From an uncultured bacterium (lineage in GTDB: Bacteria > Babelota > Babeliae > Babelales > Babelaceae), in the NCBI GenBank assembly GCA_963848965.1, contig CAWKFG010000004.1, positions 808,876 through 872,875 of the forward strand: a stretch of 64,000 nt of DNA. Reading direction: 5' to 3'. The translations under genes and the position numbers were made by a program. Under the pieces are notes generated by a model, which was given only the letters and a program-made list of their open reading frames with translations, was not told where the DNA came from and did no database searches. Shown one piece after another: positions 1 through 64,000 of the stretch. Position 1 is the stretch's first letter; every line of letters starts with the position of its first letter.

Positions 1-589
1 TAGGATAGTGTAACACTTCTACCACATATGAGCTTGCAGATGTTTGTACAGGCATAGGAACAAAGCGTGTTCCTGCAGAATACCATGTACTTGTTTCTTC
101 ATCGAGCCACGGTCTTATAAGTGTTAAAATACCATCTACAAGAACATTTTTAGAGAGATTTTTTGGTACAAAATTCTCAGCATACGGCTGTGGAATAGCA
201 GACAGGTTTCCTGCTTCTTTTAGATCTTTCAAATAACAAAGATTCTTTTCAAGTGTCCAAAACTCGTTGTATCGATTGCCAGCAACATCTTCCCAAAATG
301 CATTAGGCACTTGGCATTTTACTTGACCGTCTTTTTTTTCTACTACTCGTACAACTTCGTTAAATATAAGTTGATGAATTCTTTTGCATGTCTCAAGTTT
401 ATTACCCCAAGACACAGGAATTGCTGCATACTGCTCTTCAAGAGATTTTTCTAAAGAAAGAGCCTCTCCGGTCATATCTGCCACCGGTATTATAACAACT
501 GCTTCTTGAGAAAGTTCTTTGCTATCCCAATAGCCAGCATGAAGTATAAAAGGAATAAAAAGAGATAAAAGAAAACTATATCGTTTCAT
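1..589 (-). CDS. NlpC/P60-family secreted protein, 5' part (runs off window start); paralog of 31891-33096
   Basis: Manual translation MKRYSFLLSLFIPFILHAGYWDSKELSQEAVVIIPVAD...FNEVVRVVE...DGILTL...WYSAGTRFV matches AGYWD/FNEVVKVVE/DGILTL/WYSAGTRFV of 31891-33096; absent from ORF track. Confidence 0.8.
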   Translation of the reverse strand, partial: MKRYSFLLSLFIPFILHAGYWDSKELSQEAVVIIPVADMTGEALSLEKSLEEQYAAIPVSWGNKLETCKRIHQLIFNEVVRVVEKKDGQVKCQVPNAFWEDVAGNRYNEFWTLEKNLCYLKDLKEAGNLSAIPQPYAENFVPKNLSKNVLVDGILTLIRPWLDEETSTWYSAGTRFVPMPVQTSASSYVVEVLHYP

Positions 590-778
590 AGACTGTCCCT
601 TATTAAAAGTATTTCTAACTAAGCATAGGATAAATCATTACTTCGTCAAGGGAGTATTAGAAATGTGTTTCATGAACTTTTATAGAATTTTCAATTCATA
701 AAGTTATAGCATTAAACAATTATGAAAAGTTAGATCATACAAACCTTCTTTTTCGACTATTTTCTATCTGATATTTAA

Positions 779-807
779 TTGACAGTCATTAATATTAGGG
801 TTACTAT
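779..807 (+). promoter_or_regulatory. sigma70-type promoter of ankyrin family A gene
   Basis: TTGACA-17 bp-TACTAT; same context recurs at 3875, 10113 and 56388. Confidence 0.7.
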
Positions 808-937
808 TTACAAAAGACGTGCCAAATGTTTAAAGCACAGAAAGCATAATAAATTAGCTATTTATTTCATTCTGTTTTCATATTTTATTGAAAGCAACTA
901 CTAAATATAGTAATTGAGTAACTATTAAAGGATAGTT

Positions 938-2485
938 ATGACAAAAATCTTAATATATATAGGTTTAATAAATACTTCATTTTCCTTTTCTTTAGCTATG
1001 GAAAAAGAACAAAAATCTCTCTATTCAAAGTTTACTCTATTTTCAACAAAAAAGACGGATAATGCTCAAGATGATAGTGCTCGTACACCCTTAATGAATG
1101 CCGCAAAAGAGGGCAATAAGGAAAAAGTAGAAACATTATTAACCTACGAAGCACATGTTAACTCTCAAGATACTAAAGGTCGTACCGCCTTAATGCTTGC
1201 TGCAATTGATGGACATAAAGAAATAGTAGAAACACTGATAGCTCATAGGGCAGACGTTAACATACAAGATAACAAAGGTGGCACTGCCTTATATTGGGCT
1301 GCAGTTGATGGTCAAAAAGAAGTAGTAAAACTACTCTTAAATAGTGGCGCTGATAGTAATATCCCAGATAGCAATGGAGCAACTGCTTTAATGTATACTG
1401 CAGGGCAACATTATAAAGAAATAATAGAAATGCTTATTATCCATGGCACTTCTGTTAGTGCTCAAAATAGCTATAACAATACTGCCCTGCATTGGGCTGC
1501 AACCCATAATCAACCAGAGGTAGCAGAGTTGCTTATAACTTACGGTGCCCATGTTAATGCTCAAAATGAGGGGGGCGGAACACCATTAATGGCTGCTGCC
1601 GTAAATGGAAATGTGGAAGTACTTGCTGTACTTTTAGATAATGGTGCTAATCCGAATGATGGAGCGACTGATGATTATCACATATTGGCTTTGGCTGCAA
1701 AAGAAGGTCATTTCAACGTAGTAACTGCACTTTTAGAAAGAGGTGCTTCTATTAATACCCAAAGTATTTATAGGAAAACTGCCTTAATATACGCTGCAGA
1801 ATATGGACACAAGGAAATAGTAGCTCTTCTTATACAAAAAGGCGCTAATATTACTACTAAAGACGTTCGTGGATTCGATGCCTTGACAGCCGCAAAAGAA
1901 GGCGATACTCGTCAATTATTAGAACTTTGCACATTACAAGAAGTAAAAACTTACCTTATTAATCCACTAGAGTATATTAAAAGAGATAGCAATAGATTTA
2001 CCACAATTGGTAAAGGACAAACATGGCTCATGGTTGCATGTATCTATGGTCACGCTGATGTTATAGCTTTTTACAAGGACTACTCTCCTGACTATATTAA
2101 TATAAAAGATCAGTATGGGCTCACTGCTCTTGACTATGCTTGTAAGTATAATATTGATAGCGCCGCTATTTTGATTAATACTTTGGGTAAAAAAATTAAC
2201 CAATTAAATCTACAGCAAACGTTCTTCACCACTCTTACCTCTTATATCCCCTATTTTAATACCAATAAAAAGAATGAGCTTCTTAATCTTGCTGTAGAAA
2301 GGGGATATTTGCCACTCGTTAACGCTCTTTTAAGTATAGGAGCACAACCTACTATAGAGCTTGCTCAAAAAGCTCAAGAAAAAGGTTATTTAAAAATAAT
2401 GCTTAGACTTCTCTTTTTAACCCTTGCTTCTACCCCTAAATATAAAAGAGAACCCTATAATTCGCTCAGTGGTCTTTTTAAGTAA
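938..2485 (+). CDS. Secreted ankyrin-repeat protein, family A (conserved C-terminal domain ending LSGLFK)
   Basis: Signal peptide; repeated GxTAL/TPLxxAA..G..E.V..LL..GA units; C-terminal GQTWLMVAC...LLSIGAQPTIELAQ block. Confidence 0.92.
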   Translation: MTKILIYIGLINTSFSFSLAMEKEQKSLYSKFTLFSTKKTDNAQDDSARTPLMNAAKEGNKEKVETLLTYEAHVNSQDTKGRTALMLAAIDGHKEIVETLIAHRADVNIQDNKGGTALYWAAVDGQKEVVKLLLNSGADSNIPDSNGATALMYTAGQHYKEIIEMLIIHGTSVSAQNSYNNTALHWAATHNQPEVAELLITYGAHVNAQNEGGGTPLMAAAVNGNVEVLAVLLDNGANPNDGATDDYHILALAAKEGHFNVVTALLERGASINTQSIYRKTALIYAAEYGHKEIVALLIQKGANITTKDVRGFDALTAAKEGDTRQLLELCTLQEVKTYLINPLEYIKRDSNRFTTIGKGQTWLMVACIYGHADVIAFYKDYSPDYINIKDQYGLTALDYACKYNIDSAAILINTLGKKINQLNLQQTFFTTLTSYIPYFNTNKKNELLNLAVERGYLPLVNALLSIGAQPTIELAQKAQEKGYLKIMLRLLFLTLASTPKYKREPYNSLSGLFK

Positions 2486-2496
2486 TTTACTAGACA

Positions 2497-2748
2497 CTAG
2501 TCCTCAACGTCAACATCGTTAATTTCGTGCTTAAGGAGCGTCTGAAAGTAACGTTGAGATAGGTCATCTTGCGATAGTACTTTAAGAAACCAATCAGGAA
2601 ATTGTTTGATACCTGCTTCTACTAACTCTTTAAAGTTTGTAGTTGCACATTCAAAATCAAAGTCAGGAATAGGTACATCAGAATGAGAAAAATGTATTAA
2701 TTCGCCAAGAGAATAGTCTTTCCATGCAACTTGGTATAGAAGTTTAAT
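2497..2748 (-). pseudogene. Start-less 83-codon open frame, probable 3' gene remnant
   Basis: Reads IKLLYQVAWKDYSLGELIHFSH...EINDVDVED* with no start codon and an in-frame stop just upstream. Confidence 0.45.
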
Positions 2749-2774
2749 TCATAAGACTAGAGCATTGAAAAATT

Positions 2775-2797
2775 AAGGCCTAGCAAGTCTAGGCCTT
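2775..2797 (-). terminator. Intrinsic terminator of family B gene
   Basis: Hairpin AAGGCCTAG-n5-CTAGGCCTT just past the stop; same stem at 8063 and 9058. Confidence 0.7.
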
Positions 2798-2813
2798 CAT
2801 ATACTTACTACTT

Positions 2814-3662
2814 TTATTTGATTATCGGACACCTAACTTCAGAATATTTCCGTCGTGATTTTTCAAACAATCTACGAGCATACTCGTCAAATTTATCATA
2901 ATCCGTACCGTCTCTTAAAGCTCTTGTTGCAGTATTAATAAGGTTAAGCATCTCGTTTTGCTCAAGTAATCCAGTCTCTTTAGTGATATATTCTGCAGCA
3001 CTCCAACCAGCTATTAAATCAGCCTGAGCCTTATCTACAGATAAATTAAAATCTCTACCACTTTTTGTTGGTTTAGCAGGAACTCCCAAAATATATTCCG
3101 GCTTTATAGGTTCTTTCTTTGGTTCCTTTGATAAAAAGGCTTCTCTTGCACGTACAAATATATCTCCAAGTAACTTGCAGCTATCAAGAGGTATAACAGC
3201 ACCAATATTACTACTACCGATATTACTGATGTCAATCGCCTTAAAATCAACACTGTAAGGTATAAAGCTAGATCCAGATAATGTCATTTCTACACCAAAA
3301 GCGTTCCGCCCCTTCTCTTTCATAGTATTTTTTATCCTTTCAGCATAGTCTTCTGTCTTTAAGAATCCTAAACTCCATACTTCAGGATCTGTATATTGCC
3401 ATCCTACACCATGAGGACTTAATTTAAGTGAAGTAATTGCTTCTAGACCGTTAATCCAAATAACTTCTTCTGGATATATAACTCGACGGAGATTCGCGCC
3501 TCTAAATTGTTCCTTAAGATATTGATACGTTACAACCACTGCGTCTGGCCTTTTATTTCTTATGAAAAGTCTTGCTTCATCACGAGGTTCTGGTTGCATA
3601 CCATATACAGTAAAAGCTATACCTACGCAGAACATATTTATTATAAATAGAAACTTTTTCAT
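2814..3662 (-). CDS. Secreted protein family B (C-terminal HPD-less J-domain-like region)
   Basis: Start MKKFLF after GGAG; family motifs LFIRN, RVIYPEEVIWI, LSPHG, PEYILGVP. Confidence 0.8.
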   Translation of the reverse strand: MKKFLFIINMFCVGIAFTVYGMQPEPRDEARLFIRNKRPDAVVVTYQYLKEQFRGANLRRVIYPEEVIWINGLEAITSLKLSPHGVGWQYTDPEVWSLGFLKTEDYAERIKNTMKEKGRNAFGVEMTLSGSSFIPYSVDFKAIDISNIGSSNIGAVIPLDSCKLLGDIFVRAREAFLSKEPKKEPIKPEYILGVPAKPTKSGRDFNLSVDKAQADLIAGWSAAEYITKETGLLEQNEMLNLINTATRALRDGTDYDKFDEYARRLFEKSRRKYSEVRCPIIK

Positions 3663-3874
3663 ATTTTCTCCCAATTTTACAGTTATATTTATATTAATTA
3701 TAATTGTATATAAGAAGTATAATCAAGAGTTCTATCTTCTACTAAAGAACAGTTGCTTTAAAAAGACTTGATTAAAGGCTTTTATTGAGCTTGGCAAAGA
3801 AGATTGATAAGAGGATAAAGATACGTTTAAGATAAAAAGCTTTTTCTTGCGTTTGGTTTCTATCTGAAATTTAA

Positions 3875-3903
3875 TTGACAGTCATTAATTTTAGGGCTAC
3901 TAT
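3875..3903 (+). promoter_or_regulatory. sigma70-type promoter of ankyrin family A gene
   Basis: TTGACA-17 bp-TACTAT, near-identical to 779-807. Confidence 0.7.
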
Positions 3904-4045
3904 TTACAAAAGATATACCAAATTTTTAAAATACAGAGGAAATAACAGTAGATTATGCTTGCTTTCTGGTTCGGCTTTACTATTACTTATCTCCGTTCAA
4001 TTAATTATTAAATGAAAGACATACTAACGGAGTAAACACTAAAGG

Positions 4046-5704
4046 ATGATCATGATAAAAAATTTAATATACATAAGCTTAATAAGCACATTATTTTCTT
4101 TTTCTCAAGCAATGGAAAAAGCCAGAACAAACCTAAAGTTCCAAACAGATCAAGCTCCACACTTAAAAAAAGAGATCACCAGTAACACCAAAAATAATGA
4201 TAATCGCACACCCCTCATGAAGGCTGCAAAGAACGGCCTTAAAGAAACTGTTAACGCATTGCTAGTACAATGCAATAACGTTAATGCTAAAGACCTTAAA
4301 GATCGTACTGCCCTCATGTTTGCTGCAAAGTTAGGTCACACAGAGATAGTAAAATTGCTACTTGATAATAGTGCGGATATTAATACTCAAGACCGATATG
4401 GCCAGACCGCTCTACATCGAGCCGCATCTCATAATAAAAAAGAAGTTGTAGAATTACTTTTAAGTAAAGGTGCTGATTACAATATTCAAGATCTCTTTGA
4501 TGGTATGACTGCTTTAATATGCGCTACAAGATATGGGCACAAAGAAATTGTAGAATTTTTTTTAGATAATGGTGCTAATATCAATGCTCAAAATAGGAAT
4601 GGTAACACTCCTTTGCATTGGGCTGCAGGATATGGTTGTAAAGAAGTAGTAGAACTGCTTTTAACTAAAGGTGCTGATTACGGTATTCAAAACAATGACA
4701 ATATGACTGCGTTGATGGATGCTGCAGCGCAAGGCTATAAAGAAATAGTAGAAATACTTATAACTCATGGTGCTGATATCAATGTTCAAGATAAGCACGG
4801 TAACACTGCTTTACATTGGGCTGCAGCCAAAAACCGAGTAGAAGCAATAAAACTGCTTTTAAGTAAAGGAGCAGATATCAATACTCGAACTCATGATAAT
4901 AGAACTCCTTTAATACGTGCTGCGTTCTCAGGTAAAGAGAAAGCAGTTGCTACGCTCTTAGATGCAGGTGCAGATATTCATGCTCAAAATAATCGCGCCT
5001 TAACGAACGCAGCAAACCGCGGATATAAGAAGATAGTAGTTCTTCTTATAAAAAAAGGAGCTGACCTTACTAGTATAAAGCATGACCTAACATTCGCTGA
5101 GAAAGGAGAAACTCAACAACTCTTAGAGCTTTGCATTTTACCAGAAGTAAAAGCCTATCTGAGTAACCCAATGGAATATGTTAAAAAAGATACTAATAGA
5201 TTCTCTACCATTGGCAAAGGACAAACGTGGCTTATGGTTGCATGTATCTTTGGTCATACTGATGTTATATCCTTCTACAAAGATTATACCCCACAGTATG
5301 CTAATATAAAAGATAATTATGGTCGTACAGCTTTTGATTATGCTTATACCTATAATCTCAATAGTGTTGCTACTCTTATTAACATTTTTGGTACAAAAAT
5401 TAGCCAATTAGATCCTCAACAGACTTCACGCTTTACTACTCTTATCGCTTATATTCCCTATCTTGGAGCTAAAATTAAGACTTATAAAAAAGAAGAACTC
5501 CTTAAGTTAGCAGTAGATAGAGGAAACTTGTTTCTTGTTAATGCTCTTTTAAGTATAGGAGCACAACCTACTATAGAACTTGCTCAAGCGGCAAAAGACA
5601 GCGGTTACTTAAAAGTAATGCATAGACTGCTTTTTTTAACCCTTGCTTCCATTCCTGAATATAAAAGAGAGCCATATAATTCGCTCAGTGGTCTCTTCAA
5701 GTAA
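4046..5704 (+). CDS. Secreted ankyrin-repeat protein, family A
   Basis: About 9 ankyrin repeats plus the family A C-terminal domain ending LSGLFK. Confidence 0.92.
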   Translation: MIMIKNLIYISLISTLFSFSQAMEKARTNLKFQTDQAPHLKKEITSNTKNNDNRTPLMKAAKNGLKETVNALLVQCNNVNAKDLKDRTALMFAAKLGHTEIVKLLLDNSADINTQDRYGQTALHRAASHNKKEVVELLLSKGADYNIQDLFDGMTALICATRYGHKEIVEFFLDNGANINAQNRNGNTPLHWAAGYGCKEVVELLLTKGADYGIQNNDNMTALMDAAAQGYKEIVEILITHGADINVQDKHGNTALHWAAAKNRVEAIKLLLSKGADINTRTHDNRTPLIRAAFSGKEKAVATLLDAGADIHAQNNRALTNAANRGYKKIVVLLIKKGADLTSIKHDLTFAEKGETQQLLELCILPEVKAYLSNPMEYVKKDTNRFSTIGKGQTWLMVACIFGHTDVISFYKDYTPQYANIKDNYGRTAFDYAYTYNLNSVATLINIFGTKISQLDPQQTSRFTTLIAYIPYLGAKIKTYKKEELLKLAVDRGNLFLVNALLSIGAQPTIELAQAAKDSGYLKVMHRLLFLTLASIPEYKREPYNSLSGLFK

Positions 5705-6029
5705 TTTTATACATGACTGACACTGAAGAATAACTATGATAAAGATTTTACTTTGTATAGGCCTACTGAGTACACTATTTTCTTTGTAAGCTTTAATCTA
5801 TTCTGCTATTAATAAAAGGTATAAAGCTCTAGATAGCATTTTACAAACGTTTCTATCCTCGCCACCCTTACTATATTTAGACAAATTGAATCAAAAATAA
5901 CAAAAAGCCCGGCAATACTGGTTTTAAATTTTTTATAAATCTTTTCTATTTAAATTGCAAAAAGACGCTTTTTTTATTATGCTTACTTAGGTACAATATA
6001 TTATTTAGCTAATTAACACAAGGATAACA

Positions 6030-6974
6030 ATGATTTGGCTTTCTAAAAAGTTTTTGTTTATTTATTTTATAGCTTATCCATACTCCAGTATGCTTACTGC
6101 TAATCCCTGTAGAATAACTACAATCACTAAAGAGAACGGTCAAATCATTTATCTGCTATCTGATTGGAAAGAAGAATCTACTGAAACTCATCAAATGAGA
6201 TTTCCCGAGCTCATAGAGCGTCTAAAAGCACTTGAAGATTCTGCCCAACAAGGTCTTCATATTTTTATAGCAAGTCCATCCACATGCTTTTTGAGTAGGC
6301 AATTAGCTGTTTTAGCAAAGCTAATTGAATCTGCCCAAAAGCTTAATTTGAAAAAATCTACTATTGAAAACATCAATGCAAAAAGCTGCATACCTACTTT
6401 TAACTTAATTGCTTCTTGCTATCCACATATAGAATCTCTTAATTTAGCATCTGCTGAAGTTAACACTTGTGCACAAGAACTATTTGGATATAGCTTTGAT
6501 AAGCTAAGCTTTCAAACTATAATAGAAGAATTGGAGCATAATATAGATACTTTTGAAAGCTATAAAAAAAACTGTGATAATCCTTTTATTAAAGAAATAC
6601 TAAAAACTAACTTACCTATATGTAGAGAGTTTATCAGTTCATCAAAATGGATCCTTGAAGAAGAAATAATGATTAATTTAAAAAAAAAACTTATAGAAGC
6701 ACTTCCAGCCTTTAATGATGAATCTCATCAGTGTCGATTTAGGCTCACATTTACATTACTATCAGAAATAAGCTCTACTCTTTCTAGTCTTTACATAATC
6801 TCTCGAATTAATACTTTTTCAAATTATGCAAAAGTTATTATTACTGCTGAAAATGATCGCATTGATAAAATTACTGCATTACTTGTCACTACTTTCTCTA
6901 CTCTTAAAACACAAAGTATAGTAATACCAAGAGAGCTATTTAATGACACATTTTTACGCTTATTATCTTCCTAG
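6030..6974 (+). CDS. Secreted family C protein (TraB/Tiki/EreA-like), motifs degenerate
   Basis: Paralog of 7032-8015; D-x-H replaced by SDWK and GGxH replaced by AEND. Confidence 0.6.
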   Translation: MIWLSKKFLFIYFIAYPYSSMLTANPCRITTITKENGQIIYLLSDWKEESTETHQMRFPELIERLKALEDSAQQGLHIFIASPSTCFLSRQLAVLAKLIESAQKLNLKKSTIENINAKSCIPTFNLIASCYPHIESLNLASAEVNTCAQELFGYSFDKLSFQTIIEELEHNIDTFESYKKNCDNPFIKEILKTNLPICREFISSSKWILEEEIMINLKKKLIEALPAFNDESHQCRFRLTFTLLSEISSTLSSLYIISRINTFSNYAKVIITAENDRIDKITALLVTTFSTLKTQSIVIPRELFNDTFLRLLSS

Positions 6975-7031
6975 TCCTCTTAAAATTATAACTAAATAGC
7001 AAACTTCTTTAAGAAATAGAAAGGACGAAAA

Positions 7032-8015
7032 ATGCTTTTATTTTCTAAAAATCTTTTTTTTGCTTATCTACTAGCAATCATTTTCTCACCTTTACTTACC
7101 GCTACATTATATAGAATAACTAAAGTTATTAAACAAAATGGCCAAGTCATTTACTTTTTCTCTGATCACCATGAACTTGATAATACAAAGCGTAACGAAA
7201 TCAATCAAAAACAGTTAGATAAATTCGTTGATATCATAGCAAAAGCAGAAGTATCTTCTGAAAAAGGTCTTTATATACTTATAGAATCTGGCTCTTGTCT
7301 TTATGTGCATCAACCTGGCGTTATAATAACACTCATGAAGAAATGTAAAGAATTAAACTTGAAAAAGACAGTTATTGAAAACATTGACATAAGACAAAGG
7401 TCAAGAGCAGCTCATTTTCTAATGGCTAACTCCTTTAATATTGGATCGTTGGATTTTGAATCTTCTGAATTAATCACTAGTGCACATGAATCATATGGAT
7501 GCCGTCTTGATAAATTCACTTCTAAAGAGATATTTGATGAATTTAATTCTCATATCATCACTCTTACCAATTATGCAAACACTTGTAATAATCCACTGCT
7601 TAAGGCTGAATTTGATGAAAAGATAGAAACTTGCCAAAAAAAAATATCCCAACTTAAACATATTTTAGAGAAAGAATTTGAATTTGATTTAAGAAAATAC
7701 TTTTTAGAATCGTTATTACAGTGCACTTCTCCTAAGGTTAATCTTAGAACTATAGAATATATATCTAAACTAATTTTAGAGATTGGTGTCCCCCTTATGG
7801 ATCTTTATACAATTTTACGTATTCATACCCTCGAAAATGTTCCTGAACTTATAGTCATCGCTGGAGGTACCCATATTGCAAATGTGATCTCAATGCTTGT
7901 TAAAAGCTCTATTACACTTGACGTAAAAAACATAAGCATACCGAAAAAATATTTTGTTGAAGCTCCTTTTGACTTGCTTACAGGCTCTTCAGTGAGTAAA
8001 GTACACCAAAAATAG
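7032..8015 (+). CDS. Secreted family C protein (TraB/Tiki/EreA/ChaN-like putative metalloenzyme)
   Basis: Motifs YFFSDHH, ILIE, ENIDIR, IAGGTHI. Confidence 0.6.
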   Translation: MLLFSKNLFFAYLLAIIFSPLLTATLYRITKVIKQNGQVIYFFSDHHELDNTKRNEINQKQLDKFVDIIAKAEVSSEKGLYILIESGSCLYVHQPGVIITLMKKCKELNLKKTVIENIDIRQRSRAAHFLMANSFNIGSLDFESSELITSAHESYGCRLDKFTSKEIFDEFNSHIITLTNYANTCNNPLLKAEFDEKIETCQKKISQLKHILEKEFEFDLRKYFLESLLQCTSPKVNLRTIEYISKLILEIGVPLMDLYTILRIHTLENVPELIVIAGGTHIANVISMLVKSSITLDVKNISIPKKYFVEAPFDLLTGSSVSKVHQK

Positions 8016-8062
8016 TTAATAATCTTTGCCCTCGTTCACAGCAAGCTTGAAACAGATTGAAA

Positions 8063-8086
8063 AAGGCCTAGTAAAAAATAGGCCTT
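8063..8086. terminator. Intrinsic terminator between convergent genes
   Basis: AAGGCCTA-n8-TAGGCCTT. Confidence 0.65.
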
Positions 8087-8104
8087 AAAGCGTTCATAAT
8101 GCTA

Positions 8105-8998
8105 TTAAATACGACAAGATTTATCCAAAGCTTCTTTTGATTCAGCAAATAAGTTACGCGCAATTGTCACGAATTTTGCCAATTCTTCTTGTACTGTGGC
8201 ACCTGTAGATCTTAAAGTCCTATAAGCAGCACGAATAAGTTCTCCTAATTTCTTTTTACTAATTAATCCTGCCCCTTCACCATATTTTGCCGCTTCCCAA
8301 CCAGAGCTTAAATCTTCAACAGCCAGGTCTACTGATATCTTATAATCTGGATTCATTGTACTTGGCTTAGGTGGAACTCCCAAAATATATTCTGGTCTGA
8401 TGTCTTTTTTATCGTCAAAAACTTCCCCTGCACGAGTAAATATATCTCCAAGCCACTTACACCTTATAAGGGAGATAACGCGCGCAATATCAATAGTGTC
8501 CTTTTCATGAGTATCAACTTTATAACTCAGATAAGCATATCCAGATATTGTAATCTCTACTCCTCCTACGCGAGAAATCTTGCTTTGTATTTCTGTAGCA
8601 TAATCTTTTCCTGGTATCATACCTAAAGTTAATAATTTAGGATCTGCCAATTGCTTTACATCACCATGAGGACTCAGTTTAAGTGAAGTAATCATAGAAG
8701 GGCCACCAATCCAAATAACTTCTTGTGGGTAAACAACCCGTTGTAAAACAAGATCTTTAAGTTCTGGGACATTACCATACTGATAGGCTACACGTATAGC
8801 ATCCGTCCTATTATTCTTTATAAAGAGTCTACCAGGTCGCTCTATGCGTCTAGGGGGTTCGTCTCCCCTTCTCGGTTCAACTACTCTTTCTTCAGCTATT
8901 GGCTCAGCTGCCCTTTTTTCTTCAGCAGGTGCCATACAATACAAGTTTTGACCTATACCCACAAGAAATAAACTTATAATAAATAGAAATTTCTTCAC
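8105..8998 (-). CDS. Secreted protein family B
   Basis: LFIKNNRTDA, LSPHG, RPEYILGVP, LIRAAYRTL. Confidence 0.8.
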   Translation of the reverse strand: MKKFLFIISLFLVGIGQNLYCMAPAEEKRAAEPIAEERVVEPRRGDEPPRRIERPGRLFIKNNRTDAIRVAYQYGNVPELKDLVLQRVVYPQEVIWIGGPSMITSLKLSPHGDVKQLADPKLLTLGMIPGKDYATEIQSKISRVGGVEITISGYAYLSYKVDTHEKDTIDIARVISLIRCKWLGDIFTRAGEVFDDKKDIRPEYILGVPPKPSTMNPDYKISVDLAVEDLSSGWEAAKYGEGAGLISKKKLGELIRAAYRTLRSTGATVQEELAKFVTIARNLFAESKEALDKSCRI

Positions 8999-9057
8999 AT
9001 TCTCTCCTTATTTTAAGGAAGCGTTAATGTATACACAGTCAAATAAAAGACTGTAGA

Positions 9058-9079
9058 AAGGCCTAGTAACCTAGGCCTT
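9058..9079 (-). terminator. Intrinsic terminator of family B gene
   Basis: AAGGCCTAG-n4-CTAGGCCTT. Confidence 0.65.
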
Positions 9080-9086
9080 CAATATC

Positions 9087-9935
9087 TTATATACGTTTAG
9101 GAGGAGCAGCAGGAGCTTTAACTGGAATCTCACAAGCGGCTTTTGTAAATGATTCTTGTGATTCTTCGAATAATGTACGAGCACGTTTTTTAAAGTCAGC
9201 TATTCGTTGACCACCAAGTCTTAAAGCTGAATAAGCAAGCCCAATAAGTTCACCTAACTTCTTTTTATCAAGCAAGCCTGCGCCAGATTTGTAATTAGCA
9301 TCAGCCCAAGCAGCTTGCAAATTGCTATGTGCTTCATCTACAGATGTTTCGTAGTCTTTTATTGCCTTTGTGCCACTCGTTGGTTTTGATGGAACTCCAA
9401 GGATATATTCTGGCTTTATATCTTGAGCCTTTTCAAACGCTATCTTTGCGCGTGTAAATATATCTCCAAGCCACTTACATCTTATAAGAGGAATCATAGA
9501 TACGATATTATTAGAAGATGGATTTACAGTAACATTATAGCGCATAGCTATAAACCCAGATATAGTCATTTCCACTCCCCCTTGACCAGAAATACTTCCT
9601 TTTACCTCTAGAGCATAATCTTTTCCTGGTATCATACCAAAAGTTAGTGTTTCTGGACTTGTATATTGCATTACTTCGCCATGAGCGCTTAATTTAAGTG
9701 TAGCAATTTGTTCAGGATTACCAATCCAAATAACTTCTTCTGGATATACAACACGTTGCAGAGCAACTCCTCTAAAACCTTCACGATCATATCCATATGT
9801 CACGAGCACAGCATCTGATCTGTTATTTCTGATAAAAAGCCTACTGCCTTCTCTAGGCTCAGCTGGTTCCATACTATACATAGTAAAGGCCGCACCAACA
9901 AAGAATAAACTTACGATAAATATGAATTTATTCAT
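9087..9935 (-). CDS. Secreted protein family B
   Basis: LFIRNNRSDA, LSAHG, KPEYILGVP, LIGLAYSAL. Confidence 0.8.
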   Translation of the reverse strand: MNKFIFIVSLFFVGAAFTMYSMEPAEPREGSRLFIRNNRSDAVLVTYGYDREGFRGVALQRVVYPEEVIWIGNPEQIATLKLSAHGEVMQYTSPETLTFGMIPGKDYALEVKGSISGQGGVEMTISGFIAMRYNVTVNPSSNNIVSMIPLIRCKWLGDIFTRAKIAFEKAQDIKPEYILGVPSKPTSGTKAIKDYETSVDEAHSNLQAAWADANYKSGAGLLDKKKLGELIGLAYSALRLGGQRIADFKKRARTLFEESQESFTKAACEIPVKAPAAPPKRI

Positions 9936-10112
9936 ACTTTCTCCTTATTTAATGATATTTTATATTAATTATAATTATAAATATTTGAGTAAAAAAGAAT
10001 CAATAATTTTCTTATAAATTACCCTCTTCTTTTACCTTTAAAGTTAATTTGGAGTCATATTTTAAGCATGTAGTTCTTATAAAATGTCAAATCTTTATAA
10101 TTCAAATGTGCA

Positions 10113-10141
10113 TTGACATTTTTTTATTTTCTTATTACTAT
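10113..10141 (+). promoter_or_regulatory. sigma70-type promoter of ankyrin family A gene
   Basis: TTGACA-17 bp-TACTAT followed by TTACAAAG, similar to the other copies. Confidence 0.65.
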
Positions 10142-10218
10142 TTACAAAGTATAATTTTACTTTGATTAATATGTTTTCCTAAAACTTAAATACTATTCAA
10201 AACAACATTAAGGATGAT

Positions 10219-11616
10219 ATGATAAAAATTGCACTCTTTATAGGCCTCATAAATATCATAAGTTGTCCTTTCTTCCACGCAATGCAAAAAGAGGTTATCA
10301 CCTCTAAGTCTACAACAAACAACACTAGCAATCTCACAAAAAAAGAAATCGCCCTTCTAAAAGAAACCTCTAACATTACAATTAAAAACAATCTTCTCCT
10401 AAAAACTGCAGGCAAGGGAGACACAGAAGCTGTAGAATTAATTCTGAACTGTGGGGCAGATATTAATGCTCAAGGAAGCAATCATGAAACAGCTTTAATA
10501 ATTGCTTCACACTTTGGATACATAACACTTGTAGAGTTACTCCTAAACAAAGGAGCAGATGTTACTAAACAAGATGCTCTATTAGGTAATACAGCTTTAT
10601 TAGATGCAGCAGAACGTGGCTACAATAAAATAGTAAACTTATTGTTAAATGCAGGTGCTGATATAGATGCTAAAAACACTGCTCTTGAAAATACAGCGTT
10701 AATAAACGCAGCATGGAAAGGGCATACACAAGTAGTAAAGACACTTTTAGACAAGAAAGCCACTATCGATGCTAAAAATAAAAACGGCGATACCGCCTTT
10801 ATGTGGGCAGCGTTAAATAACTATACAGATATAATGTCTCTACTTTTAGAAAGAGGAGCAAACATTAATGCCAAAAACGAGTTTGGTCAAACTGCTCTCA
10901 TGTGGGCAGCAGATCATAACAATTCAGAATTAATAACATTCCTTTTAAAAAACGGAGCAGATATTGATGCCAAAAATAACGAAGGTAAAACTGCCTTAGA
11001 CCATGCTATTAATAGTAAAGAAGCTCGACGATTATTAGAAATTTGTGCATTACCTGAAATAAGAGAATATCTTAAAGATACAATCGCTTATAGTAAAAAG
11101 AGCAGAGGCCCCATTATCGGCAGAGGTAAACAATGGATTACGCCAACATGGCTTATGATCGCTTGCATTTTCGGTCATATTGAATTTATATGTTCATTTA
11201 AGCATGACTCTCTCGAGTATATTAATGCAAAAGATTCTTATGGATGTACAGCCTTTGATTATGCTCTGCAATGCAACCCAAATAGTGTCGCTACCTTGAT
11301 CAATATGTTTGGTACAAAAATTAATCAATTAAGTTCACAACCAACTTCATTCGTTACCACTCTTATCTCTTACATTCCCTATCTTCGAACAAATAAAAAA
11401 GAAGAATTTCTTAATCTCGCTATAGAAAGAGGACATTTACCACTTGTTAATGCTCTTTTAAGCATAGGAGCACAACCTACTATAGAGCTTGCTCAAAAAG
11501 CTCGTGAAAATGGTTATCTAAAAATAATGAATAGGCTTGTTTTTTCAGCTCTTGCTTCTTTACCCCAAAATAAAAAATGCCCTTACATTACTTCTTTGAG
11601 CCACTTGTTTAAATAG
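10219..11616 (+). CDS. Secreted ankyrin-repeat protein, family A
   Basis: Ankyrin repeats plus TWLMIACIFGH...LLSIGAQPTIELAQ...LSHLFK. Confidence 0.92.
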   Translation: MIKIALFIGLINIISCPFFHAMQKEVITSKSTTNNTSNLTKKEIALLKETSNITIKNNLLLKTAGKGDTEAVELILNCGADINAQGSNHETALIIASHFGYITLVELLLNKGADVTKQDALLGNTALLDAAERGYNKIVNLLLNAGADIDAKNTALENTALINAAWKGHTQVVKTLLDKKATIDAKNKNGDTAFMWAALNNYTDIMSLLLERGANINAKNEFGQTALMWAADHNNSELITFLLKNGADIDAKNNEGKTALDHAINSKEARRLLEICALPEIREYLKDTIAYSKKSRGPIIGRGKQWITPTWLMIACIFGHIEFICSFKHDSLEYINAKDSYGCTAFDYALQCNPNSVATLINMFGTKINQLSSQPTSFVTTLISYIPYLRTNKKEEFLNLAIERGHLPLVNALLSIGAQPTIELAQKARENGYLKIMNRLVFSALASLPQNKKCPYITSLSHLFK

Positions 11617-11638
11617 CCCGAGCTTGAAAAATAATACG

Positions 11639-13189
11639 TTATAAAGTCCAGATATGGATCTCTTTTGAACCGAATGATACTACTTCATTAGAGATCTTTT
11701 CATCCCACGATTTAGCAGGATCTCTATCAAAAAGAAGAAGATGCGCTTCATGAGCATTACACAAATCAACATATTCAGTAGTCTGCTCTAAGCCTTTTCG
11801 TAATGTATCTTCTCCTCGCTTAATCTTAAGTTCAAGTACGTATCTATACTTGCCTTTCCATATAACAAACAAGTCTACTCGTTTGGTACCAACAGCATAC
11901 TCTCTATGTAGCTGACCTCCACCATTGATGATACGTTGCAGAAATGCCATAAGAAGTAAGTGAGGAAATGATTCTTTATAATCAAGTTTTGTACTATATG
12001 CTTCTGCATTCTCTCTAAAAAATTGCGTAAATGCCTCAAGAAGTTTAACCATATTCAATTTACCATTAGCCTCTACATACCAAGAAGTTTGGTGAGGAAT
12101 AATTTCTTGCAAAACATACGTAAGCGCTCGTGGAATAACTTGTTGATAAATAGGATTGGCTATATCCCAACTATTTTCCTTAACAAGTCCTAAGTCCCTT
12201 ACATATTGAATGTCCTCAGGATTAAAAGAAAGAGGATCTGATCCACTTATAATAGCATCTATAATACCTCTCACTCGTGGTTCATTAAGCCTATCTACTA
12301 AAGCACTTATATGCGTATCTCGCCGTAATATAAGCGTTTCTTTAGACCGCTCAATAACCTCTTTGGTAATAGGTATACTTCTATCAGTAACATCTCTAAA
12401 ACACGCTTGATAGGCAAGAGCATTTACTAACCATGGTTGACCTTGTGTTAGATAGTAAGCATAGCAAAGTGCTTCTTCTGTAAATTCTTGACCAGTTTCT
12501 GCCGTATGCTGCAAATATAAGTCTCTTACTTGTTGCTCTGTAAAGTTTTTAAGCAATAACGAGTCTGCTACTATGTTAAAAGGACTTAAAAGGATTCCTT
12601 TTTCCTGCTCTGCAAGAGACTGTAGTTTATAATCTTCAAGATTACGTACTCCTATAAGACAAACAGATTGAGGAAAATGTTTTGGTCTAGTAGTGTAACC
12701 AGTACGAAGTTGCTTTAAAAGAAATATCAATGAAGTTTCAACTAATCCATCTACTTCATCAAAGAAAAGTATTAATGGTTTAGAACTAGTTTCTGCCCAA
12801 AACTCTAAAAATTGAGAGAAAGAATCTTCTGGTATGGGAGTCTTTTCAAGAAGCTCTTGCGCAAAGATATGCGCCGCTTGCTCATAGGGTAGTTGTATCC
12901 GTATTTGCCTAGCAAATTGTGTTAAAAGCCAATAGACTGTTCTTTCAATATTATTCTTAGCTACATGCGCAGGTTCGGTAGTAAGATAAAGAGCTGTATA
13001 CTTATTACCGCTATTAAGATGCCTTGCATATTCTAAAACAGCAGTAGTTTTACCACTCTGTCGTGGAGCATGGAGCAAAAAATAATATTTATTATCAAGA
13101 AACTGATCTAACTTATTCCAATTTAACCGATGAGGTATAAAATAATGATCAGTAGGAATAATAGGACCTGCTATGCAAAATGTTTTCAT
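11639..13189 (-). CDS. AAA ATPase (AAA_35-like) with C-terminal PD-(D/E)xK-like domain
   Basis: Walker A APRQSGKTT, Walker B LFFDEVD, C-terminal REYAVGTKRVDL...LELK. Confidence 0.85.
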   Translation of the reverse strand: MKTFCIAGPIIPTDHYFIPHRLNWNKLDQFLDNKYYFLLHAPRQSGKTTAVLEYARHLNSGNKYTALYLTTEPAHVAKNNIERTVYWLLTQFARQIRIQLPYEQAAHIFAQELLEKTPIPEDSFSQFLEFWAETSSKPLILFFDEVDGLVETSLIFLLKQLRTGYTTRPKHFPQSVCLIGVRNLEDYKLQSLAEQEKGILLSPFNIVADSLLLKNFTEQQVRDLYLQHTAETGQEFTEEALCYAYYLTQGQPWLVNALAYQACFRDVTDRSIPITKEVIERSKETLILRRDTHISALVDRLNEPRVRGIIDAIISGSDPLSFNPEDIQYVRDLGLVKENSWDIANPIYQQVIPRALTYVLQEIIPHQTSWYVEANGKLNMVKLLEAFTQFFRENAEAYSTKLDYKESFPHLLLMAFLQRIINGGGQLHREYAVGTKRVDLFVIWKGKYRYVLELKIKRGEDTLRKGLEQTTEYVDLCNAHEAHLLLFDRDPAKSWDEKISNEVVSFGSKEIHIWTL

Positions 13190-13412
13190 CGATTCTCATA
13201 TATTAGAAAAATTTCGGGTTCATTAATAAACATAGCATAAGATATTATATGTGTCTAAAAACCGCTTTTTAAGTATTATCCAGATTATAAGTTCACTAAC
13301 AAATGTAACTATTTGGTATCAAAAATATCAGAATAAGCCTTTGCACTATTCATATTCTTTTACTATATTGGCTATTAGATGTATAGGCAAAACTTATTCT
13401 GGAGAAATATTC

Positions 13413-13955
13413 ATGAAGTATATTAGAACTTTTTATCTTTTTATATGTTTACTATCTTTTACTTCGCACATATTTAGCATGGGACTCCTAAAGTTCTTCT
13501 TTACGTCAGATAGCATAATTGCAGGATATGGAAGGAATTATGCAAGAGCTCAAATGATGGACAGGGTTGAAGAGAAGGTTGGATTTAGACCAGCCTTTAG
13601 TGAAAACGAATTACTACGAAATACAGCAACGTCTTTTTCTAAAGCATTTAGAGAAGAAGAGAAAAAAAGAGAACTTGAAGAATATACTCTTCTAAGAGAA
13701 CGACAAAAAAACGAGTTATGTGCAATAATTAGAGCACGTAAGGAAGATTGTACTATAATAGCTAGAAATATTGGATGGGAAAACAATACTAAAGCAGTTG
13801 AACGTATCAAGCAACACGTATTTCATTCTCCTATAGAGCCAACATTATTAACTGTTGAAATATGGGAACGATTATATCACAATAACTTTCTTAATGCAGA
13901 TCGTGAATGGATTGAGGAAAAATTTCTTGAATTAAGACTCGATGAAGAAACCTAA
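13413..13955 (+). CDS. Secreted protein with a non-catalytic copy of the toxin C-terminal domain
   Basis: Start MKYIRTFY after GGAG; IARNIG..RIKQHVF..WERL resembles IARNTG..RIKQHVF..WTRL of 15042-19382. Confidence 0.65.
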   Translation: MKYIRTFYLFICLLSFTSHIFSMGLLKFFFTSDSIIAGYGRNYARAQMMDRVEEKVGFRPAFSENELLRNTATSFSKAFREEEKKRELEEYTLLRERQKNELCAIIRARKEDCTIIARNIGWENNTKAVERIKQHVFHSPIEPTLLTVEIWERLYHNNFLNADREWIEEKFLELRLDEET

Positions 13956-14281
13956 CTTCCAAGATAGTAACTTCCATGTAGGTAATTTCGTAGCCCATCA
14001 CGTAAGTATGCAAAAAATTTATTAAGAAGCTGATTCACAGATTCTTGCATTACTTCTTTTCCTAATGGTGCTAGAAAGCATATCACCTGGACAATTTTTA
14101 TTTTATATTTAGACTTCAGCTCAGCCTTTATTTGCTCTATTATTAATTTTCTTTGGTTAAGAATGTGTGCGGGGACCTCTTCCTCTTCTATTAACCTATA
14201 CGCTTGCATTTTACAAGACAACAAACACGAAAAAACAAAAGCTATAAACGTAATAATCTTATAATCAATTCTCATATGCAA
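13952..14281 (-). CDS. Hypothetical secreted protein
   Basis: 109-aa ORF with hydrophobic N-terminus and upstream GAGG. Confidence 0.5.
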   Translation of the reverse strand: MHMRIDYKIITFIAFVFSCLLSCKMQAYRLIEEEEVPAHILNQRKLIIEQIKAELKSKYKIKIVQVICFLAPLGKEVMQESVNQLLNKFFAYLRDGLRNYLHGSYYLGS

Positions 14282-14329
14282 GTCCTCTTAAAGCAAGTTT
14301 TAATTGTTAAAAATTTATAAGTAAAATGA

Positions 14330-14635
14330 TTAAGAAGCAATACCTGTTTTCTCAGGAAATGGTTGGTTGCTTTTTAGAATTTGAAGCAGTCGACCCCCTA
14401 CCAGGTACATATAATAGGGATTTTCTAGAAAATATTTATCAGTTCGCTCTTCATCTACAATAAACTCTTGGTTCTTTTTATTTAATGAAGCATAACCATA
14501 AACTTTTTTTAACCTATACCTTATTTGGCCCTCTCGATGCATATATGGCTCTACTTCTATATTCATGAAAAACATATAGCTTACTGTTTCTAAGTCTTCT
14601 TCCATTTTTTGCATTCCTATATTTATAGCCATCAT
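14330..14635 (-). CDS. Putative orphan immunity protein
   Basis: Paralog of 14736-15038 (ED.ETV.Y.F, NK...EF..D...TD.YFL, P...IAS). Confidence 0.65.
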   Translation of the reverse strand: MMAINIGMQKMEEDLETVSYMFFMNIEVEPYMHREGQIRYRLKKVYGYASLNKKNQEFIVDEERTDKYFLENPYYMYLVGGRLLQILKSNQPFPEKTGIAS

Positions 14636-14735
14636 ACTCCTAAATACTTAGAGCCTTTCAAGGATAAATTTTTCTTATAGCATCATGAGAAATACTACAT
14701 AAAGTACCTTACTTAAAGAAGCTTAATTTATAAGC

Positions 14736-15038
14736 CTAGCCAGAAGCTATTTCATAAAGCTCTGGATATTTATTTTGCTCTTTAAATCGAAGAAGTAAAG
14801 CATGAATTTCTTCAGCTTCTCTGTTACGTTTGCTTAAAAAATAGAGATCTGTTTTTTTAGTATCAAGCACAAATTCTCCCGTGATCTTGTTAAAGCTACT
14901 TATTCCCCATACAGTCTTAAGAATTTGTTTAGGATGACCTCTTTGATCAATTTCTTGTAAAGATTCCCATATATTTGTTTCAAATTTATACAAAACAGTT
15001 TCTGCATCTTCATTTAACTTATGTAATAATACGAACAT
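14736..15038 (-). CDS. Putative cognate immunity protein
   Basis: 100-aa ORF starting 3 bp after the toxin stop; no signal peptide. Confidence 0.65.
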   Translation of the reverse strand: MFVLLHKLNEDAETVLYKFETNIWESLQEIDQRGHPKQILKTVWGISSFNKITGEFVLDTKKTDLYFLSKRNREAEEIHALLLRFKEQNKYPELYEIASG

Positions 15039-15041
15039 TTT

Positions 15042-18000
15042 TTAGCTCTCTCCTAAATAAGTAGGATAACTCCAAGGAGCCCCCCTAGCTTTTTGCGCTA
15101 TATCATGAGCATTTCCTGCTTTAATCTTGTATAGCTTTTCAAGCCTTGCTTCTATATACTCATGTTCTAAGAGTTTAATATCGTTTACAGTAAAATCTCC
15201 CTGAAATAACCTTGTCCATGAAGATGCCATCTCTTTATCCGGGTCAAATTTGCTTACAGTGCCATCTCTTTTTGAATGTTCATTAAAGAAAACATGCTGC
15301 TTAATCCTTTTTATCCAATGTTCAGGTAAGCCAGTATTTCGTGCTATTTTTGCAACATCGTCTTGAGCTCTAATAAGATCGTACATTCTTGCCGCCCATT
15401 TATTTGCTAACTCTATGTTCTGTACCTGAGATAGACTAGAATTATGCGGTATTATATATCTGCACCATTCTCCAGTATCTATTTTTTTATAAAGCTCAAC
15501 AACACTATTATCGTTGTTTATTATTTCTATTTTTATAGGAGTTTGCTTTATTCTTAATCCTTCTAAATGCGGTGCTCTATAAATTGAATGTATTTTAGCC
15601 TTCTGCTCTGCTTCTGTAAATATTGGCACAACTTTATTAACTTTTGTTGTGCATCTTAATGCAAACTCCTTAGAATACTCTGGAAACACAACTTGTGGTT
15701 CCCATATAGTATTGATTTGTGGCAATCCTTGTTCACTCTTTATTGTTTCTTCTACTGCTATAGCATTACATAAAATTTCCTCTTCCAAGATCCTAATATC
15801 TCTTTGAAATCCGTGTATAATAGCATCTTTAACTTTTTTGTTTGCATCCGTAATAGGCCCAAGAAGTTTTACATGCTCTGCACATTGATCTTTCAGCTTT
15901 TGTATTTGCTGTATCCCCTTGTCTAAAATTAAGCTAATCTCATTCTCTGCTTCATGAAAATATGTCCTATAAGAAGGATTATTGAGGGTAAAATGCTCTG
16001 GACTAGGAGAGACTTTAACTCCTGAAGGATTAGAAGCACCATTTTTTAAAACCGATATCAGTTGTGTTGGAGGACTTGCTTCTCCTGATAAAATACGAGG
16101 TTTAGGTAAAATCTCTGGTATTGGTCTTTCAATATCATACCTTGCAGATGTAGGAATCCCTGATACAACTTCTGCTCTTAAAGGACCACCCTCTCTTTTA
16201 AACGCTGCCTTTAAATTTTTTCTAACTGCAGGAACTATATTATGAACCTTAGCAACTTTAAGCAAATTTGCTGTAGATCGCAGACCATGCTTAATATCTA
16301 TGGCATGCGAAGCACTTGCTCCAAGCATCTCTCCTAAATCATACGCACTAGCCTTTTTGGCTTTATCAAGATATGTATAGAATGACTGAACAAAGTGCTC
16401 TTTTATTACTTGTCTTTTTTCAGAATCCCAACAAGCAGCTACAAGCTGTCCAATTCCTTGAGCTGCAGAAACAAGTCCTTCAGCAACGCCCATAGGATCC
16501 GTAACACACTTACCAAGGAATCTAACACCTTCAAGAGCAGACCTAAACCGTTCAACAACAAAGGACTTACCAAACCCTGCTATAAGATCTGTGCAGGTTT
16601 GAGTCGCTCTATAGCTCATTAAAATATTACTTGAACAGTTAAAGTCAGTTGCCATACCTGCAACACTTCCTATAGTTTCTGCAAGTGGTCTATCAGCTAT
16701 ATCTCCTCTATAATAAATCTCAGCTGTTTGGTTAAAAATGCCATTTATTGTATTTTGTAAAGTCTGCTGTACAGGATTATCAAAAACAGTATGGAATTTA
16801 GCAGAATCAACGCTTATATGCGCTCCAAAATCCAATGCATAGGAGCTAAGTTGGGTTCTTTGAGGCAAAAAGTGCATAGAGTCTAGATGTAATGGTTCAT
16901 TTTTATCAACAGACAGAGATGGTGATTCTGCAGGTACTGGAGAAGGCACAATTTCTGATTGAACCTTGCTATCAGGTAAAGATTTTTGTTCTGTAGAAGG
17001 AGAATAAACAGAACTTTTAAGTGAGCTTTGATCTTGTGGTACTTTAGACTGGGGAGCAGAATCTTTTTCTGCACTTGGTAAAGATATTTTAGAAGTTTCT
17101 CCAGTGTTACTTGAAGAAAGAGCGCCAGTTGAGTGGGGGCTAGCAGAACTTGTAGGTGTTGCAGAAGGCACTGATTTACTTGGTGTTGGTTGTGAAGTAT
17201 TTGAGGGAGCACCTATTCTATTAATTGCAGCGTTAACAAGACATGTACGTAATACTCCTATATCGTTTTGCGAATGATTACCTTCATACAATCGTTGCCA
17301 AGAACGTACGAGTTCTTCAGGAGCTGTTACTTGAGGGTTATTAAAATAGGCATTTTTAACTCTTTGAACTCGCTCTTGAGTAAACCCACTATTTCTTGAA
17401 ACTCGTTGAAGATCATCGTTATAGCCTCTTATTTGACTAAGTAACTCTGAAGCTGTTGATTGAGATGCAGGAGACGGAGTTGAAGGCATAGGAAAAGGAG
17501 CTGTTTGAGGCTTTGAAGAAAGTGTTTCCCGAAGCCAATTACGTAACCCATTAAGAGCACTGTCTATTAACTCATTTGCCATTTCTTGAGCAACTTCTTT
17601 TCCAAATTCTTTTGCAAGGCCCTTTGTATGTCCAAATGTTCGTTGTGTAGCACTAGGAGGTTGCTGTGCTGCTTTTAGCATATCATTTATTTTGCTTAAC
17701 TTTTCTTCATCTATTTTAATATCATTCAAAGAAGGTTTATTTTTAGAAGGTTTAGGAGGTCTTTCGGAATTTATAAAGGGTATCTCATGATCTTGCGGTT
17801 TCGGTGCTATTTTTTCAGACAAGGATGTACTGCTTGGAAGACTTGCTTTCTGAATGGTATCTCTGATATTTTTAATAGAAGCATCACTACTTATGTTGGG
17901 CTGTGATGGCAATGAGGTACTTACATTAGAGGATTTACCTAATTCAGGCTTAGGGCTTTCTTTATGCGAAAAATCTTCTTTTAGATTTTCTTGAGAGACA

Positions 18001-19382
18001 AGATTTTTACTTAGATTTGACTTTAATAGCTCTGCTGGTGCCATTTCTGCTGAAGAGGAATTAGCTTGAACGCTGCTTCCCTGATTTTTCTTTCCCTTTT
18101 CTTGGCCACTCTTATCTTCGGCCTTTGAACTGGCTATGTTTTGAGAAGATAAAGGAACACTTGCTTTTGCTAGAGGTGGTTTACTTGTAGTAACGCTTGG
18201 AGCAACTTGTTCTGGACCCTTCAATGGAGAGCTATGTTCTTTTGCTTTTGGCAAGTCACTATTAGGTAGCTTAGGAATAGGAGAAGATGGCAAACCTGTT
18301 TCTAACAGCTTACTTGGTAGAATATTCTGTTCCGAAGGAAGCTGTGCACAATTACTGTACTTATTCTTGATAGCTTTAACAAATTTTTTTCCTGCCTTTA
18401 TATTAAGTTCTCTTTCTTTTTCACGTCCTTCTCTACTTTCTCTGATATCACGAGGAATTTGAAGAAATGAGCGCATATCTTTACATTCAATCATTTCTTC
18501 TTTATAAAGGTCCTTTAGTTTGCTTTGTCCTACTGTAGACCTTTTAATTGAAGCTGGAAATTGTTGGAATTCTTCTACGCTTGTACAGCTCTGCATTTGA
18601 GTATGGAGCTGTTGTAGTTTTTCAGGCGTAAATATTTGTTTTGCTAGGTGAGGAACTCCTGTACGTATGCTCTCTGGTAAACCTCCATGTTGTAGCGGAG
18701 TACCCTGCTGCGGAAATATACCACATTTCTTATCATATTCATTGTTAGCATATTGCTCATTGTAAGGTATTGACTCAAATTGGTCAGGAAGAGGTAAAGG
18801 TGGGTTTCCAGAAGTTGTTTTAGTTGGTGGTACTTGCCGAGAAGGGGCTGTTGACAAGCTAGGTCCATTTTTTGTTGATGGGGGTTTAGGTAACGGATCA
18901 GACAGAGGTGGAGATACAGGAGGCTTAGCATTTTTTGCTAACGTTCTAGAACTTGGGGGTAGAAGTTCTTTAAAACTACCTGGAGAAGAAGTAGTAGTGG
19001 CAACACCATCATGCATAGTGTTTGTTGTAACGCAGTATACATTAGGAATAGAATCAAGCTTTTTACTGTGTACATCACTTACAAGGTTTGATAAAGCGCT
19101 GTTCGTAGGTTTGAGAGAAGAAAATTTTTCAGAAAGAATCTGACAATCGGATGATTTAGAAGGGCAAATAATAGCAGTTAAGGTAGTTTCTTGCGCTTTC
19201 AGCTCTTTGTAAAGATGGAGCTCATTTCCTTCTCTGTCCTTGACGACTCCTATTTTAAACTGGGCAGAAGGTATTAGATCCTTATCTTTTATACGGTCCT
19301 GTGGAGGTAATGAACTTTTTAAAGTCAAAAATAGTGAGCTAAGTAAAATAAAAACTATACAGTAATTATATCCCTTATACAT
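15042..19382 (-). CDS. Large secreted polymorphic-toxin-like protein: P/S-rich stalk, C-terminal HExxE...AH domain
   Basis: Signal peptide; low-complexity P/S/K regions; C-terminal IARNTG..IKQHVF..FDPD..SWTRL..LLEHEYIE..AHDIA; two small paralogous genes follow. Confidence 0.7.
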   Translation of the reverse strand: MYKGYNYCIVFILLSSLFLTLKSSLPPQDRIKDKDLIPSAQFKIGVVKDREGNELHLYKELKAQETTLTAIICPSKSSDCQILSEKFSSLKPTNSALSNLVSDVHSKKLDSIPNVYCVTTNTMHDGVATTTSSPGSFKELLPPSSRTLAKNAKPPVSPPLSDPLPKPPSTKNGPSLSTAPSRQVPPTKTTSGNPPLPLPDQFESIPYNEQYANNEYDKKCGIFPQQGTPLQHGGLPESIRTGVPHLAKQIFTPEKLQQLHTQMQSCTSVEEFQQFPASIKRSTVGQSKLKDLYKEEMIECKDMRSFLQIPRDIRESREGREKERELNIKAGKKFVKAIKNKYSNCAQLPSEQNILPSKLLETGLPSSPIPKLPNSDLPKAKEHSSPLKGPEQVAPSVTTSKPPLAKASVPLSSQNIASSKAEDKSGQEKGKKNQGSSVQANSSSAEMAPAELLKSNLSKNLVSQENLKEDFSHKESPKPELGKSSNVSTSLPSQPNISSDASIKNIRDTIQKASLPSSTSLSEKIAPKPQDHEIPFINSERPPKPSKNKPSLNDIKIDEEKLSKINDMLKAAQQPPSATQRTFGHTKGLAKEFGKEVAQEMANELIDSALNGLRNWLRETLSSKPQTAPFPMPSTPSPASQSTASELLSQIRGYNDDLQRVSRNSGFTQERVQRVKNAYFNNPQVTAPEELVRSWQRLYEGNHSQNDIGVLRTCLVNAAINRIGAPSNTSQPTPSKSVPSATPTSSASPHSTGALSSSNTGETSKISLPSAEKDSAPQSKVPQDQSSLKSSVYSPSTEQKSLPDSKVQSEIVPSPVPAESPSLSVDKNEPLHLDSMHFLPQRTQLSSYALDFGAHISVDSAKFHTVFDNPVQQTLQNTINGIFNQTAEIYYRGDIADRPLAETIGSVAGMATDFNCSSNILMSYRATQTCTDLIAGFGKSFVVERFRSALEGVRFLGKCVTDPMGVAEGLVSAAQGIGQLVAACWDSEKRQVIKEHFVQSFYTYLDKAKKASAYDLGEMLGASASHAIDIKHGLRSTANLLKVAKVHNIVPAVRKNLKAAFKREGGPLRAEVVSGIPTSARYDIERPIPEILPKPRILSGEASPPTQLISVLKNGASNPSGVKVSPSPEHFTLNNPSYRTYFHEAENEISLILDKGIQQIQKLKDQCAEHVKLLGPITDANKKVKDAIIHGFQRDIRILEEEILCNAIAVEETIKSEQGLPQINTIWEPQVVFPEYSKEFALRCTTKVNKVVPIFTEAEQKAKIHSIYRAPHLEGLRIKQTPIKIEIINNDNSVVELYKKIDTGEWCRYIIPHNSSLSQVQNIELANKWAARMYDLIRAQDDVAKIARNTGLPEHWIKRIKQHVFFNEHSKRDGTVSKFDPDKEMASSWTRLFQGDFTVNDIKLLEHEYIEARLEKLYKIKAGNAHDIAQKARGAPWSYPTYLGES

Positions 19383-19645
19383 GCACTTTTCTTTCTATTG
19401 TTGGTACAGTATTACCATTTATTTTAATTCGCATAATATATTTGTCAATGTGGTCATTTATTTTTAATTAAACTTAAATTTATGTAATAAAAATCATCCA
19501 GTATTTTTCGCTAATTCCTATAAGAAGCCACACGTAAAAACTTTTATTAGGATATATTTATCAATATAAGCTGTCGTACATTTGAGCTTATTCTTGAATC
19601 AAACTTTGGCAATACTTAAAGAAAGTAGAAAATAATCAGTTTTTG

Positions 19646-20131
19646 TTAAGCTTCATTAATAAGCCATATTTCGTAGTTTAAATAGAGAGCAAAAATTACC
19701 CATAAAGCATAGGGTACTAAAAGTAGTGCTGCTAGACGCGAACAGCGCCATATAAATGCGATAAGAAATACTATACTTAAAAAAACAAACTGAGCATCTA
19801 AAAAAGCTAGAGAGATGTTTTTCCTATAAAAAAAGAAGTAGCTCCACAATACATTGAGCATTCCATTTACTCCAAATAAACTCATAATGGTCCACATATA
19901 AGGATCTCGTGTACATATATTCCATACAATGAGAAGTGAAAATACTGTTAAAGTACCAATAAGAGTCCATATAACAGAAAAAACCCAATCGGGTGGAGTA
20001 AGCGCAGGAAGCAAAATGTCTTCGTGATACCATTGTATACCTTGCATAGTAAACCATCTTCCCAATCCTAGAATGAGTATCACCAATCCTGGGATTATAA
20101 GATAATTAATTTTAAGGTACAGGGTCTTCAT
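19646..20131 (-). CDS. tspO: TspO/MBR tryptophan-rich sensory protein
   Basis: WY..P..TPPDWVFSVIWT, LNVLWSYFFF, LLVPYALW..FA.YLN. Confidence 0.92.
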   Translation of the reverse strand: MKTLYLKINYLIIPGLVILILGLGRWFTMQGIQWYHEDILLPALTPPDWVFSVIWTLIGTLTVFSLLIVWNICTRDPYMWTIMSLFGVNGMLNVLWSYFFFYRKNISLAFLDAQFVFLSIVFLIAFIWRCSRLAALLLVPYALWVIFALYLNYEIWLINEA

Positions 20132-20475
20132 TGCAACTTTCGCTTTTGATCAGGAGATAAACTTGCAAGCTCTTTACTTAAAAAATAACTAAGAAATGTT
20201 CGAATTAATACAAGTAATGCGAGCAACCCTACATCATAATAGGTCGGACGTGTAATCGATTTGATAATATCAGCACCAACCATAAACTCTAATCCAAGAA
20301 TAATGTCATGGCCAAGCCTTAATCTGATACCATTTACGTCTATGGAAGACCTTCGTAGGACCGATGCTATAAAAGTATATAATGATCTGAATGCACCAAA
20401 AGCAATTACCGCTACTCCAATAGTAGAAATAAGCGAACTAACTAGTAATGAAACATCAATTAAAGAAATCATCAT
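20128..20475 (-). CDS. DUF1622 family membrane protein
   Basis: RLRLGHDIILGLEFMVGADIIKSI...LIRTFLSYFLSKE; stop overlaps the tspO start. Confidence 0.85.
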   Translation of the reverse strand: MMISLIDVSLLVSSLISTIGVAVIAFGAFRSLYTFIASVLRRSSIDVNGIRLRLGHDIILGLEFMVGADIIKSITRPTYYDVGLLALLVLIRTFLSYFLSKELASLSPDQKRKLQ

Positions 20476-20581
20476 TACTCCTTTGTTTACTAGCATTTTA
20501 CTAATAGAACAGTATAAAAGCAAGAGAATCCCAAGCTTGAGATTCTCTTACCTTATTTACATTTTAAAAATGCTGTACAAT

Positions 20582-21727
20582 TTATTGAACAAAGAGCGGA
20601 ATATTTTGTACTTGCTCTACAAAGTCATTTAAGAGAAGAGCAATAGATTTATCATGTATGGAAAGATCAAAGTACCCACTTGCTATGGCACCCTCTTTGC
20701 ATATATCTTCTAATTCATCTGTAATTTCAGGTAACAAAGCAATTACATCCATGATTTCTGAGTGACCAGGCTTCTTGCCGTTTATAGACACATTAATCCC
20801 TAAGTTCTGCTTACATTCATCTAAGACAAATTGGTTAGTTCCTTCAGCAAGTTGTACAATAGAAACAGTCATTACAAGTATTGCAAGAATTAAGATAACT
20901 GTACGAGCTTTTTCTGTAAAAACAACAGTTTCTTGTGAGTCTGTATTCGCTTTTATAAGTTGCTCTACTAACACAGTAAGAGCCACTGCACCTACACTCA
21001 TAAGCGCTTTTTCTAGTAAAGCATCCTCATTCATTCTCCCAAGTATAGTAACAAAGTCTCCTTGAAAAGAAGCTAAGTCAAAGTCTGAATAAAAATAAAT
21101 AAGCTTTTTGTAATACAGAGGCTGATAACAATCTTCTTTTCTTACAGGACAAGCAAAATGAACAAGCAGCTCAAGAGGTTTTTGTGCCGGAACAATACGC
21201 GAAAGATAATTTGCGACATTACATCCATGACTATGACCAAGAAGTGTTACATTGCCTTTGAGCACTTGCAACATATCCTTTAGATATTTAGCAGCATTCT
21301 TTCTTATAGTATCTGCATTAAACCAGTCAGCTGGCCACTGAAAGGAAAATAACATCAAAGGCCTATTGCGTCGATTTGATGAGATTGCCGCTGCTCTCTG
21401 TATATGTCTATAATGTGGATTATGAAGATCTGTATCATCAAAAAACTTTGGTGTATGCTGACCCCCTGTGCCATGAATAACTATCCATATCTCCAAACTA
21501 TGATTATCTTCTACTTCAAGCGGCACATATAACTGATACTTTCTAATACCTATACCATCTTTAAAGCTAAAAGGAAGCAATCTTTTTGGAAAAGAAGGTT
21601 TATCAACCCAGCATGTAGGCTCATGAACATCGTTTGGTACTAAACTCAGTTCTCCAACAGTAAGCGTAAATTGCCAACTAAGAACCGCGGATAGCAACGA
21701 AACAAGAACATATAGTCGAGTATTCAT
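20582..21727 (-). CDS. Secreted alpha/beta hydrolase (lipase-like)
   Basis: IHGT oxyanion motif, GHSHG nucleophile elbow, late GH; paralog of 48379-49635. Confidence 0.75.
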   Translation of the reverse strand: MNTRLYVLVSLLSAVLSWQFTLTVGELSLVPNDVHEPTCWVDKPSFPKRLLPFSFKDGIGIRKYQLYVPLEVEDNHSLEIWIVIHGTGGQHTPKFFDDTDLHNPHYRHIQRAAAISSNRRNRPLMLFSFQWPADWFNADTIRKNAAKYLKDMLQVLKGNVTLLGHSHGCNVANYLSRIVPAQKPLELLVHFACPVRKEDCYQPLYYKKLIYFYSDFDLASFQGDFVTILGRMNEDALLEKALMSVGAVALTVLVEQLIKANTDSQETVVFTEKARTVILILAILVMTVSIVQLAEGTNQFVLDECKQNLGINVSINGKKPGHSEIMDVIALLPEITDELEDICKEGAIASGYFDLSIHDKSIALLLNDFVEQVQNIPLFVQ

Positions 21728-21956
21728 AAAAGCCTCCTTGTAAAAGTATGATTTTAAAAGAAGTTAGTCTACTCGAAATGTAAAATATTTTAAAGTGTTT
21801 TTTTTAATTTATAAAAATAAAATCTCAAAATTAGCGATAGATAGCTCATAAAAGATATAAATAGGTAAGAAATTACAACTAGGTCCTTCAATAATAAGAG
21901 ATGCACATCTCTTCATTATAATTAAGGCGAGTTTGACATACTAGTTTAGCAAATTA

Positions 21957-23885
21957 TTATTTATCTTGGAGCAATTGCACAATTTCTTGATGCCCTGCTT
22001 CTTGAGCAAGCATTAAAGCAGTCTTACCTTGTTTATTAGTTAGAGACGTATTAGCTTTCACTTCTAATAGTTTCTGTACAAGACCTGTATGCCCTTTTTG
22101 AGCAGCATCCATAAGTACTGTATGTCCTTGACTATCTTGGTAATCAGTATCTTCTTGCTGTAGTGATATCTCTTGATTCTGCCGTTGTACAAGTTTATCA
22201 AGTAAATATTTTTTAAAACAGAATGGCTTATGTATTTTCCATTCTCTCATTTGACATTCCTTTGAGCAATAACGAACAGCTCTACAGCAATTGCACAGTT
22301 GTATGTGCTTACTTTGACAGACATGACATTCTTTTTTATCTATATTAAGAGGATAAGAAAGTATAGTATAACCATAAGTATCTTGAGCTCCTGCTTGCAG
22401 AAGCAGATCCATTAATGCTACAGCTCCTTTTTGAGCAACTATAAGAAATGCATCTTTTTTACTGCTTTTTGTTTTTGCTCCTGCACTTAATAATATTTTT
22501 GCTATATCAGCATGCCCTCGATATAAAGCCCTTATTAAAGGGGTATTTCCATTATTGCTTTCTTCATTGACATCTGCACTATGAGCTATAAGCATTTCTA
22601 CTATATTTTTGTTACCTTCTCTTGCAGCAACCATTAATGGAGTAATTCCATCTTGATCTTTTATATTTCCTCTAAATCCAGCTTTTATGAGGGCAGTAAG
22701 CATTCCTGTATAGTTCTGCTTTACTAATTCATGTACAAGCTGAGCTGGCAAAATTCCTTTTTGAAAGAGAGTTATAACTGCTTGTGTAAAGATGCAAGCT
22801 TGCTGCGGAGTAATAGTTATTTGAGCTCCTCGTTCTAAAAGCAACGCAATGAGATCACTCTCTAGTTTTGAAACAGCTGCAATGAGAGCTGTATGACCAT
22901 CTTCAAATTGAGCATTAACATCAGCACCTGCATCAAGAAGTAGTAGTATTATCTCTTTAGATCCCTGTAATACAGCATCTCTTACAAGAGTTGTTTTATT
23001 CTCGGGATCATTTACTTCTATACCCGCATCTATAAGCATACGTACTATTTCTTTATGGCCTTTAACTACGGCAAAATAGAGTGCAGTACATTTAGCAGTA
23101 GTTTTAGTATTAACATCGGCTCCTTTTTTAAGTAATACCTGTACCACATTACTATGCCCATAATGTGATGCGAGTATTAAAGCAGTTCTGCCATCTTGCG
23201 TAGCAGCATTAATATCTGCTCCTGCATATAAAAGAGCACTTGTTGCTTCAGCATGACCATACTCTGCTGCAAATAATAAAGGAGTATAGTTATTAAAATC
23301 CTCAACATAATACTGATTTGAGTGAGGTAAAAGATATTTACAGGTTGCGTTAACATGAGCTCCATGAGCTATAAGCATTTCTATTACCTCTTTATCGCCA
23401 TTATATGCAGCCCAATGTAATGCTGTTTTACCAGTGTTTTCCTGATCATTAACTCGTGCTCCTGCATCTAATAAAAGAGCTATAATATCTTTGGAAGACA
23501 TGAACTTCCGGTATACTTCACCTGCAGATCCTTTACCTGCTGCCAAAGTTAACGCAGTACAACCATTACTATTTTTACTATGAATATCAACTTTAGCATC
23601 AATAAGTAGTTTCACTATCTCTTTGTAGCCATTTTGTGCTGCTATCATTAAAGCAGTCCATCCATGCTCATCTGTAGCATTAATAGGTGTACTACTTAAA
23701 CGTATAAGTTGTCGAACTCCGTTTACATCCCCTCTTGCAACAGCGCTTAAAAACCTATTTAACGATCGAGAAATATCCTCACGATTTGGCACTTGAGGAC
23801 TTCTTTTTTCTTTCTCCATACAAGAGAGAACACCTGAAAAGCAAAAAACGAAAGCTAATAAATAATATACTAGAACATTTTTCAT
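21957..23885 (-). CDS. Secreted ankyrin-repeat protein with MYND zinc finger
   Basis: Ankyrin repeats; CHVC..CNCC..YCSKECQ..W..HK..C. Confidence 0.9.
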   Translation of the reverse strand: MKNVLVYYLLAFVFCFSGVLSCMEKEKRSPQVPNREDISRSLNRFLSAVARGDVNGVRQLIRLSSTPINATDEHGWTALMIAAQNGYKEIVKLLIDAKVDIHSKNSNGCTALTLAAGKGSAGEVYRKFMSSKDIIALLLDAGARVNDQENTGKTALHWAAYNGDKEVIEMLIAHGAHVNATCKYLLPHSNQYYVEDFNNYTPLLFAAEYGHAEATSALLYAGADINAATQDGRTALILASHYGHSNVVQVLLKKGADVNTKTTAKCTALYFAVVKGHKEIVRMLIDAGIEVNDPENKTTLVRDAVLQGSKEIILLLLDAGADVNAQFEDGHTALIAAVSKLESDLIALLLERGAQITITPQQACIFTQAVITLFQKGILPAQLVHELVKQNYTGMLTALIKAGFRGNIKDQDGITPLMVAAREGNKNIVEMLIAHSADVNEESNNGNTPLIRALYRGHADIAKILLSAGAKTKSSKKDAFLIVAQKGAVALMDLLLQAGAQDTYGYTILSYPLNIDKKECHVCQSKHIQLCNCCRAVRYCSKECQMREWKIHKPFCFKKYLLDKLVQRQNQEISLQQEDTDYQDSQGHTVLMDAAQKGHTGLVQKLLEVKANTSLTNKQGKTALMLAQEAGHQEIVQLLQDK

Positions 23886-23940
23886 AAGAGAGCCTTTATA
23901 TACCTTTCGCTTCTAAGACATTGCTTATAGAGCTTACGAA

Positions 23941-23968
23941 AAAGGCCCTGGAAAAACCAGAGCCTTTT
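23941..23968 (-). terminator. Probable intrinsic terminator
   Basis: AAAGGC(C)CTGG-loop-CCAG(A)GCCTTT immediately after the stop. Confidence 0.55.
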
Positions 23969-23970
23969 CG

Positions 23971-25653
23971 TTATTTCTTAATACGTGCTTGAGCTTTTAT
24001 AAGAAGTTTTACTATTTCATCGTGAGCATTTTCTTGAGCAAGACTAAGAGCAGTTTTTCCACTTTTATCCATTATAAGAATATTCGCTTTCTTTTTAAGA
24101 AGTACTGTGACAAGCTCTGTATAGCCATTCTTTGCAGCCAGCATAAGAACTGTTTGACCTTGTTGATTAATAGGCTCGTTGAGATTGCTATCATGAGCCA
24201 TTGCTTGATCAATAAGGTACTTTTTCATGCATGCTCCTTTATGTTTAGACCAATCAACTTTTTGGCAGTTTTGAGAGCAATAGCATATGCTCATGCATCG
24301 CTGACATTTTTTTGTAGGAGTCTTATTACATATTTTACACGCTTTATTATTAACTTGTGTCTCTTCTTTATCAAACGAGATCTCTAATTCTGCAGGAAGT
24401 CCCATAAAAAGCGATAAATAATCACCAAGAGGCCCAAGCTTTTCATTCTTTATATTTACACGAATAGATGCCGCTACTGAGGTATCTGAACTGCGTTCAG
24501 TATCAATTGTGATCTCTTCACTATTTTTAAGAAGAATCTCGTATAAGTGTTTACCCCTCTTTTCTTCTCCTCTTAATAATGCAGCGGTCTCGCCAGGAGT
24601 AATTAAGGACATTTCTTCAGGAGTTGAATCGTGCTTGGGCACAAGAAGCTTAACAAGCTCTATATGTCTGCTTCGAAATGCATGCATAAAAGCATTATGG
24701 CCCTCATTACATCGCAATGTAAGGCTAGAATTGTATCTTAACAAGACTTTCACTATCTTTGTGTTTCCCCTTTGAGCAGCTATCATTAAAGCAGTATCAC
24801 CATTCTTATTTTGCATATCTACATACTGATTCTGCTCTTCTAAATCCTTAATTGTTTCTATAAGTATTTTAACTACATCAAGATGCCCATTTTGAGCAGC
24901 TAACATTAAAGGGCTCCAGCCTACATTATCTACAGCATCAATCTTAGCACCCTTACTTAAAAGAATTTTAACTAATGTTCTATGCCCTGAATCTGCTGCT
25001 CGAATTAAAGGCGTAGCTTGCGTTTCTTCGTCTCGAGCATTAACGTCAGCTCCTTGCTCTATAAGAAGGTTAGCTAATGCTAAATGTCCTTCAAAAGATG
25101 CAGCGATTAATGCTCTATTTTTAGCACTTTGCTTATCATCGCTATGTTCTACTAATAATCCTACTATAAGTGAGTGACCTTCAGAAGCCGCTAGTTCTAT
25201 AGCTGTAGCACGATCCTTATTTTTAAGAGAACTATTTGCTCCTCTTTCAAGCAAATAGTTAACAGCTGTTACATTACCATCAAGTGCAGCAACCATTAAA
25301 GGAGTTAATCCTAAAAGCGGCTCTTTAGCATTAATATCCAAGCCTGCATCAAGGATCCTTTTTATAGTAGCAAAATTCCCTTTAACCATCGCCTCTAAAA
25401 GAGAGCCAAGGTCTGGATTAACCTTCTTGGCTATAATAGCAAACTGTTTTGGTGTCCATTTCACCTGTTTTTCTGATTCTGTCACTATATTATCAAGAGT
25501 AATATTAAGTTGTGCAAGTTGTTCAGACGAAAGCTCGATACTTCCTTCATCAGTTTGTATAGCAATCTTGCAATTCTTTAAATCTGGGATCTTTTCCATT
25601 CCATACATTAAAATACTACTAGAGAGCATTGCTAATAACACATAATAATACAT
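23971..25653 (-). CDS. Secreted ankyrin-repeat protein with MYND zinc finger
   Basis: Ankyrin repeats; CKIC..CQRC..YCSQNCQ..DW..HK..C. Confidence 0.9.
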   Translation of the reverse strand: MYYYVLLAMLSSSILMYGMEKIPDLKNCKIAIQTDEGSIELSSEQLAQLNITLDNIVTESEKQVKWTPKQFAIIAKKVNPDLGSLLEAMVKGNFATIKRILDAGLDINAKEPLLGLTPLMVAALDGNVTAVNYLLERGANSSLKNKDRATAIELAASEGHSLIVGLLVEHSDDKQSAKNRALIAASFEGHLALANLLIEQGADVNARDEETQATPLIRAADSGHRTLVKILLSKGAKIDAVDNVGWSPLMLAAQNGHLDVVKILIETIKDLEEQNQYVDMQNKNGDTALMIAAQRGNTKIVKVLLRYNSSLTLRCNEGHNAFMHAFRSRHIELVKLLVPKHDSTPEEMSLITPGETAALLRGEEKRGKHLYEILLKNSEEITIDTERSSDTSVAASIRVNIKNEKLGPLGDYLSLFMGLPAELEISFDKEETQVNNKACKICNKTPTKKCQRCMSICYCSQNCQKVDWSKHKGACMKKYLIDQAMAHDSNLNEPINQQGQTVLMLAAKNGYTELVTVLLKKKANILIMDKSGKTALSLAQENAHDEIVKLLIKAQARIKK

Positions 25654-26058
25654 ACTATTCCTTTCTTATAAGCTATTTTTATATTCTTTACTATACATAA
25701 TTCTGTCAATTTGTCAAAAATAACTTCTGCGTATCAGTTATAAGCACTAGTATGATGGCATACACTATGAACAGGCTCTATAGGCACTTTTTATTAAAAA
25801 AGGCAGAAAATACTGAGCAAAGCTCAGCAGTCTATAGGCTAGGGGATGAATGCCCATTTGCACAGGTTGCTAGTAATAGTAGATAAGCTTAACAAACAGA
25901 TCTAGCATAGTAGACTATGAAAAAAGCATTTAACTATCGCTTTTATCCTACAAGCCAACAACAGCTTTCTCTATTAAGGTACAGCCCAGAACAAAGACAC
26001 CCAAATCTTGACTTTTGCTTACTAAAAATTTCATAATAAACAAAAAAGGGAGTGTGCT

Positions 26059-27105
26059 GTGGCAGAAGGAACGAGCAAACAACCAGAGGTTAATGCAACC
26101 TCTACATTATTCCAATTTATATGGATTGGTGTTACCTCTGTTGTCCTACTCTTTCTTATCTATCAATCAATTACTGATTTTAAATCGCTTGATGAAATAC
26201 CAGAATTATTCCCTATAACACCAGCAAAAGCTGCTGAGTTTGGAGGAACTCCTGCTCATGTAAAGGTTGGATTACAAATAAGTAGTTTTTCTGTGTTTGA
26301 TATGATTAATAACAACTTTGCCTTAGCAGGGACTGTCTGGTTTGAATTTGATCCAAGTATGACATCATTAGAAACTATCGGGAAATTCTCTTTTGAAAAG
26401 GGAGAAATTAAACTGCTTTCTCCTCCTAGCACTCGTATCATTGAAGGGCGATTATTTGCACGCTATAACGTCCGAGTTGAACTCAAAACTAACCTTAATC
26501 AAAGGCTCTTTCCTTTCACAGGACATACACTCTATATAGTACTTGATAATAACTACGTTTCACCTGCAGAGATTACTTTTGAATCTGCTCTTAAAGACTT
26601 TGTTCTCTCACGAGGTATTGTTGTATCCGGCTGGAAGGAATACGATCGTCATGTTTATACGGGCTATTCTGTTGCCGAATTAGAAAAAAACAATAAAGAA
26701 AAAACTATCTATCATCCTCGTGCTATGTTCGCTATTGATTTTGGATTTGTAGGTATCAGACAGATACTTACTATTTTACTTCCTCTTATTCTTATTTTCT
26801 TTATCTCTGTTTTTTCCTTTGCTCTTGATCCTAAAGGATATTATACTTCAATTCTTACTATATCTTCAGGCAGTATCACAGGTTTGCTTGCATACCGCTT
26901 TGTTATTGAAAATCTCTCTCCTCGAGTAGGATATTTTATGCTCTCTGATTGGCTTTTTTTCCTTTTTTTAACAATGACATTCGTTATCTTTTTTGCAAAT
27001 ACTAAAACATTAAATCTTCATGTACGAAGCAAAGAGTTTATAACAATCGTATTACATGCAATCGTTATAGCAACGGCAGTTTATCTTTTTAACTTTTGGG
27101 TTTAA
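26059..27105 (+). CDS. Prokaryotic pentameric ligand-gated ion channel (GLIC/ELIC-like)
   Basis: VKVGLQI..FDM..NF beta1-beta2; Pro-loop LFPF; M1 ILLPLILIFFIS; M2-M3 LSPRVGYFMLSD; C-terminal M4; N-terminal signal anchor. Confidence 0.78.
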   Translation: MAEGTSKQPEVNATSTLFQFIWIGVTSVVLLFLIYQSITDFKSLDEIPELFPITPAKAAEFGGTPAHVKVGLQISSFSVFDMINNNFALAGTVWFEFDPSMTSLETIGKFSFEKGEIKLLSPPSTRIIEGRLFARYNVRVELKTNLNQRLFPFTGHTLYIVLDNNYVSPAEITFESALKDFVLSRGIVVSGWKEYDRHVYTGYSVAELEKNNKEKTIYHPRAMFAIDFGFVGIRQILTILLPLILIFFISVFSFALDPKGYYTSILTISSGSITGLLAYRFVIENLSPRVGYFMLSDWLFFLFLTMTFVIFFANTKTLNLHVRSKEFITIVLHAIVIATAVYLFNFWV

Positions 27106-27107
27106 AA

Positions 27108-29447
27108 ATGAAAAAACTAGTAAATTTTCTGTTTATAGTTCTTCTTTTTTGTTTCTCTACTAGAGCATTCGAGACACTCAAACAAGCAGAAGCCTATGCT
27201 CAGCTTAATCCTGAAGTTTCTATTGCTAAAGAGCAAAACATTTTAAGGCCTGATTATGAAGATTTTTATGTTCAACGAGGACCTTCACTTATTTCTGATA
27301 TCTTAACACCATTTAAAGATCAGTTATGGTCTCCTACCATCTTTAAAGATACACTACAAACAGTTGTACAAGAGCGAGAGCAAAAAGGATATTACGGTAA
27401 ATTTATTCTTATTAAAACTCCAAAACCAGGAACTCAATTTATTGTAATTGGACCGCTCTTTGGAACATTTCACTCACTTGTAAGAAACCTCAAAGAACTT
27501 GAAGTTCAAGGGTTTATAAATAATAATTTAGAAGTGATTAAGCCAAACTGTTTTATAATTTTCAATGGTAATGTTATAAACGGCGCGCCACACGTTTTAG
27601 AGACACTCACACTTGTTCTTTCGCTTATGGAAAAAAATCCTCATGCCGTTAAGTACATAAGAGGACTCTATGAAAACGAACTATACTGGCAAAATACTAC
27701 GTTAAAAAGCCAGCTTAAATTACAAGCACGGCGCCTTTCAAACGAAAATATACCATTTGCACGCCTTCTTACCCGATTTTTTAAGACACTCCCTCTTGGT
27801 ATATACCTCAATAGTACCAATCCACAAGAAGGGCTTTTACGTATCTCTTATTTTTCACTTGAAGATAATGTCTTTCTTGAAAATTCATGTATGAAAGAAC
27901 TTCTAACCTATCGCCCTTCTATGACAGTATGTAGATTAAAAACTGCTGCTAAGTCTGAAGAACGTGCTCCTGTAAGAGCAATTATTAAAGGTGAAAATCG
28001 GCTCATAAGCTATGAACAAAATCCAGGGCTCACTCTTTTGGAGCCTGAGCGTGGAGCAACAGCATGGTCTGTACTTTCAAGTCCTAATAAAATATACAGA
28101 GAACATTTTTCATTCTTCTATGACGCTTTTTCCATCATTACTATAGGGCCTACACTTGCAGACACTACCATTACTCTCTATCACCAGGATGTAAGAGATC
28201 TCATTAGTTTTAGAAGAGCAATGACCTATAATCTACTTACTGGACAAGCTTTACTAAGACCACTATCAACACAACCTGCATTTGAGATACTTTTTGCTAA
28301 AAAAGAAGTTAAAGTCCCTCGTATTGAAGAGAAAGTTCCAGAAACTCTTCATATTACTGACACTATTAGATTGGGCTCTACCATGGATCTTTCAAAGAGT
28401 AACCAGCTTATTGGCAAAAGTATGAAAGCAGGTATCTCTGCACTTGTTAACAGAGTTAATCAATCTGGAGGCATTAATGGTAAGCTTTATCAAGTTACCA
28501 TTGTAGATGACCAATATAATCCTACACTTTCACATGCTAACATAGAAAAATTTCTGCATAATAATATTAAGTTCATCTTATGCCCAGTAGGAACACCAAC
28601 ATTATCAGCATCACTCGATCTAATCAAAGAGAAAAAGATCTTTGTACTCTTTCCTAATAGCGGTTCTCTCATCTTCCGTAAACCAGATCTTACTAATATT
28701 GTTCACTTTAGACCTTCTTACGAAACTGAAGCAGTTGCGATTACGTACCATATGATAAAGAATTTAGCATCTAAAAGATTTGCTTTCTTTTACCAAAATG
28801 ATAGTTATGGCAGATCTGCTTTAGACGGCGCTCTTAAAGTACTTAAAAAAGAAGGACTTAAAGAATGGATTGACGCTCCATATCTTGCTAATACAGTACA
28901 AGTAAATGAAGCAGTAAACGCCATTAGAAAAGGACTTCCAGATAGCATAGGATTCTTCTCAAACGTTACTCCTACTATAGAGCTTATACGTCAGTTAGGA
29001 AGTGAATTCTTAGCAGGCAGGAAACTCTTTGCTATTTCTCCTGTAGGAGAACGGTCATTCAAACAGTTCGTAAGATCTTCAGGACTAGAAGTCTCCTTTG
29101 CTCAAGTAGTACCAAACCCTGCTACAAGTGATCTTCAAATAGTACAAGAATATCGCCAAGAAATAGCAAAACAAGCATTAGCACCTGATACTTACGCACT
29201 TGAAGGATATATTGCTGCTTCACTCACTGCAAATTATTTCAGAAGAATTAAAGGACCAATTACCTTTGAAGCTCTCTTAAAACTTATAGAAGGCACTAAG
29301 AATTACAAATTCAAAGGGCTTACACTAAACTTTGATCCTCAAACACGAGCGTTAGCACATTATTTGTGGATTGAACAACCAAATGGTGAATGGGTAGAGC
29401 AAAATTTAAATGCTTTAGAGAGTATAAATGAAAGCACTACACAATAA
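27108..29447 (+). CDS. Fusion: degenerate metallophosphoesterase-like domain + LivJ-type periplasmic binding protein
   Basis: N-terminal IGPLFGTFHSL/FNGNVING/IRGLYE echo GDxHG/GDxVDRG/RGNHE; C-terminal GGING..DDQYNP..VGTP..FYQNDSYG..LEGY. Confidence 0.8.
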   Translation: MKKLVNFLFIVLLFCFSTRAFETLKQAEAYAQLNPEVSIAKEQNILRPDYEDFYVQRGPSLISDILTPFKDQLWSPTIFKDTLQTVVQEREQKGYYGKFILIKTPKPGTQFIVIGPLFGTFHSLVRNLKELEVQGFINNNLEVIKPNCFIIFNGNVINGAPHVLETLTLVLSLMEKNPHAVKYIRGLYENELYWQNTTLKSQLKLQARRLSNENIPFARLLTRFFKTLPLGIYLNSTNPQEGLLRISYFSLEDNVFLENSCMKELLTYRPSMTVCRLKTAAKSEERAPVRAIIKGENRLISYEQNPGLTLLEPERGATAWSVLSSPNKIYREHFSFFYDAFSIITIGPTLADTTITLYHQDVRDLISFRRAMTYNLLTGQALLRPLSTQPAFEILFAKKEVKVPRIEEKVPETLHITDTIRLGSTMDLSKSNQLIGKSMKAGISALVNRVNQSGGINGKLYQVTIVDDQYNPTLSHANIEKFLHNNIKFILCPVGTPTLSASLDLIKEKKIFVLFPNSGSLIFRKPDLTNIVHFRPSYETEAVAITYHMIKNLASKRFAFFYQNDSYGRSALDGALKVLKKEGLKEWIDAPYLANTVQVNEAVNAIRKGLPDSIGFFSNVTPTIELIRQLGSEFLAGRKLFAISPVGERSFKQFVRSSGLEVSFAQVVPNPATSDLQIVQEYRQEIAKQALAPDTYALEGYIAASLTANYFRRIKGPITFEALLKLIEGTKNYKFKGLTLNFDPQTRALAHYLWIEQPNGEWVEQNLNALESINESTTQ

Positions 29448-29514
29448 AGTAGAATACTTCTACTTTATTGATTAAAGCACATTAAGATGTTTAATTAAGC
29501 AGAGGAAATGAGAT

Positions 29515-31857
29515 ATGCTAAAATTTTTATTTTTAATTTGTTCTTTAGCAAGTACATTTCTTCATGGACTAGATTCAATTAACACGCTCCTTGCATTTAC
29601 CCAAATTCATGAAGAATATCCAGAAGCAGATAATGATGATATTGCTAATCTTCACTATACCAACTTTTATAAAAAGAATGCTGCTACTTTTTGGACACGC
29701 TTTCTAGCACGGCTTGGCCTAGCTACCTTTAACGTTCAACAATACTATCAAAATCTTAAAGACATAACCGAAAAAAGACTCAAAGACGCTTTGCGAAAGA
29801 GATATACTATTATTCTTAAAGTTCCTGCTAGTACTCAGTTTATAGTAATCAGTAATAGTCAAGGTGAAATACACTCTCTTGCTCGCATTCTTAATGCTCT
29901 CTACCAAAATAAGATCATTGATGAAAACTTTAAAATTCTAAGCAATGATCTTTACTTTATTTTTAATGGTAATATGACAACTAGCTCTCCTTATGCGTTA
30001 GAAAGCCTTAATGTTATTACAAATATCTTGAGAGTAAATCCGAATAGAGCTTTCTTTATTAAAGGGGTTTATTCTGATAAAGAACGATGGAAAACAAGAG
30101 CTCTTGGTTATCAAGTAGATATTCAACTTTCTTACTTTAAAGATGCCTCTTCTGTCATTAGAGAATTCTTTAACACCCTTCCATTAGGAGTATACATACT
30201 TTCAGAAGATCCAAATGAGCCCCCTATTCGTATTTCACACTATGATCTTAATGCACAAGAATTTAATAACTTAGAATGCTCTCTCAAATCACCACACACA
30301 GCTCAGACGCAAGAAGGCATATGCTTAGTAGGAGAACCAACTGCTCCACCACAAGGACCGTTAACAGCTCTTATTACCGGAAAAGATGATAATGTTGACC
30401 TTAGTAATTCACATGGTCTCCTTTTCGTTCAACGAGAAAATCCGCCTACGTGGAAAGTTTTTTCAAGCCCTTCGCGTTTTTATAGACAAAAATTTGGCTT
30501 CATTTACGATGCTTTTGCGCTTATTACAGTAGGAAAATCTGTTCAATCCAGTCTTATTAGTTTATTTAATGAAAATGTACTCCATCCTAGATTCAAACTT
30601 GAAAAGACATATGATATTGTTACAGGAAAATCCATCCTTGATCCTATTAAGTCCTCTACATGGGATTCTATTTTTCAAACTTTGCGTTCTATGGCTCTCA
30701 AACATTCTACTTCTTTGCCAGAACGAAAAGCTTCAATTCAGATACAAGATAAAGCTTTTTCACTCTTAAAAGGAACCGTAGAACTTGGTTCAACACTTGA
30801 CCTTTCAGCTCGTATTAAAAATATAGGAATTGCAACGAAAAATGGGGTTTCACTTGCACTCAATAAAGTAAATAGAGAAGGTGGTATTAATGGTAAGCGA
30901 TATTTCGTTGATTTTTTAAATGATCACTACAACCCTTCTACCTCAAAAGCTAATATAGAGCAGCTTATAAAAAACAATGTTAAACTTATTCTTGCTCCTG
31001 CAGGCACTCCAACTATACTTAGATGGCTCGATTTAATTGAAAATAAAGAAGTCTTTGTGCTATTCCCAAATAGTGGCTCTCCACAACTAAGAAAACCGGA
31101 TCTTACTCATATTGTTCACTTTAGGCAATCATACTTAAATGAAGGACAGGCACTTGCATATTATATGATAAAAAATGTAGATTCTAAAAAGTTTACCTTC
31201 TTTTACCAAGATGATGATTATGGTAAATCTGCTTTAGAAGGAGCTCGCCAAGTTCTTAAAAGAGAAGGGATAAAAGAGTGGACAGAAGTAGCCCATCCGC
31301 CAACTGCAGTTCAGGTAACTGAAGCAGCAAACATTATTAGAAAGAGTAATCCCGAAGCTATAGGATTTTTTTCAAATATTGCGCCTACTACGAATTGTAT
31401 TAGAGACTTAGGTGGAGAGTTTTTAACAGGTAAAAACCTTTTCGCTGTATCACCTTTAGGCGATAGATCATTTAAACAGTTTATCCAATCAATGGGACTA
31501 GAAGTCACCTTCTCTCAAGTAATACCAGATCCACTAACTAGTATGATTGAAATAGTTAAAGAGTATAGACAAGAAGCAACAAAACAAGCACTTACACCAG
31601 ATACCTATTCTCTGGAAGCGTATATTGCTACTATAATAACTGCAGATTATTTAAGAAAGATTAAAGGGCCGATTACTCCTGATGCTCTTCTAAAACTTAT
31701 AGAAAACACAAAGAATTATAACTTTAAAGGACTTACTCTTAATTTTAATCCAAAAACACATCAGCTTAATCAATATCTCTGGATAGAGCAACCGGATGGT
31801 AAATGGCTAGAACATGATATGGAAAAATTAACTACCTACTTAACAGAAAGCAAATAG
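29515..31857 (+). CDS. Fusion: degenerate metallophosphoesterase-like domain + LivJ-type periplasmic binding protein
   Basis: Paralog of 27108-29447 and 37663-40029. Confidence 0.8.
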   Translation: MLKFLFLICSLASTFLHGLDSINTLLAFTQIHEEYPEADNDDIANLHYTNFYKKNAATFWTRFLARLGLATFNVQQYYQNLKDITEKRLKDALRKRYTIILKVPASTQFIVISNSQGEIHSLARILNALYQNKIIDENFKILSNDLYFIFNGNMTTSSPYALESLNVITNILRVNPNRAFFIKGVYSDKERWKTRALGYQVDIQLSYFKDASSVIREFFNTLPLGVYILSEDPNEPPIRISHYDLNAQEFNNLECSLKSPHTAQTQEGICLVGEPTAPPQGPLTALITGKDDNVDLSNSHGLLFVQRENPPTWKVFSSPSRFYRQKFGFIYDAFALITVGKSVQSSLISLFNENVLHPRFKLEKTYDIVTGKSILDPIKSSTWDSIFQTLRSMALKHSTSLPERKASIQIQDKAFSLLKGTVELGSTLDLSARIKNIGIATKNGVSLALNKVNREGGINGKRYFVDFLNDHYNPSTSKANIEQLIKNNVKLILAPAGTPTILRWLDLIENKEVFVLFPNSGSPQLRKPDLTHIVHFRQSYLNEGQALAYYMIKNVDSKKFTFFYQDDDYGKSALEGARQVLKREGIKEWTEVAHPPTAVQVTEAANIIRKSNPEAIGFFSNIAPTTNCIRDLGGEFLTGKNLFAVSPLGDRSFKQFIQSMGLEVTFSQVIPDPLTSMIEIVKEYRQEATKQALTPDTYSLEAYIATIITADYLRKIKGPITPDALLKLIENTKNYNFKGLTLNFNPKTHQLNQYLWIEQPDGKWLEHDMEKLTTYLTESK

Positions 31858-31862
31858 TGCTT

Positions 31863-31888
31863 AAAGGTTCCCTTTCAAGGGAACCTTT
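31863..31888. terminator. Bidirectional intrinsic terminator
   Basis: AAAGGTTCCCTT-TC-AAGGGAACCTTT between convergent genes. Confidence 0.8.
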
Positions 31889-31890
31889 TC

Positions 31891-33096
31891 TTATTCATAA
31901 ATACTAGAAAGCTTAAGAATCTTCATCTGAGTAATTTGCTTGCATACATGGCCAGCCTTATTTAAAATTTTAAGCGGTTGTTTTTCTTTATAGGCTCTTA
32001 AAAGCTCTTCAAAAGAGTGAATACCTTCAAAGAACTTAGAAATATGGATTGACTGGCTGATACCAAAGCCATGTGGATAGCCCCGAGCTTCAATAAGCTC
32101 ATTATTTTTTAAATCTCCTACTACCATAATATGAATGGGATACCAAATTAAATCGCCCTCTTCTAGAGTATCTGATTTACCTAATTCCCTTAAGTTATTT
32201 ATAGCGGCAAATGTAGTTTTGCAGAAGTATGGCATACCACATACTTGAGCGGCACGTAAAATAAGAGTAGCACATTCAAATCCTGTATAGGGCTTAGCTC
32301 CTGGTCGATCCCACAAAGTCACTTTTTGCCCATTTTTTATATTCTCTTGTATTGTAAAGTTATCTGGCTCAACTAATGATATAAAACTACAACCGCCCCA
32401 AATGTAAGGAATTTTAGACGTAGTTGCAGTCCAAGCTTTCAAGATTTTGACAAAGGCATCTTTAGAATACGTAACGACGCTAACCTCTTTTGGTATCAAC
32501 GCTATTTTAGCAGTGTAAGAAGCAAAATTAATCATTTTTATAGCATATGCTTTTGAAGTGTCATAACTAGGTACACGCACAAAGCGAGTTCCTGCTGAAT
32601 ACCATATGCCAGTTTCTTTATCTTGCCAAGGAAAGGCTAACGTCAAGATACCATCTAAAAGGATATATTTACTAAAATTTTCTGTATAAGGCGCAGGAAC
32701 AGCATCTAAATTCCCTAGCTTATTCTTAAGGTCTTTAAGGTATAATATGTCTTTTTTTTGCATCCAAAATAGGTTCGATCTTTTTCCTTCTGCAGTATAA
32801 TAATAATTGTTATTAATCAGACAACAAATTTCATCTCCTCTTACTTCAACTACTTTAACAACTTCGTTAAACAAAGGTTGATATGCACGAAGACCAATTA
32901 TTTTCCCATCTGCTTGAATTTCTAAAGCAGGTAACTCATACGAATCTCCGTGCCCTTTTATAACTTGCTCTTCAGCTGCATCTGTAACTGGTACAATTAT
33001 AATAGCTTCAGTAGAAAGCTCATGTTGATCCCAATAACCTGCAGTTATACATGGAAAAACTAATGTTAAAGTAATAAAAAGTAGTTTTTTAGACAT
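31891..33096 (-). CDS. NlpC/P60 family peptidase, secreted
   Basis: PYIWGG, GFEC (catalytic Cys), GDLIW..HIMV (His), LIEA. Confidence 0.8.
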   Translation of the reverse strand: MSKKLLFITLTLVFPCITAGYWDQHELSTEAIIIVPVTDAAEEQVIKGHGDSYELPALEIQADGKIIGLRAYQPLFNEVVKVVEVRGDEICCLINNNYYYTAEGKRSNLFWMQKKDILYLKDLKNKLGNLDAVPAPYTENFSKYILLDGILTLAFPWQDKETGIWYSAGTRFVRVPSYDTSKAYAIKMINFASYTAKIALIPKEVSVVTYSKDAFVKILKAWTATTSKIPYIWGGCSFISLVEPDNFTIQENIKNGQKVTLWDRPGAKPYTGFECATLILRAAQVCGMPYFCKTTFAAINNLRELGKSDTLEEGDLIWYPIHIMVVGDLKNNELIEARGYPHGFGISQSIHISKFFEGIHSFEELLRAYKEKQPLKILNKAGHVCKQITQMKILKLSSIYE

Positions 33097-33276
33097 TAAG
33101 ACTCCGATATACTTTTTAATAAATTAAAACTATACACAAAAGTATATTAATTTTTGAAAGTTTTGACTAGACAGAAAGTGCATTTTTTACTATCATTATG
33201 ATGATTCGTTAATTCCAATCAGAATTTTAATACCAGATAAATATAAGTATAAATAAGATATATCTGAAAGCTATCA

Positions 33277-34596
33277 ATGAAAACAACTTTAAAAAGAACC
33301 ATTCTTTTCTTTTTAATAAGCTTTTTAGCTTGTATAGCCACTATACGGTTGGAAAATAACCCAACCTTACTAGAAAAATTACATATCACCATGGTGAGTA
33401 ATGACGATTGGATAAAAGAGCTCAATGAAGCAGGTATCTTAACCCAACCTTGCAAAAAGCTCTCTATAGAGAAGAAACAATACGATATACCTTTATTTAA
33501 GCATTATCCTCAACTGCTAGGAAAATTACCCTATATCTCTCTAGGTAATCTTCCTACACCAATTATGAAACTTGAAAACTTGTCTTCAAAACCAGGTTAT
33601 CCTATCATTTACGTAAAAAGAGATGACCTTACAGGTACCTCACAAGAATATGGAGGCAATAAGGTAAGAAAACTTGAACCTCTCTTTGGTGAAGCCTTAA
33701 TGCATGGTGCTACCGAGATTATTACCTTAGGATGGGCAGGATCTAATAGTGCAGTTGCTACATCTGCATATGCAAAAAAGCTGGGCTTAAAATGTACTTG
33801 TATGCTAAAACCTCAAGATAATTCATCTCTTTTACAAAAGAACTTATTACTTCATACCCATTATGGAACAGAGCTCCACTATTATCCTGACAATAATTGG
33901 CGCAAACTTGGTACCATTACCTTATGGCATAATAGAAAACAGGTAACTGGAAGGTATCCGTATATTATTCCCACTGGTGGTTCTAATGCATTAGGTACTA
34001 TAGGCTTTGTAAATGCTGCTCTAGAGCTTAAAAAGCAGATTTTAGACGGGCAAATGCCTGAGCCAGACCGCATTTATGTAGCATGTGCAGGAATGGCTAC
34101 TAGTGTAGGACTAATCCTTGGATGTAAGCTTGCTCAACTAAAAACACAGGTAATTCCAGTAATAGTAGGGCCGGAAGAAACTCCTGGTCAATACAAAACA
34201 GGAATTAAAAAGCTCTTTGATGAAGCACTTGCTCTTCTTCGTAGCTATGATCCATCAATACCTTTTCTACAAGTTCCAGAAGATATAGCAATTAATTATG
34301 ATTTTAGTGGCCCAAAATATGGTATATTTACTTTACAAGGTATGAACGCTCAAAAACTAGCACAAGAGCTAGAAAACCTTAACTTAGATGGTATCTATAC
34401 AGCAAAAGCATTTGCAGCTCTTTTAGATGATATAAAGAATAAGAAAATTACAACAGATGAGATAGTTCTTTTTTGGAATACTTACTGCGGTCTTGATTTT
34501 TCAAAGCTTACTGATTCTCTCAATTACTCTCAATTACCTTCAAGCTTTCATCACTACTTCCAGACAGAATTGCAACCTTTAGAAAGATCACTATAA
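33277..34596 (+). CDS. D-cysteine desulfhydrase/ACC deaminase family PLP enzyme with N-terminal signal-like extension
   Basis: PTPI, VKRDD, YGGNKVRKL, GSN, IPTGGS, LDGIYTAKA. Confidence 0.88.
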   Translation: MKTTLKRTILFFLISFLACIATIRLENNPTLLEKLHITMVSNDDWIKELNEAGILTQPCKKLSIEKKQYDIPLFKHYPQLLGKLPYISLGNLPTPIMKLENLSSKPGYPIIYVKRDDLTGTSQEYGGNKVRKLEPLFGEALMHGATEIITLGWAGSNSAVATSAYAKKLGLKCTCMLKPQDNSSLLQKNLLLHTHYGTELHYYPDNNWRKLGTITLWHNRKQVTGRYPYIIPTGGSNALGTIGFVNAALELKKQILDGQMPEPDRIYVACAGMATSVGLILGCKLAQLKTQVIPVIVGPEETPGQYKTGIKKLFDEALALLRSYDPSIPFLQVPEDIAINYDFSGPKYGIFTLQGMNAQKLAQELENLNLDGIYTAKAFAALLDDIKNKKITTDEIVLFWNTYCGLDFSKLTDSLNYSQLPSSFHHYFQTELQPLERSL

Positions 34597-34863
34597 AAGA
34601 AGGCTGTCTAATAACCATTTTTCTGCACAACACCAGTTCAAGCTAAGAACTATAGATAGCATGAACTTTGGGCTTAAAAGTTAGGCAGTAAGAATATGTC
34701 CACTTATTTTAGTCTATTTTTGGAACGGGATATCTATAGATAAAAACAGCCCAAGAAGAAAGAAGTATATACCTTATCCTCCTTCAGTTGCTGTCTATTA
34801 TAATCTACAATAATCGTATTTTATCGTAAAAAACAGCACTTTTTAATCATCAAACACAATCTC

Positions 34864-34893
34864 TTGAAGATCGAATAATCACCATGCTACAAT
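34864..34893 (+). promoter_or_regulatory. Promoter of 34931-35332, duplicated at 58561
   Basis: TTGAAG-18 bp-TACAAT with an extended -10 TG. Confidence 0.5.
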
Positions 34894-34930
34894 TCAATTA
34901 CAAAAGTATTCTATTTATAAGAGGAATTAT

Positions 34931-35332
34931 ATGAAAATCTTATTTTTGCTTATCACTCTTGTAACAATAAACACATATTCAACAATACCTCAAGAAGAGA
35001 GCTCATCTCTTCCAAACAAAAGACCCACAACAGTTCGAGTAAATAGAATTTATCACCTATTTAAATCTATAGGGAGTTTGTCAAGTGTCTTTCTCTGTCT
35101 CGTAGCAAGTCGCTATATATACATAAGGCTAGCTAGTGATTTTGATTTACCTAATAATGCTCGAATTGGTGAAACTCTTTTATACAGACTCTACTTTTGT
35201 GGTGGTATATTCGCTATCATCGGTCTAGCCGATACAGCATACTATAAGTGGCAAACCTTTACTGAATCTCTACAAAAATGCTTAGATGGTCACTATGAAC
35301 AAATTTGCAACCATGTAAACTATACTAGCTAG
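34931..35332 (+). CDS. Hypothetical membrane protein
   Basis: GAGG RBS, signal peptide, two hydrophobic segments. Confidence 0.65.
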   Translation: MKILFLLITLVTINTYSTIPQEESSSLPNKRPTTVRVNRIYHLFKSIGSLSSVFLCLVASRYIYIRLASDFDLPNNARIGETLLYRLYFCGGIFAIIGLADTAYYKWQTFTESLQKCLDGHYEQICNHVNYTS

Positions 35333-35345
35333 TAGTTATTTTTGT

Positions 35346-35696
35346 TTAAGTAGAAGAAGCTTTCTCATCTTGAACTTCAGCAGACTGGCTAGAGCTATTT
35401 TCCTTTGCTTTACTTTCATCTTCTTCTTTTAATAACCCTAAAACTCGAAAGACTCCAAGAATTCTCTCTTCATCTTTTTTTTGTTCTTTTCGCATATAGG
35501 CAGCATCTGCCTCTGCAATTTTATAACTTGTCTCGTTAAAATCCGTCCACATATCCTTTGCCACTGCCCACCAAGTACTTAAAAAAGAGCTTTCTTCTGT
35601 AGCTTGCTCTTTCGCTGCCATAGCTTTGCTCTCATAAACCCCAAAAGTACCTACGAAGAAAACAGAAGTTAATAAGAAGATATTAATCTTTACCAT
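35346..35696 (-). CDS. Hypothetical secreted protein
   Basis: GGAG RBS, signal peptide ending SKA-M. Confidence 0.65.
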   Translation of the reverse strand: MVKINIFLLTSVFFVGTFGVYESKAMAAKEQATEESSFLSTWWAVAKDMWTDFNETSYKIAEADAAYMRKEQKKDEERILGVFRVLGLLKEEDESKAKENSSSQSAEVQDEKASST

Positions 35697-35849
35697 TTAG
35701 CACTCCTTTGACTAAGGCCAAACAAACACTGTCTATTTTTCAGAATAATTCAAAAACGGTAAAATTTCAATTTTTAACAATAAAATTTTGCTGGTTCAAA
35801 GTTATACGGTAACTGTAAGGTATATTTTATTACTATCTTTAGGTGTCTC

Positions 35850-36197
35850 ATGAAATACTTTCTATACATTAGATTACTATTATTTAGTTTTTATAGCACT
35901 GTTCAGTGTATTATTGAGTCAATTGATACACTTAAAAGCAGAAACGTCGGTCCCTATGTTTATCTTTATACTGATAGACATAGAGACGATCTTCCAGAAT
36001 TAGATGAGCAAGAGCTTCATGCGCTTAAACATTTTTTAGAAATACACGCTTGCAGAGGAGAAATAATTCACGTCTGCATCGAAGTTACCATTCCGCTTAC
36101 AAAAGCAAATACAGCTTTGCTCACACGAGATATTTTAAAAGAAGAGTATTTTAGGACACCTTTATTATGTGGTAATGGCTTTAAGTGGTTGAAGTAA
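35850..36197 (+). pseudogene. 3'-truncated family C gene
   Basis: Has YLYTDRH and VCIE motifs but ends at 115 aa, overlapping the convergent gene; no GxxH. Confidence 0.55.
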
Positions 36198-37382
36198 TTT
36201 TATCTTCAGCTCAAAATTCTTAATAAGGCTATCAAGCATCGTATGTATCTCTTTTAACCGAGTAAAATCTGATGAGACTTTTGTAAGAGCAGTTCCATAT
36301 TTTATATTACGTAATAAGCTCAAAGTAAATAAGCTTGCAGCAGATGCTATCACATAGTATTGTAATTTTCGCTGAGTATCTTTCTCTATAAATGAAGCCA
36401 CAGTAAAACTTATAATTATCCAGCCAATAAGACTAGGTATATAAAACCCATAATATGCCAAATCTCCCTTATTCTTATGACATAATTCTTTCAGCGTTTC
36501 CCACAATATAATGTACCACCCTATTTCTTTATTTAAATATGGCCCAATTAAACCTTCTACAGTACATTTTAAGCAGTTTAATATTTCAATAGCTGCCATA
36601 TATAATAACTTTTTATGAGTAACCTCAGTAGAAGTATAAAGTGACTCAATAAAATTAAAGTTCTTTATATATTCTTCAAGCGCAATTCTAAAAGCCTTAC
36701 TATCATAATCCCATATAGCATCTTGTAATGAACTAAAATCTTTATAAGGACGTCTAAGAATATTATCATCACTACTACCATACTTCACTGTTTTATAAAA
36801 TCTATTTACACCCTTTAATACTTTTTCCTCAGGAACTCTTATTAGTCTCCCGTTAAAATTTGTAATTTCCTTTTTTGCGGTAACTGCTCCAGGGGTAATA
36901 TGACGAATGATATAATCCTTAAAGACTCTCATATTGCGATCTTTATTAGGTAAGTAATCCATAATTTCTCGCCATGCTGCAGCATATCGAGGAGTAAGCA
37001 AAACGTTAGGACAAAAATTATGTAAAGCAGAAACGACATCTACAAAATCCTTATCAGCACGTGCATGCATTAATACTTCTCCAAGATCTCTATTCTTTCT
37101 TGGTATTTTATTCTGCATTATAAAAGATTTGAGCTCTGGCTGAGAAGAAAGCACGTTTGAAAGAGCCTTTCTTCCTTCTTTGCTTAAAGCTGTATAAACA
37201 TTCTCAATAAATTTCTGATCTAAAGCAGGAACCTGTGCATGCCCCTCCAATTGTAATAGCCCCTCTTCTAATCTGCAATCTTCTAAAAGTGGTTTTTTAT
37301 AGTCATTCATCTCCATAGATCTAATTGGCAAAACCACTGCTATGGCAAAAAATACAAATAATGTAGTTAACGAAAATCTCAT
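36165..37382 (-). CDS. Hypothetical secreted/membrane protein
   Basis: Signal peptide + ME; two C-terminal hydrophobic helices. Confidence 0.7.
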   Translation of the reverse strand: MRFSLTTLFVFFAIAVVLPIRSMEMNDYKKPLLEDCRLEEGLLQLEGHAQVPALDQKFIENVYTALSKEGRKALSNVLSSQPELKSFIMQNKIPRKNRDLGEVLMHARADKDFVDVVSALHNFCPNVLLTPRYAAAWREIMDYLPNKDRNMRVFKDYIIRHITPGAVTAKKEITNFNGRLIRVPEEKVLKGVNRFYKTVKYGSSDDNILRRPYKDFSSLQDAIWDYDSKAFRIALEEYIKNFNFIESLYTSTEVTHKKLLYMAAIEILNCLKCTVEGLIGPYLNKEIGWYIILWETLKELCHKNKGDLAYYGFYIPSLIGWIIISFTVASFIEKDTQRKLQYYVIASAASLFTLSLLRNIKYGTALTKVSSDFTRLKEIHTMLDSLIKNFELKIKLLQPLKAITT

Positions 37383-37662
37383 TATTTTCTCCTACTAGTA
37401 ATATATATTATCAGTTATCAACAACAAACTATGAATAAATACTAGCAAAAAACATTTATTATGGCAATATAAAATACACAATTAGCATATACAACACTAC
37501 TGTACCATTTATAGATGTTAGCTATTAACCTACAAATTCTTAGATCATTCCCTTTACAATTTTGTTCATAGCTCAGTATACTTGCATATATGTTAAGAAA
37601 CAAACCTTTCTTTATAATTAGCTATTAATTAAAGCTCTGGTTATCGATAAAGGAAAAAATAG

Positions 37663-40029
37663 ATGCTCAAGCTTTTATTTTTCATTTTTTTTCTAATTAC
37701 GGCGCCTCTTCGTGGATTAGATTCAATTGATAATCTTCTTACGTTTACTCAAACTCATGATGAATATCCAGAAGCGGATAATGATAATATTGCTAATCTT
37801 CGCTATACCAACTTTTACAAAAAGAGTATTCCTACTTTTTGGAAACGCTTTCTAGCAAGATTAGGTCTCGCTACCTTTGACGCTCAACAATACTATCTCA
37901 ATCTAAAAGAAATAACCGAAAAAAGACTTAAAGAAGGTTTACGAAAGAGGCATACTCGTGTTCTTAAAGTTCCTGCTGGTACACAGTTTTTAATTATTAG
38001 CAATACTCAAGGTGACTTACATTCACTTACCCGTATATTTAATGCACTATACCAAAATCATATTATAGACCAGAACTTTAAAATCTTAAGCACTAATCTT
38101 TACCTTATTTTTAACGGTAATATGACTACAAGCTCTCCTTATGCTTTAGAAAGTCTTAACGTTATTATAAACATTCTAAAAGCAAATCCGGGACATGCTT
38201 TCTTCATTAAAGGTACTTACTCAGATAAGGAGCAATGGAAAACAAGAGCACTCGGCTATCAAGTAGATATTCGGCTCTCTTACTTTAAAGATGCTCCCTC
38301 TGTTACTAGAGAATTCTTTAACACTCTCCCTTTAGGAATATACATACTTTCAGAAGATCCTAATGAGCCTCCTATTCGTATATCTCACTATGATCTAAGT
38401 GCACAAGAATTCAATAATCTGGAATGTTCTCTTAAATCACCGCATACATCTCAAATTCAAGAAGGCATATGTTTAGTGGGAGAGCCAACTGCACCACCTC
38501 AAGGACCGCTAACCGCTCTTATTGCCGGAAAAGATGATAACGTTGATCTTAGTAATTCTCGTGGCCTTCTCTTTGTTCAACGAGAAAATCCGCCTACTTG
38601 GAAAGTCTTTTCTAGCCCCTCTCGATATTATAGACAAAAATTTGGCTTTATTTACGATGCTTTTGGGCTTCTTACTATAGGCAAATCTGTTAAATCTAGC
38701 TTTATCAGTCTATTTAATGAAAATGTGCTTCACCCTGGTTTTAAGCTTGCAAAAACGTACAGCATCGTTACAGGGAAACCTTTAACAGTTCCTCAAATTA
38801 AAGGCTCTAAAAATTGGCAAAATCTTTTTCAAAAGCTCAGCTCGTTAGCAAAAGACACCAATCTAAAGCAGTTCCAACATAAGCAAGTTTTAACCAAGAC
38901 AACCGATAGCCATCCTCAAAAAACTACAAAAGGAATCGTAGAGTTAGGCTCTAGCGTAGACCTTTCAAGAAGCTTAAAAAACTTAGGTCGTGATATCCGC
39001 ATAGGAATTTCACTTGCTTTAAATGGAATAAACCAATCAGGAGGGATAAATGGTAAATCCTATCAAGTTACTATACTTGATGATCAATATACTCCATTGC
39101 TTACTAGAAAAAACGTAGATTATTTCTTAAAGAAAGGCATAAGCTTAATCCTTATTCCTACAGGAAGTCCTACTCTGGAAGCGTGTTTAGATTTAATTAA
39201 AAACAGAAAGATCCTTGTTCTATTTCCAACAACTGGAGCTGATCTCTTTAGAAAACCTGAGTTAGAATATATTGTACATTTTAGGAAATCTAATAGAATT
39301 CAAGCGAAAATAGTAGTTGAACACTTAGTAAAACAATCTACGTCACTAAAAAAGTTTGCTTTTTTCTACCAAAACGATCTTCATGGCAACGAATCACTAA
39401 AAGGGGCTTTAGAATCTCTTAAAAAGGCTAGAATAAAAAATTGGGTTTTAGTCCCTTACACTTCAAATACATTATTAAAAATACCGGAAGCAGCAGAAAC
39501 TATAAGAAAAGCTAATCCCGACGCTATCGGTCTCTTTTCGACGCTTCCTCCAGCCATAGAACTTTTACGGCAATTAGGCGGTGAATTTTTAGAACCTAAA
39601 ATGATTTTTACTAATTCAACATTAGGAGAAAAGTCTTTCCGTGAATTTTTAGATTCGTTAGGATTAAAAGCTACCATAGCGCAAGTAACTCCTAACCCGC
39701 AAACAAGTTCCCTAGAAATAGTTAAAGAATATAGAAATGAGATAGTAAAAAAAGGTTTTAAAACAGACCCTTATTCTCTCGAAGGTTATATAGCAACTCA
39801 GTTAACTGCAGATTTTCTTAAGAAAATATCTGGGCCTATTACAAAGCCTTCACTCTTAAAACTAATTAAAAGTTTAAAAAACTATAACTTTAAAGGATTA
39901 AATTTAAACTTTAACCCAAAAACGCATGAAATTGCAGACTACCTTTGGATAGAAGAGCCAACAGGACAATGGATAGAATATAAAATTAAAGATGATGAAG
40001 GCAATGTTGTTTCTCAAAAGTCTATATGA
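37663..40029 (+). CDS. Fusion: degenerate metallophosphoesterase-like domain + LivJ-type periplasmic binding protein
   Basis: N-terminal half very similar to 29515-31857; binding domain more diverged. Confidence 0.8.
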   Translation: MLKLLFFIFFLITAPLRGLDSIDNLLTFTQTHDEYPEADNDNIANLRYTNFYKKSIPTFWKRFLARLGLATFDAQQYYLNLKEITEKRLKEGLRKRHTRVLKVPAGTQFLIISNTQGDLHSLTRIFNALYQNHIIDQNFKILSTNLYLIFNGNMTTSSPYALESLNVIINILKANPGHAFFIKGTYSDKEQWKTRALGYQVDIRLSYFKDAPSVTREFFNTLPLGIYILSEDPNEPPIRISHYDLSAQEFNNLECSLKSPHTSQIQEGICLVGEPTAPPQGPLTALIAGKDDNVDLSNSRGLLFVQRENPPTWKVFSSPSRYYRQKFGFIYDAFGLLTIGKSVKSSFISLFNENVLHPGFKLAKTYSIVTGKPLTVPQIKGSKNWQNLFQKLSSLAKDTNLKQFQHKQVLTKTTDSHPQKTTKGIVELGSSVDLSRSLKNLGRDIRIGISLALNGINQSGGINGKSYQVTILDDQYTPLLTRKNVDYFLKKGISLILIPTGSPTLEACLDLIKNRKILVLFPTTGADLFRKPELEYIVHFRKSNRIQAKIVVEHLVKQSTSLKKFAFFYQNDLHGNESLKGALESLKKARIKNWVLVPYTSNTLLKIPEAAETIRKANPDAIGLFSTLPPAIELLRQLGGEFLEPKMIFTNSTLGEKSFREFLDSLGLKATIAQVTPNPQTSSLEIVKEYRNEIVKKGFKTDPYSLEGYIATQLTADFLKKISGPITKPSLLKLIKSLKNYNFKGLNLNFNPKTHEIADYLWIEEPTGQWIEYKIKDDEGNVVSQKSI

Positions 40030-40166
40030 TATTTTATAAAACTATTTAACTTCCTAATCTTATAAGTACTCTATCTAAAATATTTTTATTAATGCTTGCA
40101 ATAAATATCGCTTATGTTATTTTGAAAATTATAATAATTAAAGAACAAATCTAATTAGAGTAAACC

Positions 40167-40862
40167 ATGAATACAAAAATATCCTATCTTATTACATTAG
40201 CAGTAGTAACTCTGTACCCTTTAGCTATTATGGCAGAAATTATAGTACCATATTATGACACTTATGTAATTTCTCAACAGAATTATCCTAAAGAAATTTT
40301 CAAGAGTTTTACTATTATAGAAACCCCTAGACTCATTTTACGAAAGATACAGCTTCAGGATAAACAAGATATATTTGACATTACCTCAGACCACTCTGTA
40401 GTAAAATACACCTCAACCTTAGAATTTACTAAGTCAATCACAGATGTAGAACTTCTTATTAATATTATGACAGAACGTTATGATAAAGACCTTCCTACAA
40501 GATGGGTCATTTTTCATAAAGGAGATAAAAAAGTTATAGGAATTTGTGGCTTTTATGACTATGTTCCTATGTATGCTCGTGCTGAATTAGGTTATGCCCT
40601 TTCTCGTGCTTACTGGGGAAAAGGATTAGGCACTGAAGCTGCTCAAGCAGTAGTAGATTTTGGCTTTAAAAATATGAATCTAAATAGAATCGAAGCTACA
40701 TGTGATCCAGAAAATCGTGCCTCTTCTCATATTTTGGAAAAAGTAGGCATGAAATACGAAGGAATATTACGTCAACATATCTTCAAAGATGGCAAATATT
40801 GTGATAGAAAAATGTATGCTATTTTAAGAAGTGACTGGGCAGAACAAAGAGTATATGATTAA
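40167..40862 (+). CDS. GNAT acetyltransferase, RimJ/RimL type, with N-terminal signal-like extension
   Basis: IETPRLILR, ELGYAL..YWGKGLGTEA, N.AS..ILEKVGM..EG.LR. Confidence 0.88.
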   Translation: MNTKISYLITLAVVTLYPLAIMAEIIVPYYDTYVISQQNYPKEIFKSFTIIETPRLILRKIQLQDKQDIFDITSDHSVVKYTSTLEFTKSITDVELLINIMTERYDKDLPTRWVIFHKGDKKVIGICGFYDYVPMYARAELGYALSRAYWGKGLGTEAAQAVVDFGFKNMNLNRIEATCDPENRASSHILEKVGMKYEGILRQHIFKDGKYCDRKMYAILRSDWAEQRVYD

Positions 40863-40986
40863 ATGCAAGTCAGTTTGCATTTACATTTACCTAAACTAAT
40901 AACTCTTTAAGCATCTGTTATAGCAGAATCTTTTTAAAAGTGCATAGCAAGTTAGCATTTACTCACAACTTTCTGTTTTAAAACTT

Positions 40987-41841
40987 TTATTTTGGGGGGT
41001 TATATCCAGCACCCCGACCAGTAAGAGATTGTATCATCCCATTAAACTCAATTTCTGCCTTAAGCAAGGCATATGCTCCCTTTATTAGATTTATAGCTTC
41101 ATCTATAAATTTTTGTAGCTTTGGATATTTCTCTTCTTCTGCTTCCCATTGTTTTAATAATCTTTCATAAGCTCCAGTTATATCAGCAAGATCTGCATTT
41201 TCAGGGACAGCTAAAACATAACGAGGTAGTATTTCTATCCCTTTTCTTATAGCTTCAGCAACGCGAGGGAATGCATCGCTTACCTTATAGCTTGCTGGTA
41301 CCAATGTCTTTTCACCTCCTCTTTCAAGCTCTAATCGAATAGATGTAGGTTTAGTCTCAAAGGACCTTAAGTTTTGAAAAGGTTTATCAGGAAGTGAGAT
41401 TGTCAAATCTGCGCTTTTAATTGGGCTAGCTTTTAATGCTGGACCTACCTCCTGCATAAGATTCTTTGGCGTTATAATCGGAGCAGCACTGAATAAACCT
41501 TGCCACCTGCCATAGAGCTTTATAGTAAGAGTTTGTATCTCTTCTGGATTATCAAGTATCAAGCGTGGTTGAATATTACCAGAAGCAGCTGCCAATACAT
41601 TTTGGCCTTTTATATTACCCTTTTTCTCATACTCTACAAGAATATCCCATGTTGTAGTATTAATAAGTGTAAGTCTTCCTTTTATTTCTTGTTCTGCCTT
41701 TTGTTGCACCGGTACTCTTTGTGGTGCTCTAGGGTCTCCATAGAACATTTCTCTTTCCAAGGGACCTTCTTTTTCCATAGCTTTGGTTAAAGAGATTATG
41801 GTGAAAATTGGTATAAATACTAAAATAAAACACTTCTTCAT
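40987..41841 (-). CDS. Secreted family B protein (divergent) with the clearest J-domain-like C-terminus
   Basis: PRYVLAVPENADLADITGAYERLLKQW...AINLIKGAYALL; no HPD. Confidence 0.7.
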   Translation of the reverse strand: MKKCFILVFIPIFTIISLTKAMEKEGPLEREMFYGDPRAPQRVPVQQKAEQEIKGRLTLINTTTWDILVEYEKKGNIKGQNVLAAASGNIQPRLILDNPEEIQTLTIKLYGRWQGLFSAAPIITPKNLMQEVGPALKASPIKSADLTISLPDKPFQNLRSFETKPTSIRLELERGGEKTLVPASYKVSDAFPRVAEAIRKGIEILPRYVLAVPENADLADITGAYERLLKQWEAEEEKYPKLQKFIDEAINLIKGAYALLKAEIEFNGMIQSLTGRGAGYNPPK

Positions 41842-41918
41842 TGCTTCTCCTACTTAACTTATTTTATTATAATAGTAATAAAGAGTATTAGTGGGAGTCA
41901 ACAGTATGTATACCATTT

Positions 41919-43326
41919 TGTTGCGACTCTTTAGGAATGTCCTATTTTTAACTCATTAGAAGTGTCCCTTAGCCCAGGATTTCTCCAAGGGTGATTGTAA
42001 GCTTGTTTCCTACTTATTGTCCTTCTATCTAGCTTGGTCTCATCGTATTTTTCACGCTTCTTGATATATGGTAGCTCTATCTCTTTATAGTTAAGATTAT
42101 GATCTTTCAACGCTAACGATATTGTACCGTCCATATACTTGCGTATTTCAATCTTACTACCCCTGTAAAGCACTATTGGCTGCTTTTTTTCAAGAAGGAA
42201 GAGCCTGTTGTTATAGCTTACTGTCCTATCATTATTTAGTATACGATTTTCTTTGATACACAGGATAGAGTTTATATTGTATTCTTCGAGCGAACCGTGT
42301 AGATCAATATTATTTTTTGGTGCTCTTGCGAACTTTTCATTAAACTCGCTTATAAAGCTTTCTTTTAGATACTTATTTGCATCTTCTATTGTCTTTACCT
42401 CTTGTAATGCTAGCTCTTTAACTAGTCTATCTTGTAAGGTCTTGAATAACCTTTCTACTCTTCCTTTTGCTTGAGGACAGTATGCAGGAATAAGCTCTAT
42501 ATTTAGCTCTGTGAGCATTCTTTTATACTGCGTCATTCTCTCTTTACGATTTTTACCTGTGTTTACTCTGTAGACACGCCCACCATCAGCGTATAACGCT
42601 CTTGGCCTTCCATATTTGTTTAAGTACGTTCTTGTTATCTCTATCAAGCTTTTTGTTGTTTCATGGTCCGCAAACATTAACTCAACTAGCTCTGTCGCAT
42701 CATCTATAAAGGCAATGAGTGTGCTATATTGATTATTGAACCATTGATGATAAGAGCCATCTACTTGCACTAACTCTCCAAAGTGTGCTTTACGCTCTCT
42801 TCTTACATGTATTTTTAGCTTTCTTTGTCGAGCCAATCTTAACCCATTACGTATCATCATTCTTCTTATCGTCTCATGATCTACATTTATTTGATGATTC
42901 TTTGCCAATTTTTCTGCTATCAGCGTTGGGCCATAATTAACATATACTGTCATTATCAATTCAATTATCTTCCCTTCTATCTCTGGCGGTATTCGTCTAT
43001 TTCCAGCTCTACCACGCCCTTTATGAGCAAGGCCTATCTTCCCTTCTTTAAGGTATCTTATTAATTTTCTTCTTATTTGCCTTGCACTTAAGTTGAGAAT
43101 TTCTGCAGCTTCTTGTTGATTTAGTTCGCCTTTTATTATAGATTCAAAGATAATAATTTGATCTAGTTCTTTTTTACTCATACGAATGTCTTTCATTTTG
43201 CCCTCTTTTCAGCTATTGTGTGTTTCCAATTCACAATTTAGCCTGAGAGGGCCTTTGTTTTCAATTATTTAACACTTCGGACATTTCTATTGAGTTTTAG
43301 GCGGACATTTTCATAGAGTTCCTACA
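41919..43326 (-). mobile_element. Complete IS, IS1202-like (ISNCY); 17-bp target duplication fits the ISTde1 subgroup
   Basis: Ends TGTAGGAACTCTATGAAAATGTCC / TGTTGCGACTCTTTAGGAATGTCC, each with two ACTC..TGTCC subrepeats; direct repeat CAGTATGTATACCATTT at 41902-41918 and 43327-43343. Confidence 0.9.
41931..43196 (-). CDS. DDE transposase (HTH + integrase core)
   Basis: N-terminal HTH; QVDGSYH, IDDAT, LYADG, PQAKGRVERLF. Confidence 0.93.
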   Translation of the reverse strand: MKDIRMSKKELDQIIIFESIIKGELNQQEAAEILNLSARQIRRKLIRYLKEGKIGLAHKGRGRAGNRRIPPEIEGKIIELIMTVYVNYGPTLIAEKLAKNHQINVDHETIRRMMIRNGLRLARQRKLKIHVRRERKAHFGELVQVDGSYHQWFNNQYSTLIAFIDDATELVELMFADHETTKSLIEITRTYLNKYGRPRALYADGGRVYRVNTGKNRKERMTQYKRMLTELNIELIPAYCPQAKGRVERLFKTLQDRLVKELALQEVKTIEDANKYLKESFISEFNEKFARAPKNNIDLHGSLEEYNINSILCIKENRILNNDRTVSYNNRLFLLEKKQPIVLYRGSKIEIRKYMDGTISLALKDHNLNYKEIELPYIKKREKYDETKLDRRTISRKQAYNHPWRNPGLRDTSNELKIGHS

Positions 43327-43390
43327 CAGTATGTATACCATTTTTTAACGTATAAGATCACCTTTTATATTAAGCTTGTAGGATGCTTTT

Positions 43391-44485
43391 TTATAAAAGA
43401 GTACAATAAGGAGAACTGCTTTGTTGTTTTACCGGTACAATAGGTTTATCAAAAAGAATATTATCAAAAACCTCTAAAGCAAGGGGCTCTGCTGTATGTT
43501 TTAAACCAAAATTGAATTCTTGAGGTTTAGCGTCTGTGCTCTCTTTAAGCATAGCACTTACACTATCGGTATGATATCCGCCTGCTGCAACTACTATTTT
43601 AGAGACTCCTTTATTTTGAAGTTCTTTCACTTTAAAAAATATGTAAAGATCTAAAAGAGGAGTACTCATTCTCCTGACAAGCGTTTCTAGATAAGCTAGA
43701 GGGCTCGATAACTTTCTTCCATTAACTTCTTCTGGTCCTAGCTTTTCTCGAAAATTGTGTTCATGTGCTTTTAAAGAGAAAATCATATCTAATAGAGGTT
43801 GTTCTATATCTATATCATGTTCATCACGAAGTATCTTAAGAGTATTTTTAAGCTCTTCTACATAAAAAGTGGCTTCTTCCATTTTACTTTTAAAGATGCT
43901 GTCAAATTGGGGATTGCTAAAGCTCTGTTTTAGATTCATAACTATTTCCTTCATATGATCAAATGTATCAAAAACATGTTTCCATGAAAGGCTATTAACT
44001 GTACAATCATAATATTTTAGGTATAAAGGAACTCTTTTATGCCAAGTAATTCTTTCTTTTAACCATTCCCATTGTTCAAGAGCAGTTTCATGAAAATTAC
44101 CCAACATCCCTGCTGTAAGTTTTATACATCTACGTATATCAATATCCTCAAAATGAGACTTCTTAAGATTCTTCTCTAAAGACATAGGAAGTAAGTCTGC
44201 AAGTATACAAATATTGTTACCACCAAGAGCCCATATTTCTGTAGCTCCTTGTTCTATAAGAATGTGCAGCCCTTCTCCTTCTTCTGCTCTATCTAAAACT
44301 CTACGCATCTTTTGACATTGAAGGATATTCTCATCTCTATATTCTGTTGTATGATGGTAGTCAGTTAGGAAATAAATATACTGCTTACTGTCCCACGTAA
44401 GAGCAGTCATATCAGTAATAGTAGCAGTAAGTGTTCCTGTTAATCCAATAAGCAAGCATAGAGTAGAGATAAATAGTGAAAACAT
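43391..44485 (-). CDS. Secreted family C protein with C-terminal CaaX (CTLL)
   Basis: YFLTDYHH, ILIE, EDIDIR, AAGGYHT; probable start MFSLF. Confidence 0.65.
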   Translation of the reverse strand: MFSLFISTLCLLIGLTGTLTATITDMTALTWDSKQYIYFLTDYHHTTEYRDENILQCQKMRRVLDRAEEGEGLHILIEQGATEIWALGGNNICILADLLPMSLEKNLKKSHFEDIDIRRCIKLTAGMLGNFHETALEQWEWLKERITWHKRVPLYLKYYDCTVNSLSWKHVFDTFDHMKEIVMNLKQSFSNPQFDSIFKSKMEEATFYVEELKNTLKILRDEHDIDIEQPLLDMIFSLKAHEHNFREKLGPEEVNGRKLSSPLAYLETLVRRMSTPLLDLYIFFKVKELQNKGVSKIVVAAGGYHTDSVSAMLKESTDAKPQEFNFGLKHTAEPLALEVFDNILFDKPIVPVKQQSSSPYCTLL

Positions 44486-44576
44486 TGTTTCCTTTCTTAT
44501 ATTTGTTATTTTACTTAGTTCTTGCATAAATTTAAGTTAGGTGTTTTTAAAGAGTTGCTTCTTGTAAAAAACTCTT

Positions 44577-44834
44577 TTAACTCAAGAACCAAAGGTAGTT
44601 TAAGTATATCCCAGAAAGAGGCAACTTTTTGTTTATAGGTTCTTTTTTTACAGTATTGATAAGCGTTTGAGAAAGCGCTTTACAAAGAGTTTCTTCGTTA
44701 AGCGTATAATGACTAAGATTACGAATATGATTTGTGTATGCCTCTAAGGGCAGTGCATTATAAGTAAAAGTATAAGGTAATGAATAAAGTGTACTAAAGA
44801 ACAGTACTATGATAGTGTAAAGGATATTTTTCAT
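44577..44834 (-). pseudogene. Truncated paralog of 49900-51360
   Basis: MKNILY..YSL.Y...YNA.PL..LSQ.LI.T...E.IN..LPL shared with 49900-51360, then frameshift and stop. Confidence 0.7.
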
Positions 44835-45095
44835 TAAGATACCTTGTAAGTATTAAATTTCTGAGCAAGACAAAAATGCTTACTCATATCTTTAGTTAGC
44901 ATAACTATAAGTAAGTATCGCTTACTTATACAATAAAAACTCCCTTACAAGAATAAATCAATTGATAGCTTTTTATCTAGGCTGGTTAGGAGCCTCTAGT
45001 AATGCTATCTTTTATCCTCACTTATTAAAATATGCTATTTATCATAAAAAAGCAATACCAAATTAATTATTTGCTCTAAAAGCTATAGAAAAAAT
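44835..45095 (-). repeat. Conserved upstream regulatory block, copy A
   Basis: AAAAACTCCCTTACA and CTATTTATCATAAAAAA blocks plus palindrome TATAAGTAAG-n5-CTTACTTATA (44906-44930). Confidence 0.7.
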
Positions 45096-45109
45096 AAAGA
45101 GAACTTTGA

Positions 45110-46609
45110 TCACTTAAAGAGACCGCTAAGAGCAAGATAGGGTTGTCTTTTGTACTCAGGGATAGAAGTAAGAGCAATAAAAAGGATCCTATGCATTATT
45201 TTTAAGTGTCCTCTTTCACCGGCTTCTTTGGCAAGCTCTAGAGTAGGTTGTGCTCCTATACTCAAAAGAGCATTAACAAAAGGAAGCATTCCTCTTTCTA
45301 CCGCACATTTAAGAAGTGCATCTTTTTTACTTATACCGATATAAGGAATATAAGAAATAAGAGTAGTAAAGAGTGAAACTTTTTGAGGATTTAATTGATT
45401 AATCTTTTCACCAAAGGTATTTACAAGGCGAATAACACTATCAAAACTATATGTATCTGCATAATCAAAAGCAGTGCGGCCATAATAATCCTTTGCGTTA
45501 ATGAATTCCAAAGAGTAACTCTTATAAAACGATATAACCTCAATGTGCCCAAAGATGCAAGCAATCATAAGCCACGTTTGTCCTGTGTTAGTAGTAGCAA
45601 ATCTATTGGTATCCTTTTTGACATACTCTAATGGATTACTAAGATAAGCTTGTACTTCAGGTAAATTGCAAAGTTCTAATAGTTGACAAGTTTCTCTCTC
45701 TTTAGCGAGTGTCAACGCACTCTTACCACTGTACTCTTGAGCTGTAATACTAGCACCATTTTTTATAAGAAGGGCTACTATTTTTTTATGCCCTGCTTCT
45801 GTAGCACATATCAAGGCAGTCCAGCAGCTGTGGCGATTTTTGGCATTACTATCTGCACCTGCGTTTAAAAGCAAAGCAACTATCTGCTCTTCACCTTTTG
45901 CAGCAGCAAGAATTAAAGGAGTTGTCTCAGTATGATATCCAGCATCGATAACTGCACCTTTGTTTAAGAGCAGAGCTGCCACTTCTGTTCGACCATAGTA
46001 TGCAGCCACATGTAAAGCGGTAAAACCATGATCATCTTGAACCTCCATATCAGCACCATAAGCAATAAGCACATCTACCATATGCTTGTCTCCATGAAGC
46101 ACTGCGTTTGCCAAGGCAGTCATCCCCTTATCATCTCGAGCATTGATATTAGCACCATAATTAAGAAGCAATTCTAGTAGTTCTGTTCGGCCATAAGATG
46201 CAGCCAAATGTAAGGCAGTCCAACCATGGTTCGCTTGAACTTCAGTATTAGCACCGTTACTAAGAAGTAGTACTACTCGTTCTGTTTCATGAAGTATAAC
46301 TGCCAAATGTAAGGCAGTATCGCCTCTCTTATCTTTAGCATTAATATCAGCACCTCTATTTAATAGAAGTCGTAGGATCTCTTTATGCTCTTTACTTACA
46401 GCAAAAAAAAGAGCAGGGTCCCCATATTTATTTTGAGCACTAGCACTAACTCCTGCATTTAAAAGCAAAGCTACTAATTCTATATCTCCTTGCTCTACAG
46501 CGGCTATTAAATGCTCTTCTGCTTTTTCCCTTTCTTGTATCTCTTCCATTGCTAACAAATAAGAAAAGAATAATGTGCTTATCAAGCTTATAGTTTTTAA
46601 ATTTTTCAT
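45110..46609 (-). CDS. Secreted ankyrin-repeat protein, family A
   Basis: Start MKNLK at 46609; ankyrin repeats; C-terminus LALSGLFK. Confidence 0.92.
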   Translation of the reverse strand: MKNLKTISLISTLFFSYLLAMEEIQEREKAEEHLIAAVEQGDIELVALLLNAGVSASAQNKYGDPALFFAVSKEHKEILRLLLNRGADINAKDKRGDTALHLAVILHETERVVLLLSNGANTEVQANHGWTALHLAASYGRTELLELLLNYGANINARDDKGMTALANAVLHGDKHMVDVLIAYGADMEVQDDHGFTALHVAAYYGRTEVAALLLNKGAVIDAGYHTETTPLILAAAKGEEQIVALLLNAGADSNAKNRHSCWTALICATEAGHKKIVALLIKNGASITAQEYSGKSALTLAKERETCQLLELCNLPEVQAYLSNPLEYVKKDTNRFATTNTGQTWLMIACIFGHIEVISFYKSYSLEFINAKDYYGRTAFDYADTYSFDSVIRLVNTFGEKINQLNPQKVSLFTTLISYIPYIGISKKDALLKCAVERGMLPFVNALLSIGAQPTLELAKEAGERGHLKIMHRILFIALTSIPEYKRQPYLALSGLFK

Positions 46610-46647
46610 TGTAAACTCCAGTAAGCGCAAAGAAACTGGGCCCTTTT
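46610..46647 (-). mobile_element. Remnant of IscB-element 3' end abutting a start codon
   Basis: TGTAAACTCCAGTAAGCGCAAAGAAACTGGGCCCTTTT versus TGTAAAATTCCAGTAAGCGCGGAAACCGGGCCTTTT at 51361. Confidence 0.75.
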
Positions 46648-46689
46648 GTATGCAGCATATGAATAAAACAGAAGCCAGAGTACTTATAA

Positions 46690-46806
46690 TAAGATATTAA
46701 TCTTTACCATTGAGCACCCCTTTGACTAAAACTAAACAAACACCGTCTACTTTTCAGAATAATTCAAAGACAATAGAATTACAATTCTTGAGAATAAAAT
46801 TTTACT
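46690..46806 (-). repeat. Duplicated upstream region and first codons (MVKINI) of gene 35346-35696
   Basis: Near-collinear match to about 35677-35792; frame stops after 8 codons. Confidence 0.75.
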
Positions 46807-46854
46807 CATCCAGTTTATTTTAACGTCAGTTTGAGGTAGCGTTAAAATATAATT

Positions 46855-47092
46855 CAATTTGATTTTTTATGATAAATAGCATATCATTAATACATAAGGG
46901 ATAAAGAGAACTGCTTATAAGGCATACTAACCAGCCTTACTTAAAGGGCATCTCATTTACTTACCTTATCTGTAAGGGAGTTTTTTATTGTACAAGTAAG
47001 GATGCTTACTTATACTTATGGTAACTATATAATTTTAACAAGCGCTTTTCTGAGATTAAAAGATAATCGATCGCTTATAAGAGGTATACCAC
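46855..47092 (+). repeat. Conserved upstream regulatory block, copy B
   Basis: Inverted copy of the 44835-45095 blocks; TTGTAC-17-TATACT with the palindrome across the spacer. Confidence 0.65.
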
Positions 47093-48400
47093 ATGAAAAA
47101 CTTCCTTTACACTATGAAGATAACGTATTCTAGCGTTAATCGAATGCTTTTTTTAATGCTCTTTCTTTTTCAAACTATTCAACTTTACCCTATAATTGTC
47201 GCATGTACAGTACTTAAATCTCCAGAAGGTAAGTTGATCTTCTTGCTTGGTGACTATCATGATGATAATTACCCAGAAGTATGCGCACAACAACGGGAAG
47301 ATTTAGCACACATGCTTGAAAAAATTGGTCAAGTAGAGCTTTATATAGAAGATGCCGCAAATCTCTATACACCTATTGATCCTTCAAAGTCCAAATTGCC
47401 TAATGAGTTTTTAGCAAATCTGACTCACTCTATGCAAGAAAAGAATAATCCTGGCGTCATCTACCACCAACTTGACGATATGCCATTATGTCGCTTACTT
47501 AACGCTCTCATTAATCAATATACAAACTGTCCAGATTGGAAAGCATATAATCAGGATTTGGCCAAGCATGGTAAACCTGCTGGGGTAAGCATTACGTGGA
47601 CAATGCAGCAGCTTGAAGAAGAATATAATGATAAGGTAGCAGAATTAATAGTCCTCAGACAAAAAATAAGCAATGCTGCTATCAGAGAGAAACTTGAAGG
47701 TTTCCTTGCAAGGTGCTGTGGAAGTTATTCAAAATTATTAACTACCATTTATAAGAACCTCAATTTTAAGCCAGAAAGCACTTTAGCATTTATAGCTTTT
47801 AAAGGATTTTACGAGTATCTAAAAAATATAAGTACTATAATGCGTTTGGGGAAGAAAGAATTTGATGAGATGCTTGCTTGCTATAACAACTTTGATACGT
47901 TAAGCAGCGAACAGGAAAAAGGAGAGATGTGGAATACACTTTACAGTCATATCCCGAAACTTAATGGCTATATTTATTATTATGGTGTTAATCAGCAGAA
48001 AATTCCTGAAGGGTATTGGGATATTGAAAAGTTCCTTAGTTGTGCAACATGGCCCCTAATTACGCAGTATACTGCTTTAAAGCTGCTAACGAGCAATAAC
48101 CTTTATCCTGCTATAATATGCTCTGGAAATTGGCATACTCAAGGACTTGCTAAGTTTTTAGTTAATGATTGCGGTTATACAAAGATAGCGTTTGAAGGCT
48201 TTGAATGTATACCTGGTGCTACAGTATGTTGGAAAACAACGCCACAAGGCATGATTTATAGCACAGTGAAGCTTGGTATAAATATGGATTTTGCAGGTAA
48301 AGGAGAATTTCGTAAGGATGTACCTCTTGTAGGCAGGCTTTATCCTCCACTTGATATTAAAGCTACTCTTACTCAATATCAAGGTTTACCCATGCTATAG
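47093..48400 (+). CDS. Secreted family C protein (TraB/Tiki/EreA-like)
   Basis: FLLGDYH, LYIED, CSGNWHT. Confidence 0.6.
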   Translation: MKNFLYTMKITYSSVNRMLFLMLFLFQTIQLYPIIVACTVLKSPEGKLIFLLGDYHDDNYPEVCAQQREDLAHMLEKIGQVELYIEDAANLYTPIDPSKSKLPNEFLANLTHSMQEKNNPGVIYHQLDDMPLCRLLNALINQYTNCPDWKAYNQDLAKHGKPAGVSITWTMQQLEEEYNDKVAELIVLRQKISNAAIREKLEGFLARCCGSYSKLLTTIYKNLNFKPESTLAFIAFKGFYEYLKNISTIMRLGKKEFDEMLACYNNFDTLSSEQEKGEMWNTLYSHIPKLNGYIYYYGVNQQKIPEGYWDIEKFLSCATWPLITQYTALKLLTSNNLYPAIICSGNWHTQGLAKFLVNDCGYTKIAFEGFECIPGATVCWKTTPQGMIYSTVKLGINMDFAGKGEFRKDVPLVGRLYPPLDIKATLTQYQGLPML

Positions 48401-49635
48401 CCGTAACGTGCTTTATATAAGGCTTTTTGCTCTTCACTTATTTTCTTTTCTCTCTCCTGTATCTTTCTAGTATCATCTTTAAATTCTTGAGTTATATCAA
48501 GTTTCTCACTCATTTCAGGGTCAGCTTTAAGTACTTTCTCTAGGAATTTAGTGTAAAATTCAGTTGTTTCAAGAGGATTACGTATACTGACAAGAATACC
48601 TTTATCAGAAATATCGAGATCTAAATCTGTATGTAAAACGTAAAGTTTTTCTATCGTTTCTTGAATCTCGTACAAGTGGGCAGCTATAGGGTCAATATAA
48701 CCAGTATGCCCTATTGCTTTACCATTTACTTGCACTCGTATATTGTATACCTTTCCTATCTGATCATAGCCATATTTGCGCACGCTTCCTTCTTTACTAA
48801 AGGGATCTCTTAATGCACCAATGGCTCCTAAACCCTGAATCCAATCTCTTGGTGACCAAAAGCTAAAAAGAACATTGAAGTTTGCTGGCGTGTACTCTGC
48901 TCTTTCTTCTCCAGCAGTTGCCGTACGTACAGGGGGCCCTAGAAAGAACATATAATTGACAGCATTAAGCATCTTTGAATCTTTTAACACTTTAAATTCT
49001 AAGATGTGAGAGGCAGCATTGGTTACGTTAGCTCCGTGGCTATGGGATAACTCACGTATATCATAGCCTTGGTAAGACGCTACTATAAATTGGCCAAGAG
49101 TATTACCGGCATCTCTTCTTGCTCTTACAGTGTTAAATCCGGGCCAACGAAACGAGAGCACTTCAATGATAGTCTTATTATTATCAGCTATTTGCTTTGC
49201 ATATTTTAAAAGATTTTTAAATGGTTTACACTTGATATCATAATATGCAGGTGTAATAGGGCCACCACAACCGAAGAATCCTGTACCATGCATAATCATA
49301 ACTAATATACGCTGTACTGTTCTATTAATTTGAGGAGATTGATAAACGTATGCTCCTCGAATACCCATATCTTGTTCTTCGTTATAGGCAAAACCTTTAT
49401 AATGATCTTCCAATAGGTTTTGAGGTATTTCATACCACCCTTGCATATCAGGCTCTTTAACGCATGTTAAGAGTTTATAAAAAGACAGCTCCTCAATAGA
49501 TACTGCTAGTTTAGGTGCTACTATATCCTGCTCTCGCAACGTCTTTTCGAACTCCTCCTCTAGAATTTCCATTGCCCCTAATTGTCTTGCAAAGGTTATT
49601 AAGATGAAACTAAGGAAATAAATCTTACTTTTCAT
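48379..49635 (-). CDS. Secreted alpha/beta hydrolase (lipase-like)
   Basis: MHGTG, SFRWP, SHSHG, VNGKAIGH; paralog of 20582-21727. Confidence 0.75.
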   Translation of the reverse strand: MKSKIYFLSFILITFARQLGAMEILEEEFEKTLREQDIVAPKLAVSIEELSFYKLLTCVKEPDMQGWYEIPQNLLEDHYKGFAYNEEQDMGIRGAYVYQSPQINRTVQRILVMIMHGTGFFGCGGPITPAYYDIKCKPFKNLLKYAKQIADNNKTIIEVLSFRWPGFNTVRARRDAGNTLGQFIVASYQGYDIRELSHSHGANVTNAASHILEFKVLKDSKMLNAVNYMFFLGPPVRTATAGEERAEYTPANFNVLFSFWSPRDWIQGLGAIGALRDPFSKEGSVRKYGYDQIGKVYNIRVQVNGKAIGHTGYIDPIAAHLYEIQETIEKLYVLHTDLDLDISDKGILVSIRNPLETTEFYTKFLEKVLKADPEMSEKLDITQEFKDDTRKIQEREKKISEEQKALYKARYGYSMGKP

Positions 49636-49715
49636 TGATCTCTCTTATTTTATTATATTTCAATTATTAATTATAATTAAACACGGATCTTATAATCAAT
49701 AAATATTTAATTTAA

Positions 49716-49885
49716 TGTAGGAACTCTATGAAAATGTCCGCCTAAAACTCAATAGAAATGTCCGAAGTGTTAAATAATTGAAAATGAAGGACATTCGTAT
49801 GAGTAGAAAAGAGTTAGATCAGATTATTATCTTTGAATCTATAATAAAAGGTGAGCTAAATCAACGGGAAGCTGCAGAAATTCTC
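49716..49885 (+). mobile_element. Truncated copy of the IS1202-like element (left end + about 34 codons of transposase)
   Basis: Identical left IR, then MKDIRMSRKELDQIIIFESIIKGELNQREAAEIL; 5'UTR hairpin missing. Confidence 0.9.
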
Positions 49886-49899
49886 TTCTCTTTTAATAA

Positions 49900-51360
49900 T
49901 TAGTAATGAAAATAATTTTGAACTCTATGGTATGTATTAATCATTGTTGAAAAAAGCGAAGGTATCTTAAAATAAGATATAAGCACATTTTTATGCTTAC
50001 AGTTCTCAAATAAATCTTTGTAGTAAGGATCAATTAAAGTCTTCCAACCGAACTTTTTCAGCTTTGCTATCAGTACTAATTCTGCAACGCTAAGAACTTT
50101 TAAGGACTCTTCTACATCATAAATCCATAAGTATGATTCTTTTAAGGATTCACGACTTGTAAGGACATATATTCGTACCTTATCTCGGTCCCAGTAAACA
50201 GGAGTATAATCAATACGAGCATCGTAAGGATAGCTATTTATTAAAATTGGATTAGAGGTATTATTAATATTCCAGAGATACATTCGTTCTTGATTAATTA
50301 AAACAATATTTTTACTGCTTAAATCCACAGAAACTACTAGATTCACATCATTATCATTTAATTTTATCTGCCTTATAGGACATCCTTTTTCTATATTTTT
50401 AAGATCATAGATGTAGCAACCAAATGAGGAGGTAGCGACCAAAAGTGTTCCATCTGGACTTACAGTAAAAGAAGATCCTAGACAATGATTTGGTAGCTCT
50501 TTAAAAGGAAGTCTATGCCACTGTAAAGTAGCAATATTCAAAAAATCTATACAAAGTTGTTTTCCTGTTGCTACTAAGAAATCTCCTTGAGGAGTAAATT
50601 GGATTCCAGATAGTCTGTACTCCGATCCATGATCTCTTTTTAAGATTTGAACTAACGAACTTCCAGGAAGAGCAGTAAGGTCTAATGTATAGTAGTACGC
50701 GCTATTTTTTTCCACTTCACTATTAGAGTAAAGCATTAGGAGAGTTCTTTGAGCATTTATTGCAAAATAACATCTAGAACCTAATACTTTTTCAAATTTT
50801 TTAATACATATGCCTTGATCTATATCCCATAAGCATACAGTATCTTTATGCGCCGTAAAAAGGTGATTAGTACGAGGAACAAGAATTAGAGAAAGAATAG
50901 GTTCTGAACTCCGAAGAAAAGATTTCATTTCTAAAGAAGGATAAGAAAATATTCGTTCTCCACACCATTTGCTTTCGGTGTACGGAGGATTTATCTGTTC
51001 AAACTCATTCTGTAACAGCAATAAAGAATCAGTACCTTGTATAAGTTCGTGAAAATATCCTTCACGTACATTCTTTGGCAGTGCTTGTATTTTAGGAATA
51101 ATCTGTATTTTAAAGATATCCCAATAAAGAGGTAAATTTTCGTTTATTAGCTCTCTTCTTATAGTATCTATTAACTCTTGAGAAAGTTCTTTATTATCTA
51201 GTTTTTTAATAAGCTCTTGTGACTCACAATTAATGAGATTATAAGCAAGTTTTGTACATGCTATCTCTTTTAATGGCGGTGCATTATAAATAGGTTTATA
51301 GTGCAATGAATAGATTATATTACAGAAAACTAATGGTATTATATAAAGGATATTTTTCAT
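49900..51360 (-). CDS. Secreted WD40-like beta-propeller protein
   Basis: VCLWDI, QFTPQG, VSPDGTLL, YIYDL, YLWNI repeats. Confidence 0.7.
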   Translation of the reverse strand: MKNILYIIPLVFCNIIYSLHYKPIYNAPPLKEIACTKLAYNLINCESQELIKKLDNKELSQELIDTIRRELINENLPLYWDIFKIQIIPKIQALPKNVREGYFHELIQGTDSLLLLQNEFEQINPPYTESKWCGERIFSYPSLEMKSFLRSSEPILSLILVPRTNHLFTAHKDTVCLWDIDQGICIKKFEKVLGSRCYFAINAQRTLLMLYSNSEVEKNSAYYYTLDLTALPGSSLVQILKRDHGSEYRLSGIQFTPQGDFLVATGKQLCIDFLNIATLQWHRLPFKELPNHCLGSSFTVSPDGTLLVATSSFGCYIYDLKNIEKGCPIRQIKLNDNDVNLVVSVDLSSKNIVLINQERMYLWNINNTSNPILINSYPYDARIDYTPVYWDRDKVRIYVLTSRESLKESYLWIYDVEESLKVLSVAELVLIAKLKKFGWKTLIDPYYKDLFENCKHKNVLISYFKIPSLFSTMINTYHRVQNYFHY

Positions 51361-51394
51361 TGTAAAATTCCAGTAAGCGCGGAAACCGGGCCTT

Positions 51395-51590
51395 TTAAGG
51401 CGCGTCAGTCTTCGCTAAAGCTTCGCCCAACAAGGAGGAAGCGCAGGTTAAATAATTATAACTATAACCATCACATGCATGAATAAGCTTACAATACTTG
51501 TAGCTTATACCTTGTATTGTAGAGCTATCAGTGACAATATTGAAAAAGCCATTAGCTCTTATTGTTATCAATAACGAATACGTATGACAT
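51395..51590 (-). pseudogene. iscB: Internally deleted iscB
   Basis: MSYVFVIDNNK (IscB N-terminus before PLMP) joined out of frame to IRANGFFNIVTDSSTIQGISYKYCKLIHACDGYSY (IscB C-terminus). Confidence 0.85.
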
Positions 51591-51606
51591 AGTATCCTTT
51601 ATAATA

Positions 51607-51843
51607 ATCTCCCCTAACGGGGGTAAAGTTTGCCTCGCTCATGTTATAAGGCGGTATATAGTAAGAGCACTGACTTATACCCTCAATCTGTTTAACCCTT
51701 ACATTACAGAGCATGGAACTGGCAAGTATTCCATGGTGTGATCTTTAACTCTCCCTTATAACGTAGTCAAAAGCAGAGGCCTTTGACTTGAGCTGGTCAA
51801 CGTGAGCTTTTACATGCTACGCCCTTTGGGCGTGGTAGTTGAC
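51607..51843 (-). ncRNA. omegaRNA / HEARO RNA scaffold
   Basis: GTCAAC..GTTGACCAG..GACTACGTT..ACACCATGGAATACTTGCCAGTTCCATGCTCTG..TTAAACAG..CAGTG..ATAACATGAGCGAGGCAAACTTTACCCCCGTTAGGGGAG, matching HEARO conserved blocks with paired stems. Confidence 0.85.
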
Positions 51844-52090
51844 TGCTAACTCTTTACAAGTAGTAAACTGTGGATATACACAGAAAGCTTATACATTATA
51901 GTTATCACATATATAAGTAAGCGTAACCTACTTATATAATAAAAAACTCCCTTACAAGAACAAAGTAATCAATAGCTTGCTTGTAAACCTTAGATAATAC
52001 TATCTTTTTCTTTATGCTCACTTTTTAAAATATTCTATTTATCATAAAAAATCAATAAGATTTAGTAAATTGCTCTAAAAACTATAAAAA
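51844..52090 (-). repeat. Conserved upstream regulatory block, copy C (original promoter region of 49900-51360)
   Basis: Same blocks and palindrome as 44835-45095, displaced by the IscB element. Confidence 0.7.
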
Positions 52091-52242
52091 GTAAATAAAA
52101 TCAGATCTTTTACTTAAGAACTCGTACAAAGGAGTTAAAACGACATCAACTACCTTTTAAAAATTAAATTTTTATTGAATTTAAATTGAATAATAGTTTA
52201 AAATATTAAAAATAAGCTTTAAATAAAGTATAGGATTTTAAC

Positions 52243-53247
52243 ATGAATAAAATACTTTTGGCCTTATATAATTTAATAATTTTAAGTAGTTTGTGTCTTT
52301 ATGCAATGGAACAAAGCTCTTCGGATCTACAAATTATAAATAACACTAACGAGAACTTCTATATACTTCTAACCTCAGCTGATGAGCATGAGCGAGACAC
52401 TCAAATAGACACACTTGTAAGTAATATTACAGGAGATTCTAAAAAAACTTTAGGAAGAAGTTTAAAGCCTGGAGGTATTTTTAATATAACTAATTACACC
52501 TCTCAGAATTCAATCCAAGGCAACTTCCAAGATAAAGTATCAGTCAACCCCCAAGATTTAGCAATCATCAGCAACTATGCTGAAGTACAAAAAGTTCTTA
52601 ACCAACCCGGAACTAAAGTTATTACCCTACAAAAGCAGCTTAAAGCTCCTTGGTATTATGTAGGTACACCTATTACGGATTTTACTATCGATGCAAAAGC
52701 CGTTTCTACGCCACTTAAAGAACTTATTGAACTTGAGGAAGGAAAGAAAGTTACTCAACAGCCAGAATATAAAGAGGAAGCTGAGAAAGCTTTAGCACAG
52801 CTTAAGAGAGCTAGCATAGATCCTCGCATTCAAGAAGTGGCACGCGAACCTTTTATGATCGCTATTAGACAACAAGATAAAAATGCTGTAATTAGTTTTC
52901 TTCAAGCAGGCATTGATCCCAACTTTACTGATCCATCAGGACAGACTCCTCTTATAAGCGCACTAGCATCTGAAGCTTTTGATATAGCAAAGCTTCTTAT
53001 TGAAAACAATGCCGATGTTAATGTCCAAAATGAAGATAAAATGACTCCACTTATGGCTCTATTAACTACCAAAGAAACAGATCAAAGCAGAGTCAAAGAA
53101 ATAGAAACACTAGTAAGACTCCTTCTTAATAAGCACGCCGATACTAACTTGAAAAATAACTTAGGCCAAACAGCACTAGATCTGGCACGCTATAATTACT
53201 CTGATAATCCTACTCTTATAACATTACTAGAACAACATAGCAAATAG
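52243..53247 (+). CDS. Secreted protein with C-terminal ankyrin repeats
   Basis: GQTPLISA, MTPLMAL, GQTALDLA. Confidence 0.85.
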   Translation: MNKILLALYNLIILSSLCLYAMEQSSSDLQIINNTNENFYILLTSADEHERDTQIDTLVSNITGDSKKTLGRSLKPGGIFNITNYTSQNSIQGNFQDKVSVNPQDLAIISNYAEVQKVLNQPGTKVITLQKQLKAPWYYVGTPITDFTIDAKAVSTPLKELIELEEGKKVTQQPEYKEEAEKALAQLKRASIDPRIQEVAREPFMIAIRQQDKNAVISFLQAGIDPNFTDPSGQTPLISALASEAFDIAKLLIENNADVNVQNEDKMTPLMALLTTKETDQSRVKEIETLVRLLLNKHADTNLKNNLGQTALDLARYNYSDNPTLITLLEQHSK

Positions 53248-53558
53248 CTACAAATTTTTTAGGATCACAGTAAAAGAAGATTGCTTGCTTTAGAATAACG
53301 CCCTGATCATTATTTTCTCCTTACTACCCTTTGATTATTATGTACTGCAAACAATACGTAAACTCAATAACATCGAGTACAGCATACTCTAAATAAGAAT
53401 GACCCTAACGGCAATGATAGAAATAGTAAGATCTAGTATACTCTTCATATAAATAAATTTTTTATTGACTCTATTAGGACTTCATTTTACTCTGCTAATA
53501 ATCTTAATAGATCTCTTAATCTTTTCCAACAGACCTTAATGTCTAATAAGGAGTTTTC

Positions 53559-54233
53559 GTGATAAAAGTTCTATTTTTATCTTTGTTTATCCTTGTAACA
53601 ACAAATATACAAGGAATGGAGCAAGCAGTTCCAAAGGTATTTAACGCTATTCAGGAAAATTTCAGAGGGTTAGCTCACAATATGCTTTCTGAAATTGATA
53701 CTGGACTCTATGTTTTGGTAGATGATGTACTCAGAGATCACCGAAAAATTCAATCTAATAATGGAAACGTATCTACAATTTCAGCAGCTCTTCGTAACCC
53801 TAATCTCTTTATAGTAAATGAGGAACATAGCAATATAGCAGAACTTCTAAGTGAAGAAGAAATAACTGCAGTAAAAGCAAACAAATACTTCATATCAATA
53901 CTCAACCAAAAACAAAAAGAAGTACTTCTTCACCATATTCATAAATATAATCAAAACTTATTCAATGAGATAAGATCACAATTAGCATACATACATAAAG
54001 AAGATCCGGCTGTATCTCAAAAAATAACTGACACCAAAAATGTTCAAGAACTTAAAACTGTTTTAAATACTAAAGAAGTACACAAGACTCTTAAAAATCT
54101 CATGTTAACGCTTGAGGCAGAAACTGAAACACTAAAAGTGCTCAAAGAATGTCTACAAATACTTAGAAGCTTGGTTACTCGTCTTACTTACTTTGTACAA
54201 GCGGAAGAAGCCTTTACCACAACGGCTAAATAA
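53559..54233 (+). CDS. Hypothetical secreted helical protein
   Basis: AAGGAG RBS + GTG start; signal peptide ending QG-ME. Confidence 0.7.
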   Translation: MIKVLFLSLFILVTTNIQGMEQAVPKVFNAIQENFRGLAHNMLSEIDTGLYVLVDDVLRDHRKIQSNNGNVSTISAALRNPNLFIVNEEHSNIAELLSEEEITAVKANKYFISILNQKQKEVLLHHIHKYNQNLFNEIRSQLAYIHKEDPAVSQKITDTKNVQELKTVLNTKEVHKTLKNLMLTLEAETETLKVLKECLQILRSLVTRLTYFVQAEEAFTTTAK

Positions 54234-54300
54234 TTAGCATTTCAGCTATAGTAACAAAATACAGGCACATATAAATAAGACAAGCTTATTATATTTTCTT

Positions 54301-55221
54301 TTACTCAATCTTACAGCCGGCTACTTTTGAAACAGCTTCTTTTGATTGTTGAAAAGATCTTGTAGCAAAAGGAAAAAATAACTCTTCTCCTTTACCAGTA
54401 CTTAAAACAGTATAAGCACGTTGTATAAGTGCAAGAATTGCCTTTCGTTCAAGACCTTCAATATTCGCTTTTACTTCTTGCCAACCAGCAGTTAAATCAC
54501 TCTGTGCTTTGCTGAGAGACTTGCCATAAACTTCTAGCATACTTCTGTCTGCACTGCTAGGCCTAGGAAGAACTCCTAGTATGTATTCGGGTCTTATTGG
54601 CATTCCAGCTTTAAGAGCTTCGTCTGCACGTTTAAATAGACCACCCAAATAAGAGCATTTACCAAGGAAAATGTTTCCTTCTACGCTTGAATAAGGAATT
54701 GAATTAAACTCAACCCTATAAGGCGCAAGCGTAGCAATCTGAGAAGGCATATACCCTAGTAAGGCTGGCTGAGATATTACCATTTCTACACCGCCTTGAC
54801 CAATTTCCCCTTGCATCTCAGTAGCATAATCCTTTGGTCCCTTTATAACTTTAGGTATAGCTACGTACTGTCTGAATACGCCATGAGGGCTTAACACAAG
54901 ATGAGAGATATTTCTAGGATCACTAATCCAAACATACTCTTGAGGATATACTACCCTTGAAAGAGGTATGTCTTTGTCGGTCCCTTTTTCATATATATAT
55001 TCTACAACTACTGCATCATTTCTATTGTTTCTGATAAAGATCCGTTGTTGCTGAGAACCAGGTTCTAATTTGGCAAAGTATACAGATGGATCACGTGTTG
55101 GTTCTGATTCTTCTAGTTTTGTTAAGTAGGGCGTTATAGATGGCTTTTCTGGTTCCATACAATAAAGCCAAAATGGCATAGCCAAGATAGAGATGGCAAA
55201 TGAAAGAAAAGTTTTTTTCAT
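54301..55221 (-). CDS. Secreted protein family B
   Basis: IFIRNNRNDA, LSPHG, RPEYILGVLP, LIQRAYTVL. Confidence 0.8.
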   Translation of the reverse strand: MKKTFLSFAISILAMPFWLYCMEPEKPSITPYLTKLEESEPTRDPSVYFAKLEPGSQQQRIFIRNNRNDAVVVEYIYEKGTDKDIPLSRVVYPQEYVWISDPRNISHLVLSPHGVFRQYVAIPKVIKGPKDYATEMQGEIGQGGVEMVISQPALLGYMPSQIATLAPYRVEFNSIPYSSVEGNIFLGKCSYLGGLFKRADEALKAGMPIRPEYILGVLPRPSSADRSMLEVYGKSLSKAQSDLTAGWQEVKANIEGLERKAILALIQRAYTVLSTGKGEELFFPFATRSFQQSKEAVSKVAGCKIE

Positions 55222-55400
55222 GCTACTTCCTATTTTCAAGTTATAAATCAGTTATCTATAATAGCTTCTATTACTAATGTTTAAACAATAGCTCAAATGA
55301 GATATAGTAATGACCTAGAATTAATCAGCACCATATGATTCTGCCCTATACTTTTAGCGCAGGAAACATAAAATAGTATCAATTATCAGTCCTTAAGCAC

Positions 55401-56279
55401 TTAATCAATTGGATCTCTCTTACATGCAGCTTTTCTAAAAAGTTCGTTTGATTTATTAAATGCTGGATATACAGTCTTTCTAAATGCTTCTATATTATCC
55501 TTGCTAGGATCCAGTAAAGCTACAAAGGCACTACCAATAATCCCCGTTATAGCTTCTTTATTAAGTATTCCAGCACTAGGTTTATATTGAGCTTCATCCC
55601 AACCAGCCAATAAATTATTTCGAGCCATATCTAAAGAGTCTTGATAAGCTTTTGTCACTGTACCTGGCCTAGGAAGAACCCCTAAAATATACTCAGGTAG
55701 TATTTCTTCCTTTTTACTTTCTTTACTATTAAAAGCAGTACCCGCGCGTCTAAATATACTTCCAAGCCATCTGCATTTCTCAAGAGGAAGAATAGTTGCT
55801 ATGTTAATAGATTTGTAAGGCTCAACCTTAACATCATAAAAAACATATCCAGGATCTATAGTAAGCAAAGCTGCTCCTTGAGGGGAAATTTTTCCTTTAG
55901 TTTGAGCAGTATAATCCTCTGTTTGCACTTTCCCAAAAGTTACTGTTTCAGGATCTAGCAACCATCCCTTTATTTGACCGTGAGGGCTAACCTTAAGTGA
56001 AATAAGATCTCGAGGGTCATCAATCCAAATAATCTCTCCTGGGTAAACAACTCTGTGAAGAATGTTGCCTGTTTTGTCTTTCGAACTATATTGATATGTT
56101 ATAACTGCTGCAGTTGAGTTATTTTCTATAAACAGTCTTTCTTGTGTTGCGGATTCAATAGGATCTTTCCCTTTTTTTAATTCCAAATCCCCTGGCCCTT
56201 GATCGCGTGACATACAATATGATGTTGTGCCAACTAAATTTATAAGAAAAAAACTAATAAAAAACAGAAACTTTTTCAT
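55401..56279 (-). CDS. Secreted protein family B
   Basis: LFIENN, VSPHG, PEYILGVLP. Confidence 0.8.
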   Translation of the reverse strand: MKKFLFFISFFLINLVGTTSYCMSRDQGPGDLELKKGKDPIESATQERLFIENNSTAAVITYQYSSKDKTGNILHRVVYPGEIIWIDDPRDLISLKVSPHGQIKGWLLDPETVTFGKVQTEDYTAQTKGKISPQGAALLTIDPGYVFYDVKVEPYKSINIATILPLEKCRWLGSIFRRAGTAFNSKESKKEEILPEYILGVLPRPGTVTKAYQDSLDMARNNLLAGWDEAQYKPSAGILNKEAITGIIGSAFVALLDPSKDNIEAFRKTVYPAFNKSNELFRKAACKRDPID

Positions 56280-56387
56280 TTTTATCTCCTTGTATTTATT
56301 ATTATATTTTAATTATAAAAATGCATGATAGTAAAAATCAACAATCTTCTCATTTATTACTTTACAATATCTCATCTTGCATAATAA

Positions 56388-56416
56388 TTGACAGTCATTA
56401 ATTTTAATACTATTAT
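56388..56416 (+). promoter_or_regulatory. sigma70-type promoter of ankyrin family A gene
   Basis: TTGACA-17 bp-TATTAT with the shared GTCATTAAT spacer start. Confidence 0.7.
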
Positions 56417-56576
56417 TTACAAAAGACATGCTAGACTTGTTAATATATAGAATTTTAGAGCCATATTATGTTAGTACTTTACCTATCTCCTTTATAGAAA
56501 CAGCTTATATTATTCATATTTAGCATTCCGTTAAAAATATTGCTCTATTCTAAAAACAGTGTTAAAGGACAATCTA

Positions 56577-58244
56577 ATGAAAACAGTAGTCTATGTAGGA
56601 TTAATAAGTGTATTATATTTTTCTTATTCTTTAACAATGGAAAAAACACAAGAAAATAGAATTGGACAAAAACTTAAAGATACTCTTATAGTGTTATCAG
56701 GTAAAGCTTCCACTTATCTTAAAGATTATCCTAAGTACACTCCTTTAATGAAAGCTGCGGAAAAAGGCGACACAAAAACTGTTACATCACTTTTAGAAAA
56801 TGGAAAAATAGAGATTAAAGACTATCGAGAATCTTTAGAAAGAGCTACTATTAACGGACACACAGAAACAGTAGAGATACTTCTTATGGCGGCTGCTCGT
56901 GTCAATGCCAAAAATGCAGAAACCATTGCTTTACAGCTGGCTGCAAGATGTGGTCACATAAAAATAGTTGAGCTACTTTTAGATAAGGGTGCTAATATTA
57001 ATGCCAAAGATTTTTTCAAGAGCACTTCCTTAATGCTTGCTGCACAAGAAGGCCATAAGGAAGTTGTCAGCTTACTTTTAAAAAGAGGTGCTGATGTAGA
57101 TATCCAAGATAAAGATGGTTTCACAGCACTAAGGTATGCTGCAAGTGGTGGTCATAACAAGATAGTAGAAATGCTTATCGATAAAGTTACTAATATAGAG
57201 ACTAAAGATAATATAATAGGCAAGACTGTTCTAATGTATGCCGCAGGATCGTGCAGCCCTGATATTGTAGCAAAGATTTTAGCTCATGGTGCTGATGTTA
57301 ATGCTAAAAGCCGCTACGGTGACACTGCCTTAATGAGCGCTGCTATGATGGGAAATAAAGATATAGCCGCTTTGCTTTTAGACAGTGGAGCTCATATTAA
57401 TGATACGGATAAGCGTGGTAGTACTGCCTTGATAGATGCAGCGTATCACAACAACAAATTAGTTGTTGCTTTGCTTTTAGAACGAGGAGCTCTTATAGAT
57501 GCTCAAGATGAACTTGGTAAAACTGCACTCATGCACGCTGCAGAACAAAATGCTAAGGAAGCGCTAGCTTTTCTTTTGAGTAAAAACGCTGATATTAGTG
57601 TTATAGACATATTTGATAATACCGCCTTATCGTTGGCTACAAGAAGAGATAATAAAGAAGCTGTTCAATTATTAGAGCTTCATTTTCTACCAGAAGTACA
57701 GGCTTATCTTAGTAATCCCTTAGAATATGTTAGAAAAGATACCAATAGATTTGCTACTACGAGTAAAGGACAAACGTGGCTTATGGTTGCCTGCATCTTT
57801 GGCCATACTGATGTTATAGCTTTCTACAAAGATTATTCTCCTGACTATATTAATACAAAAGATCAGTATGAGCTTACCGCTTTCGATTATGCTTGTAGGT
57901 ACAATCCTGATATTCTTGCCACGCTTATTAACACTTTTGGTACAAAAATTAACCAATTAAAATCACAACAAACTTCGCTCTTTCGTACATGTATGTCATA
58001 TATTCCTTATCTTGGTGAAACAAGTCGAAAAGACGAGCTTCTTAGTTGCGCTGTAGAAAGAGGAATGCTACAACTTGTTAATGTTCTCTTAGGTATAGGA
58101 GCACAACCTACTATACAGCTTGCCCAGAAAGCACAAGAAAAGGAGTACTTAAAGATAATGCATAGGCTCCTTTTTTCTAGTCTCGCTTCCACTTCTGAAT
58201 ATAAAAAAGAGCCCTATCTTGCTCTTAGTGGCTTATTTAAATAA
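56577..58244 (+). CDS. Secreted ankyrin-repeat protein, family A
   Basis: Start MKTVV after AAGGA; ankyrin repeats; C-terminus LALSGLFK. Confidence 0.92.
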   Translation: MKTVVYVGLISVLYFSYSLTMEKTQENRIGQKLKDTLIVLSGKASTYLKDYPKYTPLMKAAEKGDTKTVTSLLENGKIEIKDYRESLERATINGHTETVEILLMAAARVNAKNAETIALQLAARCGHIKIVELLLDKGANINAKDFFKSTSLMLAAQEGHKEVVSLLLKRGADVDIQDKDGFTALRYAASGGHNKIVEMLIDKVTNIETKDNIIGKTVLMYAAGSCSPDIVAKILAHGADVNAKSRYGDTALMSAAMMGNKDIAALLLDSGAHINDTDKRGSTALIDAAYHNNKLVVALLLERGALIDAQDELGKTALMHAAEQNAKEALAFLLSKNADISVIDIFDNTALSLATRRDNKEAVQLLELHFLPEVQAYLSNPLEYVRKDTNRFATTSKGQTWLMVACIFGHTDVIAFYKDYSPDYINTKDQYELTAFDYACRYNPDILATLINTFGTKINQLKSQQTSLFRTCMSYIPYLGETSRKDELLSCAVERGMLQLVNVLLGIGAQPTIQLAQKAQEKEYLKIMHRLLFSSLASTSEYKKEPYLALSGLFK

Positions 58245-58658
58245 CTCTGATTTGATTATAGCAAGATATGTTACTTCTTGAATCTCACTTGGCATACAAA
58301 GCCCAAATGGAGCAAAATTCTTTGAAGCTTACGTATACAAGACATCAGAAGTTCTTTATTAAAAGTCCAAGCATTTGTCTATTATAATAGACATCAATTA
58401 TACTTTTTGTTAAAAACAGTTATTCAACAAATCTCATCATGTGAAGCAGTTTTCTACTATTAAGGCAGTATAGAGCTCTAAGTTCTCGAGATAAGAGATA
58501 AGGATAGCCCGAAGGATCCTATAGTAAATTCACTATCTCTTAACTAGCATATCGCATCTCTTGAATATAGAACAATCACCATGCTATAATTCAATTGCAA
58601 AAGTATTCTATTCATAATTGGACTACTTACTAACTACTAAGTCTTTCCTAAGTTTACG

Positions 58659-59015
58659 TCAATTATTAAATCGTGTCACACGTATTGTTGTATCTGTAGC
58701 TATAATAAAATTGCCCTCAATTTCATGAGAATGCTTAGAAAAAACCGCTTGTATAGCAGTTATTTTACTAGCCATACGTTCATCTACAAGACGTAGCAAA
58801 ATAACTCCTGCATGCTTTCTGTTTTGCTTAAAAATCATTTCACCAAAATCTTTATCACAAGTAATAAGAATAAGCCCTTCAGCAAAGGCCTTTTCAAGAA
58901 TTACATCATCGCTTGCTTGTGGCATTACGTGCTTAACTGCCACTACAGCATAATTATTATCTTTTAACCATTGGGCAACCGAGTTTCCAACACATTCGTC
59001 AACGAGAAACTTCAT
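58659..59015 (-). CDS. DUF5615 PIN-like toxin (Mut7-C/VapC45 type)
   Basis: MKFLVDECV, ASDDVIL, LITCDKDFG, GVILLR. Confidence 0.88.
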   Translation of the reverse strand: MKFLVDECVGNSVAQWLKDNNYAVVAVKHVMPQASDDVILEKAFAEGLILITCDKDFGEMIFKQNRKHAGVILLRLVDERMASKITAIQAVFSKHSHEIEGNFIIATDTTIRVTRFNN

Positions 59016-59017
59016 AC

Positions 59018-59275
59018 TTACTCTTTACAGCCTTCGGCAAGCAAAGGAGTAAACGTTATATCTTCAAGAGTTTCTTTGGCAAAAAGCAAACAAGCCAAAA
59101 TGTCCTTCTCTGTAAGTCGATCATATTCTTCTAAAATTTCTTTTGTTTCTATGCCTTGAGCAAGCAACCCTAAAATATGTTCAACAGTAAGACGAGTTCC
59201 CTTAACTATAGGCTTACCAAGCATTACCTGAGGATCAATAGTAATGCGTTGCAAGAGTTCATGTCTGCTTTTCAT
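59018..59275 (-). CDS. DUF433 antitoxin
   Basis: RITIDPQVMLGKPIVKGTRLTVEHIL..LAQG...EILEEY..L...DI.ACL.FA. Confidence 0.9.
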   Translation of the reverse strand: MKSRHELLQRITIDPQVMLGKPIVKGTRLTVEHILGLLAQGIETKEILEEYDRLTEKDILACLLFAKETLEDITFTPLLAEGCKE

Positions 59276-59536
59276 CAATAACTCCTAGAATACTGAAACT
59301 GGGCTTATAAACCAAACGCTTTCTAAGGATCAAAACCCATATAAGTAACTATAATATACTTACAATTTATCGTTTTATACTTTCTTAGTATATAATAAAT
59401 TTTGTATTTGTTAACTATATGTCCTGGTTCAATACATAGTGGACTTAGGGATAAACTTTAATTAGGCAAGCTTTCATTAATTATTTTTGCTTGACATATA
59501 TGCTTATTAAAAACTAAAGTTTTCTATCATCCAATT

Positions 59537-60408
59537 TTATTGAACACAGCATGATTTTTTACTTTCTCTTGCTTTCAGATCTTGAAGAAGATCTCTTAAT
59601 GAAGTAAAGGATGGGCATTTCCATAGACCGATAGTGCCATCTTTACATCCTGTAAGTAGTGTATAAGGATCTAAAACACAAAGACATTGAACTTCACTTG
59701 TATGAGAAAGAACTTGTAATGGTTTTAGGTATTCATGAGAAGCTAGATTCCATATCTTCACTGTACTGTCTAATGAGCTGCTTACTAAATAATCTTTGTC
59801 TAATAACTTCAGCGCAGTAACTGCCTTAGGATGAGCATCCCACTGCTTGATTACTGCTTCTCTTGCAAGACTAACAAGCTGAATTTTACCATTATTAAGA
59901 CCGATCGCTACTGTGTTTTCATTAAGTACTTCTATACATCTTACTGCATCCTCTACAACTATTCGCTTTATCTGTTTACCAGTTCCTCTGTCCCACAAAC
60001 GTACAGTTTTATCAACAGAGCCAGATACAATACAGTTTGGGGTTACTTGCGCAAGACATAATACTCCTTTTTCATGACCTTTAAATAATTGAGCATATTC
60101 TCCTGTCTTTATACTCCATACATGTATAATTCCATCACGTGAGCCAGAAAGAATATGATCACTATCTACTATAAGTATGCAATAGATTTCATTAGTAGCT
60201 CCTATAAAAATACGCTCTTCTCTTAAGGAGTCTTTATTCCACACGCGAATTGTTCTATCAGCAGAACCAGAAATAAAATTAAGGTTGTCTAATTGTTGCA
60301 GAGTATATATTCCTGCTGAATGGCCTCCTGAAAGAGGAGTAAGTAAAAATAGCTCATTAGAAGCAGTTTTAAATTCCCTAATTCTTGAGAAGCTTATTAA
60401 ATAGACTA
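59537..60408 (-). pseudogene. 5'-truncated WD40-repeat gene ending in CaaX (CCVQ)
   Basis: Frame continues upstream of the GTG at 60244 with another WD repeat (GHSAGIYTL..ISGSADRTIRVW) up to a stop, with no ATG or signal peptide. Confidence 0.7.
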
Positions 60409-60497
60409 GTTATATCTTCTTCTTACTAGGATTTCTTGGGCTTTTTATCAATTTATGCCATACTAAAGGAGTAAAGTTAAAGATAAAGGGGCTATGC

Positions 60498-62171
60498 ATG
60501 AAATTGCTTCCTATTGGTATAAGCGATTTTAAGACTGTTATAGAGGGTGATTATTACTATGTTGATAAAACGCTTCTCATTAAAGAGCTCTTAGAAAACG
60601 CTGGTCAAGTTGTTCTTATCCCTCGCCCAAGGCGTTTTGGAAAGACACTTAATCTCTCTATGCTTAAATACTTCTTTGAGTCTACACCTACAAGTAACGA
60701 ACATCTTTTCTATAACACACATATCTGGAACGATGAGAAACATAAGGTTAAGCAAGGAAAATACCCTGTTATTTTTTTGACCTTTAAGGGAATTAAAGCA
60801 AATACCTGGTTAGATGCATATGAATATCTTATATTTACTATAGCCCAAGAGTTTCGTCGGCATGCCCCCTCTTTATTACCGCAACTTCCTGATTATGAGA
60901 GAAAAACTTATGAGGCTTTGTTATCAAAAACAGCTTCACAGGTAGAATACAGTCAGAGTCTTTTATTTTTAAGTGAATTACTCAAAAGGTACCATAACCA
61001 ACAAGTTATAGTACTCATTGATGAATATGATGCTCCTATCCATACAGCATATACTCACGGATATTATAAAGAGCTTATAAGTTTCATACAAGGATTACTA
61101 ACTGCTGTACTTAAAGATAATTCTTTTCTCGAACGGGCCATTCTGAGTGGTATCTTACGGACAGCAAAAGAAGGCATCTTTTCAGGACTTAATAACTTGA
61201 GCGTTTTTACCATGCTTAATAGAGAGTTTTGTGATAAATTTGGTTTTACTCCTTATGAAGTTCATGAGCTCCTTAGAAAGCAAGAATTGCTTTTAGAAGA
61301 AGATAATATAAAAAATTGGTATAACGGATATCATGCCAATGGAGCCACACTCTATAACCCTTGGTCTCTTCTTGAGTGCGTGAGAAGTAGAGGGATATTA
61401 AAACCTTATTGGGCTAATACAAGCGATAACTATTTAGTAAAAAAGCTTATAGCTCGAGCTAGTGAAGAAGCTAAAGTTGAATTAGAGTCTTTGTTAGTAG
61501 ACGTCCCTGTTGTAAAAGAAATTGACGAAAGACTTGCTTTTCCTACAATTGAACAAAGTTCAACAGCATTATGGAGTCTTCTCTTATGGACTGGCTATGT
61601 AACGTATAACTTTCACGAAATTAAAGAAGGTAAAGATATCTGTACGCTTATACTTCCTAATAAAGAAATAAAGCTTTTATATAAGCACCTATTACAAGAA
61701 ATTATTGAACAAACTTTACCTAGCTCTCGCTCTAACATTCTTTTTCAAGCGCTTATCGAAGCAAACGTACCTCAAATAGCAGAATTACTCCAAGCATTTG
61801 TACTTAATAGCATGAGCGTGTTTGATATACCAGACACAGAGCCAGAGCGAAGCTATCATCTTTTTGTATTAGGCCTTCTCGTTACAATAAGCGATTACTA
61901 TGAAGTTTCTTCCAATAGAGAAAGTGGTTATGGTAGATATGATATTATGCTTATTCCTAAAGATATGACCAAGCCTGGTTATATCATCGAATTCAAAAAA
62001 GTATCTTCTTTGCAACAAGAAACATTAGAAAATACAGCCCAAAAAGCTCTCGAACAAATAACAGAAAAAAACTATGCTCAAGAGCTTAAAAAACGAGGAA
62101 TTAAAACAATCCTTGCCCTCGGTATAGCATTTAAAGGCAAACAGATACTGCTTAAAGCAAAAAACGTTTAG
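60498..62171 (+). CDS. AAA-ATPase-like protein with PD-(D/E)xK nuclease (PDDEXK_9) domain
   Basis: LPIGISDF, YYVDKT, RPRRFGKTL, LIDEYD, SNRESGYGRYDI..IIEFK. Confidence 0.92.
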   Translation: MKLLPIGISDFKTVIEGDYYYVDKTLLIKELLENAGQVVLIPRPRRFGKTLNLSMLKYFFESTPTSNEHLFYNTHIWNDEKHKVKQGKYPVIFLTFKGIKANTWLDAYEYLIFTIAQEFRRHAPSLLPQLPDYERKTYEALLSKTASQVEYSQSLLFLSELLKRYHNQQVIVLIDEYDAPIHTAYTHGYYKELISFIQGLLTAVLKDNSFLERAILSGILRTAKEGIFSGLNNLSVFTMLNREFCDKFGFTPYEVHELLRKQELLLEEDNIKNWYNGYHANGATLYNPWSLLECVRSRGILKPYWANTSDNYLVKKLIARASEEAKVELESLLVDVPVVKEIDERLAFPTIEQSSTALWSLLLWTGYVTYNFHEIKEGKDICTLILPNKEIKLLYKHLLQEIIEQTLPSSRSNILFQALIEANVPQIAELLQAFVLNSMSVFDIPDTEPERSYHLFVLGLLVTISDYYEVSSNRESGYGRYDIMLIPKDMTKPGYIIEFKKVSSLQQETLENTAQKALEQITEKNYAQELKKRGIKTILALGIAFKGKQILLKAKNV

Positions 62172-62371
62172 TTTCTACCATACTTACTTGGTTAAAAATA
62201 GGCAACTGTTCAGTTTCTTTCCTATTCATGAAATTTCCAAAGCATTGGAAATAGAACCTTTGCTACTTTAGAAGTTTTTATTTTGGTCTACAACAGGAAG
62301 TTATCACTTAGAGCAGTATTGAAATATTCTTAACTCTAGACAATTTTAATTTTCAAGATTAAAATTGTCCA

Positions 62372-63568
62372 ATGAGGTGTAAGGTGATAAAACGAGATAT
62401 AAGTATAAAGCTACAAGCTCTTGTAAAACAGTTTCCAGCAATAGCTGTAGTAGGACCACGCCAATCAGGTAAAACAACGTTGGTTCGTACTTTGTTTCCC
62501 GATTACCATTATTTTTCTTTTGAAGATCCCGATATTCGTGTGTTAGTGCAAGCTGATCCTCGAGGGTTTCTTAATCGCTATAAAGATGAGCACGGAATCA
62601 TTCTTGATGAAGTGCAACATGTTCCCTTTTTGTTTTCCTATATGCAAACGGATATTGATCTTAATAAGAAAATTGGTCATTTTATTGTAACAGGCTCACA
62701 AAATCTTCTAGTCAGTGAAGCTATTACACAAAGCTTAGCAGGCCGTATCGCCATACTGACTCTTTTACCTCTTTCTCTCCATGAGCTTGAGCAAGCTGGC
62801 CAGTTACCAGCAACTCTTGATGAAGCTCTTTTTAAAGGCTCTTATCCAGCTCTTTATACAGAAGCTCAATCTTCTCCTCTTGATTGGTATCGTAGTTATG
62901 TTAATAGTTACTTGGAACGTGATGTAAGAAGTATTAAGAATATTACGGATCTTAGCTTATTTCAAAAGTTTTTAAAACTTTGTGCAGGCCGCGTTGGACG
63001 GCTCCTGGATCTTACTTCATTAAGCAATGATACTGGTATAAGTATTCATGCTGTTAAGCAATGGCTTTCTGTTCTTGAAGCGAGCTATGTTATCTTTCTC
63101 TTGCAACCTTATTATCGAAATGTAGGCACAAGGGTCGTTAAATCGCCTAAGTTGTATTTTTATGATACCGGTGTAGTATGCTCGCTATTATCAATTACTG
63201 ATCCTGGACAACTTTTTACCCATTACTTACGCGGAAGTATTTTTGAGTCATATATTATAGCTGATCTTATTAAACAACGGTATAATAAAGGGCTTAATCC
63301 CGACTGCTATTTCTGGCAAGATAAAGGGGGCGAAGAAGTTGATTGTATTATTGAGCGTGCTCAAGGGCCTCGTGCGCTAGAGATTAAGGCAGGTGAAACA
63401 ATAAACTCCGAATTTTTTAAGAATTTATTGTTGTGGAATAAAGCTGCAGGAACCTCTTTTGAAAGTAATATCCTTGTTTATGGAGGCAACAAAGATTTGC
63501 CTGGTGCGCAAGCTCGCATACTGAGTTGGCGTAGCATAGGAACTCTAGCACTAGAAAAAGAAATGTAA
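62372..63568 (+). CDS. AAA_14 ATPase with DUF4143 domain
   Basis: GPRQSGKTT, LDEVQ, TGS, KSPKLYFYDTG, EVD..LEIK. Confidence 0.92.
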   Translation: MRCKVIKRDISIKLQALVKQFPAIAVVGPRQSGKTTLVRTLFPDYHYFSFEDPDIRVLVQADPRGFLNRYKDEHGIILDEVQHVPFLFSYMQTDIDLNKKIGHFIVTGSQNLLVSEAITQSLAGRIAILTLLPLSLHELEQAGQLPATLDEALFKGSYPALYTEAQSSPLDWYRSYVNSYLERDVRSIKNITDLSLFQKFLKLCAGRVGRLLDLTSLSNDTGISIHAVKQWLSVLEASYVIFLLQPYYRNVGTRVVKSPKLYFYDTGVVCSLLSITDPGQLFTHYLRGSIFESYIIADLIKQRYNKGLNPDCYFWQDKGGEEVDCIIERAQGPRALEIKAGETINSEFFKNLLLWNKAAGTSFESNILVYGGNKDLPGAQARILSWRSIGTLALEKEM

Positions 63569-63572
63569 CACT

Positions 63573-63866
63573 TTAAAGTGATTTTATGGCATAAGGCAGT
63601 ACGATCTCATTTCTTTGCTCATTACGAGCACTACAAGGAGTAAATTTTATGTCTTCAAGAGTTTCTTTGGCAAAAAGCAAACAAGCCAAAATATCCTTCT
63701 CTGCAAGTCGATCATATTCCTGTAAAATTTCTTTTGTTTCTATGCCTTGCGCAAGCAATCCTAAAATATATTGAACTGTAAGACGAGTTCCCTTTACTAG
63801 AGGCTTACCAAGCATTACCTGAGGATCAATAGTAATGCGTTGCAAGAGTTCATGTCTGCTTTTCAT
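63573..63866 (-). CDS. DUF433 antitoxin, second copy without PIN partner
   Basis: Nearly identical to 59018-59275 up to FTP, then an unrelated tail. Confidence 0.85.
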   Translation of the reverse strand: MKSRHELLQRITIDPQVMLGKPLVKGTRLTVQYILGLLAQGIETKEILQEYDRLAEKDILACLLFAKETLEDIKFTPCSARNEQRNEIVLPYAIKSL

Positions 63867-64000
63867 CTCTATCTCCGTAAGCGTAGAAACTACGTCTTAA
63901 AAGACGTAGAGTAGCGGTTGTTATACTAAGCCGGCAGCAAGAGTAAGTTTATACTTACTCTAGGCTGTACGGCAATCTCCCCTTACGGGGGTAAAGTTAG
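63867..64000 (-). mobile_element. Second non-autonomous IscB/omegaRNA element, 3' part (runs off window end)
   Basis: 63974-63998 matches the omegaRNA 3' hairpin at 51606-51630 (24/25 nt); end hairpin CTACGTCTTTTAAGACGTAG-TTTC..CGCTTACGGAG..|ATGA; no iscB in between. Confidence 0.8.

What the first reader, a model, noticed from the sequence alone, without database searches (positions are those of the whole stretch)
26059..31857. pLGIC operon with pseudo-phosphatase/periplasmic-binding-protein fusions
Seen: a GLIC/ELIC-like channel gene is followed 2 bp later by two tandem exported proteins. Each has an N-terminal domain with PPP/calcineurin-like motif spacing but without the metal ligands, and a C-terminal LivJ-type binding domain. 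No ABC permease or ATPase lies nearby. Known: bacterial pLGICs associate with periplasmic ligand-binding domains. Inference: a split ionotropic receptor with interchangeable sensor subunits, possibly sensing host amino acids. The dead-phosphatase fusion is not an architecture I recognise.
Basis: partly seen in the sequence, partly recalled or inferred. Interest (0 to 1): 0.75.

Follow-up and report, generated by a model that had tools for sequence, protein, structure and literature searches.

The report
Channel operon with dead-phosphatase sensor proteins
A bacterial relative of our neurotransmitter-gated ion channels is encoded together with exported sensor proteins that join a catalytically dead phosphatase fold to a nutrient-binding domain, and this pairing is conserved in related bacteria and sometimes fused into one protein.

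Summary
Gene 26059-27105 encodes a divergent pentameric ligand-gated ion channel (pLGIC). Its AF2 model has pLDDT 92.8 and matches sTeLIC and GLIC by Foldseek at about 1e-16.

Two base pairs downstream lie two exported proteins of about 780 aa. Each has an N-terminal PPP-phosphatase fold (matches PP5, PP1 and calcineurin at about 1e-11) that keeps 0 of 7 signature catalytic residues. Each also has a C-terminal LivJ-type Peripla_BP_6 domain.

The pairing is not local chance:
- In 54 of 61 related loci, a gene carrying the dead-phosphatase domain directly follows the channel gene. No locus is labelled as any other cultured lineage: 31 are labelled Dependentiae/TM6/Babeliales and the other 30 carry generic or different MAG labels.
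- Four proteins fuse channel, phosphatase-like domain and binding domain into one chain.
- Two proteins fuse the channel directly to the binding domain.
- No ABC transporter gene was found in the window or in the locus flanks.
- The phosphatase-like domain is degenerate family-wide: 0 of 134 copies keep all seven residues. It always sits once, ahead of 0 to 7 binding domains.

Best reading (confidence 0.6): a multi-subunit ionotropic chemoreceptor in which the binding domain senses a ligand and the dead phosphatase docks it to the channel.

Ligand, ion selectivity and gating are untested. PBP-pLGIC links were predicted in 2005. This architecture is a new variant of that known kind.

The parts
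26008..26037 (+). Promoter-like site (TTGACT, 18-nt spacer, CATAAT) upstream of the channel gene
   Evidence: Consensus scan, 10 of 12 matches. The region held 25 such sites against 21.2 expected from shuffles, so this is weak evidence taken alone.
26059..27105 (+). pLGIC-like channel subunit, 348 aa, GTG start
   Evidence: ORF. Family profile against PDB: GLIC 4.2e-11. AF2 pLDDT 92.8. Foldseek: sTeLIC 5.6e-17, then GLIC and GluCl. Pfam gives no hit at E<=0.01. NCBIfam LGIC_1 scores 28.1 bits against a cut-off of 500.
26104..26175 (+). Extra N-terminal hydrophobic helix (aa 16-39) ahead of the extracellular domain. It is either a signal anchor or a long signal peptide.
   Evidence: Helix H16-39 with block pLDDT 93-97. 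Kyte-Doolittle 19-residue maximum is 2.25. A hydrophobic stretch sits at this position in all 40 aligned relatives.
26221..26754 (+). Periplasmic beta-sandwich domain of the channel (aa ~55-232), including the Pro-loop with F151-P152
   Evidence: Strands E66-E230 in the model. F151 is nearly invariant and P152 invariant in 40 sequences. The region aligns to GLIC's loop.
26755..27093 (+). Four transmembrane helices M1-M4 (aa 233-345)
   Evidence: Helices H233-255, H258-286, H295-315 and H322-345. phmmer aligns aa 236-329 to sTeLIC. P242 is invariant.
27108..29447 (+). Sensor protein 1 (779 aa from the ATG): signal peptide, dead PPP-like domain (NDOM), Peripla_BP_6 domain
27195..28343 (+). NDOM of sensor 1: PPP-phosphatase fold that keeps 0 of 7 signature residues
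   Evidence: Own HMM, 7e-142. AF2 pLDDT 86.9. Foldseek: PP5 1.3e-11, then PP1, calcineurin and PP2A. Motif census.
28356..29429 (+). Type-I periplasmic binding domain of sensor 1 (Peripla_BP_6)
   Evidence: Pfam 3.7e-38, 132.5 bits. PDB 4kv7 7.3e-21 and 3lop 1.3e-19.
29515..31857 (+). Sensor protein 2 (780 aa), same architecture. NDOM at about 29596-30726, PBP at about 30769-31839.
   Evidence: Pfam Peripla_BP_6 9.9e-40. Own HMMs: NDOM 3e-102, PBP 4e-142. Against sensor 1: NDOM 28% identical, PBP 60%.
31863..31888 (+). Terminator-like hairpin (11-bp stem, T-rich tail) directly after sensor 2, between convergent genes
37663..40029 (+). Sensor protein 3 (788 aa), an unlinked paralogue not in the finding. 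NDOM at about 37744-38880, PBP at about 38929-40005.
   Evidence: Own HMMs: NDOM 1e-96, PBP 2e-134. Pfam Peripla_BP_6 1.9e-30. Against sensor 2: NDOM 82% identical, PBP 49%.

Best explanation
The locus is a three-gene operon (channel, sensor 1, sensor 2) plus one unlinked sensor paralogue. The organism is probably a member of the Dependentiae (TM6/Babeliales). Together the genes encode a multi-subunit, periplasm-facing ionotropic chemoreceptor.

The 348-aa protein forms the pentameric pore (pentamer inferred from the family). Each sensor protein is exported and has two modules:
- a C-terminal LivJ-type clamshell domain (PBP) that binds a small molecule;
- an N-terminal domain (NDOM) with a PPP Ser/Thr-phosphatase fold that has lost its metal and catalytic residues.

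Proposed mechanism: NDOM acts as the constant docking and transducing module that holds the binding domain on the channel's periplasmic domain. Ligand-induced closure of the binding domain is then passed through NDOM to the channel and changes gating. The result is an ion flux or membrane-potential signal that reports periplasmic solutes.

Shown: the folds, the loss of catalytic residues, the conserved gene pairing, the natural fusions, and the absence of nearby ABC genes.

Inferred: physical docking through NDOM, gating by the sensor, the direction of the effect, the ion selectivity, the ligand, and the physiological output.
For: Folds:
- The channel has a pLGIC fold.
- NDOM has a PPP fold.
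- The C-terminal domain is Peripla_BP_6.

Coupling of channel and sensors:
- In 54 of 61 related loci, an NDOM-bearing gene starts within 130 bp after the channel gene.
- Four proteins of 1102-1113 aa (P0016, P0169, P0170, P0171) carry channel, NDOM and PBP in the operon's order in one chain. In the two I read at that point (P0169, P0170) no signal-peptide-like hydrophobic stretch precedes NDOM.
- Two proteins in L046 fuse the channel to a C-terminal PBP. This is topologically possible because M4 ends in the periplasm (established pLGIC topology).

NDOM as the constant module:
- It is present once and N-terminal, ahead of 0 to 7 PBP domains, in 135 of 136 representatives. The exception has the order PBP-NDOM.
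- In the split three-gene form (PBP, channel, NDOM; 6 loci) the free NDOM has a strongly hydrophobic N-terminal anchor, with KD19 1.8-2.9. The free PBP has only a signal-peptide-like segment.

NDOM is not an enzyme:
- 0 of 134 unique copies keep all seven signature residues, and the window's three copies keep 0 of 7.

No ABC importer partner was seen:
- None among 48 window ORFs.
- None in the flanks of the 61 loci. A motif screen gave 4 candidates. Pfam on three of them returned a deoxynucleoside kinase, DUF4143 and UvrA; the fourth (L011) is the same-length counterpart of the L010 DUF4143 protein in a near-identical locus and was not scanned.

Operon signals: a promoter-like site lies before the channel gene and a terminator-like hairpin after sensor 2.
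Against: - No experiment or structure shows binding or gating.
- The pairing with NDOM is not universal. Four channel loci (L028, L032, L053, L059) form one clade in a quick tree and have no NDOM or PBP neighbour in the DNA held. Channels of this family can therefore exist without the partner.
- The L046 fusions lack NDOM, so NDOM is not strictly needed to couple a PBP to the channel.
- Some relatives keep 5 or 6 of the 7 catalytic residues (21 of 134). A residual ligand-binding or enzymatic role for NDOM in those members is not excluded.
- The two metal-ligand histidines in the second half of PPP enzymes could not be mapped with any tool.
- A liv-type ABC system elsewhere in the genome cannot be excluded from a 64-kb window.
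- Pfam's pLGIC models do not hit the channel. Homology rests on profile and fold searches.
Confidence: 0.6

Rival explanations
1. Binding-protein-dependent uptake through the pentameric pore. The PBP domains capture host-derived solutes and hand them to the pLGIC-like pore, which works as an ATP-independent facilitated-diffusion pathway rather than as a signalling channel.
For: No ABC partner lies nearby in the window or in any of the 61 loci. PBP modules are massively expanded, up to 7 per protein and 1 to 4 sensor genes per channel. That looks more like nutrient scavenging than signalling. From general knowledge, not tested here: Dependentiae are host-dependent with reduced biosynthesis.
Against: Characterised pLGICs conduct small ions only (established knowledge of the family). 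No solute-translocating pLGIC is known. A pore wide enough for amino acids would dissipate ion gradients. Nothing in the sequence distinguishes transport from gating.
Confidence: 0.15
2. The sensor proteins are ordinary substrate-binding proteins of a liv-type ABC importer encoded elsewhere. Their position next to the channel gene reflects co-regulation only.
For: Source annotations call relatives 'branched-chain amino acid transport system substrate-binding protein'. The Peripla_BP_6 family is best known from ABC importers. The rest of the genome could not be examined.
Against: Four channel-NDOM-PBP fusions and two channel-PBP fusions tie the binding domain covalently to the channel. Synteny holds in 54 of 61 loci. 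No importer ABC genes were found in 873,014 bases of flanks. The extra NDOM head, and chains of up to 7 PBPs, are not features of ABC-importer binding proteins.
Confidence: 0.08
3. NDOM is itself a sensor or weak enzyme. The degenerate PPP pocket would bind a phosphorylated or anionic ligand (nucleotide, phospho-metabolite, phosphate). The system would then integrate two ligands, one at NDOM and one at the PBP.
For: 21 of 134 copies keep 5 or 6 of the 7 signature residues. Motif-adjacent residues are strongly conserved: H122, S123 and R126 are invariant or nearly so. Pseudo-enzymes often retain ligand binding (general knowledge).
Against: The window's three copies keep 0 of 7. 72 of 134 copies keep 2 or fewer. 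No copy keeps the full set. A pocket analysis was not possible with the tools available.
Confidence: 0.12

Closest known systems
Prokaryotic pLGICs (GLIC, ELIC, sTeLIC, DeCLIC)
   Same: Same fold: a beta-sandwich periplasmic domain plus M1-M4. The Pro-loop motif and the M1 proline are conserved. Like DeCLIC, this channel has additional periplasmic mass that probably modulates gating (DeCLIC paper PMC12664993, passages read).
   Different: The sequence is very divergent: no Pfam hit, and about 15-17% identity to solved channels. There is an extra N-terminal hydrophobic helix. The additional periplasmic module is a separate gene product, or a C-terminal fusion, rather than an N-terminal domain. 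That module has a PPP-plus-PBP architecture, unlike DeCLIC's NTD lobes.
PBP-associated bacterial pLGICs predicted by Tasneem, Iyer, Jakobsson and Aravind 2005 (PMC549065, passages read)
   Same: That paper reported N-terminal fusions of PBP-I domains to pLGICs in Magnetospirillum and Bradyrhizobium. It also reported operons with stand-alone PBP-II or Cache proteins, and proposed functional cooperation. The concept of a pLGIC plus a periplasmic binding domain is therefore already in print.
   Different: Here the PBP-I domain is in a separate protein, or fused C-terminally. It is always headed by a dead PPP-phosphatase domain and can be multiplied up to 7 times. The system is conserved across the related MAG lineages sampled, many labelled Dependentiae. 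None of this is mentioned in the passages read.
Eukaryotic ionotropic glutamate receptors (PBP-type domains fused to a channel)
   Same: The logic is the same: clamshell binding domains related to bacterial PBPs control an ion pore (as summarised in PMC549065 and PMC12664993).
   Different: The pore family is unrelated: a tetrameric P-loop channel against a pentameric pLGIC. The iGluRs have no phosphatase-like module. This is an analogy, not homology.
PPP-family Ser/Thr phosphatases (PP1, PP2A, PP5, calcineurin)
   Same: Same fold (Foldseek about 1e-11, TM up to 0.61). The motif spacing is recognisable and a profile alignment runs across motifs I-III.
   Different: All seven signature residues are replaced in the window's copies, and no family member keeps all seven. 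The domain is exported to the periplasm and fused to PBPs.
LivJ/LivK-type substrate-binding proteins of ABC importers
   Same: Peripla_BP_6 family, type-I clamshell.
   Different: No cognate permease or ATPase genes lie nearby. There is an extra N-terminal domain. In some relatives the domain is covalently fused to a channel.

Membership tests
Pentameric ligand-gated ion channels (Pro-loop receptors) | Extracellular beta-sandwich followed by four transmembrane helices | tested here: met
   AF2 model with pLDDT 92.8, strands 66-230 and helices 233-345. Foldseek gives probability 1.00 to sTeLIC, GLIC and GluCl.
Pentameric ligand-gated ion channels (Pro-loop receptors) | Conserved Pro-loop (aromatic-Pro-x-Asp-type motif) and conserved M1 proline | tested here: met
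   F151 is nearly invariant; P152 and P242 are invariant in 40 sequences. Both regions align to GLIC's in the profile alignment. The window has Thr where the family consensus has Asp. That these positions define the family is recalled knowledge.
Pentameric ligand-gated ion channels (Pro-loop receptors) | Recognition by curated family models | tested here: not met
   Pfam Neur_chan_LBD and Neur_chan_memb give no hit at E<=0.01. NCBIfam LGIC_1 scores 28.1 bits against a cut-off of 500. Homology rests on the profile search (4.2e-11) and on the fold.
Pentameric ligand-gated ion channels (Pro-loop receptors) | Pentameric assembly and ligand-gated ion conduction | not testable with these tools
   Needs structure determination and electrophysiology.
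PPP-family phosphoprotein phosphatases | Metallophosphoesterase / PPP fold | tested here: met
   Foldseek: PP5 1.3e-11, then PP1, calcineurin and PP2A. Profile against PDB: BSU1 5e-6, PP2A 7e-6. Pfam Metallophos is found in 8 of 10 relatives scanned, 7 of them above the cut-off.
PPP-family phosphoprotein phosphatases | Signature motifs GDxHG, GDxxDR and GNH(E/D), which carry the metal ligands and catalytic His (motifs recalled from knowledge of the family) | tested here: not met
   The window's copies keep 0 of 7 residues. 0 of 134 unique family domains keep all seven. NDOM is therefore not filed as a phosphatase. It is a pseudo-phosphatase.
PPP-family phosphoprotein phosphatases | The two further metal-ligand histidines in the C-terminal half | tested here: inconclusive
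   Sequence alignments to PPPs stop after motif III. My own mapping of candidate columns found no conserved His, but that mapping is recalled and was not checked by a tool.
Peripla_BP_6 / LivJ-type type-I periplasmic binding proteins | Match to the family model above its curated cut-off | tested here: met
   132.5, 137.7 and 107.1 bits against a cut-off of 31.7.
ABC-importer substrate-binding proteins (liv system) | Cognate permease and ATPase genes | tested here: not met
   None among 48 window ORFs. None in the flanks of the 61 loci by motif screen plus Pfam. Genome-wide absence is not testable here.
ABC-importer substrate-binding proteins (liv system) | Branched-chain amino-acid binding | not tested
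   Only distant similarity to LivJ and LivK (about 2e-8). The closest solved relatives, 3lop and 4kv7, are of unknown ligand to me.

The most novel reading that the evidence does not exclude
The channel is not a signalling device. It is the membrane component of a new class of binding-protein-dependent, ATP-independent importer. Chains of PBP domains, held on the pentameric pore by a dead phosphatase adaptor, would capture host metabolites and release them into a pLGIC-derived pore. That would give an energy-parasitic phylum a cheap way to feed.
Probability: 0.12. Interest if true: 0.9.

Novelty: new variant of a known kind. Interest (0 to 1): 0.72.

Why it matters
pLGICs are the receptors for acetylcholine, GABA, glycine and serotonin. 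In every characterised member the agonist binds the channel's own extracellular domain. A natural pLGIC controlled through a separate ligand-binding protein would be a new gating principle for this family. It would also be a bacterial counterpart of glutamate-receptor logic built on a different pore.

The family offers ready-made single-chain versions for structural work. It also offers a clean example of a phosphatase fold reused as a non-catalytic adaptor.

For Dependentiae, which are host-dependent and mostly uncultured, it may be a major device for sensing host solutes. Current annotation labels the channel 'hypothetical protein' and the sensors 'ABC transporter substrate-binding protein'. 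That labelling misleads metabolic reconstructions.

Tried and rejected
- Complex prediction. I submitted two copies of the channel's periplasmic domain (aa 41-235) with NDOM (aa 22-395). The score was 0.00 and the result was no verdict. This is neither for nor against binding.
- Pfam and NCBIfam on the channel gave nothing usable. Profile and fold searches were needed.
- Single-sequence PDB search of the channel gave only weak hits, at 1.7e-4.
- ABC motif screen. The first regex was too strict and gave 0 hits. After relaxing it I got 4 candidates. Pfam on three gave no importer ATPase; the fourth (L011), the counterpart of the L010 DUF4143 protein, was not scanned. This is a crude screen and covers the flanks only.
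- I tested whether the two roughly 400-aa genes flanking the gap between sensors 2 and 3 mark a segmental duplication. They are unrelated. The 401-aa neighbour has no PDB or Pfam match.
- I checked whether the long relatives of 1100-1260 aa from the first search were channel fusions. Of the 23 such proteins classified, 22 are NDOM plus two PBPs. Only P0016 is a channel fusion.
- The careful ML tree did not finish in 288 s, so only the quick tree was used.
- ESM Atlas look-alikes added nothing beyond Metallophos-type clusters and 'hypothetical protein' clusters.
- Literature. These searches found no paper: 'Dependentiae' + 'ligand-gated ion channel', 'pseudophosphatase' + 'periplasmic binding protein', and 'ligand-gated ion channel' + 'calcineurin-like' + 'periplasmic'. 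Searches listed nothing relevant. Jaiteh 2016 (PMC4795631) holds none of the terms periplasmic, phosphatase or operon.


Full report
WHAT IS THERE

The window has about 34% G+C. It is rich in ankyrin-repeat genes.

At 26059-27105 (+) lies a 348-aa ORF with a GTG start. Its TAA ends at 27105. An ATG at 27108 opens a 779-aa ORF that runs to 29447. The ORF listing extends that ORF to a TTG at 27096, but the identical database protein P0001 has 779 aa. A 780-aa ORF follows at 29515-31857.

A promoter-like site (26008-26037, 10 of 12 matches) precedes the first gene. An 11-bp-stem terminator-like hairpin (31863-31888) follows the third. The next gene is convergent. The three genes therefore look like one operon.

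THE CHANNEL

Curated models barely see the channel. Pfam gives nothing at E<=0.01. NCBIfam LGIC_1 scores 28 bits against a cut-off of 500. phmmer finds sTeLIC at about 2e-4.

The protein has 104 relatives in the large protein collection. None of them carries a precomputed Pfam domain, and the sources that name them call them 'hypothetical protein'.

A profile of 40 relatives (A1) hits 127 distinct PDB sequences at E<=0.01. The best is GLIC at 4.2e-11, and the alignment runs from the Pro-loop to M3.

The AF2 model is confident, with pLDDT 92.8 and pTM 0.84. Its best Foldseek matches are sTeLIC (5.6e-17), GLIC, GluCl and GABA-A receptors, all with probability 1.00.

F151 is nearly invariant, and P152 and the M1 proline P242 are invariant, in the 40 sequences.

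One departure is a hydrophobic helix at aa 16-39, ahead of the beta-sandwich. It is modelled with high confidence and is present in all 40 aligned relatives. It is either a signal anchor, which would give five membrane helices, or a long signal peptide. I could not decide between these.

THE SENSOR PROTEINS

Both downstream proteins start with signal-peptide-like segments.

Their C-terminal halves are Peripla_BP_6 domains, at 132.5 and 137.7 bits against a cut-off of 31.7. The closest solved relatives are 3lop and 4kv7, at about 1e-40 with a domain profile. LivJ and LivK appear only at about 2e-8. 'LivJ-type' is right as a fold class, but the ligand is open.

The N-terminal roughly 400 aa, called NDOM here, have no Pfam hit in the window's copies. 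Pfam Metallophos is detected in 8 of 10 relatives scanned, 7 of them above the cut-off.

The AF2 model of sensor 1's NDOM (pLDDT 86.9) matches PP5 (1.3e-11), PP1, calcineurin and PP2A, with probability 1.00 and target TM 0.55-0.61. An NDOM-only profile (A3) finds PPP phosphatases by sequence: BSU1 5e-6, PP2A 7e-6, then PPZ1, PP5 and PP1. That alignment runs across the three N-terminal signature motifs.

I examined the seven signature positions: Asp and His of motif I; Asp, Asp and Arg of motif II; Asn and His of motif III. The motif definitions are recalled knowledge of the family. The window's copies read P,F / N,N,G / L,Y and N,Q / N,T,S / V-or-T,Y. That is 0 of 7 in each copy.

This is a family property. 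Of 143 complete NDOMs gathered, 134 were unique. None keeps all seven residues. The distribution of retained residues is 0:20, 1:28, 2:24, 3:23, 4:18, 5:14 and 6:7.

The two later metal-ligand histidines of PPP enzymes could not be mapped by a tool. My own column guess found no conserved His.

A THIRD PARALOGUE AND DOMAIN MOSAICS

A third sensor gene lies at 37663-40029.

Domain by domain:

| Pair | NDOM identity | PBP identity |
|---|---|---|
| Sensor 2 vs sensor 3 | 82% | 49% |
| Sensor 1 vs sensor 2 | 28% | 60% |

The two modules therefore have different histories. That fits a constant docking part and a diversifying ligand part. It is compatible with other scenarios too.

THE PAIRING IS CONSERVED

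A scan of one genome per species returned 61 loci.
- 31 are labelled Dependentiae, TM6, Babeliales or Babeliaceae.
- 13 are labelled 'uncultured bacterium' or 'bacterium'.
- 14 are labelled 'uncultured Pseudomonadota'.
- 2 are labelled Leeuwenhoekiella and 1 Sulfurovum.
- All 61 are MAGs. I did not verify the labels.

I searched the loci with my own HMMs for channel, NDOM and PBP. In 54 of 61 loci an NDOM-bearing gene starts within 130 bp after the matched channel gene.

The seven exceptions are:
- L046, with two channel-PBP fusions.
- L051, where the contig ends at the channel and a PBP gene lies upstream.
- L057, with only 1,023 bases left and an opposite-strand ORF.
- L028, L032, L053 and L059, whose downstream genes are unrelated: a 605-aa protein with no family, EF-G, a WD40/PD40 protein plus an OPT transporter, and none on the same strand nearby. 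These four channels form one clade in a quick ML tree, with SH-aLRT 99. That tree was the quick substitute for a careful search that did not finish.

Gene arrangements vary:
- The channel is followed by 1 to 4 sensor genes.
- Sensors carry one, two or three PBPs.
- Channel-sensor units occur in tandem arrays (L018, L037, L039, L043).
- A split three-gene form, PBP then channel then NDOM, occurs in 6 loci (L016, L040, L042, L050, L056, L060).

In the split form the free NDOM has a strongly hydrophobic N-terminal anchor, with KD19 1.8-2.9. The free PBP has only a signal-peptide-like segment.

NATURAL FUSIONS

A search for longer relatives of the channel found three proteins of 1102-1105 aa. My HMMs resolve them as channel, NDOM and PBP in one chain. 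P0016, at 1113 aa, is a fourth.

The order matches the operon. In P0169 and P0170, the two I read at that point, no signal-peptide-like hydrophobic stretch precedes NDOM. Three of the four fusions form a clade (98), and a single origin for all four is not excluded.

Together with the two channel-PBP fusions in L046, these are strong comparative evidence that the products work as one assembly. They suggest about one sensor per channel subunit.

SIZE AND SHAPE OF THE NDOM FAMILY

A profile search of 1.84 billion cluster representatives found 3463 proteins at E<=1e-3, 2331 at E<=1e-10 and 566 at E<=1e-30. The weaker hits probably include true phosphatases.

Of the 150 best, 136 were new to the session. 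Their architectures are:

| Architecture | Count |
|---|---|
| NDOM alone | 76 |
| NDOM + 1 PBP | 30 |
| NDOM + 2 PBPs | 16 |
| NDOM + 3 PBPs | 7 |
| NDOM + 4 PBPs | 3 |
| NDOM + 5 PBPs | 1 |
| NDOM + 6 PBPs | 1 |
| NDOM + 7 PBPs (P0184, 3020 aa) | 1 |
| PBP then NDOM | 1 |

The query profile was built mostly from stand-alone NDOMs, so the ranking favours that form. NDOM is single and N-terminal in 135 of the 136.

NO ABC PARTNER NEARBY

Pfam on 48 window ORFs shows no ABC_tran or permease family. In 873,014 bases of locus DNA, a Walker-A plus signature-motif screen gave four candidates. Pfam on three of them returned a deoxynucleoside kinase, a DUF4143/AAA_14 protein and UvrA. The fourth (L011) is the same-length counterpart of the L010 DUF4143 protein in a near-identical locus and was not scanned. 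This is a crude screen and says nothing about the rest of each genome.

MECHANISM

I consider the following most likely, with confidence 0.6. The channel pentamer carries exported sensor subunits on its periplasmic face. NDOM is a phosphatase fold stripped of catalysis, and it acts as the constant adaptor and transducer. The PBP is the variable ligand sensor. Ligand-induced clamshell closure alters gating.

The steps that are shown are the folds, the loss of catalytic residues, the conserved adjacency, the fusions, and the lack of nearby ABC genes. The inferred steps are contact through NDOM, gating, ligand, selectivity and output.

Points against this reading:
- One channel clade lacks partners.
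- The L046 fusions lack NDOM.
- 21 of 134 NDOMs keep 5 or 6 of the 7 residues, so NDOM may bind something in some members.

The rivals are PBP-fed solute uptake through the pore (0.15), a second-ligand or weak-enzyme role for NDOM (0.12), and ordinary ABC binding proteins with only regulatory linkage (0.08).

WHAT IS KNOWN

Tasneem et al. 2005 (PMC549065, passages read) already described bacterial pLGICs with N-terminal PBP-I fusions. They also described operons with PBP-II or Cache proteins, and proposed cooperation. The general idea is therefore known, though as far as I read it is untested.

I found no paper on this architecture. Searches listed nothing relevant. Jaiteh 2016 holds none of the terms searched. 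About 1.7 million PMC articles and most subscription journals are outside these searches.

VERDICT

This is a new variant of a known kind. The new features are a dead-phosphatase adaptor, separate or C-terminal sensors, multiplied PBPs, and conservation across the related MAG lineages sampled, many labelled Dependentiae. Interest 0.72.

Noticed in passing
window 37663-40029 (+): A third NDOM-PBP paralogue lies 5.8 kb downstream of the operon, not next to a channel gene. Its NDOM is 82% identical to sensor 2's but its PBP only 49%.
   Followed up: yes
window 21957-23885 (-) and 23971-25653 (-); also 938-2485, 4046-5704, 10219-11616, 45110-46630, 52243-53247, 56559-58244: Eight ankyrin-repeat proteins lie in 64 kb. 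The two directly upstream of the operon also carry a zf-MYND finger, a eukaryote-type domain. They look like host-directed effectors of an intracellular or host-associated bacterium.
   Followed up: no
window 15042-19382 (-): A 1446-aa ORF has no Pfam family at E<=1e-4.
   Followed up: no
window 19646-20131 (-) and 20128-20523 (-): A TspO/MBR family protein and a DUF1622 protein overlap by 4 bp. TspO is uncommon in reduced genomes.
   Followed up: no
window 33277-34596 (+): A PLP-dependent enzyme of the D-cysteine desulfhydrase / ACC deaminase group scores below every equivalog cut-off. It has an N-terminal extension of about 80 aa.
   Followed up: no
L001 6643-7476, L024 6522-7928, L026 6677-7900, L041 6524-7900: In four loci a first channel gene is followed by a gene of about 280-470 aa with no clear family, and then by a second channel gene with its sensors. 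The middle gene shows only weak DcaP outer-membrane-protein similarity, at 3.9e-6 and 0.014, both below the cut-off. It may be another kind of partner.
   Followed up: partly
L028, L032, L053, L059: One clade of channels has no NDOM or PBP neighbour in the DNA held. In L059 the channel matches the family HMM in two pieces within one ORF.
   Followed up: partly
P0184 (3020 aa), P0285 (2821 aa), P0240 (2274 aa): Giant relatives carry one NDOM followed by 7, 6 and 5 PBP domains in a single chain.
   Followed up: partly
L001, L002, L006, L026, L047: Channel or sensor genes are split into two or three adjacent ORFs in these MAG contigs. These are either assembly frameshifts or pseudogenes. I could not tell which.
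   Followed up: no
L003-L006, L009, L026 (second gene after the channel): In the window's own channel clade the second downstream gene is an NDOM-only protein of about 315-367 aa, with very degenerate motifs. The best match outside the window to the NDOM of sensors 2 and 3 is one of these, from L026, at 35%. This hints that sensor 2 arose when a PBP was added to such a gene.
   Followed up: partly
window 58659-59015 (-) and 63573-63866 (-): A DUF5615/PIN-like protein and a DUF433 protein. These families usually form toxin-antitoxin-like pairs (recalled), but here they lie 4.5 kb apart.
   Followed up: no

Follow-up and report, generated by a model that had tools for sequence, protein, structure and literature searches.

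Ends of a decaying IscB transposon family directly adjoin start codons and carry a Shine-Dalgarno-like motif at native spacing

About twenty genes of the genome analyzed here, including those for ProRS, endonuclease V, PgpA, and ferredoxin, are preceded by a leader derived from the end of a mobile element. We consider it likely that the copies involved represent a single ISC/IscB family (IS200/IS605 superfamily) at all stages of decay, and this degree of confidence covers the whole explanation, i.e., the identity of the elements, their targeting of ATGA(A), their persistence at start codons, and the replacement of the native ribosome-binding site. Under this explanation, the family would integrate immediately 5′ of ATGA(A), the complement of the TTCAT recognized by both the TnpA transposase and IscB, without target duplication. 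Within a gene, landing on an ATGAA would mean the loss of that gene, while a copy at a start codon would leave the ORF whole and in the same orientation; since the former would be destructive and the latter harmless to the ORF, persisting copies would be those sitting on start codons. There, the last 10–12 nt of the element would bring a GGAG or GGAA at the native Shine-Dalgarno (SD) distance, so that the displaced ribosome-binding site would be replaced. What the elements are, which target they use, the wholeness of the ORFs, the empty sites, and the position of the SD-like motif are read directly from the sequences; transcription running through from the host promoter and initiation at the element's SD are inferred from them.

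Four element ends lie within the window, i.e., the whole 64,000-nt stretch of DNA that was analyzed. A sequence-only reading had described related ends abutting the ATGAAA of four genes (51360, 46609, 63866, and 59275), three with GGAG and one with GGAA, and all of these junctions were found as described. The corresponding features are as follows:

51361..51843, minus strand: gene-less, non-autonomous IscB (ISC) element of 483 bp, its limits set by alignment with the paralog
51623..51843, minus strand: omegaRNA scaffold (Rfam HEARO, RF02033; cmscan 133.7 bits, gathering score 83; E 1.5e-27; model covered from position 1 to 211 of 211)
51361..51405, minus strand: element end touching the host ATG (top match of the end profile, E 1e-8), in which a small GCC-TTAAAA-GGC hairpin is followed by GTTTCCGCGCTTAC and next by GGAA at −11
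51844..51863, minus strand: 5′ flank of the 483-bp element, from alignment with the leader of the paralog (44835 onward)
49900..51360, minus strand: host gene of 486 aa, WD40/beta-propeller-like (ORF; sub-threshold Pfam matches to WD40 families only), whose ATGAAA is the target of the 483-bp insertion
44577..45100, minus strand: paralogous ORF of 85 aa whose leader is uninterrupted (alignment), the empty-site comparator for 51360
46610..46654, minus strand: element-end stub of about 45 nt (GGGCCCAGTTTCTTTGCGCTTACTGGAGTTTACA; nhmmer E 1.4e-5), GGAG at −10
45110..46609, minus strand: ankyrin-repeat gene encoding 499 aa when read from its ATG at 46609 (Pfam Ank_2, E 8e-61)
63867..64000, minus strand: second-subfamily element cut by the end of contig C4 (nhmmer E 1.9e-4)
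63573..63866, minus strand: DUF433 gene of 97 aa (Pfam DUF433, E 2e-20)
59276..59319, minus strand: degenerate element-end stub (GCCCAGTTTCAGTATTCTAGGAGTTATTG; nhmmer round 1 E 0.0027, round 2 E 0.14), GGAG at −10
58659..59275, minus strand: gene pair of toxin-antitoxin type (Pfam), with a DUF433 gene of 85 aa (59018..59275) and a DUF5615/PIN-like gene of 118 aa (58659..59015)

In gene orientation, ..CGCGCTTACTGGAATTTTACA is directly followed by ATGAAAAAT at 51360, ..GCGCTTACTGGAGTTTACA by ATGAAAAAT at 46609, ..ACGCTTACGGAGATAGAG by ATGAAAAGC at 63866, and ..AGTATTCTAGGAGTTATTG by ATGAAAAGC at 59275. These copies differ in what is left of the element. The omegaRNA is gone from two of the four, HEARO was the sole family matched in the Rfam scan, and upstream of the stub at 46610..46654 a blastn comparison with the full-length copy found no further similarity. 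The truncated element at 63867..64000 retains an end of the form ..CTACGTC-TTTTAA-GACGTAG-TTTCTACGCTTACGGAGATAGAG together with the 3′ part of the omegaRNA, including 25 nt that match omegaRNA positions 217–241 of the full-length copy. While all four copies are real, they do not amount to four separate events: the DUF433 genes that begin at 59275 and 63866 share 94% identity across 232 nt, and the copies in front of them are thus not independent.

The origin of these ends is best seen in a full-length copy elsewhere in the assembly:

C4:425707-424125: full-length IscB element encoding a 430-aa IscB, with the omegaRNA directly upstream and with the same end as the window copies, adjoining the ATGAAG of a multicopper-oxidase gene

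The encoded protein matches RRXRR (E 2e-67) and HNH (E 5e-13) in Pfam, and one of the four HEARO matches of the genome lies directly upstream of its gene; with the HEARO match in the window, this bears out the proposed assignment of the ends to IscB elements. The term 3′ end, under which they had been introduced, is right in iscB orientation but corresponds to the transposon left end (LE) in the nomenclature of Meers et al. (2023). The 483-bp element reads omegaRNA, then the first 11 iscB codons fused to the last ~50 codons, then the element end, and aligns (blastn) to positions 1–288 of the full-length copy at 97.6% identity and to positions 1407–1583 at 84%; it is an internal-deletion derivative of that copy. 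Gene-less omegaRNA elements span 344–483 bp across the genome, two mini-copies of 51 bp (C1:448358) and 66 bp (C4:355060) keep both termini with no coding capacity, and the decayed stubs of the element end measure 30–100 nt. Some 25 nt from the junction there is a short hairpin of the form GCC-TTAAAA-GGC or, in the second subfamily, CTACGTC-TTTTAA-GACGTAG, with folds not above those of shuffled sequences. A Y1 transposase (TnpA, PF01797) had no match in this 88.7% complete assembly, and mobility here may thus be extinct.

In 12 of 20 aligned copies, the sequence that precedes the end motif does not resemble the element by blastn, as would be expected if the motif were a host-encoded leader or regulatory RNA unrelated to the adjoining transposon. 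We regard this as highly improbable, and it is already disfavoured by several observations: the motif of the full-length copy adjoins the iscB stop codon without a break and overlaps it, the 51- and 66-bp copies open with the omegaRNA 5′ terminus GTCAAC/GTCAAT, ProRS orthologs lack the motif, and HEARO is the sole Rfam match, with no significant folding.

The association with gene starts extends to the whole genome. A profile built from five ends yielded 20 genomic matches at E ≤ 10, the best 16 of which all run directly into ATGA; in a second round, 18 of 18 matches (E ≤ 0.68) directly adjoin ATGA, in agreement with the ATGA target that the sequence-only reading had put forward and that was already published as N/ATGA. 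Across the 20 aligned junctions, ATGA comes next in all and ATGAA in 19. Of the 18 second-round matches, 17 mark starts of genes supported by Pfam: 14 precede the initial ATG of ORFs with 100 aa or more, and three belong to genes of 61–97 aa. The remaining one is at a 19-aa ORF. Only the two DUF433 genes have downstream DNA in common, leaving 17 independent insertions, which suggests past mobility of the family. Copies at starts are co-oriented with the host ORF, and by GC skew 10–11 target genes are leading and 7 lagging, i.e., the lagging-strand bias expected of IS200/IS605 elements is absent. The pattern recurs in three related genomes from two genera, where 16 of 16 element ends are followed by ATGA and 10 of these open ORFs of at least 100 aa; a relative (G047) has similar copies of about 60–70 bp. 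At 9 of 24 IscB loci of other phyla, an ORF of 100 aa or more starts with an ATGA located 28–86 nt past the iscB stop.

ATGA is the commonest gene start in this genome (37% GC, roughly 84% ORF-covered), and ATGAA opens 31% of its long ORFs. We refer the start-codon preference, which the sequence-only reading had proposed to test against all ATGA sites, to two baselines. Among 6443 genomic ATGAA sites, 472 are such gene starts, and the enrichment is significant at P = 3e-13. A stricter comparison leaves out sites within long ORFs and sets 471 starts beside 711 non-start ATGAA sites, so that starts make up 40%; here, 17 of 18 copies at starts gives P = 1.8e-6. This excess over intergenic ATGAA sites does not follow from gene disruption alone, so preferential retention or slower decay at starts is needed. 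The same numbers bear on a purely passive origin, in which elements insert at any ATGA, the survivors are those that break nothing, and the GGAG serves end recognition by the transposase rather than translation. The target motif alone would account for base-exact junctions, and yet 711 non-start sites outside long ORFs were available while 17 of 18 copies sit at starts; we consider this reading unlikely.

Empty sites indicate how the insertions are placed. From 51844 onward, the DNA 5′ of the 483-bp element aligns with the uninterrupted region upstream of the paralog at 44834, up to the ATG, as previously noted. By this alignment, the 51844..51863 segment (..TACTTGTAAAGAGTTAGCA) is the native leader of the WD40-like gene, pushed away by the insertion; by its position it may also form the guide segment of the omegaRNA at 51623..51843, a role taken from the published IscB architecture. 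ProRS orthologs from three other genera (G002, G042, and G010) have no such leader and start with ATGAAA, ATGAAG, or TTGAAG (MKQS..), and neither the paralog nor the ortholog comparison reveals a target duplication. Together, paralog and orthologs show that, as suggested earlier, the insertion sits between the native leader, with its ribosome-binding site, and the ATG, leaving the ORF whole. The relatives do not share the region upstream of ProRS with this genome, and four soil-metagenome runs yielded three contigs of 151–204 nt with no junction or empty allele among them.

The SD-like motif of the element is positioned as in native genes. Of the 18 copies with E ≤ 0.68, 15 have their GGAG or GGAA at −9 to −11, two have GGGG at −8, and one has GAGG; the native GGAG peaks at −9/−10 with a range of −12 to −8. 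An SD 4-mer is present at −20 to −4 of 54.5% of genome starts, compared to 12–15% in controls. The built-in ribosome-binding motif claimed by the sequence-only reading is accordingly at normal spacing for this genome, and the downstream genes may be translated from it. Conversely, 45% of starts have no SD 4-mer, so that one may not be required, and a motif search found no 16S 3′ end (anti-SD) in the assembly. We rejected the idea that the SD columns would be better conserved than their neighbours: in the 20-copy alignment they do not exceed the neighbouring CGCTTAC, and GCTT is the most conserved block, hence no specific sign of selection on the SD. A contrast of GGAA in young and GGAG in old copies, considered as post-insertion tuning, is inseparable from subfamily differences.

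These patterns allow a more adaptive reading, in which an SD evolved within the end would offset the cost of landing on starts, and landing would place a promoterless omegaRNA–iscB cassette under a host promoter. ISC/IscB elements would then act as start-codon promoter traps with a plug-in ribosome-binding site: the captured host promoter and 5′ UTR would yield the omegaRNA guide, the last bases would restore translation of the host gene, and the decayed 30–66-nt end would become the permanent initiation region of some 20 genes, one of them the single ProRS-like gene that was found in the assembly. Stubs would be under purifying selection because they are now translation initiation regions of genes. 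We hold this as a tentative possibility. In its favor, the sequence after CGCTTA differs by subfamily and genus, and yet a purine-rich motif 6–10 nt from the junction is always kept (GGAGTTTTACA, GGAGATAGAG, TAGGAGATTTAAAA, AAAGGTTCACAAA, and GGAGGAATTTTA); that the terminal 10–15 nt vary among subfamilies while this motif stays also counts against the passive origin. Four loci (C2:55976, C1:572242, C4:209021, and C4:355060) are separated from the upstream ORF by just 31–39 nt, which are wholly element-derived, with the 66-bp mini-copy at C4:355060 reaching back into the called upstream ORF, and the last 30 nt of the leader of the sole ProRS-like gene are likewise entirely element-derived. The preponderance of starts relative to intergenic ATGAA sites (P about 2e-6) and the co-orientation of IscB elements with the upstream gene, reported by Meers et al. 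(2023, 10.1101/2023.03.14.532601) in a figure legend, point the same way. Against it, similarity-based detection favors well-preserved copies, and the SD columns, as stated, do not stand out; GTTTC and CGCTTAC beside the hairpin are as conserved as GGAG, which, along with the 45% of genes devoid of an SD 4-mer, would instead fit the passive origin.

Read-through from a host promoter into the element may occur, and the elements might then rewire host-gene expression, as the sequence-only reading had it. Against the adaptive reading, a scan of 51200..52300 returned four promoter-like sites, i.e., chance level with 4.7 expected; it returned no terminators. The leaders had also been proposed to be structured. 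For six leaders, the final 60 nt were folded together with 20 nt of the gene, and none surpassed its shuffled versions (z −1.42 to +1.07); no leader family besides HEARO was matched in Rfam. A structured cis-regulatory leader (riboswitch- or attenuator-like) is thus not supported. Similarly, effector and toxin-antitoxin genes are not special targets as had been thought, with ProRS, endonuclease V, PgpA, and ferredoxin among the targets.

Returning to the preferred explanation, namely integration 5′ of ATGA(A) with persistence at starts, what is new is that 30–66-nt fossils of element ends now form the leaders of ordinary and housekeeping genes. This would provide a way for a transposon family with a 4–5-nt target to persist in a compact, ~84% ORF-covered genome: the sequence it targets is also the most frequent gene start, and its end could take over from the ribosome-binding site that it displaces. 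Should the element motif truly be used, about 1% of the genes of this organism would be translated from transposon-derived leaders. For annotation, element ends provide base-exact start codons and mark leaders of mobile origin.

The core mechanism is already known and not new: the ISC target N/ATGA was published by Kapitonov, Makarova and Koonin (2016, PMC4810608), and the TAM of GstIscB, TTCAT, located 5′ of LE, by Meers et al. (2023, 10.1101/2023.03.14.532601), a study that also describes TnpA as rarely linked to iscB. In Kapitonov et al., ISC1-1_MA, ISC2-1_HM, and ISC2-1_MS resemble the present family in having an IscB gene whose 5′ region is conserved, and perhaps also in their subterminal hairpins, and ISC elements share with it a 5′-GT terminus, insertion 5′ of ATGA without duplication, and a mostly non-autonomous makeup, including 62-bp derivatives in K. 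racemifer. What differs here is that nearly every copy is on a gene start with an SD-like motif, and that most are stubs or minis; the terms "start codon", "initiation codon", "ribosome", and "Shine" do not occur in that paper. In Meers et al. (2023), "start codon" appears in one legend, on upstream-gene orientation and not the downstream ATG, and a literature search whose coverage leaves out Weinberg 2009 and Altae-Tran 2021 found no paper stating a start-codon link. The G. stearothermophilus IscB element has the TAM TTCAT, complementary to the ATGAA that follows 19 of the 20 junctions in this genome; its omegaRNA is bounded by the other transposon end, as here, and its guide is drawn from the flank, as may also hold here. 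In contrast, no TnpA was found in the present genome. The omegaRNA itself corresponds to the HEARO RNA (Rfam RF02033; Weinberg et al. 2009), with a full-length match at 51623..51843. Finally, the 51- and 66-bp copies resemble the PATE/REP-like IS200/IS605 minis named in PMC4810608 in having both termini and no coding capacity, but differ from them in lying directly on start codons, with an SD-like motif.

A note made from the sequence alone had placed ends of IscB elements directly against four start codons in the window, and this was borne out exactly: four minus-strand genes are each preceded by a related sequence of ~30–45 nt that stops one base short of the ATG. These junctions and the associated elements are listed here, HEARO being Rfam RF02033, the omegaRNA of IscB, and a stub being a remnant of the element end only.

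51360, minus strand: ATG of a WD40-like gene, GGAA 9–11 nt before the ATG
46609, minus strand: ATG of an ankyrin gene, GGAG 9–11 nt before the ATG
63866, minus strand: ATG of a DUF433 gene, GGAG 9–11 nt before the ATG
59275, minus strand: ATG of a DUF433 gene, GGAG 9–11 nt before the ATG
51623–51843, minus strand: HEARO (omegaRNA), full-length Rfam match, 133.7 bits vs a gathering score of 83
63867–64000, minus strand: element of a second subfamily, cut by the contig end
46610–46654, minus strand: stub
59276–59319, minus strand: stub

The insert at 51361–51843 had been proposed to leave its ORF unbroken by comparison with a paralog, and the alignment agrees: DNA past its far boundary aligns with the uninterrupted upstream region of the paralogous ORF at 44834, up to ATGAAAAATATCC, so that the insert is precisely bounded and the ORF untouched. 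To judge from its sequence, this element is an internal-deletion derivative of the full-length copy described below (positions 1–288 are 97.6% identical, and the tail corresponds to positions 1407–1583). A soil-metagenome contig of 172 nt (run X1, depth 3.4) is identical to 51283–51404 and proceeds from there as though 51405–51434 (30 nt) were missing, weak evidence from a single short contig; these 30 nt form a hairpin-like insert in the element tail that is also present in the ProRS and ferredoxin stubs. Elsewhere in the window, two adjacent ATPase genes (60498–63568), encoding AAA-ATPase_like + PDDEXK_9 (557 aa) and AAA_14 + DUF4143 (398 aa) proteins, are of types common in mobile or defence contexts.

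The window forms the final 64 kb of contig C4. Across the genome (1.73 Mb, 5 contigs, 37% GC), four HEARO matches were detected; three copies outside the window are as follows.

C4:425707–424125: the only full-length element in the genome, with omegaRNA, a 430-aa IscB and the same end as the window copies
C1:448358: miniature copy of 51 bp, both termini kept, beginning GTCAACTAGCGCC
C4:355060: miniature copy of 66 bp, both termini kept, beginning GTCAATTACCACGCC

The full-length IscB matches Pfam RRXRR (E 2e-67) and HNH (E 5e-13), and the end of its element overlaps the iscB stop codon and adjoins the ATGAAG of a multicopper-oxidase gene. The 5′ starts of both miniatures resemble the omegaRNA 5′ end. 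The assembly (88.7% complete) yielded no TnpA gene (PF01797), and the IscB elements of this genome may be immobile now. No lagging-strand bias of the copies was seen.

Separately, the first ~5.2 kb of contig C5 (C5:1–5190; 1–1690 of the extracted locus L066) is rich in GC and contains ORFs of foreign appearance; it gives way abruptly to the rest of the contig within a HEARO RNA, between GGCGAGGCT and GTCGTGCGG, a junction that resembles a chimeric assembly join. The 5′ portion of HEARO on C5 can be joined, with a 2-nt overlap, to the 3′ portion of omegaRNA at the C4 end (window 63961–64000), and because of this fit the two parts probably form one element. By eye, the 5′ flank of the C5 HEARO (L066 1904–2000, minus strand) shows homology to the DNA preceding the DUF433 gene at 59275 (window 59276–59420). 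This flank ends in TAGGAGATAGAG, and the element at 63867 (window 63867–63880) finishes with the same 10 nt (GGAGATAGAG). This shared end may reflect two successive insertions at one start codon, which is conceivable because the ATGAA target survives each insertion.

A first profile, built from the last 45 nt of five ends with the ATG excluded, yielded 20 genomic matches at E ≤ 10, with ATGA directly at the profile end in the best 16. With a second-round profile, the ATGA junction was present in 18 of 18 matches at E ≤ 0.68; among weaker matches, 2–4 had the same junction and the remainder lacked an ATG. Across 20 aligned copies, the junction reads ATGAAA (15), ATGAAG (2), ATGAAC (2) or ATGATA (1). 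Fourteen of the 18 copies lie at the first ATG of an ORF ≥100 aa, and three at Pfam-supported genes of 61–97 aa (a ferredoxin and two DUF433 genes). The last (C1:408072; position 1537 of locus L082) does not mark a true gene start: the ATGAAA there begins a 19-aa ORF, a 148-aa ORF follows 104 nt further on, and the copy may have inserted between genes, or the gene may be frameshifted. Downstream DNA is common to the two DUF433 loci alone (94% over 232 nt), and 17 of the 18 copies thus count as independent events. One additional end-pattern match with one mismatch (C4:94644–94662, locus L017) is followed 4 nt later by an ATGAAG opening only nine codons, and may be another decayed copy or chance.

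We then compared start codons with all potential targets, as the sequence-only reading had proposed. The two strands together contain 6443 ATGAA sites, of which 472 open an ORF ≥100 aa as its first ATG, 5206 fall within long-ORF DNA and 765 outside it, and 14/18 copies at such starts exceed the 7.3% baseline (P = 3e-13). A fairer baseline, which takes away gene disruption as an explanation, comprises starts (471) and non-start ATGAA sites outside long ORFs (711): here 17/18 copies are at starts (P = 1.8e-6), or 16/17 independent events (P = 4e-6), with the caveat that copies were detected by similarity and slowly decaying ones are therefore over-sampled. Since the excess persists, purging of gene-breaking insertions alone does not explain it. 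Long ORFs of this genome start with ATGA in 55% of cases, ATGAA in 31% and ATGAAA in 16%, and the target ATGA(A) thus coincides with the most frequent gene start, which accounts for the base-exact landing.

The genes hit are of ordinary and diverse kinds, including a ProRS-like synthetase, endonuclease V, PgpA, RlaP, ferredoxin, a MutS-like protein, multicopper oxidase, a C2H2 zinc-finger protein, ankyrin proteins, a glycosyltransferase and an AAA ATPase. Among 21 downstream ORFs scanned, 20 had at least one Pfam match above the curated cut-off, the WD40-like gene having sub-threshold matches only. The MutS-like protein (C1:445308–448358) has at least nine further partial paralog loci (28–35% identity) spread over C1 and C4; for a genome of 1.7 Mb, this MutS-domain-V family is unusually large. 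The ProRS-like gene (C4:542906–544150, 415 aa) is the only one found in the assembly; it is present at E ≤ 1e-20 in only 5/26 family genomes, in G006 as pieces with internal stops, and the remaining genomes presumably use another ProRS type.

Empty sites were found at this same gene. ProRS orthologs in three related genomes of two genera (G002, G042 and G010; 65–68% protein identity) begin MKQS.. at ATGAAA, ATGAAG or TTGAAG, and their upstream sequences are unrelated to the element-derived leader; in two of the three, the upstream gene ends 11–23 nt before the start. This marks the start codon as native and the leader as an addition made in the lineage of the studied genome. A model of the end built on sequence alone, run over 41 family genomes, detected element-like ends in four: 18 in the studied genome, nine in G047, which has similar miniature copies of ~60–70 bp, four in G002 and one in G010. 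Counting two more G010 ends from a pattern search, ATGA follows in 16/16 of the relatives' ends and opens an ORF ≥100 aa in 10/16; one such ORF has an N-terminus that we take to be typical of Y-family polymerases. Single weak matches in G011 and G013 look like chance. In other phyla, 24 of 26 related IscB loci were examinable (two were incomplete, and four came from one genome); with exact ends unmapped, in nine of the 24 an ATGA located 28–86 nt past the iscB stop begins an ORF ≥100 aa, and at a tenth locus ATGA begins a 59-aa ORF resembling a signal peptide.

The proposal that the elements carry their own RBS is consistent with the position of the motif: GGAG or GGAA starts at −9 to −11 in 15/18 copies, two others having GGGG at −8 and one GAGG, and native GGAG starts peak at −9/−10. 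The genome itself makes use of Shine-Dalgarno (SD) motifs: 4-mers (GGAG, AGGA, GAGG or AAGG at −20..−4) precede 54.5% of 1502 long-ORF starts, vs 15% for positions within genes and 12% for positions far upstream. Ends of other subfamilies and relatives diverge after CGCTTA, yet keep a purine-rich motif 6–10 nt from the junction (G047, TAGGAGATTTAAAA-ATG; G002, AAAGGTTCACAAA-ATG; G010, GGAGGAATTTTA-ATG). Only 31–39 nt, all of them element-derived, separate the glycosyltransferase, endonuclease V, RlaP and PgpA genes from the upstream ORF. Taken together, these sequences suggest that downstream genes likely use the element's SD. Two observations count against a specific SD role: the SD columns show no special conservation in aligned copies, the neighbouring GCTT being at least as conserved, and 45% of genes lack an SD 4-mer. 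The pattern may represent either an adaptation, the elements acting as promoter traps that supply a plug-in RBS, or a by-product. A promoter scan of the element region was at chance level. The suggestion of a structured leader holds only for copies still bearing omegaRNA, since the short leaders fold no better than shuffles.

ISC transposons were defined by Kapitonov, Makarova and Koonin, and in that study several families insert at N-ATGA, 5′ of ATGA, without duplication, and have 5′-GT termini, subterminal hairpins and mostly non-autonomous members, with derivatives down to 62 bp (PMC4810608). For the G. stearothermophilus IscB element, Meers et al. give a TAM of TTCAT, 5′ of the left end and read by both TnpA and IscB, with the omegaRNA bounded by the right end (10.1101/2023.03.14.532601). 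TTCAT is the complement of ATGAA, and the ATG-adjoining end here thus corresponds to the transposon left end; by position, the 5′ flank of the omegaRNA, i.e., the displaced native leader, would be its guide. The terms “start codon”, “initiation codon”, “ribosome” and “Shine” are absent from PMC4810608, and “start codon” occurs once in Meers et al., in a legend about an upstream gene (10.1101/2023.03.14.532601). A literature search that did not include Weinberg 2009 and Altae-Tran 2021, both of which may bear on the question, turned up no paper connecting ISC insertion with start codons or with an RBS at the element's end. Overall, the start-codon finding is real and, as an example of a known element family and its known target, clean and unusually rich. 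It adds three points to the literature covered: start codons are occupied almost exclusively, even when compared with intergenic target sites; ends that otherwise diverge retain an SD-like motif; and fossil stubs now serve as the leaders of ~20 genes.

Follow-up and report, generated by a model that had tools for sequence, protein, structure and literature searches.

A Miniature IscB Element with Both Ends and an omegaRNA, Docked at the Start Codon of a Dependentiae Gene

Introduction

When an RNA-guided nuclease element loses its nuclease and keeps its RNA, what is it that remains: a derivative whose RNA might still be used in trans or simply a fossil? The question is raised by a short stretch of DNA within a 64-kb window (by which we mean the whole piece that was analysed, 64,000 nt, G000:C4:808876-872875) of a Dependentiae genome of 1.73 Mb in five contigs, 88.7% complete. 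An earlier note, made from the sequence alone, had read this stretch as a MITE-like element that kept both ends and its RNA, lost the core of its IscB nuclease and could supply a guide to an IscB encoded in trans. A second question hides behind the first: what does it mean that the element ends exactly where a host gene begins?

Elements of this general sort are familiar. ISC elements of cyanobacteria and proteobacteria insert at N|ATGA, as was verified by empty sites (Kapitonov, Makarova & Koonin 2016, PMC4810608), and start codons are nowhere mentioned in the available portion of that paper. As described by Meers et al. 2023 (10.1101/2023.03.14.532601), where the HEARO side is the conventional right end, protein-less PATE-like elements often encode omegaRNAs, which need to be used in trans by the nucleases of other copies, and the role proposed for them is guide-directed cutting of the vacated donor site. 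An ORF-less, omegaRNA-bearing derivative of the IS200/IS605 type is, on the evidence of these two papers, an already known kind of thing. The less ordinary part of what follows is that these elements dock at start codons and may bring a ribosome-binding site with them.

Results

A parent and its shortened derivative

The genome holds a single full-length IscB/HEARO element (1,583 nt, G000:C4:424125-425707), on the same contig as the miniature element and some 435 kb away from it. A search of the whole genome gave one RRXRR/IscB match, an intact 430-aa ORF that begins MSYVFVIDNNKKPLNP and ends ...YNYLTCASCAP, carries full-length RRXRR (226.8 bits) and HNH (49.5 bits) domains in Pfam and matches solved IscB structures in the PDB down to E 6e-43. 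There is, in other words, one full iscB in trans, as the earlier note had supposed there might be, and its own scaffold differs from that of the miniature element at 6 of 288 positions.

By blastn, the miniature element aligns to this parent in three colinear blocks (282/288, 131/132 and 48/49 identical), the two being 98-99% identical. The 5' block holds six differences, three of them gaps, and the 3' coding block holds one; relative to the parent, the miniature element also has an extra 30-nt segment near its 3' end and a first-hairpin loop that is 3 nt shorter. Between the first two blocks, which share 9 nt, 1,127 nt of the parent are passed over. At the junction, TAACAATAAG, the parent reads TAACAATAA and then, 1,127 nt later, TAGCAATAAG; the near-repeat is TAACAATAA in the miniature element and at the parent's 5' site and TAGCAATAA at the parent's 3' site. 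Because 1,127 leaves a remainder of 2 when divided by 3, the two iscB remnants are out of frame, which is the out-of-frame jump that had been noticed earlier. It is confirmed, then, that the miniature element is the parent element minus 1,127 nt lost at a 9-nt near-repeat (microhomology), and the simplest history is that a full copy inserted at the host gene and afterward lost its middle. Since one genome contains both parent and derivative, the deletion is known to the base and the parental nuclease is still there, this is a clean textbook case. It is not a discovery.

Table 1. Features of the miniature element and its host gene (positions in the window)
Feature	Position	Strand	Basis
Whole miniature element, 483 nt	51361..51843	(-)	blastn against full copy; DNA search of own genome
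Putative 16-nt guide TTGTAAAGAGTTAGCA, host DNA just 5' of element	51844..51859	(-)	read from sequence
omegaRNA scaffold: HEARO (51623-51843) plus CCCC-GTTA-GGGG hairpin (51611-51622)	51611..51843	(-)	Rfam score; RNA fold
iscB RBS (AAAGGA) and 5' remnant ORF, MSYVFVIDNNK-S-stop, ATG at 51590	51552..51600	(-)	equals residues 1-11 of full IscB
Deletion junction, within TAACAATAAG	51558..51567	(-)	9-nt overlap of two blastn blocks
iscB 3' remnant, 42 codons, IRANG...YNYLTCAS	51437..51562	(-)	131/132 nt identical to parent; translations identical
30-nt segment absent from full copy, similar one in older copies	51405..51434	(-)	blastn gap
TAM-proximal (conventional left) end: hairpin (51390-51401), conserved GTTTCCGCGCTTACTGGAA, SD-like GGAA	51361..51404	(-)	nhmmer family of 17-18 copies; stem covariation
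ATGA: target/TAM motif and host start codon plus one base	51357..51360	(-)	sequence; end comparison
Host gene, 486-aa WD40-like protein, start codon abutted by element	49900..51360	(-)	ORF listing; weak WD40-type Pfam matches

Where does the element begin and end? Similarity to the full copy starts exactly at GTCAAC, the element's 5' terminus, and stops right after ...TTTTACA + ATGAA, and it is these limits that set the element at the coordinates of Table 1, just as the earlier note had drawn them. The flank TACTTGTAAAGAGTTAGCA lies immediately 5' of GTCAAC, and, as read from the sequence, the element has no flanking repeat, i.e., no target-site duplication. Its first 54 nt, folded as DNA or as RNA, form a GTCAAC...GTTGAC stem that encloses two hairpins (DNA z -3.43; 0 of 200 shuffles as good). 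Reading along the minus strand after the HEARO, one meets the CCCC-GTTA-GGGG hairpin, AAAGGA, an ATG 6 nt farther on and then IRANGFFNIVTDSSTIQGISYKYCKLIHACDGYSYNYLTCAS in another frame. The nuclease (RRXRR with an inserted HNH) is not encoded here: 11 + 42 codons are left, out of frame with each other but letter-identical to the two ends of the intact 430-aa IscB, and a Pfam scan of the 58-aa remnant ORF gave no match. Everything that had been read from the sequence is really there, at the coordinates given, including the GTCAAC hairpin end, a HEARO-like scaffold of ~240 nt, the ribosome-binding site with MSYVFVIDNNK, the hairpin at the 3' end and the loss of the nuclease core from between two retained ends and a complete RNA; the C-terminal remnant is there also, although the ~35 residues first given for it were slightly low (42 are identical).

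At the 3' end, the short hairpin (GCCTTAAAAGGC) is followed by the motif GTTTCCGCGCTTACTGGAATTTTACA, which directly adjoins the ATG of the 486-aa ORF and sets the SD-like GGAA 8 nt before it. The hairpin folds no better than shuffles do (z +1.08 and -0.43), and its stem co-varies among copies (GCCT/AGGC, CGTCT/AGACG, TGCC/GGCA, GCCC/GGGC and GCTC/GAGC). The earlier note had pointed out that some IscBs use an ATGA TAM; such a TAM or target fits all ends examined and matches the N|ATGA of ISC elements (PMC4810608). What can be added is that this ATGA is the host gene's own start codon. Paralogues of the host protein in the same genome align with it from residues 1-2. On the other flank, the native 5' leader of the host gene closes with the putative guide TTGTAAAGAGTTAGCA, which includes an SD-like AAGAG. 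IscB guides are 16 nt long. The miniature element sits exactly between the leader of the host gene and its ATG.

The state of the omegaRNA

Is the RNA that was kept still a good omegaRNA? Infernal matches it to HEARO (RF02033) over model positions 1-211 of 211 at 133.7 bits (gathering cut-off 83; E 1.5e-27), and HEARO is the single Rfam family above its gathering score that cmscan finds in the window. The 5' end of the match coincides with the element boundary, and the ribosome-binding site and first 11 IscB codons come next. With this match, and with both peptide fragments identical to the IscB termini, the two tests that the earlier note had set for itself come out in its favour, and its reading of what the element is and where it came from is supported. 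The RNA folds with z -3.08. We aligned eight HEARO copies, four from this genome and four from relatives, and obtained by RNAalifold a consensus of 64 pairs, against which the miniature and parent omegaRNAs differ in seven columns. Two of these affect pairs, four are unpaired and the last is an indel in a loop. One of the two pairs goes from G.U to G-C, the better pair being that of the miniature element; the other is an A.A in hairpin 2, paired in the seven other copies and broken solely here. The structure is essentially intact. Given that the two RNAs are 98% identical, an intact structure is no evidence of selection.

This is the point at which a less flattering reading has to be considered, namely that the element is an inert recent fossil with an unused omegaRNA and owes its survival solely to its youth and to its last ~30 nt, which now serve as the host gene's ribosome-binding site. 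The unique broken pair and the 98-99% identity to the parent both suit such a reading. What speaks to it from the other side comes from elsewhere in the genome, which holds four HEARO matches above the cut-off. One of them, at C1:201732-202084, is an older ORF-less omegaRNA element (139.2 bits), ~81% identical to the parent RNA and with no trace of iscB. A second copy of this sister type has been split by the assembly. One piece, C5:5192-5403 (-), matches the 5' 214 nt of the type at 93% identity; the other, the terminal stretch of contig C4 (872742-872875, window 63867-64000 (-)), matches the 130 nt that are left at 90%. Set end to end, the pieces overlap by 2 nt and have the internal junction of C1:201732-202084 in common, and we infer that they are one element; the C4 piece stands directly before the ATGA of a 97-aa DUF433 ORF (window 63573-63866). 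The first ~5 kb of C5 (1-5191), which start where the HEARO copy is cut off, have 62-68% G+C as against 31-42% beyond, and from this step, we read C5 as chimeric, its first ~5 kb being probably a wrong join or DNA of a contaminant.

The two sister-type copies differ at seven consensus base pairs, all of which are still paired in both, each by a single transition to or from G.U; eight further differences fall in unpaired columns, not counting nine end columns missing from C5. In HEARO score (139.2 and 122.8 bits), they match the copies that are linked to an ORF. If their common ancestor was ORF-less, which the junction they share suggests, the seven retained pairs would be modest evidence for structural selection on the sister-type omegaRNA after the nuclease was lost (n = 7; with transitions alone permitted, the probability is no more than about 0.5^7), in an argument that rests on seven substitutions and on the proposed joining of C5:5192-5403 with the C4 end. 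Selection on the structure of a nuclease-less omegaRNA would point to its use in trans. The structure-preserving changes, the high scores and an IscB that is still intact all argue against the inert fossil, which we regard as a possible but rather doubtful account.

One further detail of the split copy may be set down here. The 10 nt left of its C5 piece (C5:5404-5413, GGAGATAGAG) recur as the final 10 nt of the element end with which contig C4 closes (window 63867-63876), and sister copies end otherwise (GGGGATTT, GGAGTTTACA). Should the two pieces be one element, the SD-plus-spacer of the host would be repeated in that element's terminus.

Solo ends, micro-elements and other debris

At least a dozen solo TAM-proximal ends lie in the genome (17 places at E<0.1 match an end profile from which spacer and ATGA were left out, and 18 at E<0.01 match one with ATGA). 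In the most decayed of them, the hairpin is gone, and the GCGCTTACTGGAG...ATGA part alone is kept, which is what one would expect of an inert fossil if only the ribosome-binding part were selected.

Some smaller pieces are worth recording. An internal fragment of iscB at C4:778199-778417 (73% identical, parent positions 1212-1438) lies away from any HEARO match and is likely another dead copy. Within the window itself, at 46610-46646 (-), a hairpin-less TAM-proximal remnant (...GGGCCCAGTTTCTTTGCGCTTACTGGAGTTTACA) precedes the ATGA of a 499-aa ankyrin-repeat ORF (window 45110-46609). Two micro-elements of ~50-65 nt, at C1:448355-448405 and C4:355057-355122, run from an omegaRNA-end terminus (GTCAACTA / GTCAATTACCACGCCCTAAAG) directly into a TAM-proximal end and precede the ATGA start codons of MutS-like and PgpA genes; the left flank of the one on C1 resembles an older end remnant (CTCTTACTAAGGATACT). 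The genes behind ends at C2:55976-56944, C1:200583-201740 and C4:488514-490655 include eukaryote-like or effector-like proteins, such as a DXD glycosyltransferase with a weak TcdA/TcdB-type match, a C2H2 zinc-finger protein and ankyrin + MYND-finger proteins, which fits with the intracellular lifestyle of Dependentiae.

Can the element still move?

A MITE in the full sense is mobilised and multiplied. A search of the genome (88.7% complete) for the Y1 transposase TnpA (PF01797), the check that the earlier note had proposed, gave 0 matches, with the control positive in 6 of 14 genomes, and a DNA search of the same genome found no second copy with the same deletion junction. The miniature element is, thus, one copy and not one of several with the same architecture, as members of an amplified, mobilised family would be. 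The name MITE-like given to it earlier suits a protein-less element with both ends and is otherwise generous, there being a single copy with the deletion, no tnpA found and no empty-site allele seen.

Might it nevertheless be an active MITE or PATE, mobilised now in trans by a Y1 transposase and spreading in its miniature form? Both ends are intact, the sister ORF-less type is present, unlike the miniature element, at two loci with the same internal junction, and PF01797 is found in 10 of 40 relatives, including all three with HEARO above the cut-off (G002, G010 and G019). Against these points stand the search of this 88.7%-complete genome, which found no transposase, and the search for a second copy, which found none, and we consider present-day mobility very improbable. 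The same two negative results are what the inert fossil would lead one to expect.

The 40 relatives yielded no orthologue of the WD40-like host gene, and none of four soil-metagenome runs gave a contig that joins both flanks of the element as an empty site would. The contig of run X1 is the parent locus, with the parent's 3-base loop insertion and its flank. Run X2 covers 51283-51404 and 51976-52126 only and is exact across the junction of element end and host gene; after 51404, its eight loose letters lie 30 nt farther on, and from this loose end, we read the contig as skipping the 30-nt segment. X2 may be the source sample. Runs X3 and X4, from two other studies and 90-99% alike, have one contig each (matched on window 51434-51789) that joins 51513 to 51689 with one extra letter, a different internal deletion that removes the 3' half of the omegaRNA. 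Because this deletion differs from that of the miniature element, the family sheds its middle repeatedly.

These contigs bear also on a more mundane worry, which is that the miniature element was made by the assembler from a full-length copy at this locus. The deletion junction is covered by no contig in the four runs, the contig ends inside another family copy (window 63867-64000) and C5 is chimeric right next to a copy, all of which might feed such a suspicion; repeats did give the assembler difficulty. But on either side of the junction, the miniature element departs from the full copy (6 + 1 differences), and it has the 30-nt segment besides; with differences on both sides, it was not built from the reads of the full copy. 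The X2 contig, from what may be the source sample, is exact across the end of the element into the host gene. We find an assembly artefact scarcely credible.

Docking at start codons

The position of the miniature element turns out to be the rule. With the ATGA-free profile, ATGA follows the element end in 17 of 17 places in the genome, with a GGAG, GGAA or GGGG box 4-8 nt upstream (the profile was seeded from an initial search with a model that contained ATGA, so the discovery of the 17 ends was not fully blind). Sixteen of these ATGs open an ORF of at least 61 aa (the exception has 19 aa), and 13 of the 17 are the first possible start of an ORF of at least 100 aa. The seven copies found by plain BLAST show the same pattern, 7/7.

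How often would this happen if ATGA were simply hit wherever a hit is tolerated? The genome has 17,924 ATGA sites, of which 629 are first starts of ORFs of at least 100 aa and 2,000 lie outside such ORFs. Taking the background as first starts over the sum of first starts and outside sites, the share of start codons among tolerated sites is 0.239, and the probability of 13 or more in 17 is 7e-6; if the target is taken as ATGAAA, which 13 of the 17 ends have, the share becomes 0.407 and P = 0.003.

To judge by their domains, the ORFs downstream are real genes. All 15 that were scanned have Pfam domains (multicopper oxidase, MutS-like, class-II aaRS, ferredoxin, endonuclease V, PgpA, RlaP, DUF433, ankyrin proteins and others), and in several, the domain begins at profile positions 1-3. 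Domains that span the protein start at the ATG: RlaP residues 2-248 lie on profile 3-249, PgpA residues 8-144 on 2-139 and Fer4_13 residues 6-58 on 1-57. For the class-II aaRS gene, the seven closest orthologues, 65-70% identical and aligned from residue 1, come from Candidatus Babeliales/Dependentiae MAGs; they start ATGAA[A/G]CA, have their own AAGGA-type box upstream and lack an element end. These orthologous bare sites mark the ATGA as host sequence and place the end of the element exactly at N|ATGA.

One could turn the matter around and ask whether the conserved ...GCGCTTACTGGAG...ATGA is a host leader motif that the element targets. We rejected this: an identical 12 nt, TGGAATTTTACA, stands before four different genes, and two of the solo ends retain C-terminal codons of iscB.

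How far does the pattern extend? In the relatives G002, G010 and G019, 8 of 8 ends abut an ATGA that opens a reading frame (5/5 IscB-linked ends and 3/3 further solo ends; two ends in G019 lie before paralogous genes and do not count as independent). Among more distant IscB loci, whose boundaries are undefined, 10 of 21 have an ATGA opening an ORF of at least 60 aa within 160 nt of the iscB stop, a mixed picture that makes docking outside Dependentiae only a lead. In G002, a degenerate HEARO (L024, G002:C1:1013615-1013830; 46.7 bits, below the cut-off) has within ~20 nt an ATGAAT that opens a 332-aa ORF, the N-terminus of which we take to be adenosine-deaminase-like; it is another nuclease-less remnant at a start codon. 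A partial literature search turned up no paper on IscB insertion at ATGA start codons, and the pattern may be in print elsewhere.

Guides and promoters

If the host's leader is to be the guide, what would it guide to? Within the genome, the sole perfect match of TTGTAAAGAGTTAGCA is itself, and one site with a single mismatch has no ATGA. The idea that guides have other genomic targets was rejected, no match being followed by ATGA. The 17 nt left of the parent, its presumed guide, do recur perfectly at C1:98771-98787 inside an ffh/SRP54-like gene and are followed there by TTTA, not ATGA; this is probably chance (blast E 0.05). Upstream of the parent, TTGACA-17-TATACT (11/12) ends 34 nt before the element, and a transcript starting there would include a 16-nt guide. 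A promoter scan of the miniature element's own flank gave 4 sites against 4.7 expected, which is chance level.

Discussion

We can now return to the question of what remains when the nuclease is gone. Taken as a whole, the locus seems to us somewhat better explained than not as a non-autonomous, ORF-deleted derivative of the resident IscB (ISC, IS200/IS605-type) element with an RNA that would be usable in trans. One objection is that there is a single copy with the deletion, which may simply have decayed in place.

If the RNA is used, how might it be used? The guide lies outside the element, so the RNA would have to arise from a promoter of the host, farther upstream, and form the leader of the host mRNA, and the last bases of that leader, here TTGTAAAGAGTTAGCA, would become the guide. 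An element lodged between leader and ATG would thereby be assured of transcription, and its TAM-proximal end would supply a replacement Shine-Dalgarno box with which the host gene is still translated; the last ~15 nt, with an SD-like box at normal spacing, would offset the cost to the host. Such a box would also explain how the most decayed remnants come to have lost the hairpin and kept just that part. The omegaRNA would be loaded by the single IscB made from G000:C4:424125-425707, and after excision, the loaded IscB would cleave the element-free allele, TTGTAAAGAGTTAGCA + ATGA, and nothing else in the genome. Cleavage of the vacated site would then lead to homing and retention, as has been proposed for IS200/IS605 nucleases in the retention model of Meers et al. 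With no Y1 transposase found, the element is probably stranded now, and the cleavage step would be called on rarely if ever; by the same token, no empty site should arise at present in a genome whose 88.7%-complete assembly yields no tnpA. The whole of this mechanism, from transcription and loading to cutting and SD donation, we infer from anatomy and comparison.

How does the element compare with what has been described before? In the features given in PMC4810608, it is like the ISC transposons of the IS200/IS605 superfamily: a 5'-GT(CA) terminus, insertion 5' of ATGA without target duplication and, mostly, no tnpA, with a parent copy that encodes an RRXRR+HNH IscB. Those transposons have subterminal hairpins as well; here, the omegaRNA end folds well (z -3.43), and the short hairpin of the distal end folds no better than shuffles and has a stem that co-varies among copies. 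It is unlike them in that the iscB ORF has been lost and that ATGA is the start codon of a gene at 16 of 17 ends. With the PATE-like elements (Meers 2023, 10.1101/2023.03.14.532601), it shares the lack of protein, the retention of both ends and the omegaRNA and a nuclease encoded elsewhere in the genome; those elements are mainly TnpB-type, from Geobacillus, with an active TnpA and many copies, whereas this one is IscB-type, single-copy, traceable to its parent by one deletion and in a genome where no TnpA was found. Compared with HEARO RF02033, it matches at full length with its 5' end at the element boundary, but 11 codons follow in place of an HNH ORF. Finally, standalone omegaRNA loci, reportedly described when Altae-Tran et al. 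discovered the OMEGA systems in 2021, resemble it in that the omegaRNA has no nuclease gene next to it and is presumed to act in trans; here, the deletion origin and the docking site are explicit.

The wider pattern, in which elements dock at start codons, donate a ribosome-binding site and leave solo ends that are kept before host genes, would matter more than the miniature element itself, if it is true. We would put it as follows, tentatively and with slightly more doubt than confidence. In this Dependentiae lineage, IscB elements may be "leader cassettes" that sit between a host's 5' leader and its ATGA start, so that the host promoter transcribes guide and omegaRNA together, the leader becomes the guide and the TAM-proximal end brings an SD box. 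On decay, the nuclease would go first, leaving ORF-less omegaRNAs under structural selection, and then the hairpin. What would be left are the last ~30 nt, kept as a functioning ribosome-binding site before more than a dozen host genes, including one for an aminoacyl-tRNA synthetase.

What would this mean? For the smaller question of whether an orphan omegaRNA is used in trans, the miniature element and its parent make a convenient natural pair. For the larger one, if the docking pattern holds, it would explain how an element with an externally transcribed guide secures a promoter without silencing the gene behind it, and it would be a case in which the ends of transposons have been taken over as translation signals in reduced symbiont genomes.
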